Part shown: positions 1 to 64,000 of the stretch, in pieces
How the letters are laid out: each line of letters starts with the position of its first letter
Position numbering within the stretch: position 1 is the stretch's first letter
DNA from: Amoebophrya sp. A120
Taxonomy: Eukaryota > Protista > Dinoflagellata
Assembly (NCBI GenBank): GCA_905178155.1
Contig: CAJINV010000004.1
Span: forward strand, 3,505,320-3,569,319
Length of the DNA stretch: 64,000 nt
Direction: 5' to 3'
Notes under the pieces: model-generated
What the model saw: only the letters and a program-made list of their open reading frames with translations
Told to the model about the DNA's origin: nothing
Database searches by the model: none
Position numbers and translations under genes: made by a program

Positions 1-105
1 GAAAGTGGACAGCTTTTGGCACTCATGCAACACAGATTTTTGTATGCTTCAGATTTACCATGACAAGTTACCATCTTCCAGACCCAGACACTTTTGCATT
101 TGATA

Positions 106-3060
106 TCCTCATCCGTGCAGCACTGTTCCCGCCCGCTGTCCGGATCCTCCAATCCTGGCGCGAGGATGAAACCGCGGCCGGCGCTATTTTATCGCAAGAA
201 AAAACTGTTTCACTGTAAACTTGTAATGCAGAAACTGCAGCTGAGAAGTGTTTGTCTTGCTACACATGCAAGACACTAGATTTTTAACTGTGTTTTCCTT
301 TAAAAGTCTCGCATGCCAAGTTTTCTTTGTCATGTGTAACAAACTTGTGATGCAAAACTTGCAAAATCCTTACAGTGAAACACTACTTTTTTCGTACGAT
401 ATACTGGGTCGTTTTTTCGCTCGCTTAGACGAACACAACGCCTCCTCGTCATCATCATCGCCATCCTGAAGTAGAGAGCAGCGCCAGCGGCCCGATCTTC
501 TACTACTCGGCCTCTTTCCAGCACCACGACCAAGCTCGCGACGAACAGAAATAGAGTTCTTCGATCCCACTAGACTGGCCTCCGCGACCTGTGAGGCCGC
601 TGCTCTACTTGCGGAGGTAGACGCTCGTCCTTTGTTGATCTTCAGATTTTTGAAGGCAGTAGCAGTACCACTGTGGAGGTCCAGCCCCGGAGCAGCAGGG
701 ACACGACCCCGGGAAGAAGAAGAAGAGGCAGAAGCACGACTCCCCCGCCCGGTCACCATCTTGAACTCTCCGCGGCTCCTTCTGGAAAAGCTATCCTCTC
801 GCGAGGCGCCGCCGCCCCCGCCCCCGCAATTCGAGACCGGCGTCCCGTCACTGTCTGCGCCGCCGCTGGTATCAAAATGAAAAGCCCCCCCCCCGCCGCA
901 CAATCAAGTGGAAGCCTGTGCAGGAGCAGCGCGACCTGTGTACACAGATGAGGTTTATTGTCCTGCCGAGAGGGACCAGTGCGCGAAGTGGAGGTCCTAA
1001 GCGTAGTACGCAGAGATGTTTTTGTGCTAGCTTAGCATAGCAGAGGCTGCGGCCTGCCCCAGCATTAGAAGTACAAATCGCCTGCAAAATACAATCATGC
1101 AGCGGGCTCTCTGGATTTGCCCGCCTGCAAAAAACTTCGTGGCAGTTCAGTATCACGAAGCTTTCGGAGCGTAAATAGTACTTTAACTTTTTCATCACAA
1201 TGGGGACGAGCAAGGGGGGGTCCACATATTTTCCCCTCAATAACTGGCGAGGAAACCGCCCGGCGGGTTGCCGCCTATCCTGAGTAAAAACGTACCCACA
1301 CCAGAGTTGTAATGCAGATTTGCAAAGACAGGAAGACTTGTAACGCGCATCCCCATGAGAGCCATTTCCAGTCGTGTTTTGGAATTTGTGATGCCGTGAA
1401 CAGGATGAGCAGATGAATCTGTGATGCGGCTGCACTTGCTAACCTGCACTACACTGCATAGCGCACCTTGTCATGCGTGACTCACAAAACTCCTAGGTTT
1501 GTGTTGCAAAATCTCCATCCTGACTTTGGTGTGGGTACGTTTTTACTCAGGATACCGCCGAGCATGTGTTCGCGCCGGTAGGACCCGTCGCTCGCGAAAT
1601 CGTCCGTCGGATCGTTGCCCAGGCCCAAGTGCCGCGCACTGTCCGAGGAATATTCCCCCTCGGAATTATCGTAGCTGTTTTCGCTGTGCAGCTCTGGACG
1701 AACTGCATTTTTCATTCGTCCCAGGCTGCTCTTGTTTCCCATTTGTAGTCCCGATTGCAATTCATCGCCACAGCGAAGATCTCGTTGTAGGGACGATGAC
1801 ACGTTATTTGCTGTTGTTCCTATAGTCCCTCGTCCTAGTGAACAACTACTACCATGGCGCCCTTGATGCTCGCAGTTCTCTGCGCCAGGGCTGGGTCTCA
1901 TGGTCTCTGAAGCCCCTGCTCGTGCTGGCTCGGGTACAGCTCCCCCTTTGCTGGCCGCCTTCCGTATCACACAGAAAAAAGCAGGCATTTGTAATGCAAA
2001 AACAAATACACAAAAAAATCTGCAGCGCATATCCTAAACAGCATGCTATGGGGCCACCCATGACAAGTTTTTCTGTGTATTTCGTTTTGCATTACAAATA
2101 TGACCTGCCTGCTTTTTTCTCTGGGATATTCCGCTCCAGTTTGCCCTGCAGGTCCGACTCATCCGAGTAATTGGCCTGCGCGTGGAAATGTGCAGTGCAA
2201 ATATGTCTCCTGGGTTTGGAATAAAACAAAGCGGAAACCTGTCACGCTGCAAGGTGTAAAGTCTATTCTAAAAATATCAATTCGTATTGCTACGTGCAGA
2301 GGACCACATTCTTTATGCGCGATAAGCATCTTCAAGAAGCCCTCACAAAACCTGTGATCATGCGAAGGCACACGTCACAGATGACGATGTGGCGCATGCA
2401 AAATCTGGGTGGCAAACTACTTACGTGGCACTCTTTCTTCCAGACGACCCAGTGACTACACATTTGCAAATGGTAGGAATGGGTCCAGCATGACGGGAAC
2501 GCCATCTTCACCATTCTCCTCCTCGGGCAGCAGTACCCCCGCACCGGATATCGCGACAAAAAACTGTTTTTCTGTCCCTAAACTTGTATTGATGCAGAAA
2601 ACGTACTATCGCAGACGCGTTTGTCACATGCTACCCTGGCAAGACAATCGACTTTTAGGCGTGTCTCCCCCGTTTGCGAAGCTCGCACGGGATGAACTCT
2701 TGTTATTTCTAAAATGTAAGTAGAGCTGCAAACTTGTATGTGATGCAAAACTTGCAAAATCTTCCTTCCAGTAAACCACTTTTTTCGTGCGATACCAGCA
2801 GGAGCCACTGGTCTACTACAACTTGAGGGGCCCGGGCCAAGCAGAACCACGTCATGGCTAAAATTGTTTAAAACACGGTTTTTTCCATCGCCAATAGAAG
2901 AAGTTGCTGCACTACTTCCGGCGCCGCTCGAAGACGCTTCTTGTGGGGAAACTGCGACCACGACTGTTCCCTTGCCTGTCGCCGTATCGCCGCCGGTCGT
3001 GCGCTCCGGCCGACTGCGAGTGCCAGAGGAAGAGGCCGCGGAAGCGTGCATAGTGTTCAT
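106..3060 (-). CDS. Hypothetical low-complexity (S/G/A-rich) protein, multi-exon, continues past the left edge
   Basis: ORF pieces 2578-3096, 1482-2030 and 370-903 join in one frame (MNTMHASAASS...APAG/AGVLLPEEENGEDGVPVMLDPF/HAQANYSDESDLQGKLER/KAASKGG...MLGG/NPPGGFLAS/GGADSD...KKRPS/SAGRGFILAPG). The join requires removing elements 2549-2794, 2189-2475, 1965-2128, 1276-1554, 870-1242 and 190-401, each with 5 nt. Confidence 0.7.
1276..1554. mobile_element. Introner family B (TIR TATCCTGAGTAAAAACGTCCCCACCCC), representative copy, TSD CCGCC
   Basis: Other copies: 9252-9585, 11398-11674, 12722-13003, 13009-13289, 13365-13656, 14393-14674, 14786-15067, 15796-16074 (TSD TACAA), 24195-24475, 25918-26197 (TSD CCAGC), 40097-40375 (TSD CAGCT), 55476-55794. 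Confidence 0.95.
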
Positions 3061-3630
3061 TTCTGAGGTGAAAAGATAATACAAATTTTCAAACACGGCC
3101 TACTTCGAAAACATTCACTCTTTCCCGGGTGGCAGAGACAGAGAGCACGGAATCATAAATGAAAATTGCTTTACATCATGTTGCAACGCCGAAACAAAAA
3201 TGCATGTTAGAAGGACCAAGATAGTTCATCTGATTGAGTTTTTTCTAAAAGCAAAAAGTTGAGGATCTATTCACGGAGTCGTCGACGTCGCTCCTCACAA
3301 TACTAAAAGATGAAACAGAATAAAACCTTTCAACGTTGTGTATCACCTCCCGCCTGTGCATGGATCTTTAGATGCACTACAACCGGACTCAGACAGTGGT
3401 GAGACTTGATGCTCAGCAGGGACACATCATGATAATCTTGGATCGTTTTTCCGGCCTAAGAAAGTAATAATATTAAACGTATGTCAGTAGTAATGAAGAC
3501 TGTATCACCACGAGAGGAGAAAAACATGCGATATTGATCGTGGGGATCAGGATCAGGGAACTAGAGTCCAGCTCCCGTTTTTTCCTGCTCATCTCCGAAA
3601 ACCGCGACGAGGCCGCGGTGGAGCAGCGTC

Positions 3631-3727
3631 CTTCAAAAAAAGAAAAGCTCTGGATGAAAGAAAAAGTCCAAGGTCGTCATGGGACAACAAACTACTCTGA
3701 GTCTGTGCTATCCGAGTCAAAATCTTA
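3631..3727. repeat. Intergenic repeat of about 90 bp; second copy near 7413-7499
   Basis: CCTTCAAAAAAAGAAAAGCTCTGGATGAAAGAAAAAGTCC...TCGTCATGG.ACAACA...TGTGCTATC.GA.TCAAAATCTT occurs in both places. Confidence 0.85.
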
Positions 3728-3755
3728 TTGCAATTTCATATGGCCTGCACAGAAG

Positions 3756-6700
3756 TTAGAAACCGCCCGGAGGTTCTTGTGAAAGCCACAGCATGTCCGT
3801 TGTGAAGTCGCCACAATTCTTGTCCGTATCAAAGTAATTATCAAATGTAAAAATGTCTGGGTCTGGAAACTTGTGATGCAAAAAGTGGATGATAGCCGGA
3901 CTGCAATACGCAGCTATGCATCACAAACTTTTTGGCTGCCATGTCTTACGTATTCCGCATGGCAAGCTGCGTTTTTGCATGACAGGTAAGAGGGTCTTTT
4001 CGTGCCTATGCAACACAGATTCGCGAATCATGCCAGACAAGCATGACAAACATGAATTCTTCCAGACCCAGACATTTTTGCATTTCATAGTAATGCCCGC
4101 ATTGCGATTGATTCGCCCGCCACGACAAGTGCCGAAACGTATCAACTGCAAAAATGTCTGGGTCTGGAAGGATGTAACCTGTGATGCGCATTTCAGAACA
4201 CACGAAAATCTCTCATGCATAGGTAGCAAAAGCTACTCACTTTCTGTCACCAAAATGGGGGATTTGTCATGCGGGTTCGGCATTGCGAAAGCTTCTCGAG
4301 ACCTGTGATGCTAGAGCTTCCATGCCAGACCTTCTGTGTCATGCAGAAACAGCATGACTCTTCCAGACCCAGACACTTTTACAGTTGCTAAAACGACACT
4401 CTAAGCAAAACGTCGAGGGGTGTCAGCGGCGGGTTCCATGACGCACCTTGCCCATGCCGGGCTACCTTCAGAAGAACGGGCCAGAAGGGTAGCGCTTGCA
4501 CAGTGAGCATGGCAAGAATTTCGGCCGAAAACACGAGCCGCGGAAGAATCAGGCTCGCCGATTGCGGAACCAAACGAACGTCTTCGAGATAGGCCGAAGC
4601 GTGCGGACGGTCTTCGGCTGAACGGTCCTCAGCGTGTCGATATTGCAATTTGCACGCAATGCTTAGGGCAAGGAATAGTAGCGAAAAGGCCCACCCGAGA
4701 AAGATCCCTATCACTCGGCCCAAGTAATAGCCACGATAGGCCTGCGCCCAGGCACTCCGATGAAACTCGCTTTTGCATCGGACCGAGGCTTATCAAATGT
4801 AAAAATGTCTGGGTCTGGAAGATTGTCATGCACGGTTTGCATCACGTGTGAGGTCTGTGATGCATGCCCCAGCATCACAGATTCTGTGAGATCTTTACCA
4901 TGCCTTTTCCGCATGAGAAACTGCCTCTCGGCCTTCTCAAAAGTGAACAGCTTTATTGGTAATCATTCGTTCGTTCGTATGGATCGGCTCTGCCGACCGG
5001 GTGACCCATCGCCTTGCATATAAATGACCGACATAGGCGATCCCCGTTACGGGACATACATATGGCCGTACGGAAGGGCCCTAAGCGCTACATACATAGT
5101 TCATCCTAGCGCCTACCACTTCGGTCGGGACTGAGTCAGCCTGGTCCTGGGGGTTCACAGCGCACTAGCCCTCTGCTAGCATAAACAGACTGGGTTCTAC
5201 AAACTGATCTAACTTCTCATAACAGTGAGGCCATCAATCATGCAACACAGATTTTTGTATGATTCAGATTTAGCATGACAAGTTGTACTCTTCCAGACCC
5301 AGACATTTTTGCATTTGATAAGACTCGCTGATCGGAAACATTCACGAAAAAAAGGTCCGTCGGCTCGTCCAACGGATCCGAGGACACCCCAAACAGTACG
5401 CCGGAAATGTCGAGAGGCTCGTGGAACAACTGCCGCGTTTCAAAAATTAACCGCAGCAAGACTGCGGCCGCAACAGTTTGATGCAGCGCCTGCGACCATA
5501 TCCGAGTATCGTCCTCGTGGATCGTCGTTACACGATTTCGGGTGGCGCTGTTTCCTGAACCTGCTGCTTTTGTTCCTGCCGTCGTCGTCGGAGCTGCGTT
5601 CGGGGCCTTCGCCCTGAAAGTGTTCTGCGGCACCGCAGCCGTGATGATCATGATGACAGGCGGAAGGATCAGCCAAACGACACGAAGTGCCAGATCGATA
5701 GATCGCTCGGTGTTTATGCTGTCCAGGTCATTATCCGCTACGGTTGTAAAGCCCGAACAGGTGCGATCGTACAAGATCAGTGTGTAGTGCGAGAGCAGTG
5801 CACAAATTTCGGCTATCACCAGACCTGTGGTGAAAATCTTGCCCTCCGTGCTGTCCCCTCGCTGACATACACTTGACAAAGTTCCTCTCCTGGCGAAATC
5901 CCAGGGAAGCAGCCAGTACTTTTCCGGCTTCGCCGGCGGTGGATTCGGGCGGTCGGCCGAAAGAGTGTCTGCTTGGTCACCACCTGCCACGACGGTTGCC
6001 CCCTGCTGTGGTTCCGGAGTGACATGATCCCCGCCGCCCTCCGGCTCTACTACCTCCTCCTGGCTGTATTCCCTGGGAAAAAAGACCAAGCGAACCGGCA
6101 GCGCGACGACAATGAGCGAAGCCGCGAACCCGGAAAGGAGGTACACCACAGCGCGAACGTAATCCACCCACCACACAGCAAACCTCTGCGCCAAAAGCAG
6201 TCCACTAGCCTCCTCCACGACCGCCCCGGCGTGGCGAATGTCTGTGGTCGCGTTCACAAGGTCGGTCACGTTGTTGGTGCAGGCGGTGGCGTTCGTCTCG
6301 AGCATTGCAATCTTCTGCTGCATCTCCGCCCGGAGCGTTGAAATCTTCTGCTGTGTCTCCGCCTCGCGCATTGCCATCTCCTGCTGCATCTGGAAAATTT
6401 GCTGCTCCATCGGAAGTTGTCGCAAGTCCTCCTTCTGCCCTCCCATGGCAGTGGCATCTTCCGCGGGCCTGCTTCTCTTTTTTGCTGCGGCATATCCTCC
6501 AATCTGAAGCCACTCCTGCTGCTTGTGGTCCACAAATTCTCTACCCAGATCTTCGATGTCGTTTTCGCCGGTGGGGGAGATAGAGGGAGTTCTCGTCTGT
6601 TGGCGTTCCTGTCGCTCCTCGTTCGTCCCGACCCGCGTAGCCGACAACCCTCCAAACGCATACTGTACTGCAGCATTGCTCTGCAGAAACTCTTCCGCTG

Positions 6701-7043
6701 TATCAAACTGCGCGCCCTCGAGCAGCGGCGGTCGCAGTGTTTGGTCCTCCAAATATGCTGGCGTCACGACATCATCTTCCGTCCGCCCCTCGTTCTGCTC
6801 CCCGCTACTACCTTTCTTGGAGAGCGCAGGAACGCGGTCGGAAAGCAGCTGCGAAGACTGTTCGCCTCCGGGCCGTTGCGCCGCCACTGGACTGTGATCT
6901 TCATCTGCCAGTGTATGCCCTCTCGACGTACTACCTTGGTGGAACGCGAGCGCATGCTCCTCGTTGGCCTTCACTTCCGACACTATTTCTCCCCCGCAAA
7001 CGAAGAGTAACGCCGCAAGCGTCGTTCCCACTGTCCAGACCAT
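3756..7043 (-). CDS. Multi-pass membrane protein with N-terminal signal peptide and coiled coil
   Basis: The 601-aa ORF has a hydrophobic N-terminus, a Q/E-rich coiled coil and several TM-like segments. It continues in frame across elements 4791-5320, 4140-4390 and 3839-4089 (QRV/SVRCKSEF...LLRVSF/RHLSWRANQSQCGHY/FDTDKNC...PPGGF*) to a TAA at 3756-3758. Confidence 0.8.
3839..4089. mobile_element. Introner family A (TIR TATCAAATGTAAAAATGTCTGGGTCTGGAA), representative copy, TSD GTAAT
   Basis: Other copies: 1-105 (partial), 2189-2475, 4140-4390, 4791-5320, 8314-8569, 9656-9946, 9992-10242, 10873-11132, 11719-11984, 16135-16395, 17503-17770, 18332-18623, 23756-24007, 26974-27237, 28918-29262, 30326-30632, 34550-34760, 34968-35229, 35973-36306, 36567-36819, 37359-37620, 38273-38544, 38605-38858, 39147-39419, about 39766-40029, 43829-44090, 48949-49201, 54789-55076. 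Confidence 0.95.
4967..5235. mobile_element. Unclassified insertion of about 270 bp nested in introner 4791-5320
   Basis: Absent from sibling copies (compare 16291-16330 and 1-40). Flanked by AATCAT at 4961-4966 and 5236-5241, with (TCGT)3 at the left end. Confidence 0.7.
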
Positions 7044-7883
7044 GAGATGTGCGGGCAGGGAGCGCAGCCGCGGTCACTTCAAGAGTTGTAGTGGCAAAAA
7101 ATATGACATCAATTCTGCCACAAATGCCCGCGATGACGACAGAGGCTTGCTGTTCGTGGCTCTACATATAGAAAAGGAATAAAGCACGACAAAAGTACAC
7201 TGATATCCTCGACTGTGAAAGTAGTTCGCGACCGAGCGACTTGTCATCAAAGTTACATCTGTACAACTTGAGAATACGGTATGGAGATCAAGATCCAGAC
7301 CGCCTCAAAAATGGCAAATGATAATGAAGCAGTAGATCGCGAGAGGAAATAAAACTCGCTTCTGGACGCCTAGATCTTCATGTTCGACCTCGCAAGTTCG
7401 GGATGAAAGCATCCTTCAAAAAAAAGAAAAGCTCTGGATGAAAGAAAAAGTCCCACATCGTCATGGCACAACAGTATGTGCTATCAGAATCAAAATCTTG
7501 TATATCTGTTCCTCGAACATCAAGTGGTCTATAATTGGTATTTGTGACGAGTAACACGCAGCTGTATCATATGAGCGCAGACCGGAGGCATGGTGTTGTT
7601 CATGCACGAAACTCCAGTTCAAACACAGTCACAGATCAATAAAAAAAGCACCCCGATATGAAAAGATCAGGAAATGCGTCATCTCAAGATGCGGAAAATT
7701 GCTCGCAAGTTGTGGTCGTTCTCACTTTTGAAACAAATCCGTGTCGCGAAATCGTTGCTTTTTCATCTTCCTCTCGACTTCTCAACAACAATAGTCACTG
7801 ACCCGCCAGACGTCGAGCCAGCCATAAAATTGATGCTGATTTTTCTTTGTGCTCCGAAAGGACATTGCTTGGTTTTTGCCTCT

Positions 7884-10247
7884 ATCAAACCACCTGCATG
7901 AAGCTTCGCCCGCCGGCATTCCCGCCCCCGGCAGCTCCCTGTCCCGCAACGAACTATTACAATGCAAAATGCCCCCACCCCCGAACTTGGGAGCATTTGT
8001 ATTGCAAACCTTTCCAAATGAAACACTCGCCCTCTTGCATCTATCAGCATCACAGGTTTTCAATCGTGAATAGCAAAAATTTGCATTGCAAAAGACCCCA
8101 GCAAGAGCGGCACTTGCCATGCAAGCTATGCGATACACGCCTACACTCTGCATCAGAAAGATTCATACTCCTTTCCTGCATGACAAAAAGTTTTCATTTG
8201 GAAACTTCGCATCACAAATTTTTGCAATTTAGGGATGGGGGGCACTTTTCACTGTAATACGAACTGCGCATGCTTCCGAGGTTTTCGCCGCAAAATTGCC
8301 GCGTCCTCCATTATATCAAGTGCAAAAATGTCTGGGTCTGGAAATTTGTGATGCTAAAATGTGCAGGATGAAAACACTTCCTCACGCAGGAAAGCATGAC
8401 AAGTCTGCGCAACGCTTTATCATACGAACTCCGCATGAGAAACTGCGTTTTTGTATCATGACGTGAGAGGCTGCCACTTTTGTTGGTCATGCAATACAGA
8501 TTTCACAGGAATGCAAGACCAGCATTACAAGTTCCAACCATCCGGACCCAGACATTTTTGCATTTGATACCACATCTCCACCTGGTAGGGCGGGTCGCGG
8601 TACTCCCTCCCGGTTCCCTTATGGAAGCGTCAGGATTGAAATCGTCAAAGTTGAAATAATTTCTCATGCAGGAATTGCAAGGCATGCAGTGCCTCTCTTG
8701 CAGGGATGGCAAGTGAGGCCGCCTGTCAGCCTGTTTGGGGTCTGCGAGAGAGCTGCTAAAGTAGCACGACAAAAGACGCCTTCTGTCTCTAAACAGCATG
8801 ACAAACTGGATTTAGACGGTCCCGAAATTTGTCATGCGCCGCTTGGAAATTGGGCTTCTAACTGGTATCGATTTTATGCATTACAAATGATTTCAACTTT
8901 GTCGATTTCGATCCTGACACTCCCATATCCCTCGAGAGGATCGTATATCGTGCGAAAAAACTGTTTCACTGCAAGGTAAGCACACTTTCGACGCAAGGGT
9001 TTGCATCACAAATATGTTTCTTCAGCATGACAAAGGAGATCCGCCATGCGTACTTTGTATTAAGGTACTACCGACTACACAGCTAGAAACCCAAACCCAA
9101 CAATGTCTCGCATGATGTGTGACACGGAAATAAACACTTCTGCGTAGTTGTTGCACTTTCTGCATCACAAGCTACAGTTTACAGGCAAACAGCTTTTTCT
9201 CGCGGTATCGTACCGTCGCGGTTCAATATTCGAAGACCAGCCCGCGAGTCATATCCTGTGTAAAAATGTCCCCATCCACCTCTATTTGTCACGCAAATCT
9301 GCACGCCCAAAAAAAAAAGTTTCTCACGCGCAGCCACAACATGCGAGGCGGTTTCTCCTAATGCTTGTTTCTGGGTGGAGTTCTTTCTAATGCTACAATC
9401 AGGTGGCTGAGCTCCTCGATTTCTACTCATGCGCCCGCACAACTAGCTAAACACGATTAATAACGCACACAGTGCGAGCCCAGAGAACTTCTCATGCGCA
9501 ACAGCCAACACTTCTTGACTTGTGTACGTGGAATTGCCATCTTGTCTATGAGTAGTTGGGGACGTTATTTTTACTCAGGAGGATAAACGAGTAGGGAATC
9601 GTGGCCAATCGTCGGTCGGCAACGATTTCGACCAACTGCGGAAGTTTCTGCTTCGTATGCATTGCAAATATGTCTGGCTCTGGATTAATTTGCGATGCGA
9701 AGCCTCCCTGCTGACCAAAAAAATCTGTATATGCAAGAGGCGGATTGGCGAGTCTTTTTGGCGTGCTAGAAGGCAGTTCCTCGTCATGCGAGTTTTCATG
9801 AACGAATCTGCAAAATCGAGGCTTGCAAATTTTCGTTGTCATGCGACGTTCATCAGTCTGTACACCCGGCCCCCGCTCGCATGCAGGGCTCTGCAGCACA
9901 ATTTCGGACCATCTTTCCAGACCCAGATCGATATTTGCATTTGATACTTTACCCGGCCAGACCATCGTACGGAAAACCTTCACCCATGTCATATCAAATG
10001 TAAAAATGTCTGGGTCTGGAAGAATGCAAGTCTGTCATGCTTGTCTGGCATGACTGGAGAATCTGTGTTGCATAGGCACGCAAGAGTCCTCTTACCTGTC
10101 ATGCAAAAACGCAGTTTGCCATGCGGAATACGTAAGACATGGCAGCCGAATAATTTCTCATGCATAGCTGCGTATTGCAGTGCGTCTATCATGCACTTTT
10201 AGCATTACAAGTTTCCAGACCCAGACATTTTTGCAATCCATATGTCA
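7884..10247 (-). CDS. Probable further 3' exons of the calpain-like gene (or a separate small gene), split by 7 introners
   Basis: Short GC-rich segments between elements join as ...RRYDPLEGTGREYRDPPYQVE.MEDAAILRRKPRKHAQFVAGQGAAGGGNAGGRSFMQVV*. The frame across the 9656-9946 junction is unresolved. Confidence 0.5.
8946..9207. mobile_element. Introner family C (TIR TATCGYGCGAAAAAACTGTTT), TSD TCGTA
   Basis: Inverted ends with a 5-bp repeat; other copies at 190-401 and 2549-2794. Confidence 0.85.
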
Positions 10248-10469
10248 CTGCAAATGCTTAGTTGGTAAGTACTACCAGAGTTTCTACCGTAGTAGTGCCT
10301 ACCAAGCGCCGTAAGCGAAGCGCATTGAATGCAACCAAAAACAACTAAATATTGCGGCGTGCGGAACTACTTCCTTAGCCCATGCCCGACGTCCGCAGCA
10401 TTTCGTCTTGTTTCTGGATCTTGTTCTATGTCAATAAAACTTTGCTAGCTGCTTGCAGTTATTTTCAGT

Positions 10470-13400
10470 ACGATAGAGAAACTTCTTCGATCAACAGCGG
10501 CGACCCGATGGAGTAAAACCTTTGTGATTTCAGAAGTTTTTTGGCTACAGCTTCACCTCGTTCGTGTTCGTTGGGAGTTCCACGCGCCATTCGTATCAGG
10601 TTTAGCAAGGCCCTAGTACTCGCAAGAAATTTAGTAGACATGGCCAAAAAGTGAAACGAATATCACACAGCTCCTGTTACGGCGGAGGCTTGCTGCAGCT
10701 GCGGTAACAACGAAACAACTTTTTTTTTACGGTGTGCTGAGGTAGAAAATTCTGATAGACATCGTCCTCGAAACATTCGCTAAATGACAACTATACCTTG
10801 CCACGAGTCGAAAGGCGGGCGTGTCGCCGCAGACTGCAGCGGAGAGGTACAAAATGGTTGTGTCGGGCGTGGTATCAAATGTAAAAGTGTCTGGGTCTGG
10901 AAGAGGAGAAGTTTGTCATGCACATTTTCCATGCTCCATGATGTCTGTGACGTATGCCATAGCATCACAGATTTTTTGAGAGCCTATCGATGCACATCCT
11001 GCAAGACAAATGCCCTCTACGCGTAGCCAAATTTGACTCCTCTTGCTGCTCATGCAATACAGATCTTTTTAGCATCCAAATGCAGCATCACAAGTTTGGC
11101 TCATCCAGACCCAGACATTTTTCCATTTGATACGTGGTCTCGTCGGGTTTCACCTTCACCGCTAGCGCCGCGTCCCGGGTGTTATCCTGTGCAAAAGTAT
11201 CGCATTCGTATAAATGCAAGTCAAATCAGGATTACAAATTATTTCTCAAGCTGAGGAAATTTGTAATGCATTTATGCGAGTACGATACTTTAACTTTTGC
11301 AGTTCATAGGTGTGCCCCCAGTTTGACACCGTGACCAGGGACACGTCCACACTGCTTCCGTTGGCGGACGAGGCGGAGTGCAGGTTCAGCCCCATCTTAT
11401 CCTAAGGCAAAACGTCCTCACCCCATAGTTGTCATGCGAATCGGCATGCTTAAAATGTTTCTCATGCGGAGCCCGATGAAAAGCGCTTTCTCGTCGTGTT
11501 TGTAATGCTCGAAGTAGCATAAGACGCTCTATCTGCAATGCTATACGCGCTAGCTTCTGAACAGGACAACACTATGAGCCCAAATCTGTCACGCGCCACA
11601 GCCAAAACTCGTTGATTTGTCTATAGCAGATTTCTCATTTTGACTCGAGTGTGCGGACGTTTTTCCACACAATACATCTCCTCATACAGCTTCAGAAAAA
11701 TCGGGGAGTGGCAGTCCTTATCAAATGCAACTATGTCTGGGTCTGGAAGATTCAAGGAGTTTGTCATGCATCTTCTGGATCACGCAACTGGTCTCTAATG
11801 CACACAAAAGCATTACAGGTTTTGCGCAGGCCTCCTGATGTCTATCCCCCATGAGAAATTCCCTATTTGCGTAGCAAAACATGAGAAGCTTTTGGAGGTG
11901 CTTATGCAATACAAATTTTGCCTATTCCAGAAATCGCATGACAAGTTCCAATTCTTCCAGACCCAGACATTTTTGCATTTGATAGTCCTCGCTGCTCAGG
12001 TAGCCGCCTAGCCGATTTATCAGAATGAAAAATCCCCCCTCCCCATATCCAAAACGAAATTTGTGATGCTGTATTTGAGTACACAAATCGACTTGTAATG
12101 CTAGAAGGCCAAGAGACGCAGCTGTGGCCTCATTTGCAGGCAACTTGTCATGCTGTTTCCCCCTTCCAGCTGCCCCGTGTCATGCTGAAGATGCAAGGCT
12201 TTCCCACGCCAACCAGCACTACAGTCCGCATCTTTTCCCTTCTAGCATGACAAGGCTGATTTGTGGCCACAAATCCGCATCACATATTTCAAGTTTGAGT
12301 ATGGGATGGGGGGATTTTTCATTTTGATACGCTTATCGCTCTGGCCCACCCCGATGAAGATCTCGCACTCCTGCCGGGGCTTAGTGACCTCGATCTTGAA
12401 CACCGGCCAGTTCTCGCTCGTGACGAAGCTCGGGAAACACCAAATCTGTTCTTCCAGCTGCCTGGGCGGCGGGGAGGCCCCGTACGTTCTTGGAACGAGG
12501 GTCGGCGCCTTGCAAAAAATAATTTTACCGGAAAATTAAAATAAAAATTATTGAAAGCAAATGCGAAAAAATAACTTTTACCTTGCTCTCCGCTCTCCGC
12601 ATTAGTTTTAGTACGAAGGTAGAGTAGCGGCCGGACCAGAATTCAAGTGGAACAATAAACGCACTGAGTAAGTACCAGGTCAGAGCCTAACGCCTTCCAA
12701 GCGGGGATCCAGGTGCTCTTCTATCCTGTGTCAAGAAAACGTCCCCGCCAGCCAAGAGTTGTCATGCAAATTACCTGCAAGCCTAATCACTAAAACGTTC
12801 ATCAAGCGCAATCCCACCACGAGTAGCGTTTTCTGATGCTATCTGAGGGCTCTCTGTCGTGCTGGAAAAATCAGGACAAGATCATCGATCAGCGATGCGG
12901 CCTCCGCACCAGCCTGAACGCTGTCCGAAAACTCCTCGATACGATTGTGTTGCGAAATTCATCCTATCTCGACTCTGGGGCGGGGTCGTTTTTCCGCAGG
13001 ATACCTCCTATCCTGTGTAAAAACGTCCCCACCCCAGAGCTCTCATGCAATTCTGCACGCCAAAAAAGTTTCTCACGCGGGGCCCTATGAAAAGCGTTTT
13101 CTAGTCGTGTTTTGGAATTTGTAATGGTAGGACCAGCATGCTACGATAGATCTGTGATGCTGCTGACCTAGCTAAAACAGGATTACACTACGAGGACAAA
13201 CTTGTCATGCCAAACAACCACAGCGGGTTGATTTGTCTAGCAGATTTCCCATCTCGGCTCTGGGGGTGGTGTCGTTTTTCCTTACGATATCTCCAGGTCG
13301 GAGGTGTTTACCAGTCTACATTCGTGAATGGACCTAAACACCTGGTGGAACACCAAAATCTCCATATCATTTGTAAAAACGTCCCCACCTCCCCAGAGTC

Positions 13401-16400
13401 TGTCAAGATGGGGATCTCGCAACACGAGTACAAAAGCTGTAGGAGTCAGCACGCATGACGAGTTTTTGCAGTCCGTACTGTACTAGTGCAGTTTAGCAAT
13501 GACAGCCAGCGCCACAAAGTCATCTACTTATCCTGGTTGCAGCATTACAAATTCCAAAACGCGATGCCTCTGATGCGCGACATGCGCATTACAAATCTTC
13601 CTGCCACTGCAAATCCGCATGACAACTCTGGGGTGGAGACGTTTTTGCTCACAATACTCCATCCACAGGTACCCATCCTTCGCCTGGTATGTGGTATCCT
13701 CTGCAAAAGTCTCGCACTCGTATTGCATTTATGCAATACAAATGCAAATCTCCTTCTTAAGGTTGAGCAGGCAAAAGCGCATTTAGAGCGGGGTAACAAA
13801 ATAAAAAAAGAGGTCCTCGGGGGACCTCTTGTCCCCCCGGCCGGGCGGACAAGAGGTCCCCCCGTTTTGCTGCCGGAGCGTCCGGCACGCGGAGTTCCCC
13901 CCCGTGTCGCCGCGTCGGATATTTCGGGCGAATCGGGGCAGGGACCTCTTGCCCCCCCCGTTGCGCAGAGAAATTGGCTATGTATTTGCTATACAGGACA
14001 AGAGGTCCCCACCGTTCGACCCGAAATGGCCGGCGCGGCGACCCGGGAGGGAGGGAACTCTACGAGCCGGCTGCTCTGGCAACAGAAGGGGGGGACCTCT
14101 TGTCTGTCCGGCCGGAGGGACAAGAGGTCCCCCGAGGACCTCTTTTTTTATTTTGTTACCCCGCTCTTACAAATTTTACTCTTTAATGCTGAGCCAATTC
14201 GTATTGCAATCTATACCAGCGCGATACTTTTGCAATCCGTATCTGGGATGGTCGGGCAACGCGGTGATTTCGTGCAGCACCTCGTTGAAGGGGCAGTTGA
14301 CAAAGAGGCACACGAGAAAATCCGTGGGCTTCGACCGCATCGGGGGTCGGGCGGTGGTTCTTCCGACGACGCCGGCCGCCGCCTGCTTCGTCTATCCTGT
14401 GTAAAAACGTCCCCACCTCCCCAGAGTTGTCATGCAAATGCGCAATGACAGGAACACTTGTAATGCGCATCTCCTTGAGAGGCATTTCCAGTCGTGTTTT
14501 GGAATTTGTAATTCTGTAAACAGGATGAGCAAATGGCTTTGTCCTGCGGCCTTCCTTGCTAACCAGCACTACACTGCAGATGGAAACTTGTCATACAGAA
14601 CTCCCAAAACTTGGAGATTTGTGTTGCAGATTTCCCATCTTGACTATGGTGTGGGGACGTTTTTACGTAGGATATCGACGACGAGATCTTGAGCGTGTCC
14701 ACCACGACATACGCCCACTCTGGGTCCAGCTTGAGACGCAAACTGCCCGCCTTCTCCTGGTCTAGCTTGGCGACAAAGAGGCGCCTATCCTAAGTAAAAA
14801 CGTCCCCGCCCCAGAGTTGTTATGCAAATGCGCAATGTTGACAGGAACATTTGTAATGCGCATCTCCATGAAAGGCATTTCCAATTGTGTTTTGGACTTT
14901 GTCATGCTGTAAACAGGATATGAGGCTGGCTTTCTCATGCTGCTGCCCTTGCTAAACAGCCGTACACTACAGATGGAAACTTGTCATGCAAAACTCCCAA
15001 AACTTGAAGATTTGCGTTGCAGATTTTCCAACTTGACTATGGGGTGGGGACGTTTTTACACAGAATAGCACTGGCGCAAGGAAAACTCCAGGTACGCGAA
15101 CAGGCGGTCGGCGGCCACGTCGTGCACGTAGAAGCGGGACCCGAGACCCCCCGTCAAATCCTCCAGCGCCTCCTCGATGTTCCCGCCCTTGCCCATCGCT
15201 AAGAAGGAGTTGTGGAGTTTCGCGTACGCCTTCTCTATCAAGGAGCTCCACTATGGGAGTGCACGACTCCCCCTGCTGCTCTCCCTCATACTCATGTGTA
15301 TTAATGCAGAATACCAAGTACACTAGAACTAGATCCTGCACTTGGGCACCAGTATCTGCATGCCAAATTTTGAAACCTCAAACAGCACGTACAATTATCC
15401 GTTTGCAGATTTTTTGCCGTGCGGAAGTAGCCACATAGCTGTCGTTGCTTGTGTTGCTGCTCTTGCCATAGTACAAATGAGGTGGACGAGAGGGGAGTTG
15501 TGAACTGTCATATCCAGGCGAACTGGGGAAAGTGCTCGCTGCGGCAGCCGAGTGGGATAAAGCCCGATTCGTGCTGGGGCAGGTAGTCGTCGACGATGAC
15601 GGACACCCAGTTGGCGTGCTTGTAGAGGCGAAACTGGTAAAAGCCCTTCGCGACACACGATAGCAGCCCCTGCTGCCCGTCCTGCATAAAAACGTCGTAC
15701 ACCAGGTGGGGTCGGGTGCTCAGCGCGTTCAAGGCGTCGATGAAGTAGCCGTTGGTAATGTTGCCCTGAAACACCTTCCCGAGATTCAGGTACAATATCC
15801 TAAGTAAAAACGTCCCCACCCCAGAGTTGTAATGCAAATGCGCAATGACAGGAACACTTGTAACGCGCATCCCCATGAGAGGCATTTCCAATCGTGATTT
15901 GGCATTTGTAATGCTGTAAACAGGATGAGAAACTGGCTTTCTTATGCGGCTCTCCTTGCTAAGCACCACTATACTACAGACGGACACTTGTCATGCACAA
16001 CTCCCAAAGCTTGGCGACTTGTGTTGCAGATTTACCAACTTGACTATGGGGTGGGGACGTTTTTGCTAAGGATATACAAGGCCGAGACCTTTTCCCGGTC
16101 CGGCACCTTCGGCGGGGCGATCAGGGCGCCCTTTTGTCAAGTGCAAAAGTGTCTGGATCTGGAAGGGTGTAAACTTGTCATGCAGATTTTCCATGACCCA
16201 TGAGGTCTGGAATGCGGGACTTAGCATGACAGAGTCTGCAAAGTTTCTGCCATGCGTATCCTGCATGAGAAACTCCCTCCCAACTTGCTCGAAAGTGGAC
16301 AGCTTTTGGCACTCATGCAACACAGATTTTTGTATGCTTCAGATTTACCATGACAAGTTACCACCTTCCAGACCCAGACATATTTGCAATGCATACCTTT

Positions 16401-18983
16401 GCCTGGGCCGCGAAGGCCTGGGTAGCGGCCGGAACGCTGGCCTGGTTCGGCCCGCCGAACTGGTCCTGCTGCTGCTGCGTATCCCTTAGAAAAAGACAGG
16501 CAAACCAACTTTGTAATGCGCAAATAAACACACAAAAAGCTCTGCACGGCATATCCTAAACAGCACGCGACGGGCCCCCGCATGACAGACTGCTCTGTTA
16601 GTTTATTTTTGCATTACAAGTATGCCCTGCCTGTCTTTTTCTATGGGATAGTGTAGCTGCGCCGCGTAGAAAGCGGTAAGCGTGTTCATGTTCTGGCCCA
16701 GCGCCGGGAGGACCTCCATCGGCAGGAACGCGCCCTATCAAAAGGAAAAAAAATCGCCGCTCCCCATATCGAAATGGAAATCTGTGATGCAGGATTGGTG
16801 TGCACACATCGGATTTGTCTTGCAGTAGAGGACTGCAGACAGATACAAAGACGGAGCAGGGGCGTTTCGGTGTAGGCGCCTAGCAAGGCAGACACATCCT
16901 CCGTAGGCCATACAGCATCACAAATTGCCCGCAGAGCGCGGCGGGGTTTTTGGATTTGCCTCCTTACGAATACAGAGGCGCTTTGTGGTCTCAAATCAGC
17001 ATCACAAATTTTTCAAAGTATCCCGCTTTGGTATAGGGAGGGGGACTTTTTCCTCACAATACGCCCTCCCCGTTAACCTCGCCGTTCCTATTACAATGAA
17101 AAACGCCCCCACCCCGGAATTTGCAGAAGTTTGTCATGCAAAGTTTCCAAATGAAAGCTTTTTGTCTTGCCTGAAAGGATTGCGAGCCCTTCTGATGCAG
17201 AATCTAGGTGCGCAAGGTGCCTTGCGCATAACAGATCCGGCTGCTGTTGGGCCCCTTCGCAACACAACTTCGAGCTATTCAGCAGGGAAAATTTGTGATG
17301 CTGAGATATGCAAGACGGGAAATGTTTCTATTGGAAAGGTTTGCAATACAAATGCTGCCAAGTGTGGGGTGGGGGCATTTTTCATTGTAATAGTTCCAGC
17401 GGGAAAGCCGCAGCCACCCAGCCGGCCCCTTCGTGATGGCGTCCAGCTCCTCAGCGCTCACGCCGCCCTCCATCACCGACATCAGGTCCTCGGGCTCGCC
17501 CCTATGCATTGCAAATATGTCTGGGTCTGGAAGGTTGCAACTTGTGATGCTGCATTTGGATACTACAAAAATCTGTATTGCGTGAACAGCAAAAGAGGCC
17601 CAGTTTGTTGCTACACGGCGAGAGGGCATTTTTCATGCGGTATAGGCATAAGGAAACCACCCTCACAAAATCTGTGATGCTACGGCATGCATCACAGACG
17701 TCAGGAGTCACGCAAACTGTGCATGACAAACCTTGCATCCTTCCAGACCCAGACATATTTGCATTTGATAGCCGCCCACCCACCACGATACCGAGTGCGC
17801 CGGGAACTATGCAAGCGCACAACCCTTTTCTCGCCCTCGTCCTTTGCACAATTTATAATTAGCCTCGCCTGACGGGTCATGCAGCTTCCACATGATAGAC
17901 CCACGCCCGGACAATTGTACGTGTGGTTTCTTTGAGCCGCATCCGGAACTTGTCATGCAAACGCGGCAAAAAAGTCTACCTCTACGCAGGACTTCGCATT
18001 TTGCATCACAAATGAACGGGACGAAGAGTTGTGCAGTCTCGTAGGAACTCGCCGGGCGACACGAAGGTGCCGTCGTCGCGGTACATCTTCTGGTCGATGT
18101 ATTCAAGAAAAAAACACCATCACAATCTTCACTTTTGCACATTTTTGCAATACAAAGATTTTTGTCATGCGCAAAAATGCATCACAATCAAGATTTATAG
18201 GCGATTTCCCTTTGTGTTTTTGCAATACAAGAAAAATTTGTAATGCAAGACAAATTTCTGACGCAAAGCCTCCTAAATGTGATTGTGATGGTGATTTTTT
18301 CTTGGATACGATGGCGCCAAGCGCCAGCGCCTATGCACTGCAAATATCTCTGGGTCTGGAAGACACGACCTCCGAGTTTGTGGTGCGACGATTCCGAGAC
18401 GAGGACACAAAAATCTGTACTGACTAAGCGGCAAACAAATCAACCTGCGTTTGACCAAGCGAAGACGGTATTTCTCATGCAAGGTAGGCAATGAAGACCC
18501 TTGCTCTCAAAACTTGTGATGCTAGTACCGCCCGCATATTTATCTTCTGGGTCGACGTGCCAAAGAACCTGGATAGGCAAACTTTGCATTCTTCCAGACC
18601 CAGACATATTTCAGCATTTGATAGCGCCCCGGGCTGGTCCATGATGTCCGCGGCACCGGGGTCCAGCGCCGTGTCCGGGGTGAGCAAGGTCTTCATCAAG
18701 TTGCGGCACATATCCCAGAGAAGAAAGCTGGCACCGGGGGTAAATACACAGAAAAATTTGTCATGGGTGGCTCCATAGCATGCTATTTCGGATATGCTTG
18801 CGTATCTATTTTTGCATTACAAGTAAGTATGACCTGCCTGCTTTTTTCTGTGTGATAGTACAGCTCTCCCGCCGACTCCCGCTCGTCGTAAAAGTCATTC
18901 TCGCCCTCGTACCACTTCTGCGCCTCCTCTTCGCCCGCAATGCTGCCGCGGAACCCGCTCGGACGCGGTTCGCGGGAGGACAT
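10470..18983 (-). CDS. Calpain-like protein (CysPc domain plus domain III), catalytic residues degenerate; split by about 22 introners and a few GT-AG introns
   Basis: Spliced motifs: [96 protein letters not shown], then domain III-like [35 protein letters not shown]. Start taken at MSSREPRPS (ATG at 18983). Confidence 0.88.
13786..14166. mobile_element. PIF/Harbinger-type (Tourist-like) MITE nested inside introner 13695-14241
   Basis: A 50-bp perfect TIR (GAGCGGGGTAACAAAATAAAAAAAGAGGTCCTCGGGGGACCTCTTGTCCC), TTA on both sides, and six GGGACCTCTTGYC motifs in alternating orientation. Confidence 0.88.
17089..17392. mobile_element. Introner family E (TIR TATTACAATGAAAAAYGCCCCCACCCC), TSD GTTCC
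   Basis: Other copies: 7955-8259 (TSD CGAAC, opposite orientation), 21293-21570 (TSD CCCGA), 22347-22659, 23187-23488. Confidence 0.92.
18100..18308. mobile_element. Introner family I (TIR TATYCAAGAAAAAAWCACCATCACAATC), TSD CGATG
   Basis: Single copy with a 28-bp inverted repeat and a perfect 5-bp repeat. Removal joins LALGAI/DQKMY in frame. Confidence 0.88.
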
Positions 18984-19976
18984 GATGTGAGTTGTCCTGA
19001 GAGTACTGCACACGAGGTCGTGGCTGTCGACGTTGATCTTCGAGTCGTGAACGTGATCGTGATGTTCACCGGAACATATACACTCGTCCTCCTCCTCCAC
19101 GGGGATTGCTTCCCGCCCTGAACGCCTTCTCAAAAACGCGTCAATACCGCAACACGACCCGGTCGTTCGCGCGAATGAAGACTACATTCTTTGTCCGCTC
19201 GTTCTATGAACAATAGTAGTAAGACCTTCGCAAATAGAGTGGCAAATGCTGGGCATGGTAGTAAACTCCTGTGGCGGGATCATGTGAGGAGAAACTTCCC
19301 GGTGCCAGCAGAGTTCGCATTCATCCTCTGTCCTTGCGACGACCTACTTCTGGATTCATCTTGACCAGCCTGTACAGAACTTCCGGTTCCAGCGGCGAGA
19401 GAGGCGCACATAAGAACGACCAAGTGCGCTATATATAATCCTTTCGCAGCTTTCACGCAAAGGATGGCGGTTAGCTGCTATGGCTTGCACACCCAGATCT
19501 GCTTCGTCTCTCGATACAAGTTAACTTGCTCTACTTCTAGGCCGCACCTTTACAACTGCAGGGGGGCCGCTTCGATCTGCTGCCTCAATTCGAATTAATT
19601 ATACTTTACACTCGCTCGAACCCACTCGCAACATCTACTCTTGTTTACCAAAGCAAAAGAACTGAAACTGATTAAGTACCGTGGATCAGCAGTGTACGGC
19701 ACTCCCTGCACCGAAACCTCCACACAATGATGGGACTGTCTCGCTGAAACGTGTCCACGTAGCAGCTCCAGCTTTTTATGTACTCATCATTTGCGAGCGG
19801 TTTTAAACAGTGCTGCCCTTCGGCCGCCGACTATGATACAATAGTGGCGCCGCAAGTCTTGCACTACAGAAGTGAATCTGGTACTGGACGTCCAATATGA
19901 TAAGAAATTTGGTGGCACTATCATGAGGTACTTTCTTACTTACAGTTGCTGCACGACTGCGCCGCACATTCACAAA

Positions 19977-22900
19977 CTACATTTCGTCCAAAAAAAATTT
20001 CACAACCGCAAGGGCATCGATGAAGTCCTTGGGCTGCACAACCCGCGCGGCAATTTCCTCGTCCGGCAGTATTTCATGACAGTGCAAAACCCCCCCTCGT
20101 CCCCCTCACTTGTATTTTTGCATGGGCAGCAATACAAACGCCCGCACCTGTGAGGCGTGTGCATGACAAGTTCATGCGCGTAATGTAGTACTGTTGCGGC
20201 TCCCAAAATCTGTCATGCAAGCAGTATCATCAGGCAGCTCTTCGATTTGGAATTTTGCGTGACAAATGAGGAGGACTGCGTTCTGTGCAGTCTCGTACGC
20301 TTGGTCGTGAATGCCGAAGGGTTCCTTGCCTCCCCACGTCTGCAGCACGCAGTAGTGCACGCCTTGCACCCCCGCATCAGTTTGCTGGTCCGCCTGTTGC
20401 TGGCTCCTCCTCCGCGCCCCAGCATGTGCCGCAGCTGCAGCACTACCTCCGCCGCCCGTGGTGCTATTAGTAGCCGCCGGCTGCTGCGCCGCACCTCCCC
20501 GCGGTTTGCTCTGCTTCTTGAGCAACTCGTTTGTGGCGTGCTTCAAAAACGCCCGGATCTCGGTGCAGCGCTGCTGCCGAATCTTTTCCACCGCGACTTC
20601 TTGGTCGTACAACATGGTTGATTTGTTTTTCCGGGAGATTTTGCTGACAAACTCCATGTTGGACAGTTCCACGCGCGGGCAGGTGCAGTGAATCTTGATC
20701 CCGTTAGTCATCAGCAGTCGCAGACGCTTTTCCAACAGAAAAATAGCACGGCACACGCAGTTTTTACATTCTACTGACGATTCGACACTATGTCTGATCG
20801 ACGTGGTGGTCCCTAGTACCTGGCATGACAGTCTGCGTTTTGCATGACGGCGAAGTCGTGCCTTCAGTGATGATGTTTTGTCTTGTGAATAATTTGCAAA
20901 GGCATCATGGCAAATAATTTCGAATGTGATATGGGCGAGCCAGCACTTTTTCACCCTGGATAATACCGCTTTTCCTCCGTCGGATCCAGGCGGACAGCTT
21001 TTTGGTAAAGTGGTGATGTGCACTTCTCAAAATCATCCTTCAAACCAATTCGACCATGCGACGAAGAAACGCCTAATTACTGGTTTTTCTGGCAGCCGCA
21101 GGCAAAAAAACACCGTAGTCCAGTGAATCTATTCAACAGATAAGGACTGCAAACACTACGACATCACGCTCCCTGTTCCTAATAGGAAGGACTGATGAAA
21201 CATTATACCTTCTCCTAGACAAAGCACAAACTGCGCGGACTGTCCCATTGCGTCCTGCAACCGCTTCAGCTGGATAAGGTTCGAGGACCCGATATCACAA
21301 TTAAAACTACCTCCCACCCGGAACTTGCAAAAGTTATTCATGCAAAGTTTCCAAATGAAAGCCTTTTGTCTTGCATGAAAGGACTGCGAGCCTTTCTGAT
21401 GCAGGATCTAGCTTCGCGGCTACTGCTGGGCTTCTTTGCAACACAGATTTGAGTATTCAGCATGGCAAATTTGTGATGCTGATGTACGCAAGAGGTCTCT
21501 ATTGGAAATAAGGTTTGCAATACAAATGCTGCCAAGTTCTGGGGCGCGGGGGGCATTTTTCATTGTGATACCCGAAGCCAGCAAGCTGGGTGCCGTCCTG
21601 GATGATCAGCCCCTCCGGATCGAAAAACACGATCCGCTGGAAGCACTGCGGCAGTGTCGGGAGCGGCGTGGTGTCGGGGGGCCCGCTGCTCGGCTGCACC
21701 GCACTGCTCGGCTGCACCGCACTGCTCGGCAGGGAGGGGTGGGGGCGGGAACCTGCATGGCCTCCCGAACCGCAGGATCCGGGGAGTGGAGCATTACTTC
21801 TCGCGTTCACGTACCGGATCTTCCCCGCGTGACCTGTAATATCATGATTTTCATTTTCAGGTGAAAGGTATAATGATTTTTGTGCATAATTTTACCAAAG
21901 CAAAGATAGAGCTTTTTACATCTGATTTCCGAAGAGAATTAGGATCCCGCACCGACAACCGGAAATAATTCGCAGCCAAAATTACCTGCGAAGTGCTCGT
22001 TTTGCTGCAGCAGCTTGGAGTGCGCGTCGTCCTGGAAATGAATTTCCAGCGTGCCGTATCCAAGTGGAAAAAAGATTGCTGGTGTAGCTTTGTGATGTTG
22101 TAGAACATGCATCATTCAAGATGGCTCCGTCTGTCATGCTGTTGCTGGTCTCTCTTGCAATGATCCAAGGCCCATTCAACATGCACTATCTTCTGCGCAT
22201 GACAGGGTTTTGTTGTCGCGCCCGAGGCCAGATTTGTGATGCTATAATTCGTCCTGAAACAAAGTTACTACGCCTACACACTTTTTTTCTTGGATATGCC
22301 ATCCGCGTTGACCCCGAGCCCGCACCAGAAGGGAATGGTGTGCGTGTATCCACCCGTTGAAAGGTGCCCCTTCCCCAGAAGTGGGCACTTACTGTTTCAT
22401 CTGATGCAAAGTTGTTTTCTATTGAAACAAACTTTTTGACTTGCATGAAAGAAGCAGCACTACGGGTCTTCCTGATCGAGACTCTAGGCGCGCAAAGCAG
22501 CAGCTTGCACACGACAAATCTCGCCCTTGCTACTTACGCATTTTTGCAACACACGCTCGTCTCACTACCCTGCATCGACAACCCGCGTTGCGGTTGCTTA
22601 TATTTGCAAGGCAAATGCTTCCGAGGCCTGGGGTCGGGGCGGCACTTTTCAGTATGATAACGTAGCGCTGCTCTCGTCGTCCGCGCCGGCCTCACATCCA
22701 CTGCAAATGCGTCTGGATCTGGAAAGCAGTCTCTCATGCGTGCTGGTACAGCGCAGTGCAAATGCCGCATTTTTCCTGCACGACAAACACGCCCAAGGTC
22801 GTTTGAAGGAAATGTTGTTGGTCATCAACATGCAATACAGATTCAACACAGAGGAATGCAAAACACACAACACGCGTCGTACTATTCTGGCTTCATCTCT

Positions 22901-24057
22901 TTTCCCGCCACAGACACGTTTGGAGTCCGTACCTCTTCCCGCTTCACAACAGGCACGTAGCTTCGCGATTGCTCGTCCAGCGCAAAAGTCAAAGTACCGC
23001 ACTATTCTTAAGGTCAATCCGGATAACAAGAAATCTCATTGGCATTTGTCATGCTAAGGCCAATTTGTATGATGTAATGCAATTCATATTAGTAGAAGTA
23101 GAAGCGTAGCGATACTTACTTTTACAATCCATATTGCTGTGGTTGCTGCAACTGCGCAAAGCTCGTAAACGTCGCGCCTGTATTTCTATCGAGTTGAAAA
23201 GTGCCCCAGCCCCAGAATATGGAATTGTTTTCGTTGCAAAATTTCCCAACGGAAACCTGATTTGCCGCCTTGCATGTGCTGTCAGCAGCGTAACAAGAAC
23301 AACTTTCCCAGTCAGAATAGCAATAAAGAAAAGCCCAGCACACGGGGGGGGGCCTGTCATGTAGGGACTGCTTTGCGCACCTGCAACCTGCATCACGGAA
23401 AACCTTCGCCCAAGCATGCAATCCCTTTGGAAACCTTGCAACACAAATATTTGAAACTTCTGGAACGGGGGCACTTTTCAATATGTTATTGTTTTGTGCT
23501 TTTCAACAAGGTACCGGTAGAGGAAAGCGCAGGGAAAAAATCAAAAAGACGCGTAACATACTTACATACCCCACGTCGTCCTCCTTGGAGCTGTTTTCAT
23601 GTAGGTGCAGCACGGGATGATACTTACATAGATACGTGAAAAAAAACCCGTTTGAAACAAAAAAAACTACGGCCTGGTCCGGCGTTTCCCTGCGGCATCA
23701 GCCCCGCGGCGGGTCGGGTCTGCGGAGGCGGTACGAAACTCAGCGTCTGCCGTGCTATCAACTGTAAAAATGTCTGGGTCTGGAAGAATTCATGTTTGTC
23801 ATGCTTGTCTGGCATGACTCTTAAATCTGTCATGCACGTTACCCAAACGCTCCGTTTCTCTGTGATGCAGAAGCGCAGTTTGTCACGCAGACAAGGCAAC
23901 ACCTAGGAGCTCAGAAACTTGTCATGCTGAGCCAGCATTTGTAGCCGCATCATGAGACGCCACCCAGCATCACAAGTTTCCAGACCCAGACATTTTTACT
24001 TTTGATACGTGCGGGCTGCGGCATAAACCGCATCGGCTGCATCATGGTGAGAGCCAT
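19977..24057 (-). CDS. Hypothetical protein, multi-exon, with several decayed introners
   Basis: Exon pieces MALTMMQPMRFMPQPAR/QTLSFVPPPQTRP, PTLPQCFQRIVFFDPEGLIIQDG, IHCTCPRVELSNMEFVSK...EIRAFLKHATNELL and terminal EILPDEEIAARVVQPKDFIDALAVVKFFLDEM*. The start and internal structure are uncertain. Confidence 0.45.
21686..21730. repeat. Short tandem repeat, 18-bp unit x about 2.5 (CTGCTCGGCTGCACCGCA)
   Basis: Direct inspection; reads PSSAVQ repeats on the minus strand. Confidence 0.8.
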
Positions 24058-25265
24058 ACTGGTACTTACTATCCACGGGAGATACCGAGCCCGGTCTGGA
24101 ACAGTGCAATAACCACTTTTCGGTAAAAACACGTTCCGGTGACAAGTCCACGCGCTCTAGCAGACGCTCTAGCAGACGCAGGGACTGCGGCGCGCATCAT
24201 GTGTAAACCCGTCCCCATCGAAGTGGCATGTCGAAAAGGTTTCTCATGCGCAATCGCAAACCCAGGAGCAGCATTCTATAAATTCATCTGAAAAGTTGCA
24301 GTGCTCTAAGGAGGATAAAGAGCATGGTGAATTTGTTCTGTGCCTGCTCTAGCTAAACACAACTGCACTGGGTGCCCAGACTTGTCATGCGTTGCCCAAA
24401 GTAGACCCTCGTTGGTTTGTGTAGAAAAGAAGTCGCCATCTTGACTCTGCGGCGGGAACGGTTTTACACAGGATATTTACCGCGGATTTTCCATGACGCT
24501 TCTTTCAGTTACTGGCACCGACGAAAAGCTATACTTGTGTTGTTGAATATTCAGAAACGCACACAAATTCTGCAACGACACTCTGTAGTTCAAGCAGCCA
24601 CCCACAACTACATGCTAGTGTCTCCTCAAGTTCTTGTGCTGGCTTCTTATTACAGCACTTTTGCGGTTCGCATCTTAAATTTTCACACAAAAAACAAAGA
24701 CGGACGAAAGCAACCACCCTTGGAAAAAGTACGTACAAATATGGCAGCGTATACTTTCACCATAGACGCTAGCACGACACAGCTACACTCCTGACACACA
24801 TTCTACCCTTCTTTTTCTGCACTTCTTCCCTTTCCGCAAGACAAGAAGCACCAGGATGAACACGTAGGAGCGACAAGCAAAAACCCTTGTTCATCTGCAT
24901 GACCACACTTCCTTGTGCTCCTGGTCCTGCATCGCACGTGCGATACTTCAACGCTATTATTTTTTCGGGATTTATTGCAATCTGCGCAGAAGTGGATCTG
25001 CTCTGGCACTTCTCTAGAAGTTTTGTTCTTGGGCATCGAAGAACAGTGGATTTCGATTTCCTCGTTTGCGCGTTATGAAGGCGATAGCACTTTGCTGGTG
25101 CTGGTGAAAAGGAGGTCCTTTATTCTCTTCATTTTGATGTGCAGCAGGAACATGGAGGTTCTATTTCAGTACCAGTAGTGAACTAAAATCTAGTGACCAC
25201 ATCATATATTCAACTCCAGCAGCGCAAGAATGGTAGTAAGAATAATTGTTCCCACTGACTAGTAC

Positions 25266-28200
25266 TTACTTTCCCTTCCCCTTGCCCCAGCCTTTCTTCT
25301 TGCCTTTCCCGCCGCCCCCGCCGCCGCCCTTGCTGTTTGGAACGCGATTCCGCTTACCGCCTTTCTTGCCGACGCCGCCCTGGCCGTTGGGCAGGTTGAC
25401 CTCCGCGGGACCCTCGGGGGGGTTGAACGGCACGGGGATCTTCACCGTGGTCTGCGGGAAGGGCATTAGGTCGAAACCCAGGTGCTCGAACGTCTTGCGC
25501 AGCCGGTGCTTGTCCTGGATCTCCAGGTCGTTTATGGAAGCGTCAGGACCGAAATCGTCAAAGTTGAAATGATTTGTCATGCATAAAATGCGACTCAGAA
25601 ACTGCCTGTCTTGCCGAGTAGGTACGTGGGGCAGATTGTAAGCCCGTTGAGGGGTAAGCACTGAGCTGCTAAAGTAGCACGACAAGAGGCGTCTTCCTTA
25701 CCCAAACAGCGCTACAAACTGGATTTCAGCTCTACCCAAATTTGTCATGCGCCACTTGAAAACTAGATGCCGAGTGGTATCCGTTTTATGCATAGCAAAT
25801 TATTGCAACTCTGACGATTTCGATCCTGACACTCCCATATCGTTTTCCAGCGACATGTACTGAAACCCGGCGGCCGGGTTGTGCTGCATACAGAACAGGG
25901 AGAGAAACAAAACCAGCTATCCTATGTAAAAACGTCCCCTACCCATAGTCAAGATGGAGAATCGGCTAGACAAGTCCACAAGTTTTGGTTGTTTCGCATG
26001 ACAAATTTGAACTCGTAGCGTTGTGCTGTTTGAGCTAGTTCAGCAGCATCACAGATCTAGTATATCATGCTGATTGAAGCATGACAAATTCCAAAACACA
26101 AATAGAAAATGCTTCTCATCGGGCTCTGCATGATAGACATTTTCAGCATGCAGACTTGCATTACAACTATGGGGTGGGGACGTTTTTAAATACGATACCA
26201 GCTTCTGTTTGTTCAGCGCGCACTGCTCCACGTTCTGGCTCTCCTCGAACTCGTCCACGAACGTGTCCAGGCTAATCTTGTCGTAGAAGGTGTCGATCAG
26301 GTGACTTTTCAGCGCGTCGTCAATGTGGAACCGGTGGGCGTCGATCAGGTCGTCGATCTTCTTCTGCAGCTTCAACGCCTTCTGCTTCGCGAGCGCGGCC
26401 TTCTTCTCCTTCATTTTCCCCGCCGAGTCGCCCTCGTCGCTGCTGTTCATCCCGGCCTCCGAATTATCTTCCTCGTCGCTCACGATGTTGTTGTCGTCAT
26501 TTAGCTATCCTGTGCAAAAGTATCGCACTCGTAGTAATTGCAGTCATGCATTACAAATCTGGCTCCCAAGGCAATAAATCAGCATGACAAATTCCATTTG
26601 TCATGCTGAGCGAATTTGTATTGCAATTACTACTAGTACGATACTTTTGCAATTCATATTAGCTTGAGCATCTTGGTTTTCCCATTCAGCTCCCCTTCCA
26701 GCTTTTCCTGCAGTTCCTCATTCAGCCGTTTCTCCTTTAGCAGTTTCTGCTTTCTCGCATATGCCGTAGAACTGGTGTAGGCCTCGTCAAAGATTTTGAA
26801 TTTCATCTTGCACTCCCGTTTCGATCCCGCGAACGAGAACTGCTTGTCCGTGTACATGGCGACGAGGATCCGGATCAGCGCGCCCATGCAGGCCACATTC
26901 GCGGCGTCCTCCTCGGTTTTTACCTGGTACTTTTCGTGGTGCCGCCGCGCGGAGATCATCTCGTAGGCTGCGTTATGCATGGCAAATATGTCTGGGTCTG
27001 GAAGGATGCGAACTTGTGATGCGCATTTCACAACACACATAAATCTCTCATGCAGAGGCAGCAAGGGAGGCGCGTCTCCTGTCACCAAAATGGGGGATTT
27101 GTCATGCGAATTAGGCAATGCGAAAGATTCTCGAAATCTGTGATGCTAGGGCTTCCATGACAGACCTTCTGTGTCATGCAAAAACAGCATGACAAAAATC
27201 TGCACTGTTCCAGACCCAGACATATTTGCATTTGATACGCGTGCGACCCGCAGGCGTCCCGCAGCTTGCTGTCGTCGAGTCGCTGGGTGAGGCACCGGAC
27301 CAGCGTGTTCTTCTTCTCCAGCTTATCAAAAGGAAAAATCCCCCCACCCCATATCAAAACGAAGTTTCAGATGCTGGATTTGCGTGCACAAATTAGATTT
27401 GTCTTGCTGGCGAGGACTACAGGCCCATATGAAGCCTGAGTAGGCAGGTTTTGGCCTAGGCGCTTAGCATGGCAGACGTCTACGCTGTAGCTAAAACAGC
27501 ATGACAAACCGCCTGTAGAATGCGGCGGAGCTTGTGGAGTTGCCTTCATGCAACACAGAGACGATTTGTGACCTCAAATCAGCAACACAAATTTTCGGCA
27601 ATATACCTTTTCAATATGGGGAGGGGGGATTTTTCCTGTTAATACAGCTTGATGCGCGCACGGAGCAGCTTCAGCGGGAAGACCTGCGGGAATGGGTGGC
27701 AGTAGTGTTTAAGTTTTGGTAAAATCAATGCATTTATTTTATCAACATCGATTTGGCTCTGGAAATACCAAATATGCGCATAAGAACCTGTGACGCAGGT
27801 ACTTTTTATGCCGGAGCTTCGCTACTAGCGTACCATACCTCTACAAGCGCCGTGGACGTCTGCCCGACAGCATCGGCAGCGACGCCTAACGACCCTCGCC
27901 GTGTCAGAACATACGAGGAGGGTGGTAAAAATAAAGCGGTGTGATGCTAATGCTGGAGGTGGGGACAAGCACCAGGAACAGTGATTTTGCAGCATGAGGA
28001 TCAAAAAAATTATAGTTGCCCATAATTTGATGTTCTACTACTACGACCAGAAAGAGCTTTTTGCTGTGGGAGAAGCGGTCCTGCTTGAGACGCAGTTTCA
28101 TATACCTTTTCCAGTCCCTTTTTGAAGACGTCGTGGCGCTTCTCGCAGCTGTTGTCCCACTCGGGCAGGTATGCATTGCAAAAGTATTGTACTTAGTAAA

Positions 28201-31200
28201 ACAAAAAATTTTTGCATAATGCTCAGCAAGAGGGGGTCATGGTGAATCCCCTAAAGAAAGAAACCCGGTTTTTCATGCAGATGAAGAACTGCAAAAATTT
28301 ATTATCAAACGAGTACGATACTTTCGCAATGATGCATAGCAGGTATTTCTTTACGTTGTGCACGAAGGGGTTTTTGTCTTCCACCTTCGTGCCCAGTTGC
28401 TGCTCCTCCCGCTTGGCGACCTTTTCCAAGTGCTTCGTCATTTCCTCGATGTCGCCCTCCATCCGGGCGTCGGAGACTTCTTTGCCCTTGGCATCTGTCG
28501 TGTGGTGGATCGGTAATTACAAAAATAACTAACTACACACTGAGTACGAAAACGCAGGAGCGGCTCGCCAACATCAAAAAATAAACACAGAATTTTTCTT
28601 CTCTACGGCATATGTAATATACCAGATCCAAGACAAAACTAAACCACAGCGAGCAGGTCGTGGCAGACGTGATAGAGATAGGCAAGAGCAAGACCAAAAG
28701 CTAGAAATATAAAATCAATGTACTCTTCAGCTTCCTTAAACGTTTGGCCGCCGCAAACATGCCGTGGAACTCGTTCATGCGGTCCAGCCGGTCCTCGGCG
28801 GTCAAATCCTTCAAATTCGTGGCGTATTCCAGCATGTTCTCCTCGTAATCCTTCCCCTTGTGGTCCTTGATGGTGGCCCGCACGTTGTGGGCTTCGGTCG
28901 GGAAGAGAAACAGAGGGTATGCAATTGCAAATATCAATCTGGGTCGGAAGAAAAAATTCTGTAGCGATAAACAATTTGTGTTGCTGTAGTTTCTTGCATG
29001 TTGTTGACAGAGTGACGCTTTGCACACACACGGTCATATGAACGGATCACAAATCATATTTTTCGGCTGGTAATATTCTTGCAGTTTCATCGGGTTCGAG
29101 GACCGTGCTTGTTTGCATGAGACAAATATAATTATGAGTTCTTTTACAGCATGCATGTGACGAAAACACTCGCCCTCACACTCAGTCGTATTCATGCCTT
29201 AAATAAATACAGATTTTGCATGTACAGATTTCCAGACCCAGACATGATATTTGCAATGCATAGTGCCGTCGTCATTTCGATCTTCGTCCCGCACCGGTCT
29301 ACTTCCGGAGCGGGAACTTCAACCGCCGTACTGGTGTTCAACGTCTTTTGCTGGTCTTTATCTTTCTTGCGCTTCTTCGCGCTCGGGCCTGCTCCTCCGT
29401 CTACTTGGGCGGAGGACTCCGCCGCAGCTCCTTTCTTGTTTCTTGCCTCCAGGTCGTTCATGTACCTATCCTCGGTTTCCGAATCGAAAATGCCCCAGTC
29501 CAGCTTACTCGTGGGCAGTTCGACCAGAGCGCCGACGAAGAGCCGGCTAGCGTGGCTCTCGGTCAATTTGGAGTCGCAGTCCGAGACGTTATTGGTGGGC
29601 CGTTTCGGGAGTTTTCGCATTTCCCGCAGATTCTGCACCTTATCGGAGAAAGATTTTAAATTTTCGGCCTTCGATACTGGCAGCGTGTTCTTGTTTACCG
29701 CGGACGTGTAGACAATCTTCTTTCTCCCGTTGGGACTGTCCTCAAAAGGAGAGCTGCCATCCTCCGCGTCATTGTCCACCCATTTGCCGACCAACTTCAG
29801 ATCTTGCGTGCCCTGCAGCATCCGCTGAAACCGGGTGTTGTGCGCGAAATCCGCGGTGTTTACCTCCAGCGGGCACTGCATCTGCGCCAAGGGAAGCACG
29901 TTCTCCCTGGACATGCCCGCAGGGAGCACGTAGATCGGAATCTTCCGGTTTTCAAATTTCTTTCTCTCCGCTTTGTGGGCGGCAATCTGATCGGGGAAAA
30001 AGGAAGGCGCGGCTCCGGTTGTCGAACTACAGGGGGTCGTCTTGAAGGATTTTTTCTTGTTCAAAACTGCACCAGACGAGCTGCTATTACCCTCGCCGCC
30101 CGCTGCGGCTCCTGCGGCCGAGTCCGTGTTTTCATCATCAAATAACCTATCGTAGTATTCCAGCGCGGCCGGCTTCGTCTTCGCGTTCAGAACCGCGCCA
30201 CTGTCGCCGAAGACGCGCAGATTCTCGCGCATCTCCCCGCCGGCGACCGCTCCCCAGTTGTGCGAGGGACAGAGTCCCTTCTGCGCAAAGTCAACCACCC
30301 CCTGAATTTGCGTCGGGCAAAGAACTATGCATTGCAAACATGGACCTGGCGGGTCTGAAACAATAAGAGTGGAAATGGAGGTAGGCACTAAATCGGTCAT
30401 GTCTTGCCTGCTGCCTAGAAATAATCTGTATTGCATGAGCAGCGAAGTCGCGCTGGACCTCCAGCTTTCAATAAATATGCAAATAATTCCAGAATAAACT
30501 TGTGATCCTCGGCTGCCCTTGATGCAAGGAAGCGTTGCAATCGAGAGCAACATTGTTCATCATGATCACAGCTGGTTTATTTTTCCACACGTGAACTACC
30601 CAGACGAGATCTACGTGTTTGCACAATGCGTAAGAAGGTTCGCGCGCTCGCTACTGCCGTCCGGGACGGCGGGAAGCAATAGGACGTAGCTGTTCGCTTC
30701 CAGATTTTTGTTGTTCCCCGAACAATTTCTCTTCGCAGCTGCTTCACCCTGCCCGCTTGTAGAGGATGTACTGCCAGTAGCAGAACTATTATTTCGCACC
30801 GCGGCGGTGAACTGCAGTTCGTTTTTCACCACCTCGCCCGCCTTCCGCGACTTTTCCTCCAGCTTTTTCACGATCTTCTCCGCCTTTTCGTGGATCTTCG
30901 TCTCACCACTCAGCTGCTCGCCCTCGGCAATTTCGGCCTGCAACTTTTCGGACAGGTTCTCCAAATACTCCCCCTCGTGGGGAAACTGCGTGTGCAGAAA
31001 GAGCGCCGGCCGCTGCTCCTTGGCGAGCTGCTGCAGGTCGTGCGTGTTGGTGTTCATCGTCGTGTTGTTCCTGCTAGTAGGTTTGCTGCTGGAGGAGGTC
31101 GAGGCCGGATTTTTGTTTTTCGATGGTTTATTTGTACCAATTTTATTCCCCAGCACGTCCTCGTCGCTTGGGAAAAGGTCAACATCCTCGTCGTCCAAGA

Positions 31201-31468
31201 GCTCCGCGCTATTATTCATCTCGCCCGCTTCTTCCACCTTCGTGCGCCACTCTAAGCAGGCCTCCCCGCTGCGGTTGAGCAGGAGCTCCGGGGCCTGGGC
31301 CGCGTTCAGGCGGAACACGTAATAGGAATGGACCTTTGTCCGCGTGGACCGCAGCAGCGGGGGCAGCTGGTTGGACTCCAAAATCTCGCGGCTGGTTCCC
31401 TTTCCTGCGCCGCCGCCCAGCCGCATCTTGAACACGTCCGCCACACTGTCGCTGTTCAGAGCCAACAT
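25266..31468 (-). CDS. Large hypothetical protein with acidic/basic low-complexity tracts and a G/K-rich C-terminal tail
   Basis: ORFs 30611-31468, 29192-30553 and 28701-29027 join in frame after element+5 removal (ANLL/CPTQIQG; EMTTA/LFLFPTEAH). ORFs 28223-28462, 26654-27118, 26049-26483 and 25266-25685 follow on the same strand and end GGGKGKKKGWGKGKGK*. Confidence 0.7.
25533..25839. mobile_element. Introner family J (TIR TATGGRAGYGTCAGGATCGAAATCG), TSD TCGTT
   Basis: A second, highly similar copy lies at 8620-8927 (TSD TCCCT). This family lacks the A-run at TIR position 11. Confidence 0.9.
26506..26658. mobile_element. Introner family F (TIR TATCCTGTGCAAAAGTATCGCACTCGTA), short, TSD TTAGC
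   Basis: Other copies: 11183-11308 (TSD GGTGT), 13695-14241, 28170-28338 (TSD GCAGG), 36372-36525, 46576-46750, 48679-48813, 54380-54533 (TSD CTAGA). Confidence 0.92.
27324..27644. mobile_element. Introner family G (TIR TATCAAAAGGAAAAATCCCCCC.CCCCATAT), TSD CAGCT
   Basis: Other copies: 870-1242, 12018-12329, 16736-17061 (TSD CGCCC), 33455-33762, 63898 to the window end. Confidence 0.9.
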
Positions 31469-33342
31469 GATATTTTTCGAGGTGATATAGTACTAGTAAG
31501 TAGCCTGGGTAAAATAAATGGAGAACAAGTGATCCTCTGCTTACTTTCTATTGCTTCCTTTCAATAACACGACGTGGTAAAAACTTACATGGGCTTGGCT
31601 TCGAATCAGACCTCATCTTTCACTGTCAGAAAAGATAGCAAATGGAATGATCAGGAGGGCTTATCTTTTGGATCAAGGCGCTTCTTCGACTAAGTCAGAT
31701 CGACGGCTGAAGATCGGCGGCTGAAGGGTCTTGATCTCAACATTAACGTCGCAAGGTCTTGATCACCATTCTTTTGTGACACGATCATCTCATTAAAAGG
31801 CAGCGTCTTACAACTTCTCTGCATGGAAGTACAACTTTCCACACCTCCAACACTTTTTTTTCTTCGGATCACACTACTTACCAAAAAAACCCCATGTCAC
31901 GATTCAACACCATCACGATTCAAGCTTGGATCACGAACTGTATCTCCTCTTGTTTTTTGGGGCATTTCGAGGATCTTCACGGCCCTCACCGCAGCCACTT
32001 TTTCTGATCTTGCTCAGGTGACTGGTCCTCAATTTATCTACTTCCGGGAGGTCATCACGCGCTTGGTCTGGTGCGTTTGATCCACCTCTTCCATACACTA
32101 ATGGTGATCGTAGGTTAGGAGAGTGCAAGAAGATCTTCGTGAGCGATAAAAAACTACGGTAGCAAAACAATAACAAAGATCGGTCGTCCTGGATCATCCT
32201 CATAATTTCTGATCCTGACACGTCGTCCGGAGAGCAACTAGATCGTTGTCGCTTTCGAAGCTGACTTCTTGGTCTTCAACAAGGACGTTCAGAAAAGCAG
32301 AAGCAGGAATGAACAGCCTGCGAACCTTTGGCCCTCCAAGTTTGTGATCACGCTGCGGGGCAGGCTTCGTCAGAACTTTTCTATGACGAGCCATGGCAAG
32401 AATCTCGCATGCCACCTTTTTATGCTTATGGGTTCAGGGGGGCTTTTCCTGCTATTTGAGGGTACTTAAAAACAGGGGAAAATAAAATCTTTCACCGCGA
32501 TGTCGCTACGTCGTCTTACTGTGCTGGAAACAAGCAAGGATCTACTTCGGGTACTGTAGTCGGGTCGGAATCAGCTTTATTTCGCATAGACATGTTGTAG
32601 CTCCTGTAGTGGCAACAGAAACTCGTCGCCGGCACGGGTGGTCAGCACAGCAAAGCAAGGCACCCTTTTTGTGAGTAGAGCCCGTGTCCTCGCACGGCGG
32701 ACTTTAGAAGGAGCTGCGTTTGCTTAAGACTTTTTGTACTACGGCTCGCAATTATATGCTATTCATTTTTTTAACATTATCTCCTGCTGTCAGACTAGAT
32801 AAACTCACGATACTGCGTACCGCTCCGTCCTTTTCTGGACGAAGATTTTGGTGACTTACAAAGACTATAAAAACTGTGAATGTGTTGAATTTGCTATAAA
32901 ACTGAGATAATACCAAAGAAGACTTGTGAAAGAAAGAGACTAGTATTTTCAAACTATTCAGAGGTGTTTCGCGTCGCATCCATGGCTGCTCGTCTAGTAC
33001 TGTCGCTAAATTGCGATCTTCGCTAGAAGATGCGGTTGTCGCTGTTTCGCCTTCGATCCGCGAGAAAAGAGTCTCTTCATGTTGAAACTCTTTTATACTC
33101 GCTTCCTACTGCAGCATGAGTTCGGTTAGCTCGCTATCCAAGCAAAAAAAGATGCGTACGTGTAACTTTTTGGAAGGAACAGCATGACACATCTGCCTGG
33201 AATGACCGCAAAAACCTCGCCCTGTCATGCGCGGATAGTAAGCACGCGAAAAATAAGTCCAGGAATGGGCCCTGCAAGAATGCATGACAAGCATGACAGG
33301 CACCGGTACTACTAGTGTGTTGCGCATCGTCACAAAGCTACA

Positions 33343-36300
33343 CTAGCACGAGTCTTTTTTTTCTTCCATATTCGGTTTCCCATTTTTGATCAGCTCGTCA
33401 ACTGCGTCCTTGGCAAGGAAAGCAGCCTGCTGCACTTCCAGATGCGCCTCAGGGTATCAGAAAGAAAAATGATCCCCTTCTTCCCCACATTAAAAGAGCA
33501 GTTTCTGATGCTGTTGAACTTGCGTACAGGAATCAGTCTTGCAGTGAGAGACCGCAAGATGGATCCTCAGTCTGGGAACTACGGCGCTTACGTCAAGTCG
33601 CTGCGCATCGCAGACGCCTGCCCTGTAGGTTAGCTGTACGTCATGCGGCCGACTAGCTGCATGTGGGGGGTTGCTTTCTCGCAAGACAGGGCTGATTTGT
33701 GTACTACACAATAAATCAGCATTACAAACTATGGTGGGGAAGGGGGATTTTTCCTCCTGATACGGAGGTGAGTTTCTCCAGGACCGGCCGGACTTCCTTG
33801 GTGACGTAGTCCAGTGTTACGGTCGTGTCCTTGCAAAAGGAAGGGGCGAGCTTGCCTGTTGTTGTTTTTAAAGTTTTGATATTGATGTATCTTTTCAGTA
33901 CTACCTTAAGAATAAGAATTAATTCGGTTCGTGGTGATGAATTTCAGAGAAAAGGCACTAAATGTGAAAAAACTATTAACAAACATCAATACAAGCTCGG
34001 TATTTCACGTTGGGCACGACGTCGTTCAGCGCCTTTATGAGCAGGGGTCCCAGCATCGATTCCGTTTGTGCGGCTGACAGCACTTCACCCAGGGGTACCA
34101 CGGTCTGCAGAACCGTGAGCCGGATGCAGTGTCCGGACTTCTGGGAAAACCTGATAGATAAGGGCCACGCTTGTTGAAGGAATGTAAATCTCCAACAGTT
34201 CTTGTCTCGACCTTTTTTTCTTCTCCCGCACAACAGAATGAATTCTTCATACTGGTTTTCGACTGTAGCCTCATACCGGTGATCTACTACTTCCAGGGTC
34301 GTCGTGAGACTAGTATCTAATATCATCAAAGTGGTAGTAAGTAAGTTGCTGTAGGTACTACTATTGGTCACGAGACCATTATACCATGAAAATAACTAGC
34401 AACAAAACTACAGTCCACTATACTCGTTGAGCAGAGTTGGTATGAAGGTGCCCGTCGCCCACTCGTTGCCAAAGTGCTTGCAGAAGTGCGCGCACTGGTC
34501 CACGGCGGCCATGCGGACGGCGTGCACCGAATCCTTCAGCGCTTTCGTGTATGATTTGCAAATATCTCTGGACTTCTTCTATCTAATGCTGTCTAAAGCC
34601 GGTTTTTTGTAATGCCAAACACGACTAAACTCGCGCGATGAAGCATCGGAGATGAACTTCCCATGCTTCTCGGTCATGCAGGCCTCCGGCAACCTGCAAA
34701 GATCACCATGACAATGTGTCTGCATCTTTTCAGAACCAGACATATTATGTGCTGTTGATATCATGAAGATAGACTCGATTCGCTGGAAGTTTTCCAGCCC
34801 GAAATTCTTCGCCAGCGCGGGCAGCATCTCGACCACTGTGCGCCGGATCCGCCAGTGCTTGTCCATAATTACCCCGTTGATTCCATTCAGCAAGCTGTGC
34901 GCCGCGGCGTCCTGGGGCCCAAGCAGCGTGCACACGTCGGTCGCGAAAATCACCATATGCAGCCGCATGTGAATTGCAAAAATGTCTGGCTCTGGAAGGT
35001 TGGAACTTGTGATGCTAAATTTGGACTCTAAAAAAATATGTATTGCATGACCAGCAAGAGAAGTCTAGTCTGTGCTACGCGGGGAGGGCGTTTTTCATGC
35101 GCAGTAGGCATCAGGAAGCCCTCTAAAAATCTGCGAGGCTAGGTCGTGCAGTACAGACATCCTTGGTCATGCAAAACATGCATGACAAGTCTCAGAACCT
35201 GCCAGACCCAGACACTTTTGCGATCCATACCGCACGTCGTGGCACTCATCCTTGATCAGGTCCGAGACGAAATTCAGGAGCAGTTTCTGTAGTTGGGATT
35301 TGGGATGCTGGTTAAAAGGACTATGCATCTCTGTGGCTATTTGTTCTCCAAATAAGCTAGGGCTTGCATCCTAGAATTTTTATTTTAGTCTTAGTCATGC
35401 AAAAACAGCATAAGAGACATCTGCCTTCCTGGGGTATTTACAAAGCAAACATGTTCGATTTTTATACCTGTGTCATGTCTCGGCCGAGCTTCTTCCCGGT
35501 CGGCCCGATGATTTTTGCTACCGCAGCACAACTATGGACACTACAAAAGCTTGGGCTACCCGGTAAACGAGTCGGAGTCGTGCGTGATGCAAAAACGGAT
35601 ACATTTGGTCACTGCAAGAGGCAACTCTGACCCAGTGTGAAGGTGCTGAAGTACTAGAGCTCCACAGCAGCAGCTGATGACAAGAACGACGTCACTTTGG
35701 AATCGTAACTATCGGTCGTAGTGAAAGCCAATCAGTCGGTGTATCAATGTCAAGAAGCCCTTCGAAACTCACTCCCGCAGCAGGCTGCGAGAGATATTAA
35801 AGCAACAATAGATGATTGGAGCATGCAAATAAATCCACAGCAGACTTCCGCGTCGCACGACTACTTTTCACCTTCCCCAAGCTTGTTGATTTTCCAATCC
35901 CATACCGCACGTGCTGACTGTTGTCAAGCGCCAGAATTTGGAAGTAGTTGACCACGTAGCTCTGAATCTGGTTATGCATTGCAAATAGGTCTGCGCCTGG
36001 AATAAAATACTAGCAAATAACCTGTGACGACGCTATTTAACTCGCGAGGACCACTTCTACACAAAAATTTGTATTGCATCAGCTCCAGCAAAAGAAAGTG
36101 GTCCGCTTCTTGTTACGAGAAGAGTGAATTTCGATTTCCTATGCGAGGAGCTAGGCATCGAGAAGTACTTAGCCTGCCAAAACCTGTACTTAAAAATGCT
36201 TCTGTGTGCATTTCAGATCATCGGCTTGATGCAAAAAAACTGCATGACAAGAAAGCAAGCGTGTGCATCAATTTTATTCCTAGCCTGGACATATTTTCAT

Positions 36301-39300
36301 CTCATACTGGTCTTGCGTCAACAGGTCCGCCTCAAGCAAGTCGCCGATCGCTTTTGTGGCCGCGGTCCGCATATCCTGTGCAAAAGTATCGCACTCGTAG
36401 TACTATTGCATTGATGCATTGCAAATCTCCTTCTCAAGGTAAATCAGCATTACAAACTTAATTTGTAAAAATGCTGGGCCAATTTGTAATGCAAATATAC
36501 TAGTGCGATGCTTTTGCAATTCATATCGCACCTCCTGCTCGATGTCCTTCAGCATGTTGGAAAAGGTATGGATTGCAAAAATGTCTGGGTCTGGAAGATT
36601 GCGAGATTTGTCATGCTGATCTGGCATGGCCCTTAAATCTGTATTGCGTGGCCACAAACAGCCTCTCTCGCCTGTCATGCAAAAACGCAGTTTCTCATGC
36701 GGAATACGCAGCACAGAAGCACGATGCAGCTTTTCATGCGTGGCGGCGCATTACAGTGCATTTGTTGTTGACTGAAATGCATCACAAATTTCCAGACCCA
36801 GACATTTTTACATTTGATAAAAGGGGGCGAGCAAAAATTGGGTCATCGCGTCCTGGCCAAGGCCCCTGGAACGTGATCGTGTAATACAATTACATCACTT
36901 TCACTCGATAAACATTCAACATAATGCTGCAAGTTACTGCCTTCTGCAATGATCTTCGTCCTACTTACTACCTAAGAACAATTTTCGTACAAACTCGAAG
37001 ACAAGGAGCAGGCACTTATGTGATGAATCAGGTGTAACTATACTCGCACAAAACCGCGAATCGCTCCGCGACTTTGAGTCGGACGCGCCATGACCTGTCT
37101 TCCAAGTATCCGAGAGAAAAAAGCTGACAGGGCACATTTGTAATGCAAAAATGAATACAACACAGAAAAATTTGCCATGGGGGGGCCCATAGCATGCTAT
37201 TTCAGATATGCAATGCAGATTTTTTTCCGTATTTATCTTTGCATTACCAATATGCCCTGCCTGCTTTTTCTGTGGGATACCAAGGCAGCGGTGATGATGG
37301 GCAGGATGTGCTGCTTGCTTCCCTCTGGATCGCCCTTGAATTGCAGCTGCACCAAGTTTATCAACTGTAAAAATGTCTGGGTCTGGAAGAATGCAACTTG
37401 TGATGCTGCATTTGGATGTCTAAAAAATTTGTGTTGCATGAGCAGCAAAAGGAATCTAATTTTTGCTACGCGGGGAGGGCATTTGTCATGCGGAATAGGT
37501 ATCAAGAATCCCTGAAAAAACCTGTGATACTAGAGCATGCATCACAGACGTCATAGCTCATGCAAACCGTGCGTGACAAGTCTCAGAATCTTGCAGACCC
37601 AGACACTTTTACATTTGATAAAGTTTGCGGACGTCTCGATGCAAGAGGTCCGTATGACGTCCTGGGTATCGTCGGCGGCCAGATTTCGGTAGACCGGGAT
37701 CATGTCTGCGACGCAGTATCCCACAGAAAAAGACCGACAGGTCATATTTGTAATGCAAAAATAAATACACAGGAAAATCTGTCATGGGCGAGGCCATAAC
37801 ATCCTGTTTAGGGCATGCAATACAGATTTTTTTGTCTATTTATTTTTGCATTACAAATATGACCTGTCGGTCTTTTTCTGGGGGATACGCAGTTCTGCTT
37901 GTCCACAACTTTGACGAATTCTGTTTATACATGATTCATCTCTGTTCATACTTCTAGCTTTCGACATAGTACAACCGATACCGAACGACGAAGAAGTCCA
38001 ATACTTTTGTCATGGACAGCACTACTGCATTTACTAAACAAAAAACTTACTACAAGCAAGAAACAGTACTTTTCCTGAATCGACGTAAATAAAAACGAAC
38101 TCTTTAGTATTTATACCTGCCAGGTGGTGCGCCGCACTTCTTCGCACCATCGGGGTCTCATCCGCCGCGAGATTGTTGTAAAGCTTCCTCAATTCGGTCT
38201 TCTGCGTTTCCGACACCCGTGCGTAGACCGCGGCAAACAGGCCGCACACGCTCAAGCGCGCCGTGAACCATTTATGCATTGCAAATATCCCTGGATGTCT
38301 GGGAGATTAAATTAAAACTTGTCATGCTAAATCTGAACGATGCAAAAATCTGTGCTGCGTGAGTACCAAAAGCTGTCCGCTCTTGACCAAGTTGAGAGGG
38401 AGTCTCTCATGCAGGAAAGGCACGATGGAGACCTCAGAGAATCTGTCATGCTGGATCTCGCACTCCAGACCTCGTGGGTCATGGAAAACCTGCATGACAA
38501 GTCTTGCAACGTTCCAGACGACCCAGACATATTTGCATTTGATACCATTCCGCCTGGGACAACTTCACCAGCGTTGGCAGGACGTCCTGCTGCACATTCA
38601 CGCGTATGAAATGCACAAAATGTCTGGGTCTGGAAACTTGTGATGCAAGGAAGGGAATTTTGAGCACACTGTAATGCCCTCCCCAGCATGACAAGTTTTT
38701 CCGTGGTTCAGAGTTGCGCACTCCGCATGAGAAACTGCGTTTTTGCATGACAGACAAGAGGACCTCTTCGCGGGCACGCAATACAGAGTTTAGAGTCATG
38801 CCAGACTAGCATGACAAATCTCACAATCTCCCAGGCCCAGACATATTTGCAGTTCATAACGCGACCGCGTATACATATCTCCTTTATCCCTGAAGATGCA
38901 TCGAAGATTTGGTTCCGTTTTTGTTTTTTTTTCACAAGAACGAACATTGTAGATGATAAAAAAAAGTCATCGCAGAATAAGGGCCTCACTTGCAGATGAT
39001 GAATAAGATGTATTTATCTAATTTTGGTAGCGCTAGAACTAGTACACTTATTGACGCCGAATCAGAGTTTCTTTTGTACCTTCAATCGCCTTTTCTCTTA
39101 TCACGGTCTCTTCCTGCAGCGCGAGCCATTGCACCGCTTCCAGGAGTATGCATTGCAAATCTGTCCGGATCTGGATTTTTTGTGAGGTTCTAAAATCTGT
39201 ATTTGGTGGACCCGGTGGGCCAGTTTTTTTCTCATGCAGTTGTGATGCTAAACACGAAGGAAAAAGAATGCCCAAGAATTGGGCTCACAATAATTGTAAT

Positions 39301-40641
39301 GCGTAGTTGTCATGCCGTACAAATGTATAGCGGCCGCTTTCTCATGCACGGGCTTCAGCATGACAGATTGTCTGCTGTCCGGTCTTCAGACCCAGATGTT
39401 GACATATTTGCAGTTGATAAGGAGGCAGAGGTGGTTCCCGCCAACGAAGTCGAGCAGAAGTATGTACTGCTCCCCCGTCCGGAAGAGAAATTCGTCGTCA
39501 TTAAAGTAGTCTTGTTTTTCGTGGTAAAGAAAATCGTCCCCAGCGACACTGAATACCAAAATCCTAAACTGTTTTCTCGTTTGCCAAAATCCTAAATCAC
39601 AGCCAGCATGTTGCTGTGGAAGTGTGTGTGTGTGTGTGGCGATTGATGTCTCTGTCAAAAACCTGTACACCACAGTGGAGCTAATGTAAAAACTACCTAT
39701 GTCAACAGTTACGCGTAAAAGTGTGTATGCTCCTTCGACGGTGCCCAATTTTATTCAGTATGCGTATGCTTCGCGAATATGTCTAGGTCTGGAAGATTGC
39801 AAGTTTGTCAAGCTTGTCTGGCATTACGCTTACTTCTCTGATGCATCAACACAAGGGCCTCGTGTTTGTCATGCAAAACGCAGTTCGCAATGCAGAAAAG
39901 CAAAAGGAAACACGTAGCAGCTCATCTTCAATAACTTGTCATGCTGGGCTGCGTATCGCAGTGCGCTGACAATTCACAGATTTGCATATCACAACCTTCC
40001 AGACCCCGCCATATTTGCTGCATTTGATAATGCTGTATGGGACGCAATTTTGCACTTGATATTTTTTCGACGACTCGTAGAGGAAGGGAATCAGCTTATC
40101 CTGTGTAAAAACGTCCCTACCCCAGAGTTGTCATGCGAATGCGCAATGGCATAACCATTTGCAATGCGCATCTCCATGCGACGCGTTTCCAAACGTGTTT
40201 TGGCATTTGTAGTGCTGTAAACAGGATGAGAAAGCGGCTTTCTCATGCGGCTTCCCTTGCGAACCACCACTACGCTGTAGCTGGAAACTTGTGATGCACA
40301 ACTCCCAAAACTTGGAGATTTGTGTTGCAGATTTACCAACTTGACCTTGGGGTGGGGACGTTTTTGCTCAAGATACAGCTCGTCCACAGTTCGCCGCGTG
40401 CCAATCGCGTACGCGATTTGGTGGGCCCGGGAGACTGCTTGCAGCCGTATGCGCTGCGAGTCATTCTTGATCTCTTCTTTGAAGAAATGAAGCCATATCC
40501 AGCAGAAAAAAACAGGCATAGGGCATAAATAATTGTAATGCAAAACCCCTTGAGAGTTCTTTCTGTTGATTCATTCTACGCATTACAAATCTGCCCTATC
40601 CCTGTCTCTTTCTGTGGGATATGCCAGTCGACGGAGGCCAT
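33343..40641 (-). CDS. PPP2R1A: Protein phosphatase 2A scaffold subunit A (PR65, HEAT repeats)
   Basis: MASVDWLHFFKEEIKNDSQRIRLQAV..AIGTRRTVDELIPFL, DDEFLFRTGEQ..FVGG, LALQEETVIREKAIE, WFTARLSVCGLF, LAADETPMVRRSAA, DRSWRVR, DKHWRIR, LKDSVHAVR and ALNDVVPNVK follow the PR65/A HEAT-repeat series. About 15 introners plus GT-AG introns. Confidence 0.93.
37717..37887. mobile_element. Introner family D (TIR TATCCCACAGAAAAAGACCGACAGGTCATATTTGTAATGCAAAAATAAATA), long hairpin, TSD CGCAG
   Basis: Near-perfect inverted repeat of about 49 bp. Other copies: 1965-2128 (TSD TTCCG), 16480-16650, 18711-18857, 37107-37279 (TSD CCAAG), 40496-40621. Confidence 0.92.
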
Positions 40642-42721
40642 GGTATCACGGTTGGATCAAGTCCGTAAAGTAAAGGTCCGCTCTTCTTTGATGTCGTTTG
40701 GGTAGTAGTTCTCGGTGCAGCTCGAGGTGCCGTCGTGTAGAAGGAAAACAACTGAAAACCGATTTAGGGAGAAGTACTGAGGCTGGAACGACTTCAGGGT
40801 CGGACGGAACTTACTTCTCCCGTTCGTCTGCACCGGCCTATGATCCGACGATCGGCTTCGCTTCGGCGGGTGTAGTCCGCTTTAGTAATTTTCGGGGCTT
40901 GATGTAGTTTAACCAATCGGTGCTTACACCTATCGGTCTTTCCTCTACCCGTGTCGCCGATATTCTTAGACTGGTCGTCTGTATTGAGGAACCGGCGTCG
41001 ACTTCTGCTGCCAGCCGTAGTAAGTACTTCTCGTGGACTACAGCCTCGCTGGGGTCGCTTAGTTCCTGGTCCGGGTAGTTGTATTTCTAGCTGTAATGTG
41101 TACTGCTCCTACCGGTACTACACTAGTGGTCCTCCTCGTCGTGTCCTCTTCTAGAGCACCAAAGCAGCTCGGCACAGCAGCTCTTTGCCGCCACCGCCGG
41201 TGGTAGTTCCGGCCCGGGCAGACTGTTCACAAAATGGTCCTGTGCAGCGGCGGGGGGAAGAAGTGGACAGGGGTTTGTCCTGCACAGACGCCAGTTGTTT
41301 ATTTCGGGTGAAAATAAAGTTTGCAGTTTCAATATTATCGCCCCCCGCTCCGACGACCGCGCATCCATTATCATACGCTGCAGCTCTCATAATTGATTAT
41401 CTTCTTCATGCGCGTCTACTAAATTGTGTCTCGATAGAAGTCTTCGACAGGAAGTTCGTTGTTTGGTACTTGTATCAAAAGGCAAAAACTCCTTCCTCTA
41501 CACTCTGGTCCGACCTCGCTGCACAAAGGAAAAAGCCAACCACTGATAGGAGCACAGCGCGCCGCGACCGGAGTCGCTAGGTACTACTGAAAAAAAATGG
41601 ATATTAAACACAGCGCGCGGCGATCTCAGTCTATCATTTTGCTCAGCTTTAACATTGTTACCGACAAGAAGGAAAAAAAGGTATAACTATCGTGGCCTAC
41701 TTGCTCACACTGACAGAATCATTTACACATCGTCTGGTAATAAATTGCGTTGGTTGGTCAGTTCGTGGCTGCAAGTTGTGCCACTGAACTGCCACTCTGC
41801 GTCACGGAAGGGACATCAAATTGTAATTGGTTGAACTGCAGATTACTATTTTGCTATGTGATAAAAGATCTTTTCCATGGCCTCGACGTCGACATGCCAA
41901 AAATGTTTATTATGCATAGCACAGCACCAAGTCGTGAGAAGGCCGCTGGTGGAAGTTCGTACATTTCTGTGAATTTGTCTGCTAAGTACTTGACATTTCA
42001 GCCCTAATACTACTGCATAGTTGCAGAGCTTGCGGTATTAACACTGCAAATCAAAGTTTTTCGCGTTCTAGAGCACAGATTTCATTTGTTACTTTCAGTT
42101 TTCTCTTTAAGTATCGTGTTTTGCTTGTCCTCCATCTCCCGCTACTGGAAAAGCGGTTCTTACATACAAGGACACCAACAACGGCACGTGCTTACAGCGC
42201 GTTTTCAACTACATCCTGGCCCCGAACTTGCATGTAGTGGAAAACTCAATAGAGCAGCAAACACGGCGCTCACTCCGCTTCAGCTGCTACACGGCTCTGA
42301 AGAAAAACGCTCCGAAAAATACGAACAAGCCGGCGCAGTGCCTTCTGACTCTTCAACCCAGCCAAAACCATAGTTTTGGTGTCGCCCCCCGCGGACCTTG
42401 AAGTAGCGGGAGGAGCTTCTTTGCTGTCGGTTTTACTTGACTGCGCAGAAGGACATTAGGTCTCAGTATCTATGCCTCGCCCCGGCGCGGACGCGCAGTG
42501 GCAAGAAGAGGGCACGGTGCAAAAACTTTTGCGAATAACTATGTAGTTGTGGGACGACAAGAATCTTTCTCCTGCGGACTAAGCCGACAATCAATCTACT
42601 TAAAAAGCAGTCGTGCGGCCACGTGTTCACAGCGAACTCTCATTTGCTGTTAGTTCACCACCCGTAGCAGCATGCAACTTTACTAGGAGACCGTCGCGTT
42701 ATCATTTCTATCTAGTAATTC

Positions 42722-45700
42722 TCACACCCGCAGGCTCTGCTCCGGGCGCATGGTGGCTGAGACCGAGCTCTGCGTCTGCCGAAAAACGCGGTCGTCGCCG
42801 TCAAGGGAGCAGGTCCAGTAGTTGTAAACGCTGGAGACGGCGGAACAGTATGACAGTGCACAACTCCCCCTCCCCTTCACTTGTCTAACATGAACGGCAA
42901 TACAAGCATCAGCAAGAGTGCCGGCTTTGCATGACAGATTTGCACTGGAGTATAGTGCTATTTGAGCTGCCAGAACTTGTCACGCACACAGTGCCAAGAG
43001 GCAAAGGGTGGATTGGGTATTTTGCATGACAAATGAGGGGGAGGGGAAGTTGTGCACTGTCATAAACAGGGGGTCAAGTCCTGAAACAGAAAACACATCC
43101 CCTTCACGTTTCCGCTGTACAACGGCAAAAGTCGTACAGTAGCAGGAGGAGTACTCCTCGTAGTAATTACATCAATCTTGCATCATGACAAATGTCCTTT
43201 TGGACCTTGCTCAGCATTACAACTTGCCTTTTCTACATTCATTCACAATCACCACTAGCACGAGACTTTTGCAATGCGTACCCACTGTACCGCTGCACCA
43301 CGTGGGGGTTCCGCTCCGGATTCAGGTACTCGAAGGCCGGTATGGAGTTGTCAACCGTTTTGACGCTGTCAGCTGTTGCACGAAAGCGTGATGCACGAAT
43401 AGCAAATGCGAAAGGAGGGAGTTTGCGCGTCTTGCATTACAGGTTTCTTGTCGTCGAATCTACGCTGTTTTTTTGGCGCGTCGAGAACTTCTTGTGACGC
43501 GAAGCAGCTCGATCGCGTGGAGAGTCAGGGTGGTAGTGATTCTGCATGACAGATCATGTGACAGCTCCTGAGAAGGTAACGGTTGAGAACAACTCCATAG
43601 CCGTCAGATCCGCCTTTCATTTTGGAGATTGCGTACTTTTCAAAAAATTCTACGATATTGATCTAGAAATCCGCAGTCACGATCAGGGTGGAATCGCAAG
43701 CAAAAGGACACAGCAGCAAGACGATGAAAAAAGTTTAAGTTTATATCACAGTAATATTTTTTACCAGCATGAGCGCCACGTGTCTCCCGAGCAGCAATGC
43801 GACGAAGCCCAGCAGTCCCAGGTTGCACTATGCACTGCAAACATGTCTGGGTCTTGAAGAACGCAATATCTGTCATGCACATTTGGCATAACCCATCATG
43901 TCTGTGATGTATGCTCTAGCATCACAGATTTTTTGATCATGCCTGTCCCGCATCAGAAATGCCCTCTCCGCGCTGCAACGAGTGAACTCCTCTTGCTGAT
44001 CATGCAATACAGATTGTCTTAGAATCCAGAGGCACCGTCACAAGCTCTTGCACTCTTCCAGACATCCAGGGATTATATGTGCAATGCATATGCACACTGC
44101 GCTTGCGAGTAAGCAGATCTTTCCCACAACGCCGGTTTCGAAGAAGAACGCCACGTCGCCGCTGGTGTTTTCGATTTCAGTCAGCAGGTAATCGAAGAAC
44201 AAGGAAAACCACCACAATGTCAGCGTGAACGCAGACAGGAGGAAGAGAAAAAAACTGCGCTGGTTGCCGAGCCCGATCGCGTTGTCGACCCAGGGACAAT
44301 GGTGGTCAAACCGTTCGACGACGCGGCACTTCTCTTTCCAGAACTTCGATCTCTGCGTCAGGAGGCAGCGACAGGTGACGTTCAGGTTCTGAAAGTTCCC
44401 CGACAACACTTTCTGCAGGTACAGTGTGCCGTTTAACGCTGCGGCGGGCGAAGATACGCGGGCTGTTGTAGTGGCGGGAACAACATCTTCCGGCGCACTG
44501 CTGAGACTGCTTATTTCTTTTCCACTCCGGGTTTCATGATCTCCCGCCGGCGTCGTCAATTCGAGCACGCTGTCAACACGAAAAAGACTGCTGTGTCCGG
44601 CAACAGGGGTTGCAGTGGAGGGGAAAACATTTTTGCCACTGCTAGATGATGGCGCTTCTTCAAAAAGGTGGACACACAAGCGCACGACTTAGCGCAGCAG
44701 TGCACGACTTAAGCAGCGCACTACCTAACAAACGTCGCACTACCTAACAAAGTGCGCAGCAGCGCACTATCTAACAAAAGCGCACTACCTAACAAAAGCG
44801 CACTACCTAACAAAAGCGCACTACCTAACAAAAGCGCACTACCTAACAAAAGCGCGCTACCTAACAAATGTCGGTGCACTACTTATAGCGAACGTTTAGC
44901 GGTTGCTTCTGCGCTAACGACTGCTTAAGTCGTGCGCACTACTTAACGCAGCAAAGTCGCGCACGGCATCTCGAGCGTAGCGCACGACTTACCGCAACGG
45001 AAAGGCTGGGCGTGGCCGCAGGGCACCCGTAAGGGTGTCGCGCATGATGACTTTAGAAGTGGAGACACGCACAACTTCAGCAAAAATCCTGGTCGCAAAG
45101 CGCTCCCGCAGCGAGGTACCTACGTCGTTGCAGCACGTGCACGAAGAGCGCTGGCGCTGAGACATGACAAACTCTACTTCCGTCTCTGTTTATTGAGAAG
45201 TTCCTGTTAACAATACCGAAGCCGAACACAAAGCTGCTTTTCGCTTCGGTACAGCAGCCGACGCAACTTCCCCACGTCCGCCGAAATCGCGAAAATCCGG
45301 TCGTTCAGCGTTTCCAGGTCCTTCGCAAAGACCGTATGTGCAATTTCACTGTCGCTGTAGTTCGTTTCTTGCGTCAGGGTTCTCTGCTCCTGGCGCACGT
45401 GCGCGGGCAAATAAACGTGGGACACGTCCTTCGGCAAGAGAAGCTGTCGCTGGAAGTTGAACTGGTGCAGGTCCCGCTCGAGCTCGTACAAATCCTCCAA
45501 CGCACCGAGGACATCATCCACGGTGATTTTCCGTCGCCGTTCGTCCGGGAAGTTATGCAATACAAATTTCCCGTACATGTACAAGATGCATCACAAATTC
45601 TACCAATTTGGAGCGTAAAACTTGTCATGCTAAACCAGGAGCGAAGCCAAGCTTTGTCATGTTGGGAAACTAAGGGCAGGGCGTCCCTTTTGTAAATCGA

Positions 45701-48700
45701 AACTACAAACTTTAAACCACCTACCCGGTAAACTCTAAAGCAGAAAAATTGAACAGCGCGATTTCTACCGAGAGACAGCAACAGAAACTCCTGGGACGGC
45801 TGCGACGTGAGTTCTGTTGTTATCTGAGTAGAAATAGCACTGTGCAACAGTCGTGCCTTAGCACCGAGGGAACCGAAAAAATAAAAAGGTGTGAAGAAGC
45901 TAACTATGACACAGTCCCACCTACCCAAAGAACCATCCTAGAGGTGGTATCTCGAATTTCTAGCATGAAGGAACTGATTGGTTTGGGAAATGGGGTTGCG
46001 ATCGTGGCGCCAACATCCAAATCCAGACCAACATGCAAATGGCCCGATGAGCCACGAGGTTGGTGTGTCCAGCATGACAAACACGACGTCAAAGATAAAT
46101 AGTGCCACGAGACCGGAGTAGTTCATGACCAAACCGAGGAATTGCATGACAAATTTTGGCCGAGCTGTAACAAATTCGAGAACCAGGATGGAAATAGTGT
46201 ACTTAACCTGCGTAGTGGTCGCGTACTAAGAACCCCTAGGAAGAAAGTAAATATCAATGAAGGTTAGGTATTATAGTAATGCAGAGACCGCATTTGTATG
46301 CAGAGACCAAGCTTTGTCATGCAGAGACCGCATTTGTACGTGTACAGGAAATTATTTACTGTGGATAGAAATGAAGCAGATCGTACAGCTGCTGCTGCTT
46401 CAATCGCTTGATACTCCAGTTTTTGCTGCTCGATGCCGCCGCGCTGGGCGCGGTCCCGCGCACGTCGCAGGTCACCCGGTGCTCCACGCTCTCGATCAGA
46501 ATGCTCTGCTGCCGCTTCGAAGGCGTTTTCTTGTTCGCCACCGTGTGATCACTCGAATCGATCGGTGCCGAGTCCTATGCATTGCAAAAGCATATGTAAT
46601 AGTGCAACAATTCTTGCATGATACAAATGGATTCCAAAGCAAAATCATACTTCTCATGCAGAGTTAGGTCGTGAAGTAGCAGATCTGTCATGCAAGACTT
46701 CTGCAATTAGGAAAAGTTACTTCCTACACATATTGCTTTTGCACAGGATATATTCTTGCTATTGTTCGCCGATGAAACGTTGCCTGGGGTGTCGTTTGCC
46801 GCGGTGGTAGACGCCATTTCCATCAGATCCAAATCGATCAAGTCGGGCCGCTCGTATCCACAGTAAATTTTCCGTACACCTACAGGTGCGGTCTCTGCAT
46901 GACAAGACTTGGCTTCGATTCTAGTTTAGCATGACAAGTTTTACGCTCCAAATTTGTGAAATTTGTGGTGCATGTTGTCCATGTACGGGAAATTTGTATT
47001 GCATAGCTCGTTCTCGTCTGCAACGAAGATGCTCGTCGCGGCGGTCGGGTACAGGGCGTACAGGTCCTCGCGATACTTTGCAATCTCGCTGTTAAGCCTC
47101 CTTGGTTGTACTGTCGGTGACGACGTCGAGTTTACACCTTGTTGTAGCTCCACCGTTGGACGATTATCGACTCCAGCAAGATGAGCAGCGCCGTCGATTA
47201 TATCGCCCCCGCTACTGTCGATCAGCGGTGTGTAAAAGAACTTTTGCTCGCGCGCGTTGGTAATACCCCCCGCAGTAGAAGTAGACCCACTGGCACTACC
47301 TCCATGCAACGGCCCCAGACCGCAACTGCTGTCCTGCAGGGCGCGGAGACAGTTCCGCGTGGCGTTTGGCCGCCGCTTCTTGCTCGCGGGCCTGCGCTTG
47401 CGAAAGGCGGCCACGTGGGTCATCTGGGACCCGATCACCTGGTCCGCGTCAAACGTTTCGGCGTGGTCAAAAATCCGCTGCGCCTGGCTCAGAATGGTGT
47501 TGGGCGCGAGACACCCCGGGTCCGTTTGCCAGCACAGCAGCCAGAGTTTCACCGTGAGGGCGTAGTAAACCAGCCAGAGCACTACGTTGGTGATGCCAAA
47601 AGAATCTTCGAAAAGACTATAACTCGTGAAGAAAGCTCCACTTCCGTTGCCCACCGGGTTTTCAATATCGCCAGGCGAGGAAGACGAGGGTGGTGCTCCA
47701 CCTGTGCTCTCCGGAGGTAGGTGTGCTGTCCCGGTTGTAGTGCCGACCGCCACGGCGATCCTACTGGGCAGTATAACCCCGAGAACGACCACCAAATTGA
47801 CGAAGAACACCGCGGCGACGCGCCACGCGAAGTCGTCCTGGAAGATGTGGGGGTGGCCGCAGACACGGTAAAAGCATTTTGCGACGAAAAAGTTCCAGCA
47901 CAGGGACCAATTACTACTGCGGTACGCGATCTGCATCGGCGTGTCACCGCACCCGTCGGGCTCGTCGATGAGAAAGTGGCCTGTGCTGTTCGGTGGAAAA
48001 ACGCACCCAGGACAACGTATACGTAGCTAACGGCGGCGGGAGTGGTTGTGCTATGAAATAACTAGAGATTCACTTTTAAAAACTCTATTCCGAATGCCAA
48101 GGCTCGACACGTTGTTATATGCAGAGTTGTGCGCGGATGGCGCAGTCGCATCACAAACCCGGTTTGATATCCTGATTTTGTTCGGGCATGTTGACCACCA
48201 CAAATCTACTTCCTCAGAAACCGATCCACCGTGCGTGCATGGGCGAGAAATAACCGGCGCTCGTACGTGAGACCATAACGAACTACTTCTCGGCATGCAT
48301 CGAATCGAAACGCGCACAAAGCCAGCTCTGAAAGCGATGGGTACGTTTTTCCACTTAGGATATCCGACTGCCAGGAGCCAGTCCACCACGGGCCTTGCCG
48401 CCATCCAGACCTCGGTGGCGTCCTTCCTCGCCGCCCAGTGCAGCGCCGTGAGGCCCTCGTGGTCGCGGTGAGCCACCGAGGCGGCCCGGGACAGCAGATA
48501 CGTCACCGTTTTGCAGTGTCCGCGCGCACAGGCGTACTGCAGGGCGGTGCGGCCCAGGTTGTCCTGCTCCTCCACCGAAGCACCGGTCTGCAGGTACAAG
48601 TACTCCAAAAGTTCCACGGCGTCCTCCTGCGCCGCGACCAAGAACACCGACATGCCCTCCTTGTCGCGCATGGTGAAATATCCTGTGCAAAAGTATCTCT

Positions 48701-49456
48701 CGTACTAATTGCAATTACGCATTACAAATTTCCTCTCCAAGGTAAAATAGCATGACAAATTTTTCATGCTGAGAGAACTTGTATATACCAGTACGATGCT
48801 TTTGCAATTCATATAAAAACCCCGGGGTCTCGCCGGTACAGGAGGCGTAGCGCGGTCACGTTTTTGCTCTTCGCCGCCCAGTGGGCGCAGGTTTCCTGCA
48901 GCCCCGCGGTCCCGTGCCGCACCTGCTCGACCGTGGAATTTTGTAACATATCAACAGCAAAAATGTCTGGGTCTGGAAACTTGTAATGCTGCGTTGGGAG
49001 TAGTGAATGCCCTGTAATGCACAGGCAAGCATGAAAAATATTCGCGCTTCTTTGTGTTGCGTTTTTCGCATGACAGGCTGCGTTTTTGCATGACAGACAA
49101 AAGGGTCTCTTCTTGGACACGCATCGGAAACTTTTCGGCCATGCCAGACACGCATGACAAATCTCAAAATCTTCCAGACCCATACATTTTTGCATTTGAT
49201 ACAACAGCAGGCTGAGCAACTCGAAATAGCTGACGCACTTCTGCCGCCGGACCTCCTGGTTCAGGGCCAGAAAGCGGGGACCGCTGTACCAGCACGCCCA
49301 GTGGAAGGCCGTGGAGCCGTCCGGCAACGGCGTTACTGGGTAGTTCCCGCGCCGAAAAAGGTCGCAGGCCACCTCCGGCTGGTCCCATGCCGCCGCCTCC
49401 GTCACGGTTTCTGGTACGCGTAGCGCGGCCCCATTATGATCCACCCCGCGCTGCAT
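42722..49456 (-). CDS. Ankyrin-repeat DHHC palmitoyltransferase (Akr1/ZDHHC17-like)
   Basis: Ankyrin repeats (DGSTAFHWA, ETCAHWAA, DNLGRTALQYAC, DHEGLTALHWAA, GDTPMQIA), TM segments and RFDHHCPWVDNAIGLGNQRSF near 44260-44315. The C-terminal exons join in frame to a TGA at 42722. Confidence 0.9.
42849..43064. mobile_element. Introner family H (TIR TATGACAGTGCACAACTYCCCCTCCCC), TSD AACAG
   Basis: Near-perfect 27-bp inverted repeat. Related copies at 15252-15512, 17808-18043 (TSD GGAAC) and a decayed one near 20075-20360. Confidence 0.88.
44702..44935. repeat. 18-bp minisatellite (AGCGCACTACCTAACAAA, about 6 near-perfect plus 2 degenerate units) bracketed by a 15-bp inverted repeat
   Basis: Units run from 44761 to 44868. 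GCACGACTTAAGCAG is at 44702-44716 and its reverse complement at 44921-44935. Confidence 0.9.
46855..47005. mobile_element. Introner family K (ends TATCCACAGTAAAT / TATGCAATACAAATTTCCCGTAC), TSD GCTCG
   Basis: A second, expanded copy in the opposite orientation lies at 45554-46367 (TSD GAAGT/GAAAT). Confidence 0.85.
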
Positions 49457-50307
49457 CGTGCCAACGTGCTGGGATTTATCGGTTGCGTGTCGCTACTAGC
49501 GAAGGTGGCGGCCGCCCGGCGCAACAAGCGGATTTATTTTCTTAGGTGCGCAAAGATCGACGCATGCGCGCTGCCGTGGTGCTCCGCTGTAGCTGCCTCG
49601 TGCGTTGTTGCAAAAACACGTTCAAAACATACACAGGAAACAAGTTCCTATCTGCACGGTCACAAGAAGATTCGACATACGATGTTGCACGAGGAGAGAA
49701 GCGACCAAATTGTACGGAGAAAGCTGTGAAGTAAGTACTTGTTGTCGACGTTTTATTCTGGGGTACATTTTACGACGGGGAACAACACGACACGTGGACA
49801 ACAACGTCCTTCCGCCGCGCGCGGATTCACGAGTACCAGAGTGAAGAAGATTGCAACCAACTTCTTACCCTGAAATTATATCACAGCACTTGTACTTGGA
49901 AACCGCGAACACAGCTGCTACGTCTACAGCAATCGAGCGCATCAACATGTTAGCATCAGCACGTGAGAGCAAGCTCAAGCACAGCACAGCACGGCACCGC
50001 TGACTTCAAAGTCGTTTGTTTCTTTTCGTCTCCAACATGGGCTCAAGAGAAGTCAAAGTTCTGTGCATCCGCATTTTACACCAGTACCCTGGCGAACTAC
50101 CAAAACACTTGCGTCGTCAACAGAGGGCTAGTATACCACATAGAGGTACTGCCATCGACCTATGAGTTCTTCACGAAAAATTTTCGCACCGTCGAGTGAA
50201 CAAAAATATCGCCATGAAAATTTTTGTTCAGAAAGAAATTTCGCTTTACATCTCCATATAGACAAATCATCATTATACATCAAGCGCCGCCCTTGCGTTA
50301 AAGTACA

Positions 50308-50673
50308 TCAGCTACACGGTTCCCAATGACGGTTGTCGGCGCCTCGCACCGCGTTCGGGTCCGGTTCGGCGGAAGGCATCGCGGGGGAAAAGTAGTTCGC
50401 CGCGGGCCACTTGCACTCGCCCGTGTACCGATTGAAAAAGTAGTACACCCCGGGTCGGGATCGGCTTTCTACCTTTGTCCAGTATTTCTCGGGGTCCACC
50501 CGGTTCTGGCTTTTCAGTTCTTTCACGATCTTCACCTTGGGGCACTCCGCCTGGCGAATAGCCGCCCAGATGTAAGCATTCTTATCCTGCTCCAGGGTCA
50601 CCAGCGCGTAGGAGTTCGGGTCCCCCCCGGTGGGCGACGCAGGATCGACGCTGAGCTCGTTGCTGGTGGACAT
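50308..50673 (-). CDS. Small WW-domain protein, intronless
   Basis: WTKVESRSRPGVYYFFNRYTGECKW matches the WW pattern (W-x-YY/F-N-x-T-x-W) and resembles the Pin1 WW domain. No PPIase domain follows. Confidence 0.75.
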   Translation of the reverse strand: MSTSNELSVDPASPTGGDPNSYALVTLEQDKNAYIWAAIRQAECPKVKIVKELKSQNRVDPEKYWTKVESRSRPGVYYFFNRYTGECKWPAANYFSPAMPSAEPDPNAVRGADNRHWEPCS

Positions 50674-50699
50674 CGTTCTGAACGGCTCCACGGGTGGAC

Positions 50700-53600
50700 A
50701 AGTTCAAATTTGGTTTTGGCTAGTGCAAGTTTCATGTACGAGCATCATCCTCGAACGATATTAGGTCGTAGCCGTACTCAGGTGCGGCACTTTGAGTTTG
50801 AACAAAAAATGCATTGCATCCGGACAGTAGCACTTGATTCCGAGGCCGGCGAGTTTATTCGAGATGTGCGAAAAAGGAAGGTCTAAACGTTCGCAAGCGT
50901 GGGCCCTGGGGAAGTAATTTTCCTCTATCGCGTTGCAAAACAAGGACCGTGTTTTTTTTTCAAAAGCTAAACCGATGATAGAGCCGGGCAAGGCCGCGGT
51001 GCGCGATCGATGCAGAAGACCGATTTTTGTTGTTTCTGTCGACCGAGTGGCTGTGCATCAGAGCACCTTCTACCGATAGTGGTCCGATGTGTGCGGCAGG
51101 GGCACTTCAATGAATTTCGGAAGGCGACATAGGAAATTCCCAGCGGTAGGGTCTCCAGTTTCAATTTTATTCGCTTCACTTCGCTGGGTGGTGGTTGGCG
51201 GTGGCCTCTTCGCATGTGGCCCACTAGACCGGGGATGGGAACGACGCCACGCCATGCACCTCAGGCACGCGACTACCAAATGGCCGCGCGGGCGCCGAAC
51301 CCGGGTTATCTGCGGTCGAGCGCAAGGCCCCCCCCGCGACCTTGCGCTGGGACCCGCGCGCGCGCAGCTTGGCGACTTCCCCCCCCCCCCACGGACGGGG
51401 AGCAGGCCGAACGCAGGGACCGGGGCGCCCGAGCGTGCCACGCCGTGCGCGGGCGACGTTGCGCCCTCCCGTACAAGATCGGCACAGCGAAGGCCTACGC
51501 GGCGCAGGCTCGGACAAGGTCCTCCTGCCCCGCGATTGCGACGCATCTTCGGAGTCTCCGCGTTGTATTTTCCCGCGTAGCGCACCGCGTCCCACCGGTA
51601 CAAGGAGCGCGCGACGACCTAAGAAGGGCGCCATGTCATTCAAGGACCCCCGCAGTGGGCCACTATTGTATGCGCGGAGGATATGAGGTACTTTTTTCCT
51701 GTAATTTGTGCAAAAAGAGAAATAAAGCGCCTGGGCTGTGGTCATCGACTCAGGCGGATCAGCTATTAGGCACCCATTACAAGATAGCTAATGCCTACAC
51801 TGATCATCATCACCACTCCTGGCCAGTTTTTCCTATGCTTTCCTAAAGACCAACTATTCAGAAAATTACCACACTGCTAAAAAAGTGTCAAAACTACCCT
51901 AGAAATGTCAGCGAGACTTAGGGCGCCTTTTTTATAAGAGTTTTGCTTTATTTGCAACATCAAAATCAAGCCACGTTAGCAATTTCTTAGGGTTGTGAAA
52001 AATAGTGAAAAAATTAAAAATTTTTCCCGTCGAAAAAAATCAGCAACGTGCAATTTGAAATGCTACCCCTGTGACATAGTTTTGGGAGTCGCTCCCATTA
52101 GTCCATTTATAAAAGCGACAGGCAGTGAAATTCTTCGATTTTTTCCGGCGAACAAAAGTTGGAAAATTTTGAAAAATTTCGAAAATGGAAGCAATGTCCT
52201 TCCAACCTGTTAAAAGTAAGCAAAAAGATAAAAGTATTGCGATATTAATTATCATAGATCTTTCTTCCCATCTAAATCACATTCAGCGCATTGGCTTTTG
52301 CAAAAATTCACCCTAGTCAAAATTTTGAAAAAAAATGAAAAAAATAACAAAACAAAGACGATGCCTACGCGTCATGCAATTTCACAACCGACTCGGTCAG
52401 GAATGTAGTGCGGTGACGCTTTCTGATGCATATAATGTAAAAGAATCTGCCATGGCGGATTTTTTGCAATTTTTAAAAATTTAAAAATTTTGAAACTGTC
52501 CCCATGAGATAAATGACCTTCGTAATCTGGCAAGGTATATAGGCAAGAGATGAAACTGGTGTGCCTTCTGGTGGTAAGATTACCTACTAAATTGGAAAAC
52601 GTTGGCAGATTTACAATATGCAGAATTTCTTAAAATCGCCAAAAAAGCAAGGCGGGTCTGAACATGTGACCCATCTTATCTCCTAGGGTAGCCCTTTGTA
52701 TTTGGTGACTAAGAGGGAGCGCGCACCCCAAGACGTTGCCTTTTTCCTAGTACAATTCCCGGCGGGATCAATAGGTCTGACCAGCATACTACATATCAAC
52801 CCGCTGCGGAAATTCTTACCCCCCCTATCTCTTGCAAGGACGGGGCTGGGCCTCCTCCGTCGATGGAGAGGGGGCGCAAATCCATAGACGCGGCGCCCTG
52901 TCGTCGCGCTTCATCGACTACACCGCGGCCGCTTCTTGGCTGCGGTACTCGCATGCGGGGCGGGGCCCGGGCCCCCATCGATGCCGCCCGCCGCCCCCGG
53001 GCGGTCGGGCTAGTCTGTTGCGCCCCTTCTGCATCAGCGGGGGCCGATTAATGCACGGGGCCACGGCCAAAGTCGATGACGGCGCTGCGCGACGTCCCGC
53101 GCCGGTGCGGCGCGGCGCCTCCTGGCGCGGGCGCTTCCTGATTCCCCGTTGTGGGGGGGGGGGGGGGGTGCTGCGAGCGCGGGGGCCCGCGATGCGACCC
53201 TTCAAGAGCCGGGGCATCGATTACCGAGGCCCGTGCCGCGACCGCCTGCGATTCAACACTACACTTCTTGGGCGCCGTGCCGCGGGCTGTTGGCCTCCTT
53301 TCAATTGGCTTTGGCCGATCGCGGCTCCCCGGGTGCGTCGGAAAATGCCGCAAATTGGGGGCGGCGGCGTGCGCGGCCCGGCATACCTTCGCGGAGCGTG
53401 TGATTTATGGCCTTTCGCCCTCCGCCAGTCGCCTTGGGCCGGGGAGCTCCGCCCCCGCTTTTTCCTACTTTTCGGCCAGATAGCGACGTCAATAGTTTGT
53501 GGCTTGAAGAAGTGTCACGCAAGTACTTATCTCATCCGTCATCCTCTCTACTGTGCCGGGAGCGGTCCTTTGTTTCAGCCATTTCTGCCTCAGAGTCATG

Positions 53601-54090
53601 CTGCTCTCATTCAGGCATTAAAGCCATCTAGTGCAGTGGATTTGTTTACAAGACGTCATAGCGAGCAACATATATAATTTGGAGTTCTGTGATGTTCCTA
53701 TTCTGTTATATCGTCGTGCTTTAAACGGGTCATTTGAGCGTGTCAAATTTGTCTTACTTGGTGAAGTCTGTGAGTCGCACGGTCTATGTAGTAGTGCCAT
53801 AACTGGTCCTGTCTGTGTGTCCTCATTTGCTCCTGCTGTGAGATGTGCTTCACTGCTTTATTGTCCACCGCATCGTGCAACTCATCAGCACGAGATCGTG
53901 GACCGCCACGCTTTCTGCATTTAGCTCACGTGAGTAAATATGTCGAGCCCCACCCCCAGTGAGCCCGCAGTACGTAGTTGGTCTTCCTCGTCAGTACTCC
54001 CCGTGGTTCTGCTTTTGATGTTGTAGCAACTGATTTGATTTCTAGGAGACCAGAACAATGTTGTCCCTTCCCCATTCCACCAGTTCACCT
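50700..54090. other. Divergent strand-switch region with GC-rich / AT-rich / GC-rich architecture
   Basis: All genes to the left are on the minus strand and both to the right are on the plus strand. A-tract core at about 51850-52680 and GC-rich arms at about 51200-51660 and 52840-53470. Confidence 0.75.
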
Positions 54091-54095
54091 TCCGC

Positions 54096-57000
54096 ATGAC
54101 CACCAGCAGCAGTTCCTCGTCCAGCCCGTGGCCGAGCCGGTTGGCCGACTACGGTCCGCTGGAGGTGGAGCTCGGGCGCGGACAACAATGCGTGGTGTAC
54201 CGCGGCCGCTGGCAGGACCGGTGGGTTGCCCTGAAGGTGGTGCAGAAAGCGAACCTGCGGCGGGCGGAGGCGGAGAAGCTGCAGAACGAGATTGTGGTGC
54301 ACAGCCAGCTGCAGCATTTGCACGTCTTGGACATCTACCATGCGTTCGAGGACGCGGAGCAGGTGGTACTCGTGCTAGATATGCATTGCAAAAGTATCGT
54401 ACTAAGTACAAATTGCATTACAAATTTTATCAGAAAGAAAAATGGAATTTGTAATGCTAATTCATCAGGTAAAAAGGTAGGCTTGTCATGCAAGATTGCA
54501 ATTAGCACGAGTGCGATACTTTTGCACAGGATACTAGAGCACGCAACACCGGTTTATTGTCACAACCGGAAGGACTCTCCTGTAGGTTGTCTCCGGACTG
54601 ACGCGGGCCCGCCGGACCACCGCCGACCTGGTCGTCCCACCGCCGCGCCCGCGCCGAGTAGGGGGCGCTTCACCGAGGCGCGGCTCCGCGTGCTTTTGTC
54701 CGAGGTGCTCAAGGCGCTCCAGTACCTCCACGGGCTGCGGTACCATCACGGCGCGGTGCGGACGGAAAACTTGTTACACGTGGAGGGGTATCGAATGCAA
54801 ATGATATGTCTGGCTGTGGAAGACGACTGCGCTTGGTTGTCGTGCATGTGCCGGGACAGATGGGTGATCTGGAATACACGCTAAGTGTTAGAGGTCGTAA
54901 GAAGGGTGCTTAATGGGTACGCTGCATAAAAGAAACTCGCTTGTTTTTTGCGTACCAAAGTGTAAGGAACTTGTTCTGGTATCCATGCAATACAGATTTT
55001 GTTTTCTGCTCCAGATTTAGTGCCAGAAATTTAAACGCTTCCTGACGCAGACGTTGACGTACTTTTGCAATGCATAAGAGTGTGGGAACGAAGTTGTCGG
55101 ATTTCAGCAGTGTGGCGCGTTTCCAGGACCCGCGGGACCTTCGGGAGGAGAGAGGCAACTTTCGGGGAGGGAGTACCGGGGGAGACATCTTTGCTTCGCC
55201 ACGAACTAGTACCGATAGACCGTCGTCGTCGTGCACAAAGCCTCCCAAGTCTTCTTCTTTTCGCGGCGAGGCGCAGGATTTGTTCGACCTAGGCACGTGC
55301 GCGGTACAGCTGCTGCTGGACTCCGAGAGCACCGTCGACCCCTGGGTGCGGAACAACGCCTTCCCGGCCACCGTCTCAAAGCGGTGCATCGCCTGCCTGG
55401 AGCAGTTCCAGAAGCCCAACGCCACCGCGGAAGGGCTTCTGCGGCAGCCGTTCTTCCTGTCTTCGCTTGCGATTGTATCCGGAGTGAAAACTCCGTCGCC
55501 ACCCGCTCAGAGTTGTAGTTATGTAAGATTGCAAACAGTTATGTACGGGAACACGTGTAATTATGTGCGTTCTTATGTGCGCAATTCCCAATCATGTTTT
55601 GGCATTCGCAAAATGCGGTGAACTACCAGAATAGATCGATGGCTTTGTGATGCGGCTGTCCTTGCTAACCTGCGCTACACTACAGAGAAAAGCATGCGCG
55701 AGACTTGTCATGCGTGACATCCAAACCTTCCGGATTTGTGTTGCACAGTTTCCAACTTGACCCGTGGGTGGGCACAGTATTTTCACACAGGATAAGTTCC
55801 ACGGATCGTCTACGACCCGCGAAACGAGGACCCGGGGTCGGCGCGAGGCGGTTTGCTGCTCGGGAGTTCTTGTAGGAACAACCTGCACAAAAAGGCCAAC
55901 TCGGCACCCGGCGCGCACAGCGTGGTGGCGCCCTCCTCCAGCGGCAGCCTAGCCCTTCCCGCGGGGAGTACAGCGAAACACGGCGGGATGGTGCATCTCC
56001 GGGACGTGCGCGGCCGGAGCGGACAAACACGGGCCGTGCCGCACCGTGGCGCGGGCAGCGACTACGGTGCGGCAAACTCGAAACCAAGAATCGTCCGGCC
56101 GGTTATGCCCTACGACCCACATAATTACACGGACAGCGAAGGCAGTGTGCAGTATGGAAGAAAAGTTCGTTGAAAAGCATTCATTTTATTGCGGTGGTTG
56201 GTTATTTGCTTTCGCTGAAGCCTACTTTTGCACCCTTGGAAACCACGACGAGTGAAAACGTATTTCACAATTATGCACGGCAGCTTGGCAAATAGTAGTA
56301 AACCGAAGTGGTCAACATAAAACAGGCCACGGAAGATGTCTCCCCCCATCGCATTGAAGACGAATGGCCCTTTTCATCTCCCTTTGCATACAGCACGCCG
56401 GAGAGACAAAGATGCGGACGGAGTGTCAGGGCAGCGCAATAGCAAGGCGCGACGCGAGGAGCCGCCAGGAGCTGCTCCGAGGATGGTACTGTCGACCAAG
56501 GCAGCGCTGCTGCACCAACAAAAGACCCGAAACCGGATTTCCTCCAGTCACCATCTGCCGTCGGGAAAGGTGAGAAGCAGAAGAAGATTTGTTTATACAC
56601 AGACAATCTGATATCTGCAAGCGTATTTCATCTAACTGTTCTTCAGCGCTTCACTTAACTTCGCTGAACAAAAAATCAAAAGCGAAACCCATCTTTGATG
56701 TCTGATCATACCTGCAGGTGAACCCGCTCGCAGCCGCCGGAGTTGCACCACGGGAAGGCCACGCGACCTCGCAGCGGTCGTCCCGGGACGTGCCTCTCGT
56801 CCGACCCTCTGCGCCGCCCGCAATAGGAATCACTGCGGCGTCCTCGCACAACAGCGACAGCGACCTCGCACATTCGTCCTCGAACGAGAGTGGGGAGGAG
56901 ATTGGTTTGCAGGAGGTCCTGCCCGTCTTGCTTGGCGATGAAACGCACAGCACTATGCAAATCGGCAGCTGCCAGCTACACACGTCCACGGGGCAGTTTG

Positions 57001-60000
57001 ACTTCGAGGACCAACATGATCCACTTCCTTCGTGGCAGCAAATGATGCAGCGCAACAGCACGGGCACGGAGCACAACACGCGGCTGGTCTCGCACCCTTT
57101 CTCAGACGCCCGCCAACTGCGATCGGTGATCAGCAACGACGAGGAAGTAGTAGATGAAGACGGAGGTAGTTTTTGTACTACAAATGGCGGCGGAAGACAA
57201 GTAAAAGAGCATCCACCTCCGGTAGAAGTAGACCTGGATCCAGACGCTATGCCGGAGAAGAGAAGACCTACGTCAACATCTCTTCACCATCGCCGCCGCG
57301 ACATCGCCGCAAGAAACTACGGCCCGAGAACAGTCGAGGCGGCCGGGAAAAACGAAGTTGGTACAACTATGTTCGGAGGCGCTGCTGGATCGCCTGCACG
57401 AACGCCTCCTTCCGGAAAAAAGTCGCCTGCGTCTACTTCCCGTGGTGTTCTGCCTCACGGTGGTCAGAAATTTCGCAGCTGCATCGAGGACCAGAGCTTT
57501 ATCGACGAGGGCGCGCTGCTGTTTGACAAACGCGGCACGGAGCTGTTGCCGGAGTTCCCCCGACAGACCGCGGGCAAATCCCCGACCACTGAGCTCGTGT
57601 TCGATAAACACCGCGAGTTGCTAGCGGCCAACCGCCGGTCTTGCGACAAACTGTTGCAAGAGAATAAATGTTTGGAGCAACAGGGCGAGGGGCCCAACAA
57701 CACGAAAAATGGGGTTCGTAGTAATGCTGGTCCATCTAGTTCTTCTTCAAAAGTTTCAACTTCGGAACAGCAACATCAAAATGCCGCCAAAAGAGCACCT
57801 CGAGCCCGTGAAGATGTTTTTTCGGCACAGCAGCCGCTTCTACTGTCCGATGAACCTGAAAGTTGTTTCGAACAGACAGAGGAGGATCTTCGCCTCCACG
57901 GAGACAAGGATAATTGTCATGATTGCAATATGGACGAGGTGGACGTCGAGCATGGTACTACTAGCATCAAAAGCCCATTACTACAAGAACCGGGAGGACA
58001 TGAACATCAAGATCCCTCGCTGGTATCCTCGTCCGCAGCCAACATTCTCGACGCGGAGCAGCTTTCGCCGGTGACCAACCGGCACGAGGACATGCAGACC
58101 AGCGGCTTTCTCCTGTCCAACCACGTGGGCGACATCAGTCTGACGCACTATTTGCCGGGCGACGTCGGCGCCGCGGCAGCCATGCCCATGTCTCGAAGCA
58201 GCAGCTCCAGCCGGAATGTAGCAGTAGGTGTGAACAAGAACGAAGAAGACCACCATGATAACCCTGCTGCAGGCGCCGGGTCTCGAGCCGAGACGCAACT
58301 GGATCATCAGGAGCTGTTAAATGATCCGCGCCGGCGCACCGGCGGGGCAACGCCGTCGTCGTCGAGTCGCGCGAAGTTCGACCCGGATGGACAGCAGAGC
58401 AACTTTGCTCAAGAGGTAGATCATGCAACTTCGAGAAAGCATGGCGCGGGCCGAGTCTCTTTAATTCCGCCGACGACGAGGAACAGAACGCGGCTAGCCG
58501 TGCAACATGACCCTAGTACAGACCACGAGGACCGCGGCACCTGCGGCAGGGCAAACGATTCCGCGATGGACGCGTTGGTGCGGGGGCTGCCGTCCCCAGC
58601 GCGGCGTGGATCGTCTCGGCAGCGCTTTTTCGGCGATCGGCCAGCCGGAGTAGAGGAGCAGCAGGCTCGTGGTACAGTATCAAACGGCACTGCTGGAGGT
58701 GCTGCACATCGACCGCCTTCAGGAACTACTTCCCGTGGTCGGGAGAACACGTATAAAGACGATCGCAAAAATTATGCTAGAAATGTTGCAGCACCTCCAT
58801 CTGCCAGCAACGCAGACCACGAGGACCAGTCCGTCGTGGATATGGAAGTGGAAGGTCTGCCGAGTAGTAATCCACACGACCCGCACGGCGGTTCCTTACC
58901 GGCGGAAGCACTATCACCGCCGGTTCCCGCGATGCACACAAGTAACCTGCTGGTGGACACGAAGCGGATTAAGAAGCCCGTGGACCTGACGCAGAAAAAC
59001 GGGTATCGCTTCCAGGTGACGCAGCGGGGAGAGGTGCGAATCGGCGGCCCGGAGGGCGTGTTCGTGATCGATCCCGGCGGCGTCAGCTGCCGCTTGGAGC
59101 AAAGGTATAAGGTAGAGTCCTTTACGAAAGAAGCGGGCGGATTTAGGGTTTTAGGATTTAGGGTTTTTGTCCGCTTTACGAGACAGGCGGCGATGACTAT
59201 GTGTTTCACAACATACGTACGATCAAACCAGTTTTTGATGGCTCGGTCTGCGTCCACGATGCGAAACCAAACCTCCGCACTGCTGGTTGTTTGTTCTACT
59301 TACAACTGCATTTCTCTTGTACAAGTCTCGTCAAAGCTGACAAATTGCGCCAAAGTACTCGGCCTCTGCTGTATGATTGGCAGTTGTGCTGTAGATTTTA
59401 TCCTTGTCTTTCCAAATAACTTCATTCAGGTCTTCCAGCACGGCGAGCAGCAGTGAGCATAACAAATCCTCCGCAGCTGCTTTGGGTCTATGTCCCGACC
59501 TCAATAAGCGCATCCAGGCCGGGGAGAAGAGCCGGCAGGCGCTGATCCGGAAGTACGCGAGCTACCAACACCTGCCGGCCTTCTTGAAGCACTGGTACCA
59601 GTTTGCGTTCACCGTCGTGAACCAGCTCCGGGCGCGGACGCCGAAGGTGATTCTGCACTACGAGCGGTGTCGCTGCGAGCTGATGGACAACGTGCCCTTA
59701 CCGGACTTCGTGGTGCACTTCCACGACACCATGAGTACCCAGCTGATCCGCTACTGCCGCGTACGGGAGGGGCTTTTGACCTTGTCCACACGGACTGGTG
59801 GGTCCACGTTCTCGACGTCCAGAAAGCCGGTCGGAACTAGAAGTACCGGCTTGGATCAACATGAGCCGCACATGCATGAAGATCATGATTCCTTTTTCAC
59901 CCAGCAGAAGAGGGGAGGACTACTATCGTCTTCCGCTTCTGAAGTCGTAGCCGACCTCCAGCCCGCGTCTTCCTTCGAAATTCCGCTCGAGTTGGTCTTG

Positions 60001-60638
60001 CAAGCGGAGGACGGTGCCGCGAAACAGAGCCTGGACGAACTGCTGGTGTTATCCACTGCAATAAAGAACATGGTTGAGTCTGGAAAAAGGCCGTGGATAA
60101 GATTAGTAAACGGAGATGTCTACTTTCGGGACCGCATGAGAAACGCACAGACTGCTTGCTTGTGTACAGACAGATTTTTGTCCTCTATTCCAGACTCAAA
60201 TCGACGATATTTCCAACGCATAAGTGCCGTATCAGTGGGAGCTGGGCGATGTGAAGCCCGTGCTGGAGAAGGTAGTTGCCGCTTGGGAGATACGCATCGC
60301 AAAAATATCGTACACTGAATCTGCGAAGAACTGCATCACGAAAGGAAAAAAGGAAGCTCTTATGCATCCTTATTAGTTATTCTTGAAATAAGTTTGTCAT
60401 GCAAAACCAAAAGTGCAGTTACAATTCGGGTATACGGTTGTACTTTTGCAGAGGACAGAAGGCCGCGCGGCGGGAAGAAAAAATCGCGTTCGACAAGAGC
60501 GCAGAGCTCTTACACAACCTGCACGCAAAGACGGGGAGCGCGGGATTTCCAGCGTTGGAGTTTCAGGCGGAATTTGAGAGATACCAGCGCGAGCTCGCCA
60601 ACTTGTACCCGGTCGTGAAGCGGTTTGACGTATGGTGA
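54096..60638 (+). CDS. PLK4: Polo-like kinase 4 (SAK)-like protein: degenerate N-terminal kinase domain, long disordered linker, cryptic polo box
   Basis: Kinase motifs LGRG..VY, VALK, NEIVVHSQLQH, FED..VVLVLE, LQYLH and KLSDF are joined across elements 54380-54533 and 54789-55076. The C-terminal VDTKRIKKP...HLPAFLKHWYQFAFTVVNQLRARTPKVILHYERCRCELMDNVPLPDFVVHFHD resembles the PLK4 cryptic polo box ([33 protein letters not shown]..DF). Middle exon boundaries are uncertain. Confidence 0.78.
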
Positions 60639-62027
60639 AGAAAATTGGTTTCCTGGGGTCGCCCTCGGCATGCCACGAGTGTTCAAGTTTTTACTTCTGC
60701 TGGGTACTTACTTCCGTGCGAATTTAATAGACCTCGTGTGGGCAATCTTATACAATTAGATGCGTAGTGGAGAACTACGTCTCCTGCTGGCAACTTGTAC
60801 GTCGTGCATGCATGTCATGGGCATGGGTTTCAGGTGTAGAGCTCGAACCTGCGGCGCATCAGAGCCACAAACGAGCAGGGAAAATCCGGGGAACTGAAGA
60901 ACACTCGTGGCCAGTCAGGGGGACAATTTTCTGCTTTGTACACCTACCCATAAGAGGCCCGCCAGCTGACTACGCGAAGATGCGTCGAGCAGTTTCTTGA
61001 ATTCTCCGATGGGCACTGCTGTGTGTGTCTAGTTTACTGTACGAGGTAAAGAAGCACAACTACAAGGTAAAGAAGCACCACCAAAGGAAAGAAACAAGCT
61101 TCTGCGCAGTCACCGTCCGACGCGAGAACAAAGTCCAAAACGCGCAGCGTCTGGTCCGAGCAGGGCTGTTGGACGAATCTGGCTGGCTAGCCAAGGGTGC
61201 TCCAGAAAAGCCCAAATCCGCGAACACTTTCCGATACGGACTTCGTCTGCTGATTACGTAAAGTTACTCGATGCGAATAGTTCCTCTGATGAACACGTTA
61301 CGCTGGACCTGGTACAGAGAAAGGAAAGAATTCATTATCTGCGCAGAAGTCTACACGTGAAAATGCAGCGAAGTGGAGTAGCTGTAACGTGGGCATGTCA
61401 AGGCCAACATGATCCTCGCTCATCTAGGGATGAATGTGATATCACTCACGTGACACGCTGTTCTTTCTGTTCGACGTGGCTGCTAGAATGGTCGAAGACG
61501 ATTGTTTCTGCCGATTGGTATATATTCCCGTGTATTTGCTGATTGGATAAAAAAGTGCGTACACACTTTTCTCCTCCTATATGTCGCGGTATTAAGACAT
61601 AAGGTCGATGTCGTGTGATAAAAATCGATCTGGCTGGTACCAGTCCACAATTGTTTGTCGAAGCTCGTGCCGTTGAGAAGGAAATTTCTGCCGAGTTCGT
61701 TGAGAAGAAAAATCACCGCTGCATGAATGTCCTTGGAACTATACGCCAAAGTGGTGTTAGTTGAAAGTCTCCCACTTCGTTTTTTCGTGGACGCGGTTTA
61801 TTTTGCGAGGATGCTGCTTTATTGTCTAGAAAAGTACCTCGCGCTCGAAACACCTTTTCTTCCGGAATAGGACGGCTGTAGCATAATTTTTGGTCGCCTG
61901 ATTTGTTGTTTCTGCTGTCTTCCGTATCTCTAATTTCTCCTTGTTGTGCAGACCTACTAGGTTCTTCTTCTACCCCCATAAAAATATTCCTGATAAACTA
62001 AAGTAGAAACGATCGCAAAGGAATAAA

Positions 62028-63897
62028 ATGTCTTCGTCGCGGCCTCCCTTTTGGGAGGTCACTGACGTGGAGATCGTTCGGAAGGAGGGTAGTTCCACGA
62101 AGGTTGCAGAGGCGGTTATCGAAGCTAGGCCGACCTCGAAATACCCGAATCTATGGGTGTGCTGCAGTTCCCGCGCGGAAGGCAGCAGCAAATTTGACGA
62201 CGTGGAGTTGACCCGGACCATCTTTTTGCTGAAAGACGGGTGTCGGGCTAGTGGGCGCAGTGTGGTACTTCAGTTCAAGCCCACCGGGAAAAAGTTGGTC
62301 AGTTTGAAGGCCACGTTCCTGACGGAGGCCGACGTCAAAGGGTTTTGCACGGTGTGTGGGCTACCGTTCGGGGAGGTTCCGCAGCCAGCAGTGGCGAGCA
62401 ACAAACGAGAAGAGCCAATAAGCAGTGCACCGGCGTGGGCCACGGACCCGATGGAGCGGGCGAAGCGGGCGCGCCTGGAGAAGCCGGTGGTGAAAAGACC
62501 ACCCGATCAGCACGAGTAAGCTGAATGATAAGAAAGCAGCGAATTGCAGCTTCTATACAGACGCGATTATTTTGATGTCGGACACGACGTTAGCTGATAT
62601 CAAACAACTTTGTTCTGTAGAGAGTTTATCACGCATCAAAGCATGTGAGAAGTCATACAAGAGGTTTATCTCACACAACAACAACTACCTAACTCCGCAG
62701 CCCCAGCGTCGTGATGGGTACGAACGCACTGAAAACGAAATCCCTGCCCCAACACCTCGCAATACTCGTGACGCACCCGAACAAGAAGAATTTCGGGCTG
62801 CAGCAGAGCGACAAACCCTACATGCCCCCGACTGACACCGCGTGGCGCACCAAGCGGGACCTCACCACCGCACGCTGGGAGCAACAGATGGCGAAGGTCC
62901 CGGCCCCCAGCTCCCAGTACAAGCGGGACACCCCGGCGCCGAGCTTCACGAATGGCTTGATGAGTCTTTCGAACGCGCCACCGCTCCCCAACGGCACGGG
63001 AACCACGTCTGCCTCGTCGAGCAGCAGCGGTGGCGGTGGCGGCCTCGTGAACCTCGGCAACACCTGCTTCTTCAACGCGGTGTTGCAGTACATCCGCAGC
63101 ATCCCTCTGTTCGAGGAGATTTTGCTCCGTGCGAGGACCGTTGCGAACGGCATAGAAAAAGAACCGGGACTGGAGGGGAAGGGAAAGACAGAAATGAAAG
63201 AGCCTGCCGCTACCACTGCTTCTGCCGATGGCGCCCTTGTTGCTGCGCAAGGAAATAAACATCAAGGCGAAGAAGGTGTTCTTCTTGAGCCGGCAGCGTC
63301 ATCAACCAGCACCATATCCGCAGCTTCACCACCAGAGCACCCGGACGCCTTTCTCTCCCCCGCGAAAGAACCCACGACGAGCAAAACTGCCTGCGACTTG
63401 CGGGCGTTGCCAACGCCGCAACGGACACGGAAGGAGGATGATGAAAATAAAAACGAAGATCACGTCGTGGCAAATAAAGTAAACCTGAATAAACCATCGG
63501 AGACGAGCAGGCTGAATTCCATCGAGATTTACGCACTGTCGGTGAAGGTGTTGGAGGGGTTGAAGAGCAACAGCACGGCGGTGAACCCGGGGGAGCTGCT
63601 GCGGTGCATCAGCAAGAAGAACCCGATGTTTGGGAACCACATGCAGCACGACGCGCACGAGTTTTTCTTGGAATACATCAACCACCTTCACGACGCGCTG
63701 CTAGACCAGGTCCAGGAACTCCCAACGGTGCTTTTCGACAGCGAGGTGTCCCTGCAGCTGGACTGCCGCAGGTGCCACAACTGGCAGAGCGACAACGTGG
63801 AGAAGTTTCGCGACTACAGTCTCGATTTCCTCCCGGCAGGTAGGGCACAGAAGCTGGAGGAATTGCTGGAAGCGTATTTTCAGGACGAGGAGCGCGA
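62028..63897 (+). CDS. Ubiquitin-specific protease (peptidase C19), 5' part; continues past the right edge
   Basis: Exon 62028-62515, a GT-AG intron at 62516-62700 that keeps the frame, then the Cys box GLVNLGNTCFFNAVLQ, MQHDAHEFF, CxxC and DYSLDF. Interrupted by an element starting at 63898. Confidence 0.9.
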
Positions 63898-64000
63898 TAT
63901 TGCAAGGAAAAATCCCCCCTCCCCATATTAAAAACGTATCTGAAAATTTGTGATGCAGATCTGCGGCCACAAATCCTGTCTGTCTTGCTAGAAGGCAAAT

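What the first reader, a model, noticed from the sequence alone, without database searches (positions are those of the whole stretch)
1..64000. About 80 MITE-like non-canonical introns following an 'element + 5 nt' excision rule
Seen: elements with TAT...ATA inverted termini and 5-bp flanking direct repeats. Deleting an element plus exactly 5 nt restores conserved protein motifs across many junctions, e.g. calpain FVSPGE/FP, FAW/VELLIEKAY, YLWME/IL; PP2A DEL/IPFL, EW/FTAR; kinase VL/EH. The rule holds even where the repeat has decayed to 3/5 identity (190-401). Known: non-canonical introners with inverted and direct repeats, starting with TAT, have been reported in Amoebophrya (from memory), so the class is probably not new. 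Inference: at least 11 distinct families use one removal system whose machinery is unidentified.
Basis: partly seen in the sequence, partly recalled or inferred. Interest (0 to 1): 0.85.

Follow-up and report, generated by a model that had tools for sequence, protein, structure and literature searches.

The report
Transposon introns with fixed cut register
Eighty-eight small transposon-like inserts interrupt ordinary genes here and are missing from transcript assemblies at one fixed offset without normal splice signals; this class of intron is already described in the parasite Amoebophrya, but the fixed offset suggests it is likely removed by a loosened spliceosome, which can now be tested.

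Summary
Observation confirmed. 88 complete elements have TAT-type inverted ends and a 5-bp flanking repeat (81% identical at length 5, 24-31% at other lengths). Contigs of four runs (one sample, RNA status guessed) skip element+5 nt at 17 of 17 element junctions shown; one contig's length fits ten more. None of the 17 reads as GT-AG.

The class is known: it matches the A120-type introners of Amoebophrya (Farhat 2021), so novelty is low.

Not found in the papers I saw: the cut has one register, intron = N + TAT…ATA + 4 nt, and it flips with gene direction. The element's first TA (intron +2U, +3A) is invariant (88/88), an A at -7 nearly so (87/88), while +1, -2 and -1 are free. That points to a relaxed spliceosome (inferred, about 60%), not a hairpin nuclease. 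All families share an internal 8-bp motif spaced 31-33 bp apart, probably transposase sites. No element lies in 10.7 kb of intergenic DNA.

One reader example is mistranslated. The scan noted similar hairpin introns in other genomes; the sequence look-up found no look-alike of these.

The parts
1..105 (-). Element cut by the window start (only one end present)
   Evidence: unpaired end at 105
190..2794 (-). 6 elements in one gene: 190-401, 870-1242, 1276-1554, 1965-2128, 2189-2475, 2549-2794
3839..5320 (-). 3 elements: 3839-4089, 4140-4390, 4791-5320
7955..18857 (-). 29 elements in the calpain region: 7955-8259, 8314-8569, 8620-8927, 8946-9207, 9252-9585, 9656-9946, 9992-10242, 10873-11132, 11183-11308, 11398-11674, 11719-11984, 12018-12329, 12722-13003, 13009-13289, 13365-13656, 13695-14241, 14393-14674, 14786-15067, 15252-15512, 15796-16074, 16135-16395, 16480-16650, 16736-17061, 17089-17392, 17503-17770, 17808-18043, 18100-18308, 18332-18623, 18711-18857
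   Evidence: Peptidase_C2 1e-12; 577 codons across 16 junctions; last ten fit a contig's 524 nt. That 7955-12329 belong to the same gene is inferred.
20075..23488 (-). 8 elements: 20075-20297, 20729-20962, 21293-21570, 22057-22296, 22347-22659, 22695-22931, 22974-23133, 23187-23488
   Evidence: 20075 junction unambiguous 4|1; 20729 and 21293 fit contig length, though other sums also fit
23756..24475 (-). Element 23756-24007, and 24195-24475 (ends uncertain, left out of all counts)
25533..27644 (-). 5 elements: 25533-25839, 25918-26197, 26506-26658, 26974-27237, 27324-27644
   Evidence: 401 codons across 5 junctions; 26506 gap 158 = 153+5
28170..30632 (-). 3 elements: 28170-28338, 28918-29262, 30326-30632
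33135..40621 (-). 16 elements in the PP2A scaffold (A) subunit gene: 33135-33370, 33455-33762, 34550-34760, 34968-35229, 35973-36306, 36372-36525, 36567-36819, 37107-37279, 37359-37620, 37717-37887, 38273-38544, 38605-38858, 39147-39419, 39765-40029 (probably inside a GT-AG intron), 40097-40375, 40496-40621
42849..49201 (-). 11 elements in an ankyrin-DHHC palmitoyltransferase gene: 42849-43064, 43116-43280, 43341-43599, 43829-44090, 44571-45251, 45554-46367, 46576-46750, 46855-47005, 47987-48362, 48679-48813, 48949-49201
   Evidence: Ank and DHHC; all 11 shown as element+5 in contigs; 954 codons across 8 junctions
54380..60940 (+). 6 elements in a polo-like kinase region on the + strand: 54380-54533, 54789-55076, 55476-55794, 60050-60222, 60291-60457, 60631-60940
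   Evidence: Pkinase and Plk4_PB2; last four shown as element+5 with the register mirrored
63898..64000 (+). Element cut by the window end, in a ubiquitin hydrolase gene
   Evidence: unpaired end; UCH 3e-19

Best explanation
These are short transposon-like elements with a 5-bp target duplication that sit in genes and are missing from transcript contigs as one base + element + four bases, likely excised by the host's own spliceosome working without the GT and AG dinucleotides. Shown: the geometry, the gap of element+5, the register and its flip with gene direction, and the invariant U at intron +2 and A at +3. Because exactly one copy of the duplication leaves with the element, the message is restored in any phase and either orientation. 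Inferred: the element's first TAT serves as positions +2 to +4 of a donor (N|UAU, like G|UAU). The terminal stem probably holds the two ends together in place of U1/U2AF recognition. The acceptor is likely set by distance from the terminal ATA, whose A at -7 or -5 is the candidate branch point. Also inferred: one integrase-like transposase family spreads all families, binding the shared internal motif GCAWNASA.
For: Register: the number of upstream-repeat bases kept intersects at {4} for minus-strand genes (two junctions unambiguous, 20075 and 46576) and {3,4} for the four plus-strand junctions; in + coordinates that is 1 versus 3-4, so it follows transcription. DNA-like contigs of run X5 run through elements uncut. 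The same contigs skip three GT-AG introns. Ends, in transcript sense: 5' T 88/88, A 88/88, third base T 76/88; mirrored 3' end 85, 79, 87 of 88. TA is broken only at the 3' end in 11 elements and only at the 5' end in 0 (p=0.001); the third base only 5' in 12, only 3' in 1 (p=0.003). In the terminal triplet A-C mismatches exceed G-U (18 vs 4, p=0.004), the opposite of selection for pairing, whereas deeper in the stem G-U leads (85 vs 58, p=0.03). External check: all 9 commonest non-canonical ends listed for A120 have T at +2 and all 9 for A25 are TT- (Table S4 of PMC7789003). 4 of 88 elements fall on GT-AG under this register, and Farhat report the same architecture in 15% of A120 canonical introns. 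Two of five canonical donors examined begin GTAT. Nearly all spliceosomal proteins plus U2, U4, U5, U6 were found in A120. Precedents: fixed branch-to-acceptor spacing in Yarrowia, Trichomonas and Giardia (PMC2483917); tolerant U2 spliceosome in Fritillaria (PMC13326754).
Against: No lariat or other intermediate was seen; the tools cannot show one. All 16 combinations of first and last base occur, with no sign of the G-G/A-C terminal-pair constraint. The contig-verified intron at 60631 has G at -7. The bases before -7 do not match a U2-pairing consensus (U at -9 in 28 of 88), and only 1 of 5 canonical introns has A at -7. The end asymmetry comes mostly from 18 hand-added, decayed copies; in the 70 scan-only elements it points the same way (0,0,4 vs 1,3,0) but no position is significant, nor in 38 ends of five young clusters. 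U1 was not found in either published strain. The contigs are from one sample, their RNA status is a guess, and contigs drop minor isoforms. No transposase was found in the window.
Confidence: 0.6

Rival explanations
1. A separate, non-spliceosomal pathway (structure-guided nuclease plus ligase, as suspected for euglenid nonconventional introns) recognises the terminal hairpin and cuts 1 nt before and 4 nt after it.
For: +1, -2 and -1 are free; the ends are predicted to pair (mean probability 0.6-0.7 at positions 1-3 and 9-14 in 81 elements); G-U exceeds A-C in the inner stem; U1 undetected; euglenid introns are TIR-bounded and leave as circles (review PMC11282704).
Against: The terminal triplet tolerates pair-breaking changes and avoids the G-U changes, so it is read as sequence. 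The invariant bases sit exactly at donor +2/+3. Two decayed but excised copies fold little better than shuffles (z -2.0 and -0.6).
Confidence: 0.25
2. A second, specialised spliceosome (divergent snRNA or U2AF-like paralogues) handles these introns while the standard one handles GT-AG introns.
For: Fritillaria uses duplicated U2AF subunits for non-canonical 3' ends (PMC13326754 abstract and results); canonical introns here end in AG without the -7 A.
Against: Elements landing on GT-AG look the same as the rest; minor-spliceosome snRNAs were not found in the published strains. Not testable without the genome.
Confidence: 0.12
3. Elements are removed from DNA (programmed elimination or a processed copy), and the joined contigs are DNA.
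For: Runs X1-X4 are only guessed to be RNA.
Against: They also lack GT-AG introns and have no depth at 51672-53672; X5 contigs retain the elements; the register follows gene direction.
Confidence: 0.03

Closest known systems
Introner elements / non-canonical introns of Amoebophrya sp. A120 (Farhat et al. 2021, PMC7789003)
   Same: Inverted repeats starting TAT, seven variable bases, then an A run; direct repeats at the borders (5 bp in their Fig. S19 legend); about 240-260 nt; many families; mixed with GT-AG introns.
   Different: Nothing in kind. Their text calls splice sites variable relative to the hairpin, the border unknown, and finds no dinucleotide signature. Here one register, invariant +2U/+3A, a shared internal motif and absence from intergenic DNA are seen. 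I could not see their figures (Fig. 3 logos, S19-S25), which may already show part of this.
Amoebophrya A120 introner families in Gozashti et al. 2025 (PMC12130899)
   Same: Mostly TIR DNA elements of unknown superfamily; many called 'co-opt both' splice sites.
   Different: In the 21 of 58 rows seen, automated duplication lengths run from 2 to 5 and mechanism calls vary by family; here length 5 and one register fit all families.
Fritillaria borealis MITE-derived non-canonical introns (PMC13326754; review PMC11282704)
   Same: Transposon-derived, TIR and TSD, spliceosome-excised without GT-AG.
   Different: Preferred ends AG/AC and AG/AT with a YAY acceptor from the target site; here the target is unconstrained and +2U is kept.
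Euglenid nonconventional introns (review PMC11282704)
   Same: TIR stem joins the ends, TSD-like repeats, non-canonical junctions.
   Different: Stem at +4..+6 with -8..-6, pyrimidine|purine junctions, circular products; here the stem starts at +2/-5.
Ginger2/TDD integrase-like DNA transposons (PMC2836005)
   Same: TDD-4/5 make 5-bp duplications; TGT termini differ from TAT by one base. An A120 family carries an integrase-like frame.
   Different: Ends are TAT, not TGTNR; no transposase here; Gozashti et al. state their element lacks Ginger termini and duplications.

Membership tests
Amoebophrya A120-type introner element | Inverted repeat starting TAT, seven weak positions, then three or more As | tested here: met
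   TAT in 152 of 176 ends; A at positions 11-14 in 67-83 of 88 per end
Amoebophrya A120-type introner element | 3-5 nt direct repeat overlapping the borders | tested here: met
   identity peaks at length 5
Amoebophrya A120-type introner element | Absent from transcripts, ends not GT-AG | tested here: met
   17 of 17 junctions shown; none readable as GT-AG or GC-AG at any equivalent placement
Amoebophrya A120-type introner element | Repeated families without coding capacity | tested here: met
   10 multi-copy clusters, up to 90% identity; six long copies hold only short frames, inspected by eye
Amoebophrya A120-type introner element | Sequence identity to the published families | not testable with these tools
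   no genome held; published family sequences not available
U2-type spliceosomal intron | GT-AG (or GC-AG) ends | tested here: not met
   4 of 88 are GT-AG at the 4|1 register
U2-type spliceosomal intron | U at +2 and purine at +3 | tested here: met
   88 of 88 U, 88 of 88 A
U2-type spliceosomal intron | Branch adenosine in a U2-pairing context | tested here: inconclusive
   A at -7 in 87 of 88 and at -5 in 85 of 88, but no YURAY context; one verified exception
U2-type spliceosomal intron | Lariat intermediate, snRNP dependence | not testable with these tools
   needs lariat sequencing or inhibition
Euglenid nonconventional intron | CAG at +4..+6 pairing with CTG at -8..-6; pyrimidine|purine junctions | tested here: not met
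   +4..+6 is T, C/G, variable; +1 is any base
Ginger2/TDD transposon | TGTNR termini | tested here: not met
   TGT in 7 of 176 ends, all at the transcript 3' end
Ginger2/TDD transposon | Integrase-like DDE transposase in an autonomous copy | not testable with these tools
   no autonomous copy seen in the window; no genome held

The most novel reading that the evidence does not exclude
These introns are removed by a machine unlike any characterised spliceosome or tRNA-type splicer: it reads only U-A one base inside the 5' cut and measures four bases past the element's last A, ignoring both terminal dinucleotides. A transposon family could then insert anywhere in any gene, in either orientation, without a scar.
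Probability: 0.3. Interest if true: 0.9.

Novelty: already known. Interest (0 to 1): 0.55.

Why it matters
How Amoebophrya removes over 60% of its introns without GT-AG, and apparently without U1, was left open in 2021. A single register with named invariant bases turns this into direct tests: where the lariat branches, which base changes block splicing, and whether U6 is unmethylated (U at +4 is favoured by low U6 m6A, PMC13326754). It would show how little a spliceosome needs to read, explain why these transposons can saturate coding sequence, and fix exon borders in annotation. The shared internal motif is a handle for finding the unknown transposase.

Tried and rejected
No whole genome is held, so genome-wide counts, snRNAs and the transposase could not be searched. 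No RNA holder is on record for the stretch; X1-X4 are guessed RNA. Raw-read run X8 laid only 10 reads, all on one inverted repeat, so no read-level splicing rates. The first lay was swamped by repeat joints from X5 (15 of 1261 joints shown). Rfam: no match in the window. A 20-base terminal motif: 0 matches in viral contigs. Related loci by an ankyrin exon: 13 loci at 36-44% identity, not used. Drift of the intronic repeat letters toward G(+1) and AG(-2,-1): not seen (G in 8 of 19 mismatches at +1, 2 of 11 at -1); purine at +1 is only mildly enriched (58 of 88). The internal motif as branch point: rejected, it is strand-symmetric (93 vs 86) and 33 nt or more from the end; no 10.5-bp periodicity. 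Longest-frame test per junction was uninformative in this GC-rich DNA (+5 best in 58 of 88); frame alone cannot tell +2, +5 and +8 apart. The 20729 junction is arithmetic only: one search had an off-by-one, corrected, where two other solutions also fit, so it is not among the 17. Roy et al. 2023 (Curr Biol) is not held.
Full report
Observation. A strict scan for TAT...ATA elements with inverted ends found 50 in the window against 1-6 in five Markov controls. A relaxed, strand-symmetric scan gave 76 candidates. After dropping 5, setting aside 24195-24475 and adding 18 by hand, 88 complete elements remain, 126-814 nt, most 150-330. The flanking repeat is 5 bp: identity 0.81 at that length, 0.24-0.31 at others. 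BLAST gives 10 multi-copy clusters plus singletons; four of five clusters tested occur in both orientations relative to the gene. If kept, 54 of 88 would shift the frame, and only 3 have an in-frame length with any stop-free frame.

Host genes. Single exons match calpain, ankyrin plus DHHC, protein kinase and Plk4 polo box, ubiquitin hydrolase and the PP2A scaffold subunit. Removing elements restores long frames: 577 codons across 16 junctions, 954 across 8, 466 across 6. Frame alone allows +2, +5 or +8.

Transcript evidence. Runs X1-X4 (one sample, RNA status guessed, contigs only) hold about 30% of the words of a test stretch and X5-X6 about 78%. On 43001-63000, 15 of 20 joints were shown: 12 element joints and 3 GT-AG introns; three loose ends give three more element junctions. 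Two more come from contig pieces. All 17 skip element+5, and none can be read as GT-AG or GC-AG at any equivalent placement. A further contig keeps exactly the 524 nt predicted for ten elements at +5. X5 contigs cross elements uncut. Two of the 17 elements were delimited only after seeing the gap, and six partly by hand.

The register. Copies whose repeats differ locate the cut. For minus-strand genes the only value common to all junctions is four bases kept from the upstream repeat; 20075 and 46576 are unambiguous. For the four plus-strand junctions it is three or four, which in + coordinates excludes the minus-strand value. So the intron is N + element + NNNN and the register follows transcription. 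The element's TAT is then intron +2 to +4 and its ATA is -7 to -5.

What is conserved. In transcript sense the 5' T and A never vary (88 of 88 each) while the third base does (12); at the 3' end the pattern is mirrored in position but not in tolerance (3, 9 and 1 deviations). The tolerated changes break pairing (A-C 18, G-U 4), unlike the inner stem (G-U 85, A-C 58), which also argues against a general strand bias in mutation. First, last and second-last bases are free: all 16 first/last pairs occur and 4 of 88 are GT-AG. Limits: the asymmetry rests on old copies, many added by hand; it is not significant per position in the 70 scan-only elements or in young clusters. Independent support is Table S4 of PMC7789003, where all 9 commonest non-canonical ends of A120 have T second and all 9 of A25 are TT-. 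Since A25 repeats start TTA, +2U/+3A would hold in both strains; that step is my inference.

Mechanism. Removal: most likely the spliceosome, reading N|UAU as a donor, with the stem bringing the ends together and the acceptor set by distance from the terminal ATA (inferred, 0.6). Fixed branch-acceptor spacing exists in Yarrowia, Trichomonas and Giardia, and Fritillaria shows a tolerant U2 spliceosome. Against: no terminal-pair constraint, no U2-pairing consensus, G at -7 in the verified intron 60631, A at -7 in only 1 of 5 canonical introns, U1 undetected. A hairpin nuclease-ligase route (0.25) and a second spliceosome (0.12) remain open. Spread: the motif GCAWNASA occurs 282 times in 85 of 88 elements and 12 times in the 39.8 kb outside. 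Same-orientation copies lie 31-33 bp apart (55 pairs; with one element per cluster 14 pairs, against a mean of 3.8 and a maximum of 13 in 2000 random placements; window chosen after seeing the peak). It is strand-symmetric and resembles positions 4-14 of the ends, so I read it as a transposase-binding array common to all families (inferred). A 5-bp duplication with near-TGT ends suggests an integrase-like enzyme (for an integrase-like A120 family), unproven. No element lies in 10,660 bp that I judged intergenic, where about 24 are expected; the intervals are my own.

Known or new. The elements meet every testable feature of the A120-type introners of Farhat et al., so the class is already known. 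I did not establish the window's source. In four searches and the texts read I found no statement of a fixed register, invariant +2U/+3A, or the internal motif; word searches of Farhat for branch point, lariat and subterminal motifs were empty. Unseen figures (Fig. 3, S19-S25), 37 unseen A120 rows of Gozashti's dataset and Roy et al. 2023 may bear on this.

What I read. PMC7789003: abstract, passages, sections 10, 16, 36, supplement legends and Table S4 rows. PMC12130899: passages, 21 of 58 A120 rows, legends. PMC13326754: abstract and sections 21, 29, 30. PMC11282704, PMC2836005, PMC2483917: passages. Earlier scan notes on hairpin-bounded introns in other genomes were seen and not checked; a sequence look-up found none like these.

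Verdict. Real, confirmed in transcript contigs, and a known class. Interest 0.55, for the fixed register and conserved bases that make the unsolved splicing mechanism testable.

Noticed in passing
window 13785-14167: A different fold-back element (119-bp arms, 89% complementary, TTA at both flanks) is nested inside element 13695-14241. A TTA target recalls PIF/Harbinger elements (from memory).
   Followed up: partly
window 44679-44996: An 18-bp tandem array with a 15-bp inverted pair is nested in decayed element 44571-45251; the whole 686 nt is still skipped at the usual register.
   Followed up: partly
window 12722-13289: Two elements of similar type lie 5 bp apart. Under the 4|1 rule they abut with a zero-length exon, or leave as one composite intron. 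Not shown in the contig tables.
   Followed up: no
window 43601-43613: A micro-exon of about 13 nt between a GT-AG intron and element 43341-43599 is kept in all four contig sets.
   Followed up: partly
window 45554-46367 and 46855-47005: An 814-nt and a 151-nt member of one family (90% over 108 nt, opposite orientation); the short one looks like an internal deletion. The long one holds only frames up to 128 codons, not searched against Pfam.
   Followed up: partly
window 50710-54030: A 3.3-kb element-free stretch with an A/T-tract core (about 155-bp spacing) between GC-rich flanks, where gene direction switches from - to +; no contig depth at 51672-53672; a 298-codon frame has no Pfam match.
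   Followed up: partly
window 9991-10023: Raw reads of run X8, which otherwise does not match, carry the same terminal repeat in other flanks, so a related organism shares this element family.
   Followed up: no
window 11183, 13695, 26506, 36372, 48679, 54380: All six members of one cluster lie in the same orientation relative to their transcripts, unlike the other families; may be chance.
   Followed up: no

What the first reader, a model, noticed from the sequence alone, without database searches (positions are those of the whole stretch)
1276..1554. One internal motif (YTGTVATGC / GCATBACAR) is arrayed inside otherwise unrelated families
Seen: TTGTAATGC, TTGTGATGC, TTGTCATGC and their complements occur several times in the copies I inspected across families A-K, and seem rare in exons. 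In this copy they fall near 1306, 1337, 1385, 1418, 1467 and 1498 (gaps about 31, 48, 33, 49, 31). The first copy often sits about 30 nt from an end (220 in 190-401, 3870 in 3839-4089, 2089-2098 in 1965-2128). Inference: a shared protein-binding code for a transposase, an intron-defining factor or a chromatin protein. It may be the real signal marking sequence for removal.
Basis: partly seen in the sequence, partly recalled or inferred. Interest (0 to 1): 0.78.

Follow-up and report, generated by a model that had tools for sequence, protein, structure and literature searches.

The report
Helically spaced code inside Amoebophrya introners
The known jumping introns of the plankton parasite Amoebophrya share a short DNA word, set in pairs about three helix turns apart and at fixed distances from their ends, which is likely the docking site for the still unknown protein that moves them rather than the signal that splices them out.

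Summary
The motif is real: 179 exact hits against 4.5 expected, 175 of them inside 82 short elements. These are the published introners of Amoebophrya sp. A120 (TAT..ATA ends, 5-bp target duplication; one exon is 99% identical to a named A120 protein). RNA-like contigs skip them; DNA-like contigs keep them. The unit is a pair of same-direction sites 31-33 bp apart (about three helix turns), found in 11 of 12 family groups. The first site is centred 37-38 or 45-52 bp from an end. Both rules repeat in 426 elements from a second assembly. There is no transcript-strand bias (77 vs 78), canonical introns lack the motif, and 6 of 37 RNA-skipped elements have no exact copy. It is therefore unlikely to be the removal signal. 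Best reading (0.6): a subterminal double-stranded DNA binding code for one shared mobilising protein, which I did not find. A DNA-bound factor that also guides splicing is not excluded, since motif positions change at about 0.45 of the spacer rate even in the most diverged copies. The scan noted the motif before on two other pieces of this genome. The spacing rule is in neither note as shown, nor in the papers read.

The parts
1276..1554 (.). Family-B introner/MITE, 279 bp, TAT..ATA ends; inverted arms 1276-1330 / 1500-1554, 82% complementary
   Evidence: folds as an end-closing hairpin, z -7.7. Skipping of this copy in RNA was not shown (joint table was cut)
1271..1275 (+). left copy of 5-bp target duplication CCGCC
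1555..1559 (+). right copy of 5-bp target duplication
1307..1346 (+). module 1: site 1307-1315 (exact) + site 1338-1346 (1 mismatch), 31 bp apart; first centre 37 bp from left end
1386..1427 (+). module 2: sites 1386-1394 and 1419-1427 (both exact), 33 bp apart
1468..1507 (+). module 3: site 1468-1476 (exact) + 1499-1507 (VTTGC variant), 31 bp apart; outer centre 51 bp from right end, pointing outward
7635..19414 (-). calpain-like gene with 29 top-level elements; removing element + one duplication copy gives a 577-codon frame (12646-19181) across 17 of them, and spliced lengths equal to RNA-like contigs (524 and 1288 nt)
   Evidence: Pfam Peptidase_C2 on one exon
42725..49456 (-). ankyrin-DHHC gene; the named A120 protein P0001 aligns with breaks or gaps at the elements
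3839..4089 (.). family-A example (28 members in window): first sites centred 38 and 46 bp from the two ends
25918..26197 (.). family-B copy in reverse orientation, skipped in an RNA-like contig
28170..28338 (.). decayed element with background-level motif content (1 internal site with 1 mismatch), still skipped in an RNA-like contig
9252..9585 (.). decayed family-B copy without exact motif or pair, skipped in RNA-like contigs
45554..46367 (.). longest element of the window (814 bp) with a 151-bp short derivative at 46855-47005; no transposase remnant recognised

Best explanation
The motif is likely a subterminal binding site on double-stranded DNA for one shared mobilising protein (a transposase or its end-binding partner) that copies all TAT..ATA introner families of Amoebophrya A120. 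Shown: the elements are MITE-like introns with TAT-N7-AAAA ends and 5-bp duplications. The site is a near-palindrome, (A)YYTGT-V-W-TGC-W. It comes as same-direction pairs 31-33 bp apart. It is nearly absent from 17-35 bp of an end, and the first site is centred at 37-38, 45-49 or 49-52 bp. Spacers turn over while their length is kept. Inferred: two protomers sit on one helix face three turns apart and help pair the ends; selection in active lineages keeps the sites; removal from RNA relies mainly on the end hairpin (TAT..ATA, A-run). The protein was not found.
For: Enrichment 179 vs 4.5; 8.0 vs 0.09 per kb. Family-weighted same-direction pairs at 31-33 bp: 10.4 vs null 1.3 +- 0.5, 0 of 2000 (also as best window of any spacing), in 11 of 12 family groups; opposite-direction pairs not enriched there; sites depleted at 17-35 bp from ends, 0.9 vs 9.3. 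Replicated in 426 elements of a second assembly: 8.7 vs 0.98, 0 of 500; 0 vs 11.5 at 17-35 bp. In A2 the pair is 31 bp in 100 of 116 copies; B module 2 is 33 bp in 19 of 19. No strand bias on RNA: 77 vs 78, 388 vs 439, p 0.08; asymmetric families insert both ways (B 8:4 and 7:8). Of 37 RNA-skipped elements 6 lack an exact copy and 14 lack a pair. Three canonical introns and two nested non-TAT repeats have no exact copy. In families B and E distant copies lose motif bases as fast as other conserved columns (0.20 vs 0.21; 0.18 vs 0.20). Precedent: transposase-site spacing follows the helical pitch in a Tn7-like system (PMC10201428, passages).
Against: No transposase found: 0 of 150 ORFs scanned (149 of 388 listed ORFs plus one) and 0 of 4 frames in the 814-bp element. 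Farhat et al. report no putative transposase in A120 (PMC7789003 section 16). Private substitutions at motif bases stay at 0.41-0.50 of the spacer rate in all four divergence bins, including the oldest; pure neutral decay after insertion would push this towards 1, although sparse sampling and alignment anchoring can also give it. In A, A2, F, G and H distant copies keep the motif far better than other columns. No general 10.5-bp periodicity beyond the single 31-33 peak. Of the 20 singleton families in the second set, 18 have no pair.
Confidence: 0.6

Rival explanations
1. A host DNA-binding factor (possibly a tamed transposase domain) binds the paired sites on chromatin and marks the stretch as an intron during transcription, which would work on either strand and could stand in for the missing U1.
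For: Strand symmetry and helical spacing fit a DNA binder. Motif constraint persists in the most diverged copies (ratio 0.41-0.47). Only 2 of 426 elements lack any site at 1 mismatch. U1 was not detected in A120 (PMC7789003 section 10).
Against: 14 of 37 RNA-skipped elements have no pair, and 28170-28338 is at background level. Farhat's A25 elements have other ends (TTA), and many non-canonical introns are singletons. In Euglena the tested code sits at the borders (PMC12501133 abstract).
Confidence: 0.15
2. The sites bind a host architectural protein (a bending or nucleosome/DVNP-positioning factor) that the elements recruit for end pairing or target choice, while the catalytic enzyme reads only TAT-N7-AAAA.
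For: The sites lie outside the terminal 30 bp in most families and occur in either direction at different distances. A host factor, IHF, has this role in a Tn7-like system (passages).
Against: Such a host site should also occur in promoters or intergenic DNA, but there are only 4 exact hits in 42 kb outside elements.
Confidence: 0.12
3. The motif is an RNA signal: a branch point (GCAUBAC read as a UnAy site) or a splicing enhancer.
For: GCAUBACA has U at -2, A, C like a branch site (recalled consensus). An inward copy lies about 30-45 nt from the 3' end in 30 of 68 window elements.
Against: The 5' end carries the mirror copy as often (24 of 68; 139 vs 132 in the second set). Reversed family-B copies (13365, 25918) have no exact GCAUBACAR on the transcript strand and are still skipped. 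Canonical introns lack it. The -1 base is almost never A, the base U2 normally pairs with (recalled). A fixed 31-33 nt spacing is not typical of single-stranded RNA.
Confidence: 0.06
4. The motif is a functionless relic of an ancestral 32-bp tandem repeat from which all families descend.
For: Weak shared preferences flank both sites (S at +11/+12), and all families share end features.
Against: The two units of one element are no more alike than units of different families (0.31 vs 0.29; shuffled 0.26). Spacers are unalignable between families while the motif is kept. Motif bases change at half the spacer rate.
Confidence: 0.04

Closest known systems
Introner elements (IEs) of Amoebophrya sp. 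A120 (Farhat et al. 2021, PMC7789003)
   Same: TAT + 7 variable bases + at least 3 A at the ends, 3-5 nt direct repeats, mean non-canonical intron 240 nt, non-GT-AG borders, removed from RNA; a window exon is 99% identical to a named A120 protein.
   Different: The sections read (10, 11, 12, 16, passages, supplement part 2 and a supplement word search; figures not visible) describe only ends and direct repeats. They mention no internal motif, pair spacing or end-distance rule.
Subterminal transposase-binding sites of Tn7-like/CAST ends (PMC10201428) and of MITEs of TIR transposons (recalled)
   Same: Several short repeated sites inside the ends, asymmetric between ends, spacing tied to the helical pitch.
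   Different: Termini are TAT..ATA, not TG..CA; the host is a eukaryote; the elements are introns; no enzyme is known. This is an analogy only.
IS3EU/GingerRoot and Ginger2 DDE transposons (PMC10045372, passages)
   Same: IS3EU has TA..TA termini; Ginger2 makes 4-5 bp duplications. Gozashti 2025 (PMC12130899) reports A120 TIR introners with LTR-element-like ORFs.
   Different: IS3EU and GingerRoot usually make 6-bp duplications; here 333 of 436 are 5 bp and 0 of 436 are 6 bp. Ginger termini TGT (recalled) are absent.
Nonconventional introns of Euglena (PMC12501133, abstract and introduction)
   Same: Non-GT-AG, end-pairing introns removed by unknown machinery.
   Different: The Euglena code is a CAG/CTG-type pair a few bases from the borders; the motif here lies 30-90 bp inside and is repeated.

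Membership tests
Amoebophrya A120 introner elements | ends TAT + 7 nt + AAA | tested here: met
   end logo of 436 elements and family-weighted logo; calling favoured such ends
Amoebophrya A120 introner elements | 3-5 nt direct repeat at borders | tested here: met
   5 bp exact in 333 of 436; CCGCC at 1276-1554
Amoebophrya A120 introner elements | removed from transcripts as non-canonical introns | tested here: met
   RNA-like contigs skip 37 elements, spliced lengths match; RNA status of those runs is the tool's guess; copy 1276-1554 itself not shown
Amoebophrya A120 introner elements | host is Amoebophrya A120 | tested here: met
   99% identity to a named A120 protein, 73% to an A25 protein
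MITE with subterminal transposase sites | short, non-coding, TIR, TSD, high copy | tested here: met
   summed depth over some elements is 10^2-10^4 times that of flanks (the tool warns this is no copy number)
MITE with subterminal transposase sites | cognate transposase binds the repeats | not testable with these tools
   needs pull-down or EMSA
MITE with subterminal transposase sites | autonomous partner with the same ends exists | tested here: inconclusive
   none in 64 kb + 712 kb; whole genome not held
IS3EU/GingerRoot | TA..TA termini | tested here: met
IS3EU/GingerRoot | usually 6-bp TSD | tested here: not met
   0 of 436 (feature)
IS3EU/GingerRoot | IS3-like DDE transposase | tested here: inconclusive
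   no transposase ORF found
Spliceosomal branch point | one strand, near the 3' end only, also in canonical introns | tested here: not met
DNA-eliminated sequences (ciliate-IES-like) | absent from a DNA form of the locus | tested here: inconclusive
   DNA-like contigs run unbroken through 22000-23781 and 27614-30800; one sample, possibly the assembly's own source; other life stages not seen
Known Rfam RNA family | match at gathering score | tested here: not met
   0 matches in the window

The most novel reading that the evidence does not exclude
Amoebophrya A120 defines tens of thousands of introns on DNA. A protein bound to helically phased motif pairs, perhaps the same protein that mobilises the elements, marks them for co-transcriptional removal on either strand, replacing U1-based recognition.
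Probability: 0.12. Interest if true: 0.9.

Novelty: new variant of a known kind. Interest (0 to 1): 0.52.

Why it matters
Farhat et al. split the A120 introners into 1,954 families, found no transposase in A120, and left both mobilisation and splicing unexplained. One shared site with a strict geometry implies that a single protein serves families whose interiors cannot be aligned. It also supplies a bait (two sites 31-33 bp apart) to fish out that protein, and a search image for the autonomous element. It narrows the splicing question too: the ends, not this motif, are the first suspects.

Tried and rejected
Whole-genome analysis: no genome held. Viral contigs: 0 matches to a family-A end pattern. 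Raw RNA runs X9 and X10 gave only 5 and 22 laid reads, uninformative. The joint table was filled by repeat artefacts, so the piece table was used instead. EM motif search drifted to a symmetric, over-inclusive matrix; a fixed pattern with 0-1 mismatch was used. General 10.5-bp periodicity of end distances: not found. Idea that the element end is itself a motif copy: a right half-site at positions 8-12 is common in only 4 of 11 families, so not general. Autonomous element: the one long perfect candidate (L022 505-1608) holds a GC-rich repeat, and its 238-aa frame has no Pfam hit; 239 of 388 listed ORFs were not scanned. Decay tests cannot separate selection in active lineages from selection after insertion; end conservation in them is inflated because ends were used for calling. 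Introner consensus strings were not found in 14 supplementary files of PMC12130899. U2 alignments and logos in the supplement of PMC7789003 are pictures and could not be read; they may bear on the branch-point rival and on whether the motif was seen. Print searches for the motif or its role; none of the listings or texts read describes it. The library lacks most subscription papers.

Full report
What the window is. The window is eukaryotic DNA of about 50% GC, dense in 126-345 bp inserts. Motif-blind calling on end pairing and flanking repeats gave 80 candidates. I dropped 7 as spurious by eye and added 9 decayed ones by hand: 82 elements, 21.8 kb. They start TAT, carry an A-run at positions 11-15 and sit between 5-bp direct repeats. 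This is the description of A120 introners in Farhat et al. 2021 (PMC7789003; abstract, sections 10, 11, 12, 16, passages and supplement part 2 read). A DHHC exon is 99% identical to a protein named Amoebophrya sp. A120, and that protein aligns with breaks or gaps at the elements.

They are introns. Removing each element plus one repeat copy opens a 577-codon calpain-like frame across 17 elements. RNA-like contigs skip the elements, and predicted and observed spliced lengths agree (524 = 524; 1288 = 1288; 73 vs 72). The RNA label of these runs is the tool's guess. DNA-like contigs run unbroken through elements; they may be the assembly's own source. The copy 1276-1554 itself was not shown to be skipped, because the joint table was cut at 15 of 38 rows.

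The observation. There are 179 exact hits against 4.49 expected, and 175 lie in elements. At one mismatch the density is 20.8 per kb inside and 2.4 per kb outside. In 1276-1554 four of the six named sites are exact and two have one mismatch. The wider consensus is a near-palindrome, (A)YYTGT-V-W-TGC-W. With motifs and ends masked, family representatives do not align (2 of 78 pairs above shuffles, one of them within a family). Unmasked single-linkage clustering did merge six groups, so common ancestry is not excluded.

Weighting each of 12 family groups equally, same-direction sites peak at 31-33 bp centre to centre: 10.4 against 1.3 +- 0.5, 0 of 2000 randomisations, also when the best 3-bp window of any spacing is taken. 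The pair occurs in 11 of 12 groups. Opposite-direction pairs show no such peak. Sites are nearly absent 17-35 bp from an end. First sites are centred at 37-38 or 45-49 bp when pointing inward, and at 37-38, 46 or 49-52 bp when pointing outward. None overlaps the window and the elements are at most 95% alike. Among 436 elements called there, 333 have a 5-bp and 0 a 6-bp duplication. In the 426 of at most 400 bp the spacing repeats: 8.7 against 0.98, 0 of 500; only 2 lack any site at one mismatch; 18 of 20 singleton families have no pair. Pair length is tight (31 bp in 100 of 116 A2 copies; 33 bp in 19 of 19 for B module 2), although the 48-49 bp gaps between B modules are also fairly stable. 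The two units of a pair are no more alike than units from different families, so this is not a local tandem duplication. Thirty-one to 33 bp is three turns of B-DNA (established knowledge). I found no wider 10.5-bp periodicity.

Is it the removal signal? On the transcript the two orientations are equally common: 77 vs 78 in the window and 388 vs 439 in 303 elements of the second set, using a strand classifier that was right in 64 of 68 checks. Asymmetric families insert both ways. Of 37 RNA-skipped elements, 6 have no exact copy (one of them holds a nested element that does) and 14 have no pair; 28170-28338 is at background level. Three canonical introns and two nested non-TAT repeats have no exact copy. 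A strict requirement for removal is therefore refuted, and a branch point is unlikely. Against my reading: private substitutions at motif bases run at 0.41-0.50 of the spacer rate in all four divergence bins (468 copies), and distant copies keep the motif well in five families, though not in B and E. With about 1% of the genome's copies sampled, these tests cannot separate selection in active lineages from selection after insertion.

Mechanism. The most likely reading (0.6) is that one mobilising protein binds the paired sites on double-stranded DNA, on one helix face, at set distances from the TAT..ATA ends it cuts, and leaves a 5-bp duplication. Shown: the anatomy, spacing, strand symmetry and dispensability for skipping. 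Inferred: protein binding, its identity, and the role of the end hairpin in splicing. The functional analogue is the helical-pitch spacing of TnsB sites (PMC10201428, passages); this is not a membership claim. IS3EU matches in termini but not in duplication length (PMC10045372, passages). Gozashti et al. 2025 class the A120 families I could see mostly as TIR DNA elements of unknown superfamily, and describe one with LTR-element-like ORFs (PMC12130899, passages and part 15 of supplement 8). I found no transposase.

Novelty. The elements are known. The motif is not in the sections, passages or listings seen, but figure content was not visible. Two unreviewed notes of this scan report the same motif on other pieces of the genome, and one also proposes an enzyme binding site; I had recorded that reading before seeing them. 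A second look-up for spacing or helical turns found nothing. Verdict: real, a new variant of a known kind, interest 0.52.

Noticed in passing
window 13785-14167: Palindromic repeat with 119-nt arms and different ends (no TAT, no exact motif) nested inside the introner 13695-14241; by its TTA flank it resembles a Harbinger-type MITE (recalled label).
   Followed up: partly
window 4966-5236: Another repeat nested in element 4791-5320, without the motif; a similar composite occurs in L002 5696-6148.
   Followed up: partly
window 8928-8945, 9947-9962, 18309-18331: Micro-exons of about 11-18 nt between neighbouring elements are kept in RNA-like contigs.
   Followed up: partly
window 12722-13003 and 13009-13289: Two family-B elements separated by only 5 nt, skipped together.
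   Followed up: partly
window 9963-10475: Old element with no motif site of its own, holding the young element 9992-10242; the whole is skipped.
   Followed up: partly
window 1-98 vs 16135-16395: The cut element at the window start matches element 16135 at 95 of 98 bases, a sign of recent copying.
   Followed up: yes
window 45554-46367 and 46855-47005: An 814-bp element and its 151-bp internal-deletion derivative lie in opposite orientation in the same gene.
   Followed up: partly
L022 505-1608: 1104-bp TAT..ATA element with a perfect 5-bp duplication, a motif pair at one end only and a GC-rich repetitive interior.
   Followed up: yes
window 44700-44860: Tandem array of a unit of about 17-18 nt in an intron of the DHHC gene.
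   Followed up: no
window 49500-53500: Element-free stretch with two GC-rich islands (about 51100-51650 and 52840-53450) and an AT-rich repeat (about 52000-52500), at the switch from minus-strand to plus-strand genes; possibly a divergent promoter region.
   Followed up: no
window 54039-60640 and 62693-63898: Plus-strand protein-kinase and ubiquitin-hydrolase genes (Pfam); long low-complexity exons carry almost no elements.
   Followed up: partly

Follow-up and report, generated by a model that had tools for sequence, protein, structure and literature searches.

Transposon-like introners of Amoebophrya sp. A120 are removed in either orientation, likely from RNA at a single register set by the direction of transcription

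Introners of the type described from Amoebophrya sp. A120 are removed whichever way they face their host gene and are likely cut from RNA at one register that is set by the direction of transcription. The agent that we consider most likely is a putative altered spliceosome, to which we give about an even chance. Both the intron class (published for A120 in 2021) and both-orientation introners as such are already known. How the tens of thousands of non-GT-AG introns of A120 are removed has nevertheless been a question since 2021, and a single register in both orientations turns this question into exact tests, i.e., a branch at position -7, lariat versus circle, and U+2 versus stem.

The DNA analysed here (64,000 nt, referred to as the window) contains exons with 99-100% identity to A120 proteins. 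The elements within it (Table 1) share with published A120 introners the inverted ends (TAT-N7-AAA, with a 5-bp duplication), direct repeats (3-5 nt), repeated families (length approx. 240-260 nt) and non-GT-AG removal, the latter validated by Farhat et al. in 2021 by comparing RNA-seq with the genome (PMC7789003, as far as its accessible text describes). They also have the anatomy of MITEs, as they are short (median length 261 bp), carry TIRs, a fixed-length duplication and no ORF, and occur in high copy number; summed depth in a DNA-like run (X1) was 1e4-1e5 across element bins, compared to approx. 45-130 elsewhere. TIR elements with Copia/Gypsy-like ORFs are mentioned for A120 in part of another paper (PMC12130899). 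Our element finder located 63 elements within the window, as compared to 0 and 1 in two shuffled versions.

Statistics were based on the window and 142 metagenome loci (552 kb, overlapping), which together contained 478 unique elements. Elements with a strand score < 5 (154 elements) were omitted from counts of end composition (n = 324), and those with a strand score < 3 (93 elements) from the test of end conservation (n = 385). TAT was present at 312/324 and 311/324 ends and A at end positions 11-13 in 290-309 of 324 elements, although the finder selects for both motifs; a 5/5 duplication was found for 361 of the 478 elements, compared to 0.34% for random flanks, under a score that rewards such matches. 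Among 331 elements, 289 could be grouped into 11 families. For the analysis of orientation, seven further window elements that the finder had not detected were included manually.

Table 1. Introners, a canonical intron and the calpain-family host gene in the window. Register is the number of upstream duplication bases inside the intron.
Feature	Position	Strand or orientation	Observations
Calpain-family host gene (PF00648)	7766..18983	-	Span of annotated protein P0001; holds B and E copies
Family E introner	7955..8259	opposite to 17089-17392	Removal supported by where a contig piece ends and by the annotated protein
Canonical GT-AG intron, 167 nt	12508..12674	-	Ends shiftable by <=2; missing from the same contigs
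Tandem pair of family B introners (12722-13003, 13009-13289)	12722..13289		Single 5-bp copy between them
Family B introner, 292 bp	13365..13656	reverse to other B copies in gene	Duplication 5/5
Family C introner, 5' end variant TAC	13695..14241		Between two B copies; 552 nt skipped
Family B introner, 282 bp	14393..14674	common B orientation	Duplication 4/5
Family B introner	14786..15067		Duplication 3/5; absent from spliced contigs; register 0-2
Family B introner	15796..16074		Perfect duplication; absent from spliced contigs
Family F introner	16480..16650		Duplication 2/5; register 1-3, sets lower bound
Family E introner	17089..17392	opposite to 7955-8259	309 nt skipped in 3/4 probable RNA runs
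Family A introner	17503..17770	opposite to 8314-8569 and 16135-16395	Register 0-3
Family F introner	18711..18857	opposite to 16480	Register 0-1
Family K introner, 814 bp	45554..46367		Longer than partner; in ankyrin-DHHC gene
Family C-type introner	46576..46750	opposite to 13695	Register 1-3 from annotated protein
Family K introner	46855..47005	opposite to 45554-46367	In ankyrin-DHHC gene

Transcript data consisted of contigs from four probable RNA runs (X4-X7) of one sample, for which the RNA label is the tool's guess; genomic data consisted of contigs from the single run X1, for which the life stage is unspecified. The raw-read runs X9 and X10 showed no exon cover over positions 1-20000. In the contigs of the probable RNA runs, the element plus 5 nt was skipped at all 13 element joints, including those of both family B copies named in the sequence-only reading, i.e., 13365-13656 (297 nt, 292 + 5, in 4/4 runs) and 14393-14674 (287 nt, also in 4/4 runs). 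Removal in both orientations, as that reading had claimed, is thus borne out. The canonical intron at 12508-12674 is missing from the same joined contigs and provides an internal control for spliced RNA; together with it, 14 of 14 joints were seen in X4, X6 and X7 and 11 of 14 in X5. The joined 5' part of the calpain-family gene comprises 648 codons and is stop-free.

Ciliate IESs are transposon-derived, have TA-related ends, and are removed precisely from somatic DNA so that one repeat copy is left. A similar excision could be imagined here, in which a gene emptied at the DNA level in some life stage is then transcribed, as the elements likewise show transposon anatomy, ends starting with TA and a single duplication copy left behind; moreover, only one DNA-like run of unspecified stage was available, and contigs lose rare variants. 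The X1 contigs, however, bridge retained elements at a depth of 40.6-45.5, compared to 43.1 for an element-free contig, and DNA excision is unlikely because this run keeps the elements at single-copy depth; absence from the majority of somatic DNA, which defines IESs, was thus not observed in this one run. The lack of the canonical intron in the joined contigs also argues against excision from DNA, as does a low-depth contig (a single contig observation) that is joined at 16480 yet retains part of the neighbouring element at 16736. Furthermore, the register tracks transcription and not the element, the mirror-image register being excluded by 8 of 8 informative RNA junctions. Excision would also mean permanent loss, as Amoebophrya is not known to have a separate germline nucleus. 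While A120 introners resemble ciliate IESs in transposon origin, TA-related ends and the one remaining repeat copy, they differ by staying in the DNA and being cut in a transcript-polar register. We consider precise DNA-level excision, which the sequence-only reading had offered as one of two routes, to be very improbable, also in view of the published RNA-seq validation of such introns (PMC7789003, in the part available).

Local alignments restricted to element interiors favoured the opposite strand for all three pairs that had been proposed to lie in opposite orientation, with scores of 200 versus 39 for family B, 249 versus 65 for family E (7955-8259 and 17089-17392) and 122 versus 29 for family K (45554-46367 and 46855-47005). 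The coordinates 13365-13656 and 14393-14674 are exact, and both B elements run from TAT to ATA. At the E copy 7955-8259, one contig piece stops at 7948, where the left-most joint is expected, and the annotated protein spans the element. Both K copies are located in one minus-strand ankyrin-DHHC gene (P0003), and their removal is supported by the annotated protein only. Direct observation of the element plus 5 nt being skipped covers the two B copies and 17089-17392. As to the further claim that all of these removals restore the reading frame, 4 of the 6 copies named have removed lengths that are multiples of 3, so that a restored frame by itself says little there.

Two neighbouring introns show more complex arrangements. 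The element at 13695-14241 contains a nested palindromic insert of approx. 385 bp (about 13785-14167), and its joint allows a register <= 1. The tandem B copies at 12722-13289 are removed jointly, with one joint and 573 nt skipped. An ATA-N5-TAT junction occurs in the chromosome at 13001-13011; a search for DNA circles joined in this way, which had been suggested as a check, is therefore confounded.

The position of the cut was expressed as the number of upstream duplication bases inside the intron (u), such that the mirror image of u = 1 is u = 4. All 14 RNA junctions are compatible with u = 1, which in transcript sense places the cuts 1 nt upstream of TAT and 4 nt downstream of ATA; no other register accommodates all of them, and u = 4 accommodates 6. 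For three annotated proteins, 30 of 32 junctions could be matched; u = 1 is allowed by all 30 and u = 4 is excluded by 7. In families F, A and C, each pair of oppositely oriented elements excludes u = 4. Registers below 1 are ruled out by a single RNA junction (16480) and a single annotated protein (46576). The perfect duplication of 13365-13656 leaves its register uninformative, while 14393-14674 allows 0-3; at 18711-18857, a contig piece begins at 18858 and the length bookkeeping agrees (524 = 524). Alternatively, the cut could vary within the duplication from intron to intron, with the single register representing a small-sample effect. Consistent with this, u = 0 fits 13 and u = 2 fits 12 of the 14 RNA junctions, and legends in PMC7789003 (Fig. 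3 and S23) describe the cut position as variable by 1-5 nt. Alignment ambiguity inside the duplication alone would, however, mimic variable sites, u = 1 is excluded by none of the 14 RNA-backed and 30 protein-matched junctions, and T is found at +2 in 9 of 9 predominant non-canonical A120 motifs in Table S4 of the same paper (among its parts available); a variable cut thus seems improbable. In A25, whose elements have TTA ends, the motifs listed start with TT. A fixed register also provides a rule for gene models, which here mends the reading frame of the tail of an annotated protein.

Orientation independence is compatible with a spliceosome, contrary to the argument that it speaks against strand-asymmetric signals, because an element with inverted ends shows identical 5' and 3' sequences whichever way it faces; introners of Polarella and Aureococcus offer a precedent. 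The proposal that recognition depends on symmetric ends is not supported either, since cutting follows the polarity of the transcript and the conserved base is not the same at both ends. Mismatches to TAT at its positions 1, 2 and 3 numbered 0, 2 and 12 at 5' ends, compared to 9, 6 and 3 at 3' ends (n = 385, P = 1e-4, permutation test), in data that are mostly from metagenome loci with strand taken from a codon model and no RNA. This inequality was also significant with n = 324 (P = 9e-4) and with strand taken from neighbours (n = 354, P = 0.019), but it lost significance under the strictest selection (n = 196, P = 0.20). Removal is positioned by the inverted ends, in either orientation and ignoring GT-AG (7 of 324 elements are GT-AG in the inferred register).

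The sequence-only reading had also found no splice-site consensus among the 5-bp repeats. The five listed (GGCGG, CGGAA, ATTAC, CGTTT and CATCG) were confirmed as duplications at 1276, 1965, 3839, 4140 and 18100, with the host strand at 3839 and 4140 weakly called, and they share no consensus; once the cut register is fixed, however, the element's own ends do provide one. Overall, duplication composition is near background at positions 1, 2 and 4 with a mild skew at 3 and 5, and the direction of mismatches in imperfect duplications gave no signal of A/T drift of the intronic copy. In the u = 1 register the 5' end reads N-TAT, with T at +2 in 324/324 elements. Conversely, G at +1 is not fixed (108/324), AG at the 3' cut is not in excess (25/324, background 8%), and G-G or A-C terminal pairs show no visible enrichment; the usual second-step chemistry is thus unsupported. 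A purine follows the 3' cut in 206/324 elements, a mild enrichment. None of 64 dinucleotide tests survived correction, and an association between first and last base (P = 3e-4) was explained by ordinary dinucleotide bias. With regard to known spliceosomal classes, T+2 alone is kept of the U2-type GT/GC...AG pattern, and positions +5 to +8 are variable where U12-type introns have a long fixed 5' motif.

Invariant T at +2 is a spliceosomal hallmark, and N-TAT equals the opening of the 5' motif in Giardia ([G|C]TATGT), where the branch point is fused to the 3' site. Under the altered spliceosome that we favour, the inverted ends would present identical signals whichever way the element faces; N-UAU would serve as 5' splice site with its first base free, branching would occur at the leading A of the terminal AUA, 7 nt upstream of the 3' cut, and this cut would be placed by distance and not by AG, with the end-to-end hairpin possibly helping to join the ends where U1 seems missing. 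The RNA joints, the one register, T+2, end polarity, the lack of selection for pairing, the A120 snRNAs and the precedents in Giardia and Fritillaria argue for this reading; the failure to find U1 in A120 and the circles reported for a geometric analogue in Euglena argue against it, and on balance we are evenly poised. The proposed branch A is missing from 3/385 elements, which counts against it; in addition, 84 of 110 predicted folds place both this A and the 5' U in pairs, so that both would need unwinding. The accessible parts of PMC7789003 report U2, U4, U5, U6 and most spliceosomal proteins for A120, with U1 not found and minor snRNAs absent.

A lesser but real possibility, already put forward from the sequence as hairpin-guided cutting and ligation, is that the hairpin formed by the two ends is recognized by a non-spliceosomal nuclease/ligase, which severs the RNA 1 nt upstream and 4 nt downstream of the stem and then ligates the exons; polarity would stem from the staggered geometry of the enzyme. 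A similar route has been proposed for euglenid nonconventional introns. Among 110 randomly chosen elements (each <= 330 nt), a core stem was predicted in 102 in sense and 104 in antisense, and the two B copies gave folding z values of -3.0 and -4.2. All four junction bases are free, U1 is undetected in A120 (PMC7789003, in part), the Euglena code N3CDG...CH'GN5-6|R, in which the 3' arm is 2-3 nt longer, has an offset similar to the 1/4 seen here, and RNase III-like and tRNA-splicing-like routes have been proposed for euglenozoan introns. Sense and antisense folding did not differ, however (P = 0.42), and G-U was not in excess over A-C among stem mismatches (229 versus 251); there is thus no sign of selection for RNA pairing. 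In addition, the commonest end variants (5' TAC, 3' ACA) break terminal pairs while wobble-keeping ones there are rarer, and the elements at 18711-18857 and 16135-16395 are removed though their terminal stem is not predicted. Invariant T+2 also points away from such an enzyme, though it could still read bases. Self-splicing ribozymes would fit the strong predicted structure, yet there was no Rfam match within the window at gathering scores, interiors vary between families, and nested inserts and both orientations are tolerated; we regard this as the least probable explanation.

It is quite possible, if somewhat short of an even chance, that these introns represent a new kind of splicing that needs only the element's ends, by either a spliceosome that measures from the branch A and dispenses with G+1 and AG or a non-spliceosomal nuclease/ligase. 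If true, a TAT-ended transposon would be a universal intron, scarless at any site, in any frame and orientation, at tens of thousands of places; this would explain how a transposon could flood coding sequence cheaply and offer a sequence-independent intron for engineering.

Compared to the published description of A120 introners, the ends, direct repeats, families and non-GT-AG removal are alike; PMC7789003, in its available parts, calls the splice position variable and does not discuss element orientation, while in our data a single register follows the transcript, 10 of 10 families occur in both orientations, and one end is conserved differently from the other. A literature search, with subscription journals and figures outside its scope, yielded no report of a fixed register, a test of orientation or data on lariats in A120; judging from legends alone, the offset may already be visible in supplement figures S19-S25 of that paper. 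In Polarella glacialis and Aureococcus anophagefferens, introners are likewise inverted-repeat elements that form introns facing either way and have duplications at their junctions, but they use ordinary splice sites, with GT/GC/GA...AG supplied by element or duplication (bioRxiv 10.1101/2020.10.14.339549, in part), whereas neither G+1 nor AG is needed here. Introns of Fritillaria borealis are also transposon-derived with non-GT-AG ends and are thought to be removed by a modified major spliceosome, but their preferred ends are AG-AC and AG-AT, approx. half of their termini can form G-G-like pairs, U1 is present and U2AF is duplicated (bioRxiv 10.1101/2025.08.15.670264, PMC11282704, in the portions available). 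Euglenid and hemistasiid diplonemid introns share with those described here the lack of GT-AG, paired ends (as predicted for 102/110 elements here), direct repeats and a fixed offset with a longer 3' arm (PMC12501133, PMC11282704, PMC12621601, in part). The core of the euglenid code, however, is CAG/CTG, located at +4 and at 5-6 nt from the end, and the code needs a purine after the 3' cut, and circles, not lariats, are reported for the analogous Euglena introns (PMC12501133, PMC11282704, in part), whereas the ends here are N-TAT...ATA-N4, with TAT/ATA at +2 and -5, in an unrelated lineage.

The window is packed with elements that start with TAT, end with ATA and lie between 5-bp direct repeats (72 with one script); a stricter symmetric finder returned 63 elements, as compared to 0 and 1 in two shuffles. 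Three window exons used as queries matched proteins named Amoebophrya sp. A120 with 100%, 99% and 100% identity, and orthologues from a second Amoebophrya strain, A25, were returned for two of the three. According to the accessible text of PMC7789003, A120 introner elements carry inverted repeats of 8-20 nt (TAT start, seven looser bases, at least 3 A) and direct repeats of 3-5 nt, occur in 29,850 copies with RNA-seq support, and have a variable splice position; no U1 snRNA was detected in A120, and that text makes no statement on element orientation. The window elements show every tested defining feature of A120 introners and, as the exons are those of A120 and the elements fit the description of Farhat et al. 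2021, the class is already known. The elements are real and their class is published; the sequence-only reading observed them correctly and over-read what they imply. Its element coordinates were exact on re-check, and its five quoted 5-mers are genuine duplications; over 324 strand-called elements, the duplications are similar in composition to the flanks and have no consensus. By eye, a short sequence resembling CATGACA / TGTCATG was seen to recur in introner interiors across families.

Coordinates of individual features (window positions)
Position	Feature	Observation
4791-5320	Introner	Several hundred extra bases compared to its family
45554-46367	Introner	Several hundred extra bases compared to its family
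8928-8945 and downstream	Tail of P0001 (calpain-family protein)	Annotated protein shifts frame at 18-bp exon
12722-13289	Two tandem family B elements	One 5-bp copy in common
~13785-14167	~385-bp near-palindromic insert, different ends	Within introner 13695-14241; removed along with it
44692-44868	Short tandem repeat array	Non-coding stretch of ankyrin-DHHC gene
~50000-54000	Change of coding strand, minus to plus	Kinase, Plk4 polo-box and UCH domains on plus side

The family B, E and K pairs do lie in opposite orientation, as had been claimed: after trimming of the terminal 25 nt, opposite-strand as compared to same-strand alignments scored 200 vs 39, 249 vs 65 and 122 vs 29, respectively. The B and E copies are inside one minus-strand calpain-family gene, the K copies inside one ankyrin-DHHC gene. 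P0001, encoded by the former, and a second calpain-family protein, P0002, both have Gly at the presumed site of the calpain catalytic Cys (window 15514-15789) and are likely to be inactive as proteases. A pattern scan of a metagenome assembly yielded 142 loci with the same families, where splicing of the elements is an assumption; host strands came from a codon model for which exons of the window had served as training set, and 356 of 363 confident calls matched the locus majority. Both orientations were present in all 10 families with at least 4 members, the minority orientation accounting for 111 of 287 elements, and 289 of 331 elements fell in clusters. Some families were mildly skewed (18:6, P = 0.023; 82:58, P = 0.052). 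At best, elements at these loci are 95% identical to those of the window, and the two sets of sequences share no long unique stretch.

Contigs of four runs from one sample, whose "RNA" label is the tool's guess, were placed on 11940-17860, where 14 of 14 joints were found in three runs (X4, X6 and X7) and 11 in the fourth (X5). Thirteen joints omit an element plus 5 nt (in one case the tandem pair plus 5), and the B copies 13365-13656 and 14393-14674 are both omitted, which bears out removal in both orientations. The fourteenth joint is a GT-AG intron; as this intron is also gone from the same contigs, the contigs represent spliced RNA. Once joined, the exons give 648 codons with no stop and match P0001; applied to the P0001 tail, the rule of element plus 5 nt gives a tail resembling the A25 orthologue instead of the annotated one. 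In a DNA-like run, X1, contigs span retained elements at 15040-15825, 8901-9683 and 2096-3664 with depths of 45.5, 40.6 and 42.4, similar to an element-free contig (43.1); X1 is one run, its life stage not given, that may be the assembly's source, and contigs lose rare variants. Removal most likely acts at the RNA level. In raw reads of two further RNA runs (X10, X9), hundreds of reads join element ends (2093-2128, 5238-5320) to foreign sequence, with no window exons; another strain or copies retained elsewhere may account for these.

At elements whose two 5-bp copies are not identical, the letters kept in RNA locate the cut, expressed here as u, which counts how many bases of the upstream copy, read in transcript sense, fall within the intron (u = 1, cut 1 nt before TAT and 4 nt after ATA; u = 4, its mirror). 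Over 14 junctions (13 joints plus 18711-18857, the latter from a contig piece start and record arithmetic), u = 1 fitted 14, u = 0 13, u = 2 12, u = 3 10 and u = 4 6. Three annotated proteins matched 30 of 32 junctions, all 30 allowing u = 1, seven excluding u = 4 and one (46576-46750) ruling out u = 0, as one RNA junction does; since this genome and its RNA-seq also underlie the protein models, their independence of the RNA junctions is only partial. A25 homology, an independent line, requires u ≤ 1 at 8314 and 9252. If the element set the register, reversed copies would have u = 4, which is excluded in opposite-orientation pairs of families F (16480 and 18711, both RNA), A (17503, RNA; 8314, protein) and C (13695, RNA; 46576, protein); in the reversed B copy and the two E copies the duplications are perfect, and so uninformative on polarity. 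The cut is polar to the transcript, a single register being compatible with all junctions examined. This register leaves a 0-nt exon between the tandem B elements, which would thus leave the transcript together, as a single 573-nt intron, or one after the other (recursive removal). In Table S4 of PMC7789003, as far as accessible, T is second in 9 of 9 predominant A120 non-canonical motifs, as u = 1 predicts, and aligner bias may contribute. The literature covered, which leaves out most subscription journals and all figures, yielded no paper that gives the register, tests orientation or describes excision products in A120; supplementary figures S19-S25 of PMC7789003 may bear on these points.

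With u = 1, the intron reads N-TAT...ATA-NNNN, with T+2 in 324 of 324 elements, A+3 in 322 and T+4 in 314; only 7 of the 324 have GT-AG, and the 3' cut has AG no more often than background. At 5' ends, departures at the three terminal positions numbered 0/2/12, compared to 9/6/3 at 3' ends (n = 385, P = 1e-4; smaller sets, n = 324, P = 9e-4 and n = 196, P = 0.20). Strands derived from neighbours gave 1/2/12 vs 6/5/4 (P = 0.019), and perfect duplications alone 0/2/10 vs 4/5/3. The strongest constraint is on U+2 and on the A at -7 relative to the 3' cut. As a transposase would hold both ends equally, the unequal ends suggest base-specific reading of the RNA. Symmetric recognition of the ends, proposed in the sequence-only reading, does not agree with a transcript-polar register and unequally conserved ends. 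Among 110 elements, end-to-end pairing was predicted for 102 in sense and 104 in antisense, with no difference in folding energy. The stems show no G-U excess, and two removed elements have no predicted terminal stem.

We favour removal by an altered major spliceosome, at roughly even chances. With inverted repeats at its ends, an element presents identical 5' and 3' signals in the transcript either way, and orientation independence, which had been taken to argue for symmetric recognition, needs no symmetric machine; in Polarella and Aureococcus, introners with ordinary splice sites function in both orientations (accessible part of bioRxiv 10.1101/2020.10.14.339549). N-UAU would present the 5' signal whichever way the element lies, and the branch would fall at -7 inside the terminal AUA, the 3' cut being measured from it. 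Against a spliceosome count the lack of G+1, of AG and of a visible terminal-pair preference, the burial of the signals in a predicted stem, and three elements without A at -7.

Removal by a hairpin-guided nuclease and ligase, to which we assign somewhat under an even chance, has a real analogue in Euglena, where, in the sources as far as accessible, the code has a similarly longer 3' arm and introns are reported as circles. A register that varies among introns is improbable, u = 1 being compatible with all 14 junctions of the RNA set and all 30 matched protein junctions. The earlier suggestion of excision from DNA is very improbable, since DNA-like contigs keep the elements at element-free depth and RNA-like contigs are without them, and self-splicing we consider scarcely credible. 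A transcript-polar register across orientations and unequal end conservation, added here, make the open mechanism directly testable.

Compared to known classes, the window elements show neither the dinucleotides of U2-type and U12-type introns nor the code that marks euglenid introns and, being kept in X1, differ from IESs, which are absent from somatic DNA. For an altered spliceosome, the accessible sources offer parallels: N-UAU of A120 matches the opening bases of [G|C]TATGT, the 5' motif of Giardia; by analogy with Giardia, where branch point and 3' site are fused, a 3' cut measured from a branch at -7 is plausible; and in Fritillaria a spliceosome has apparently adapted to such introns (bioRxiv 10.1101/2025.08.15.670264; PMC11282704).
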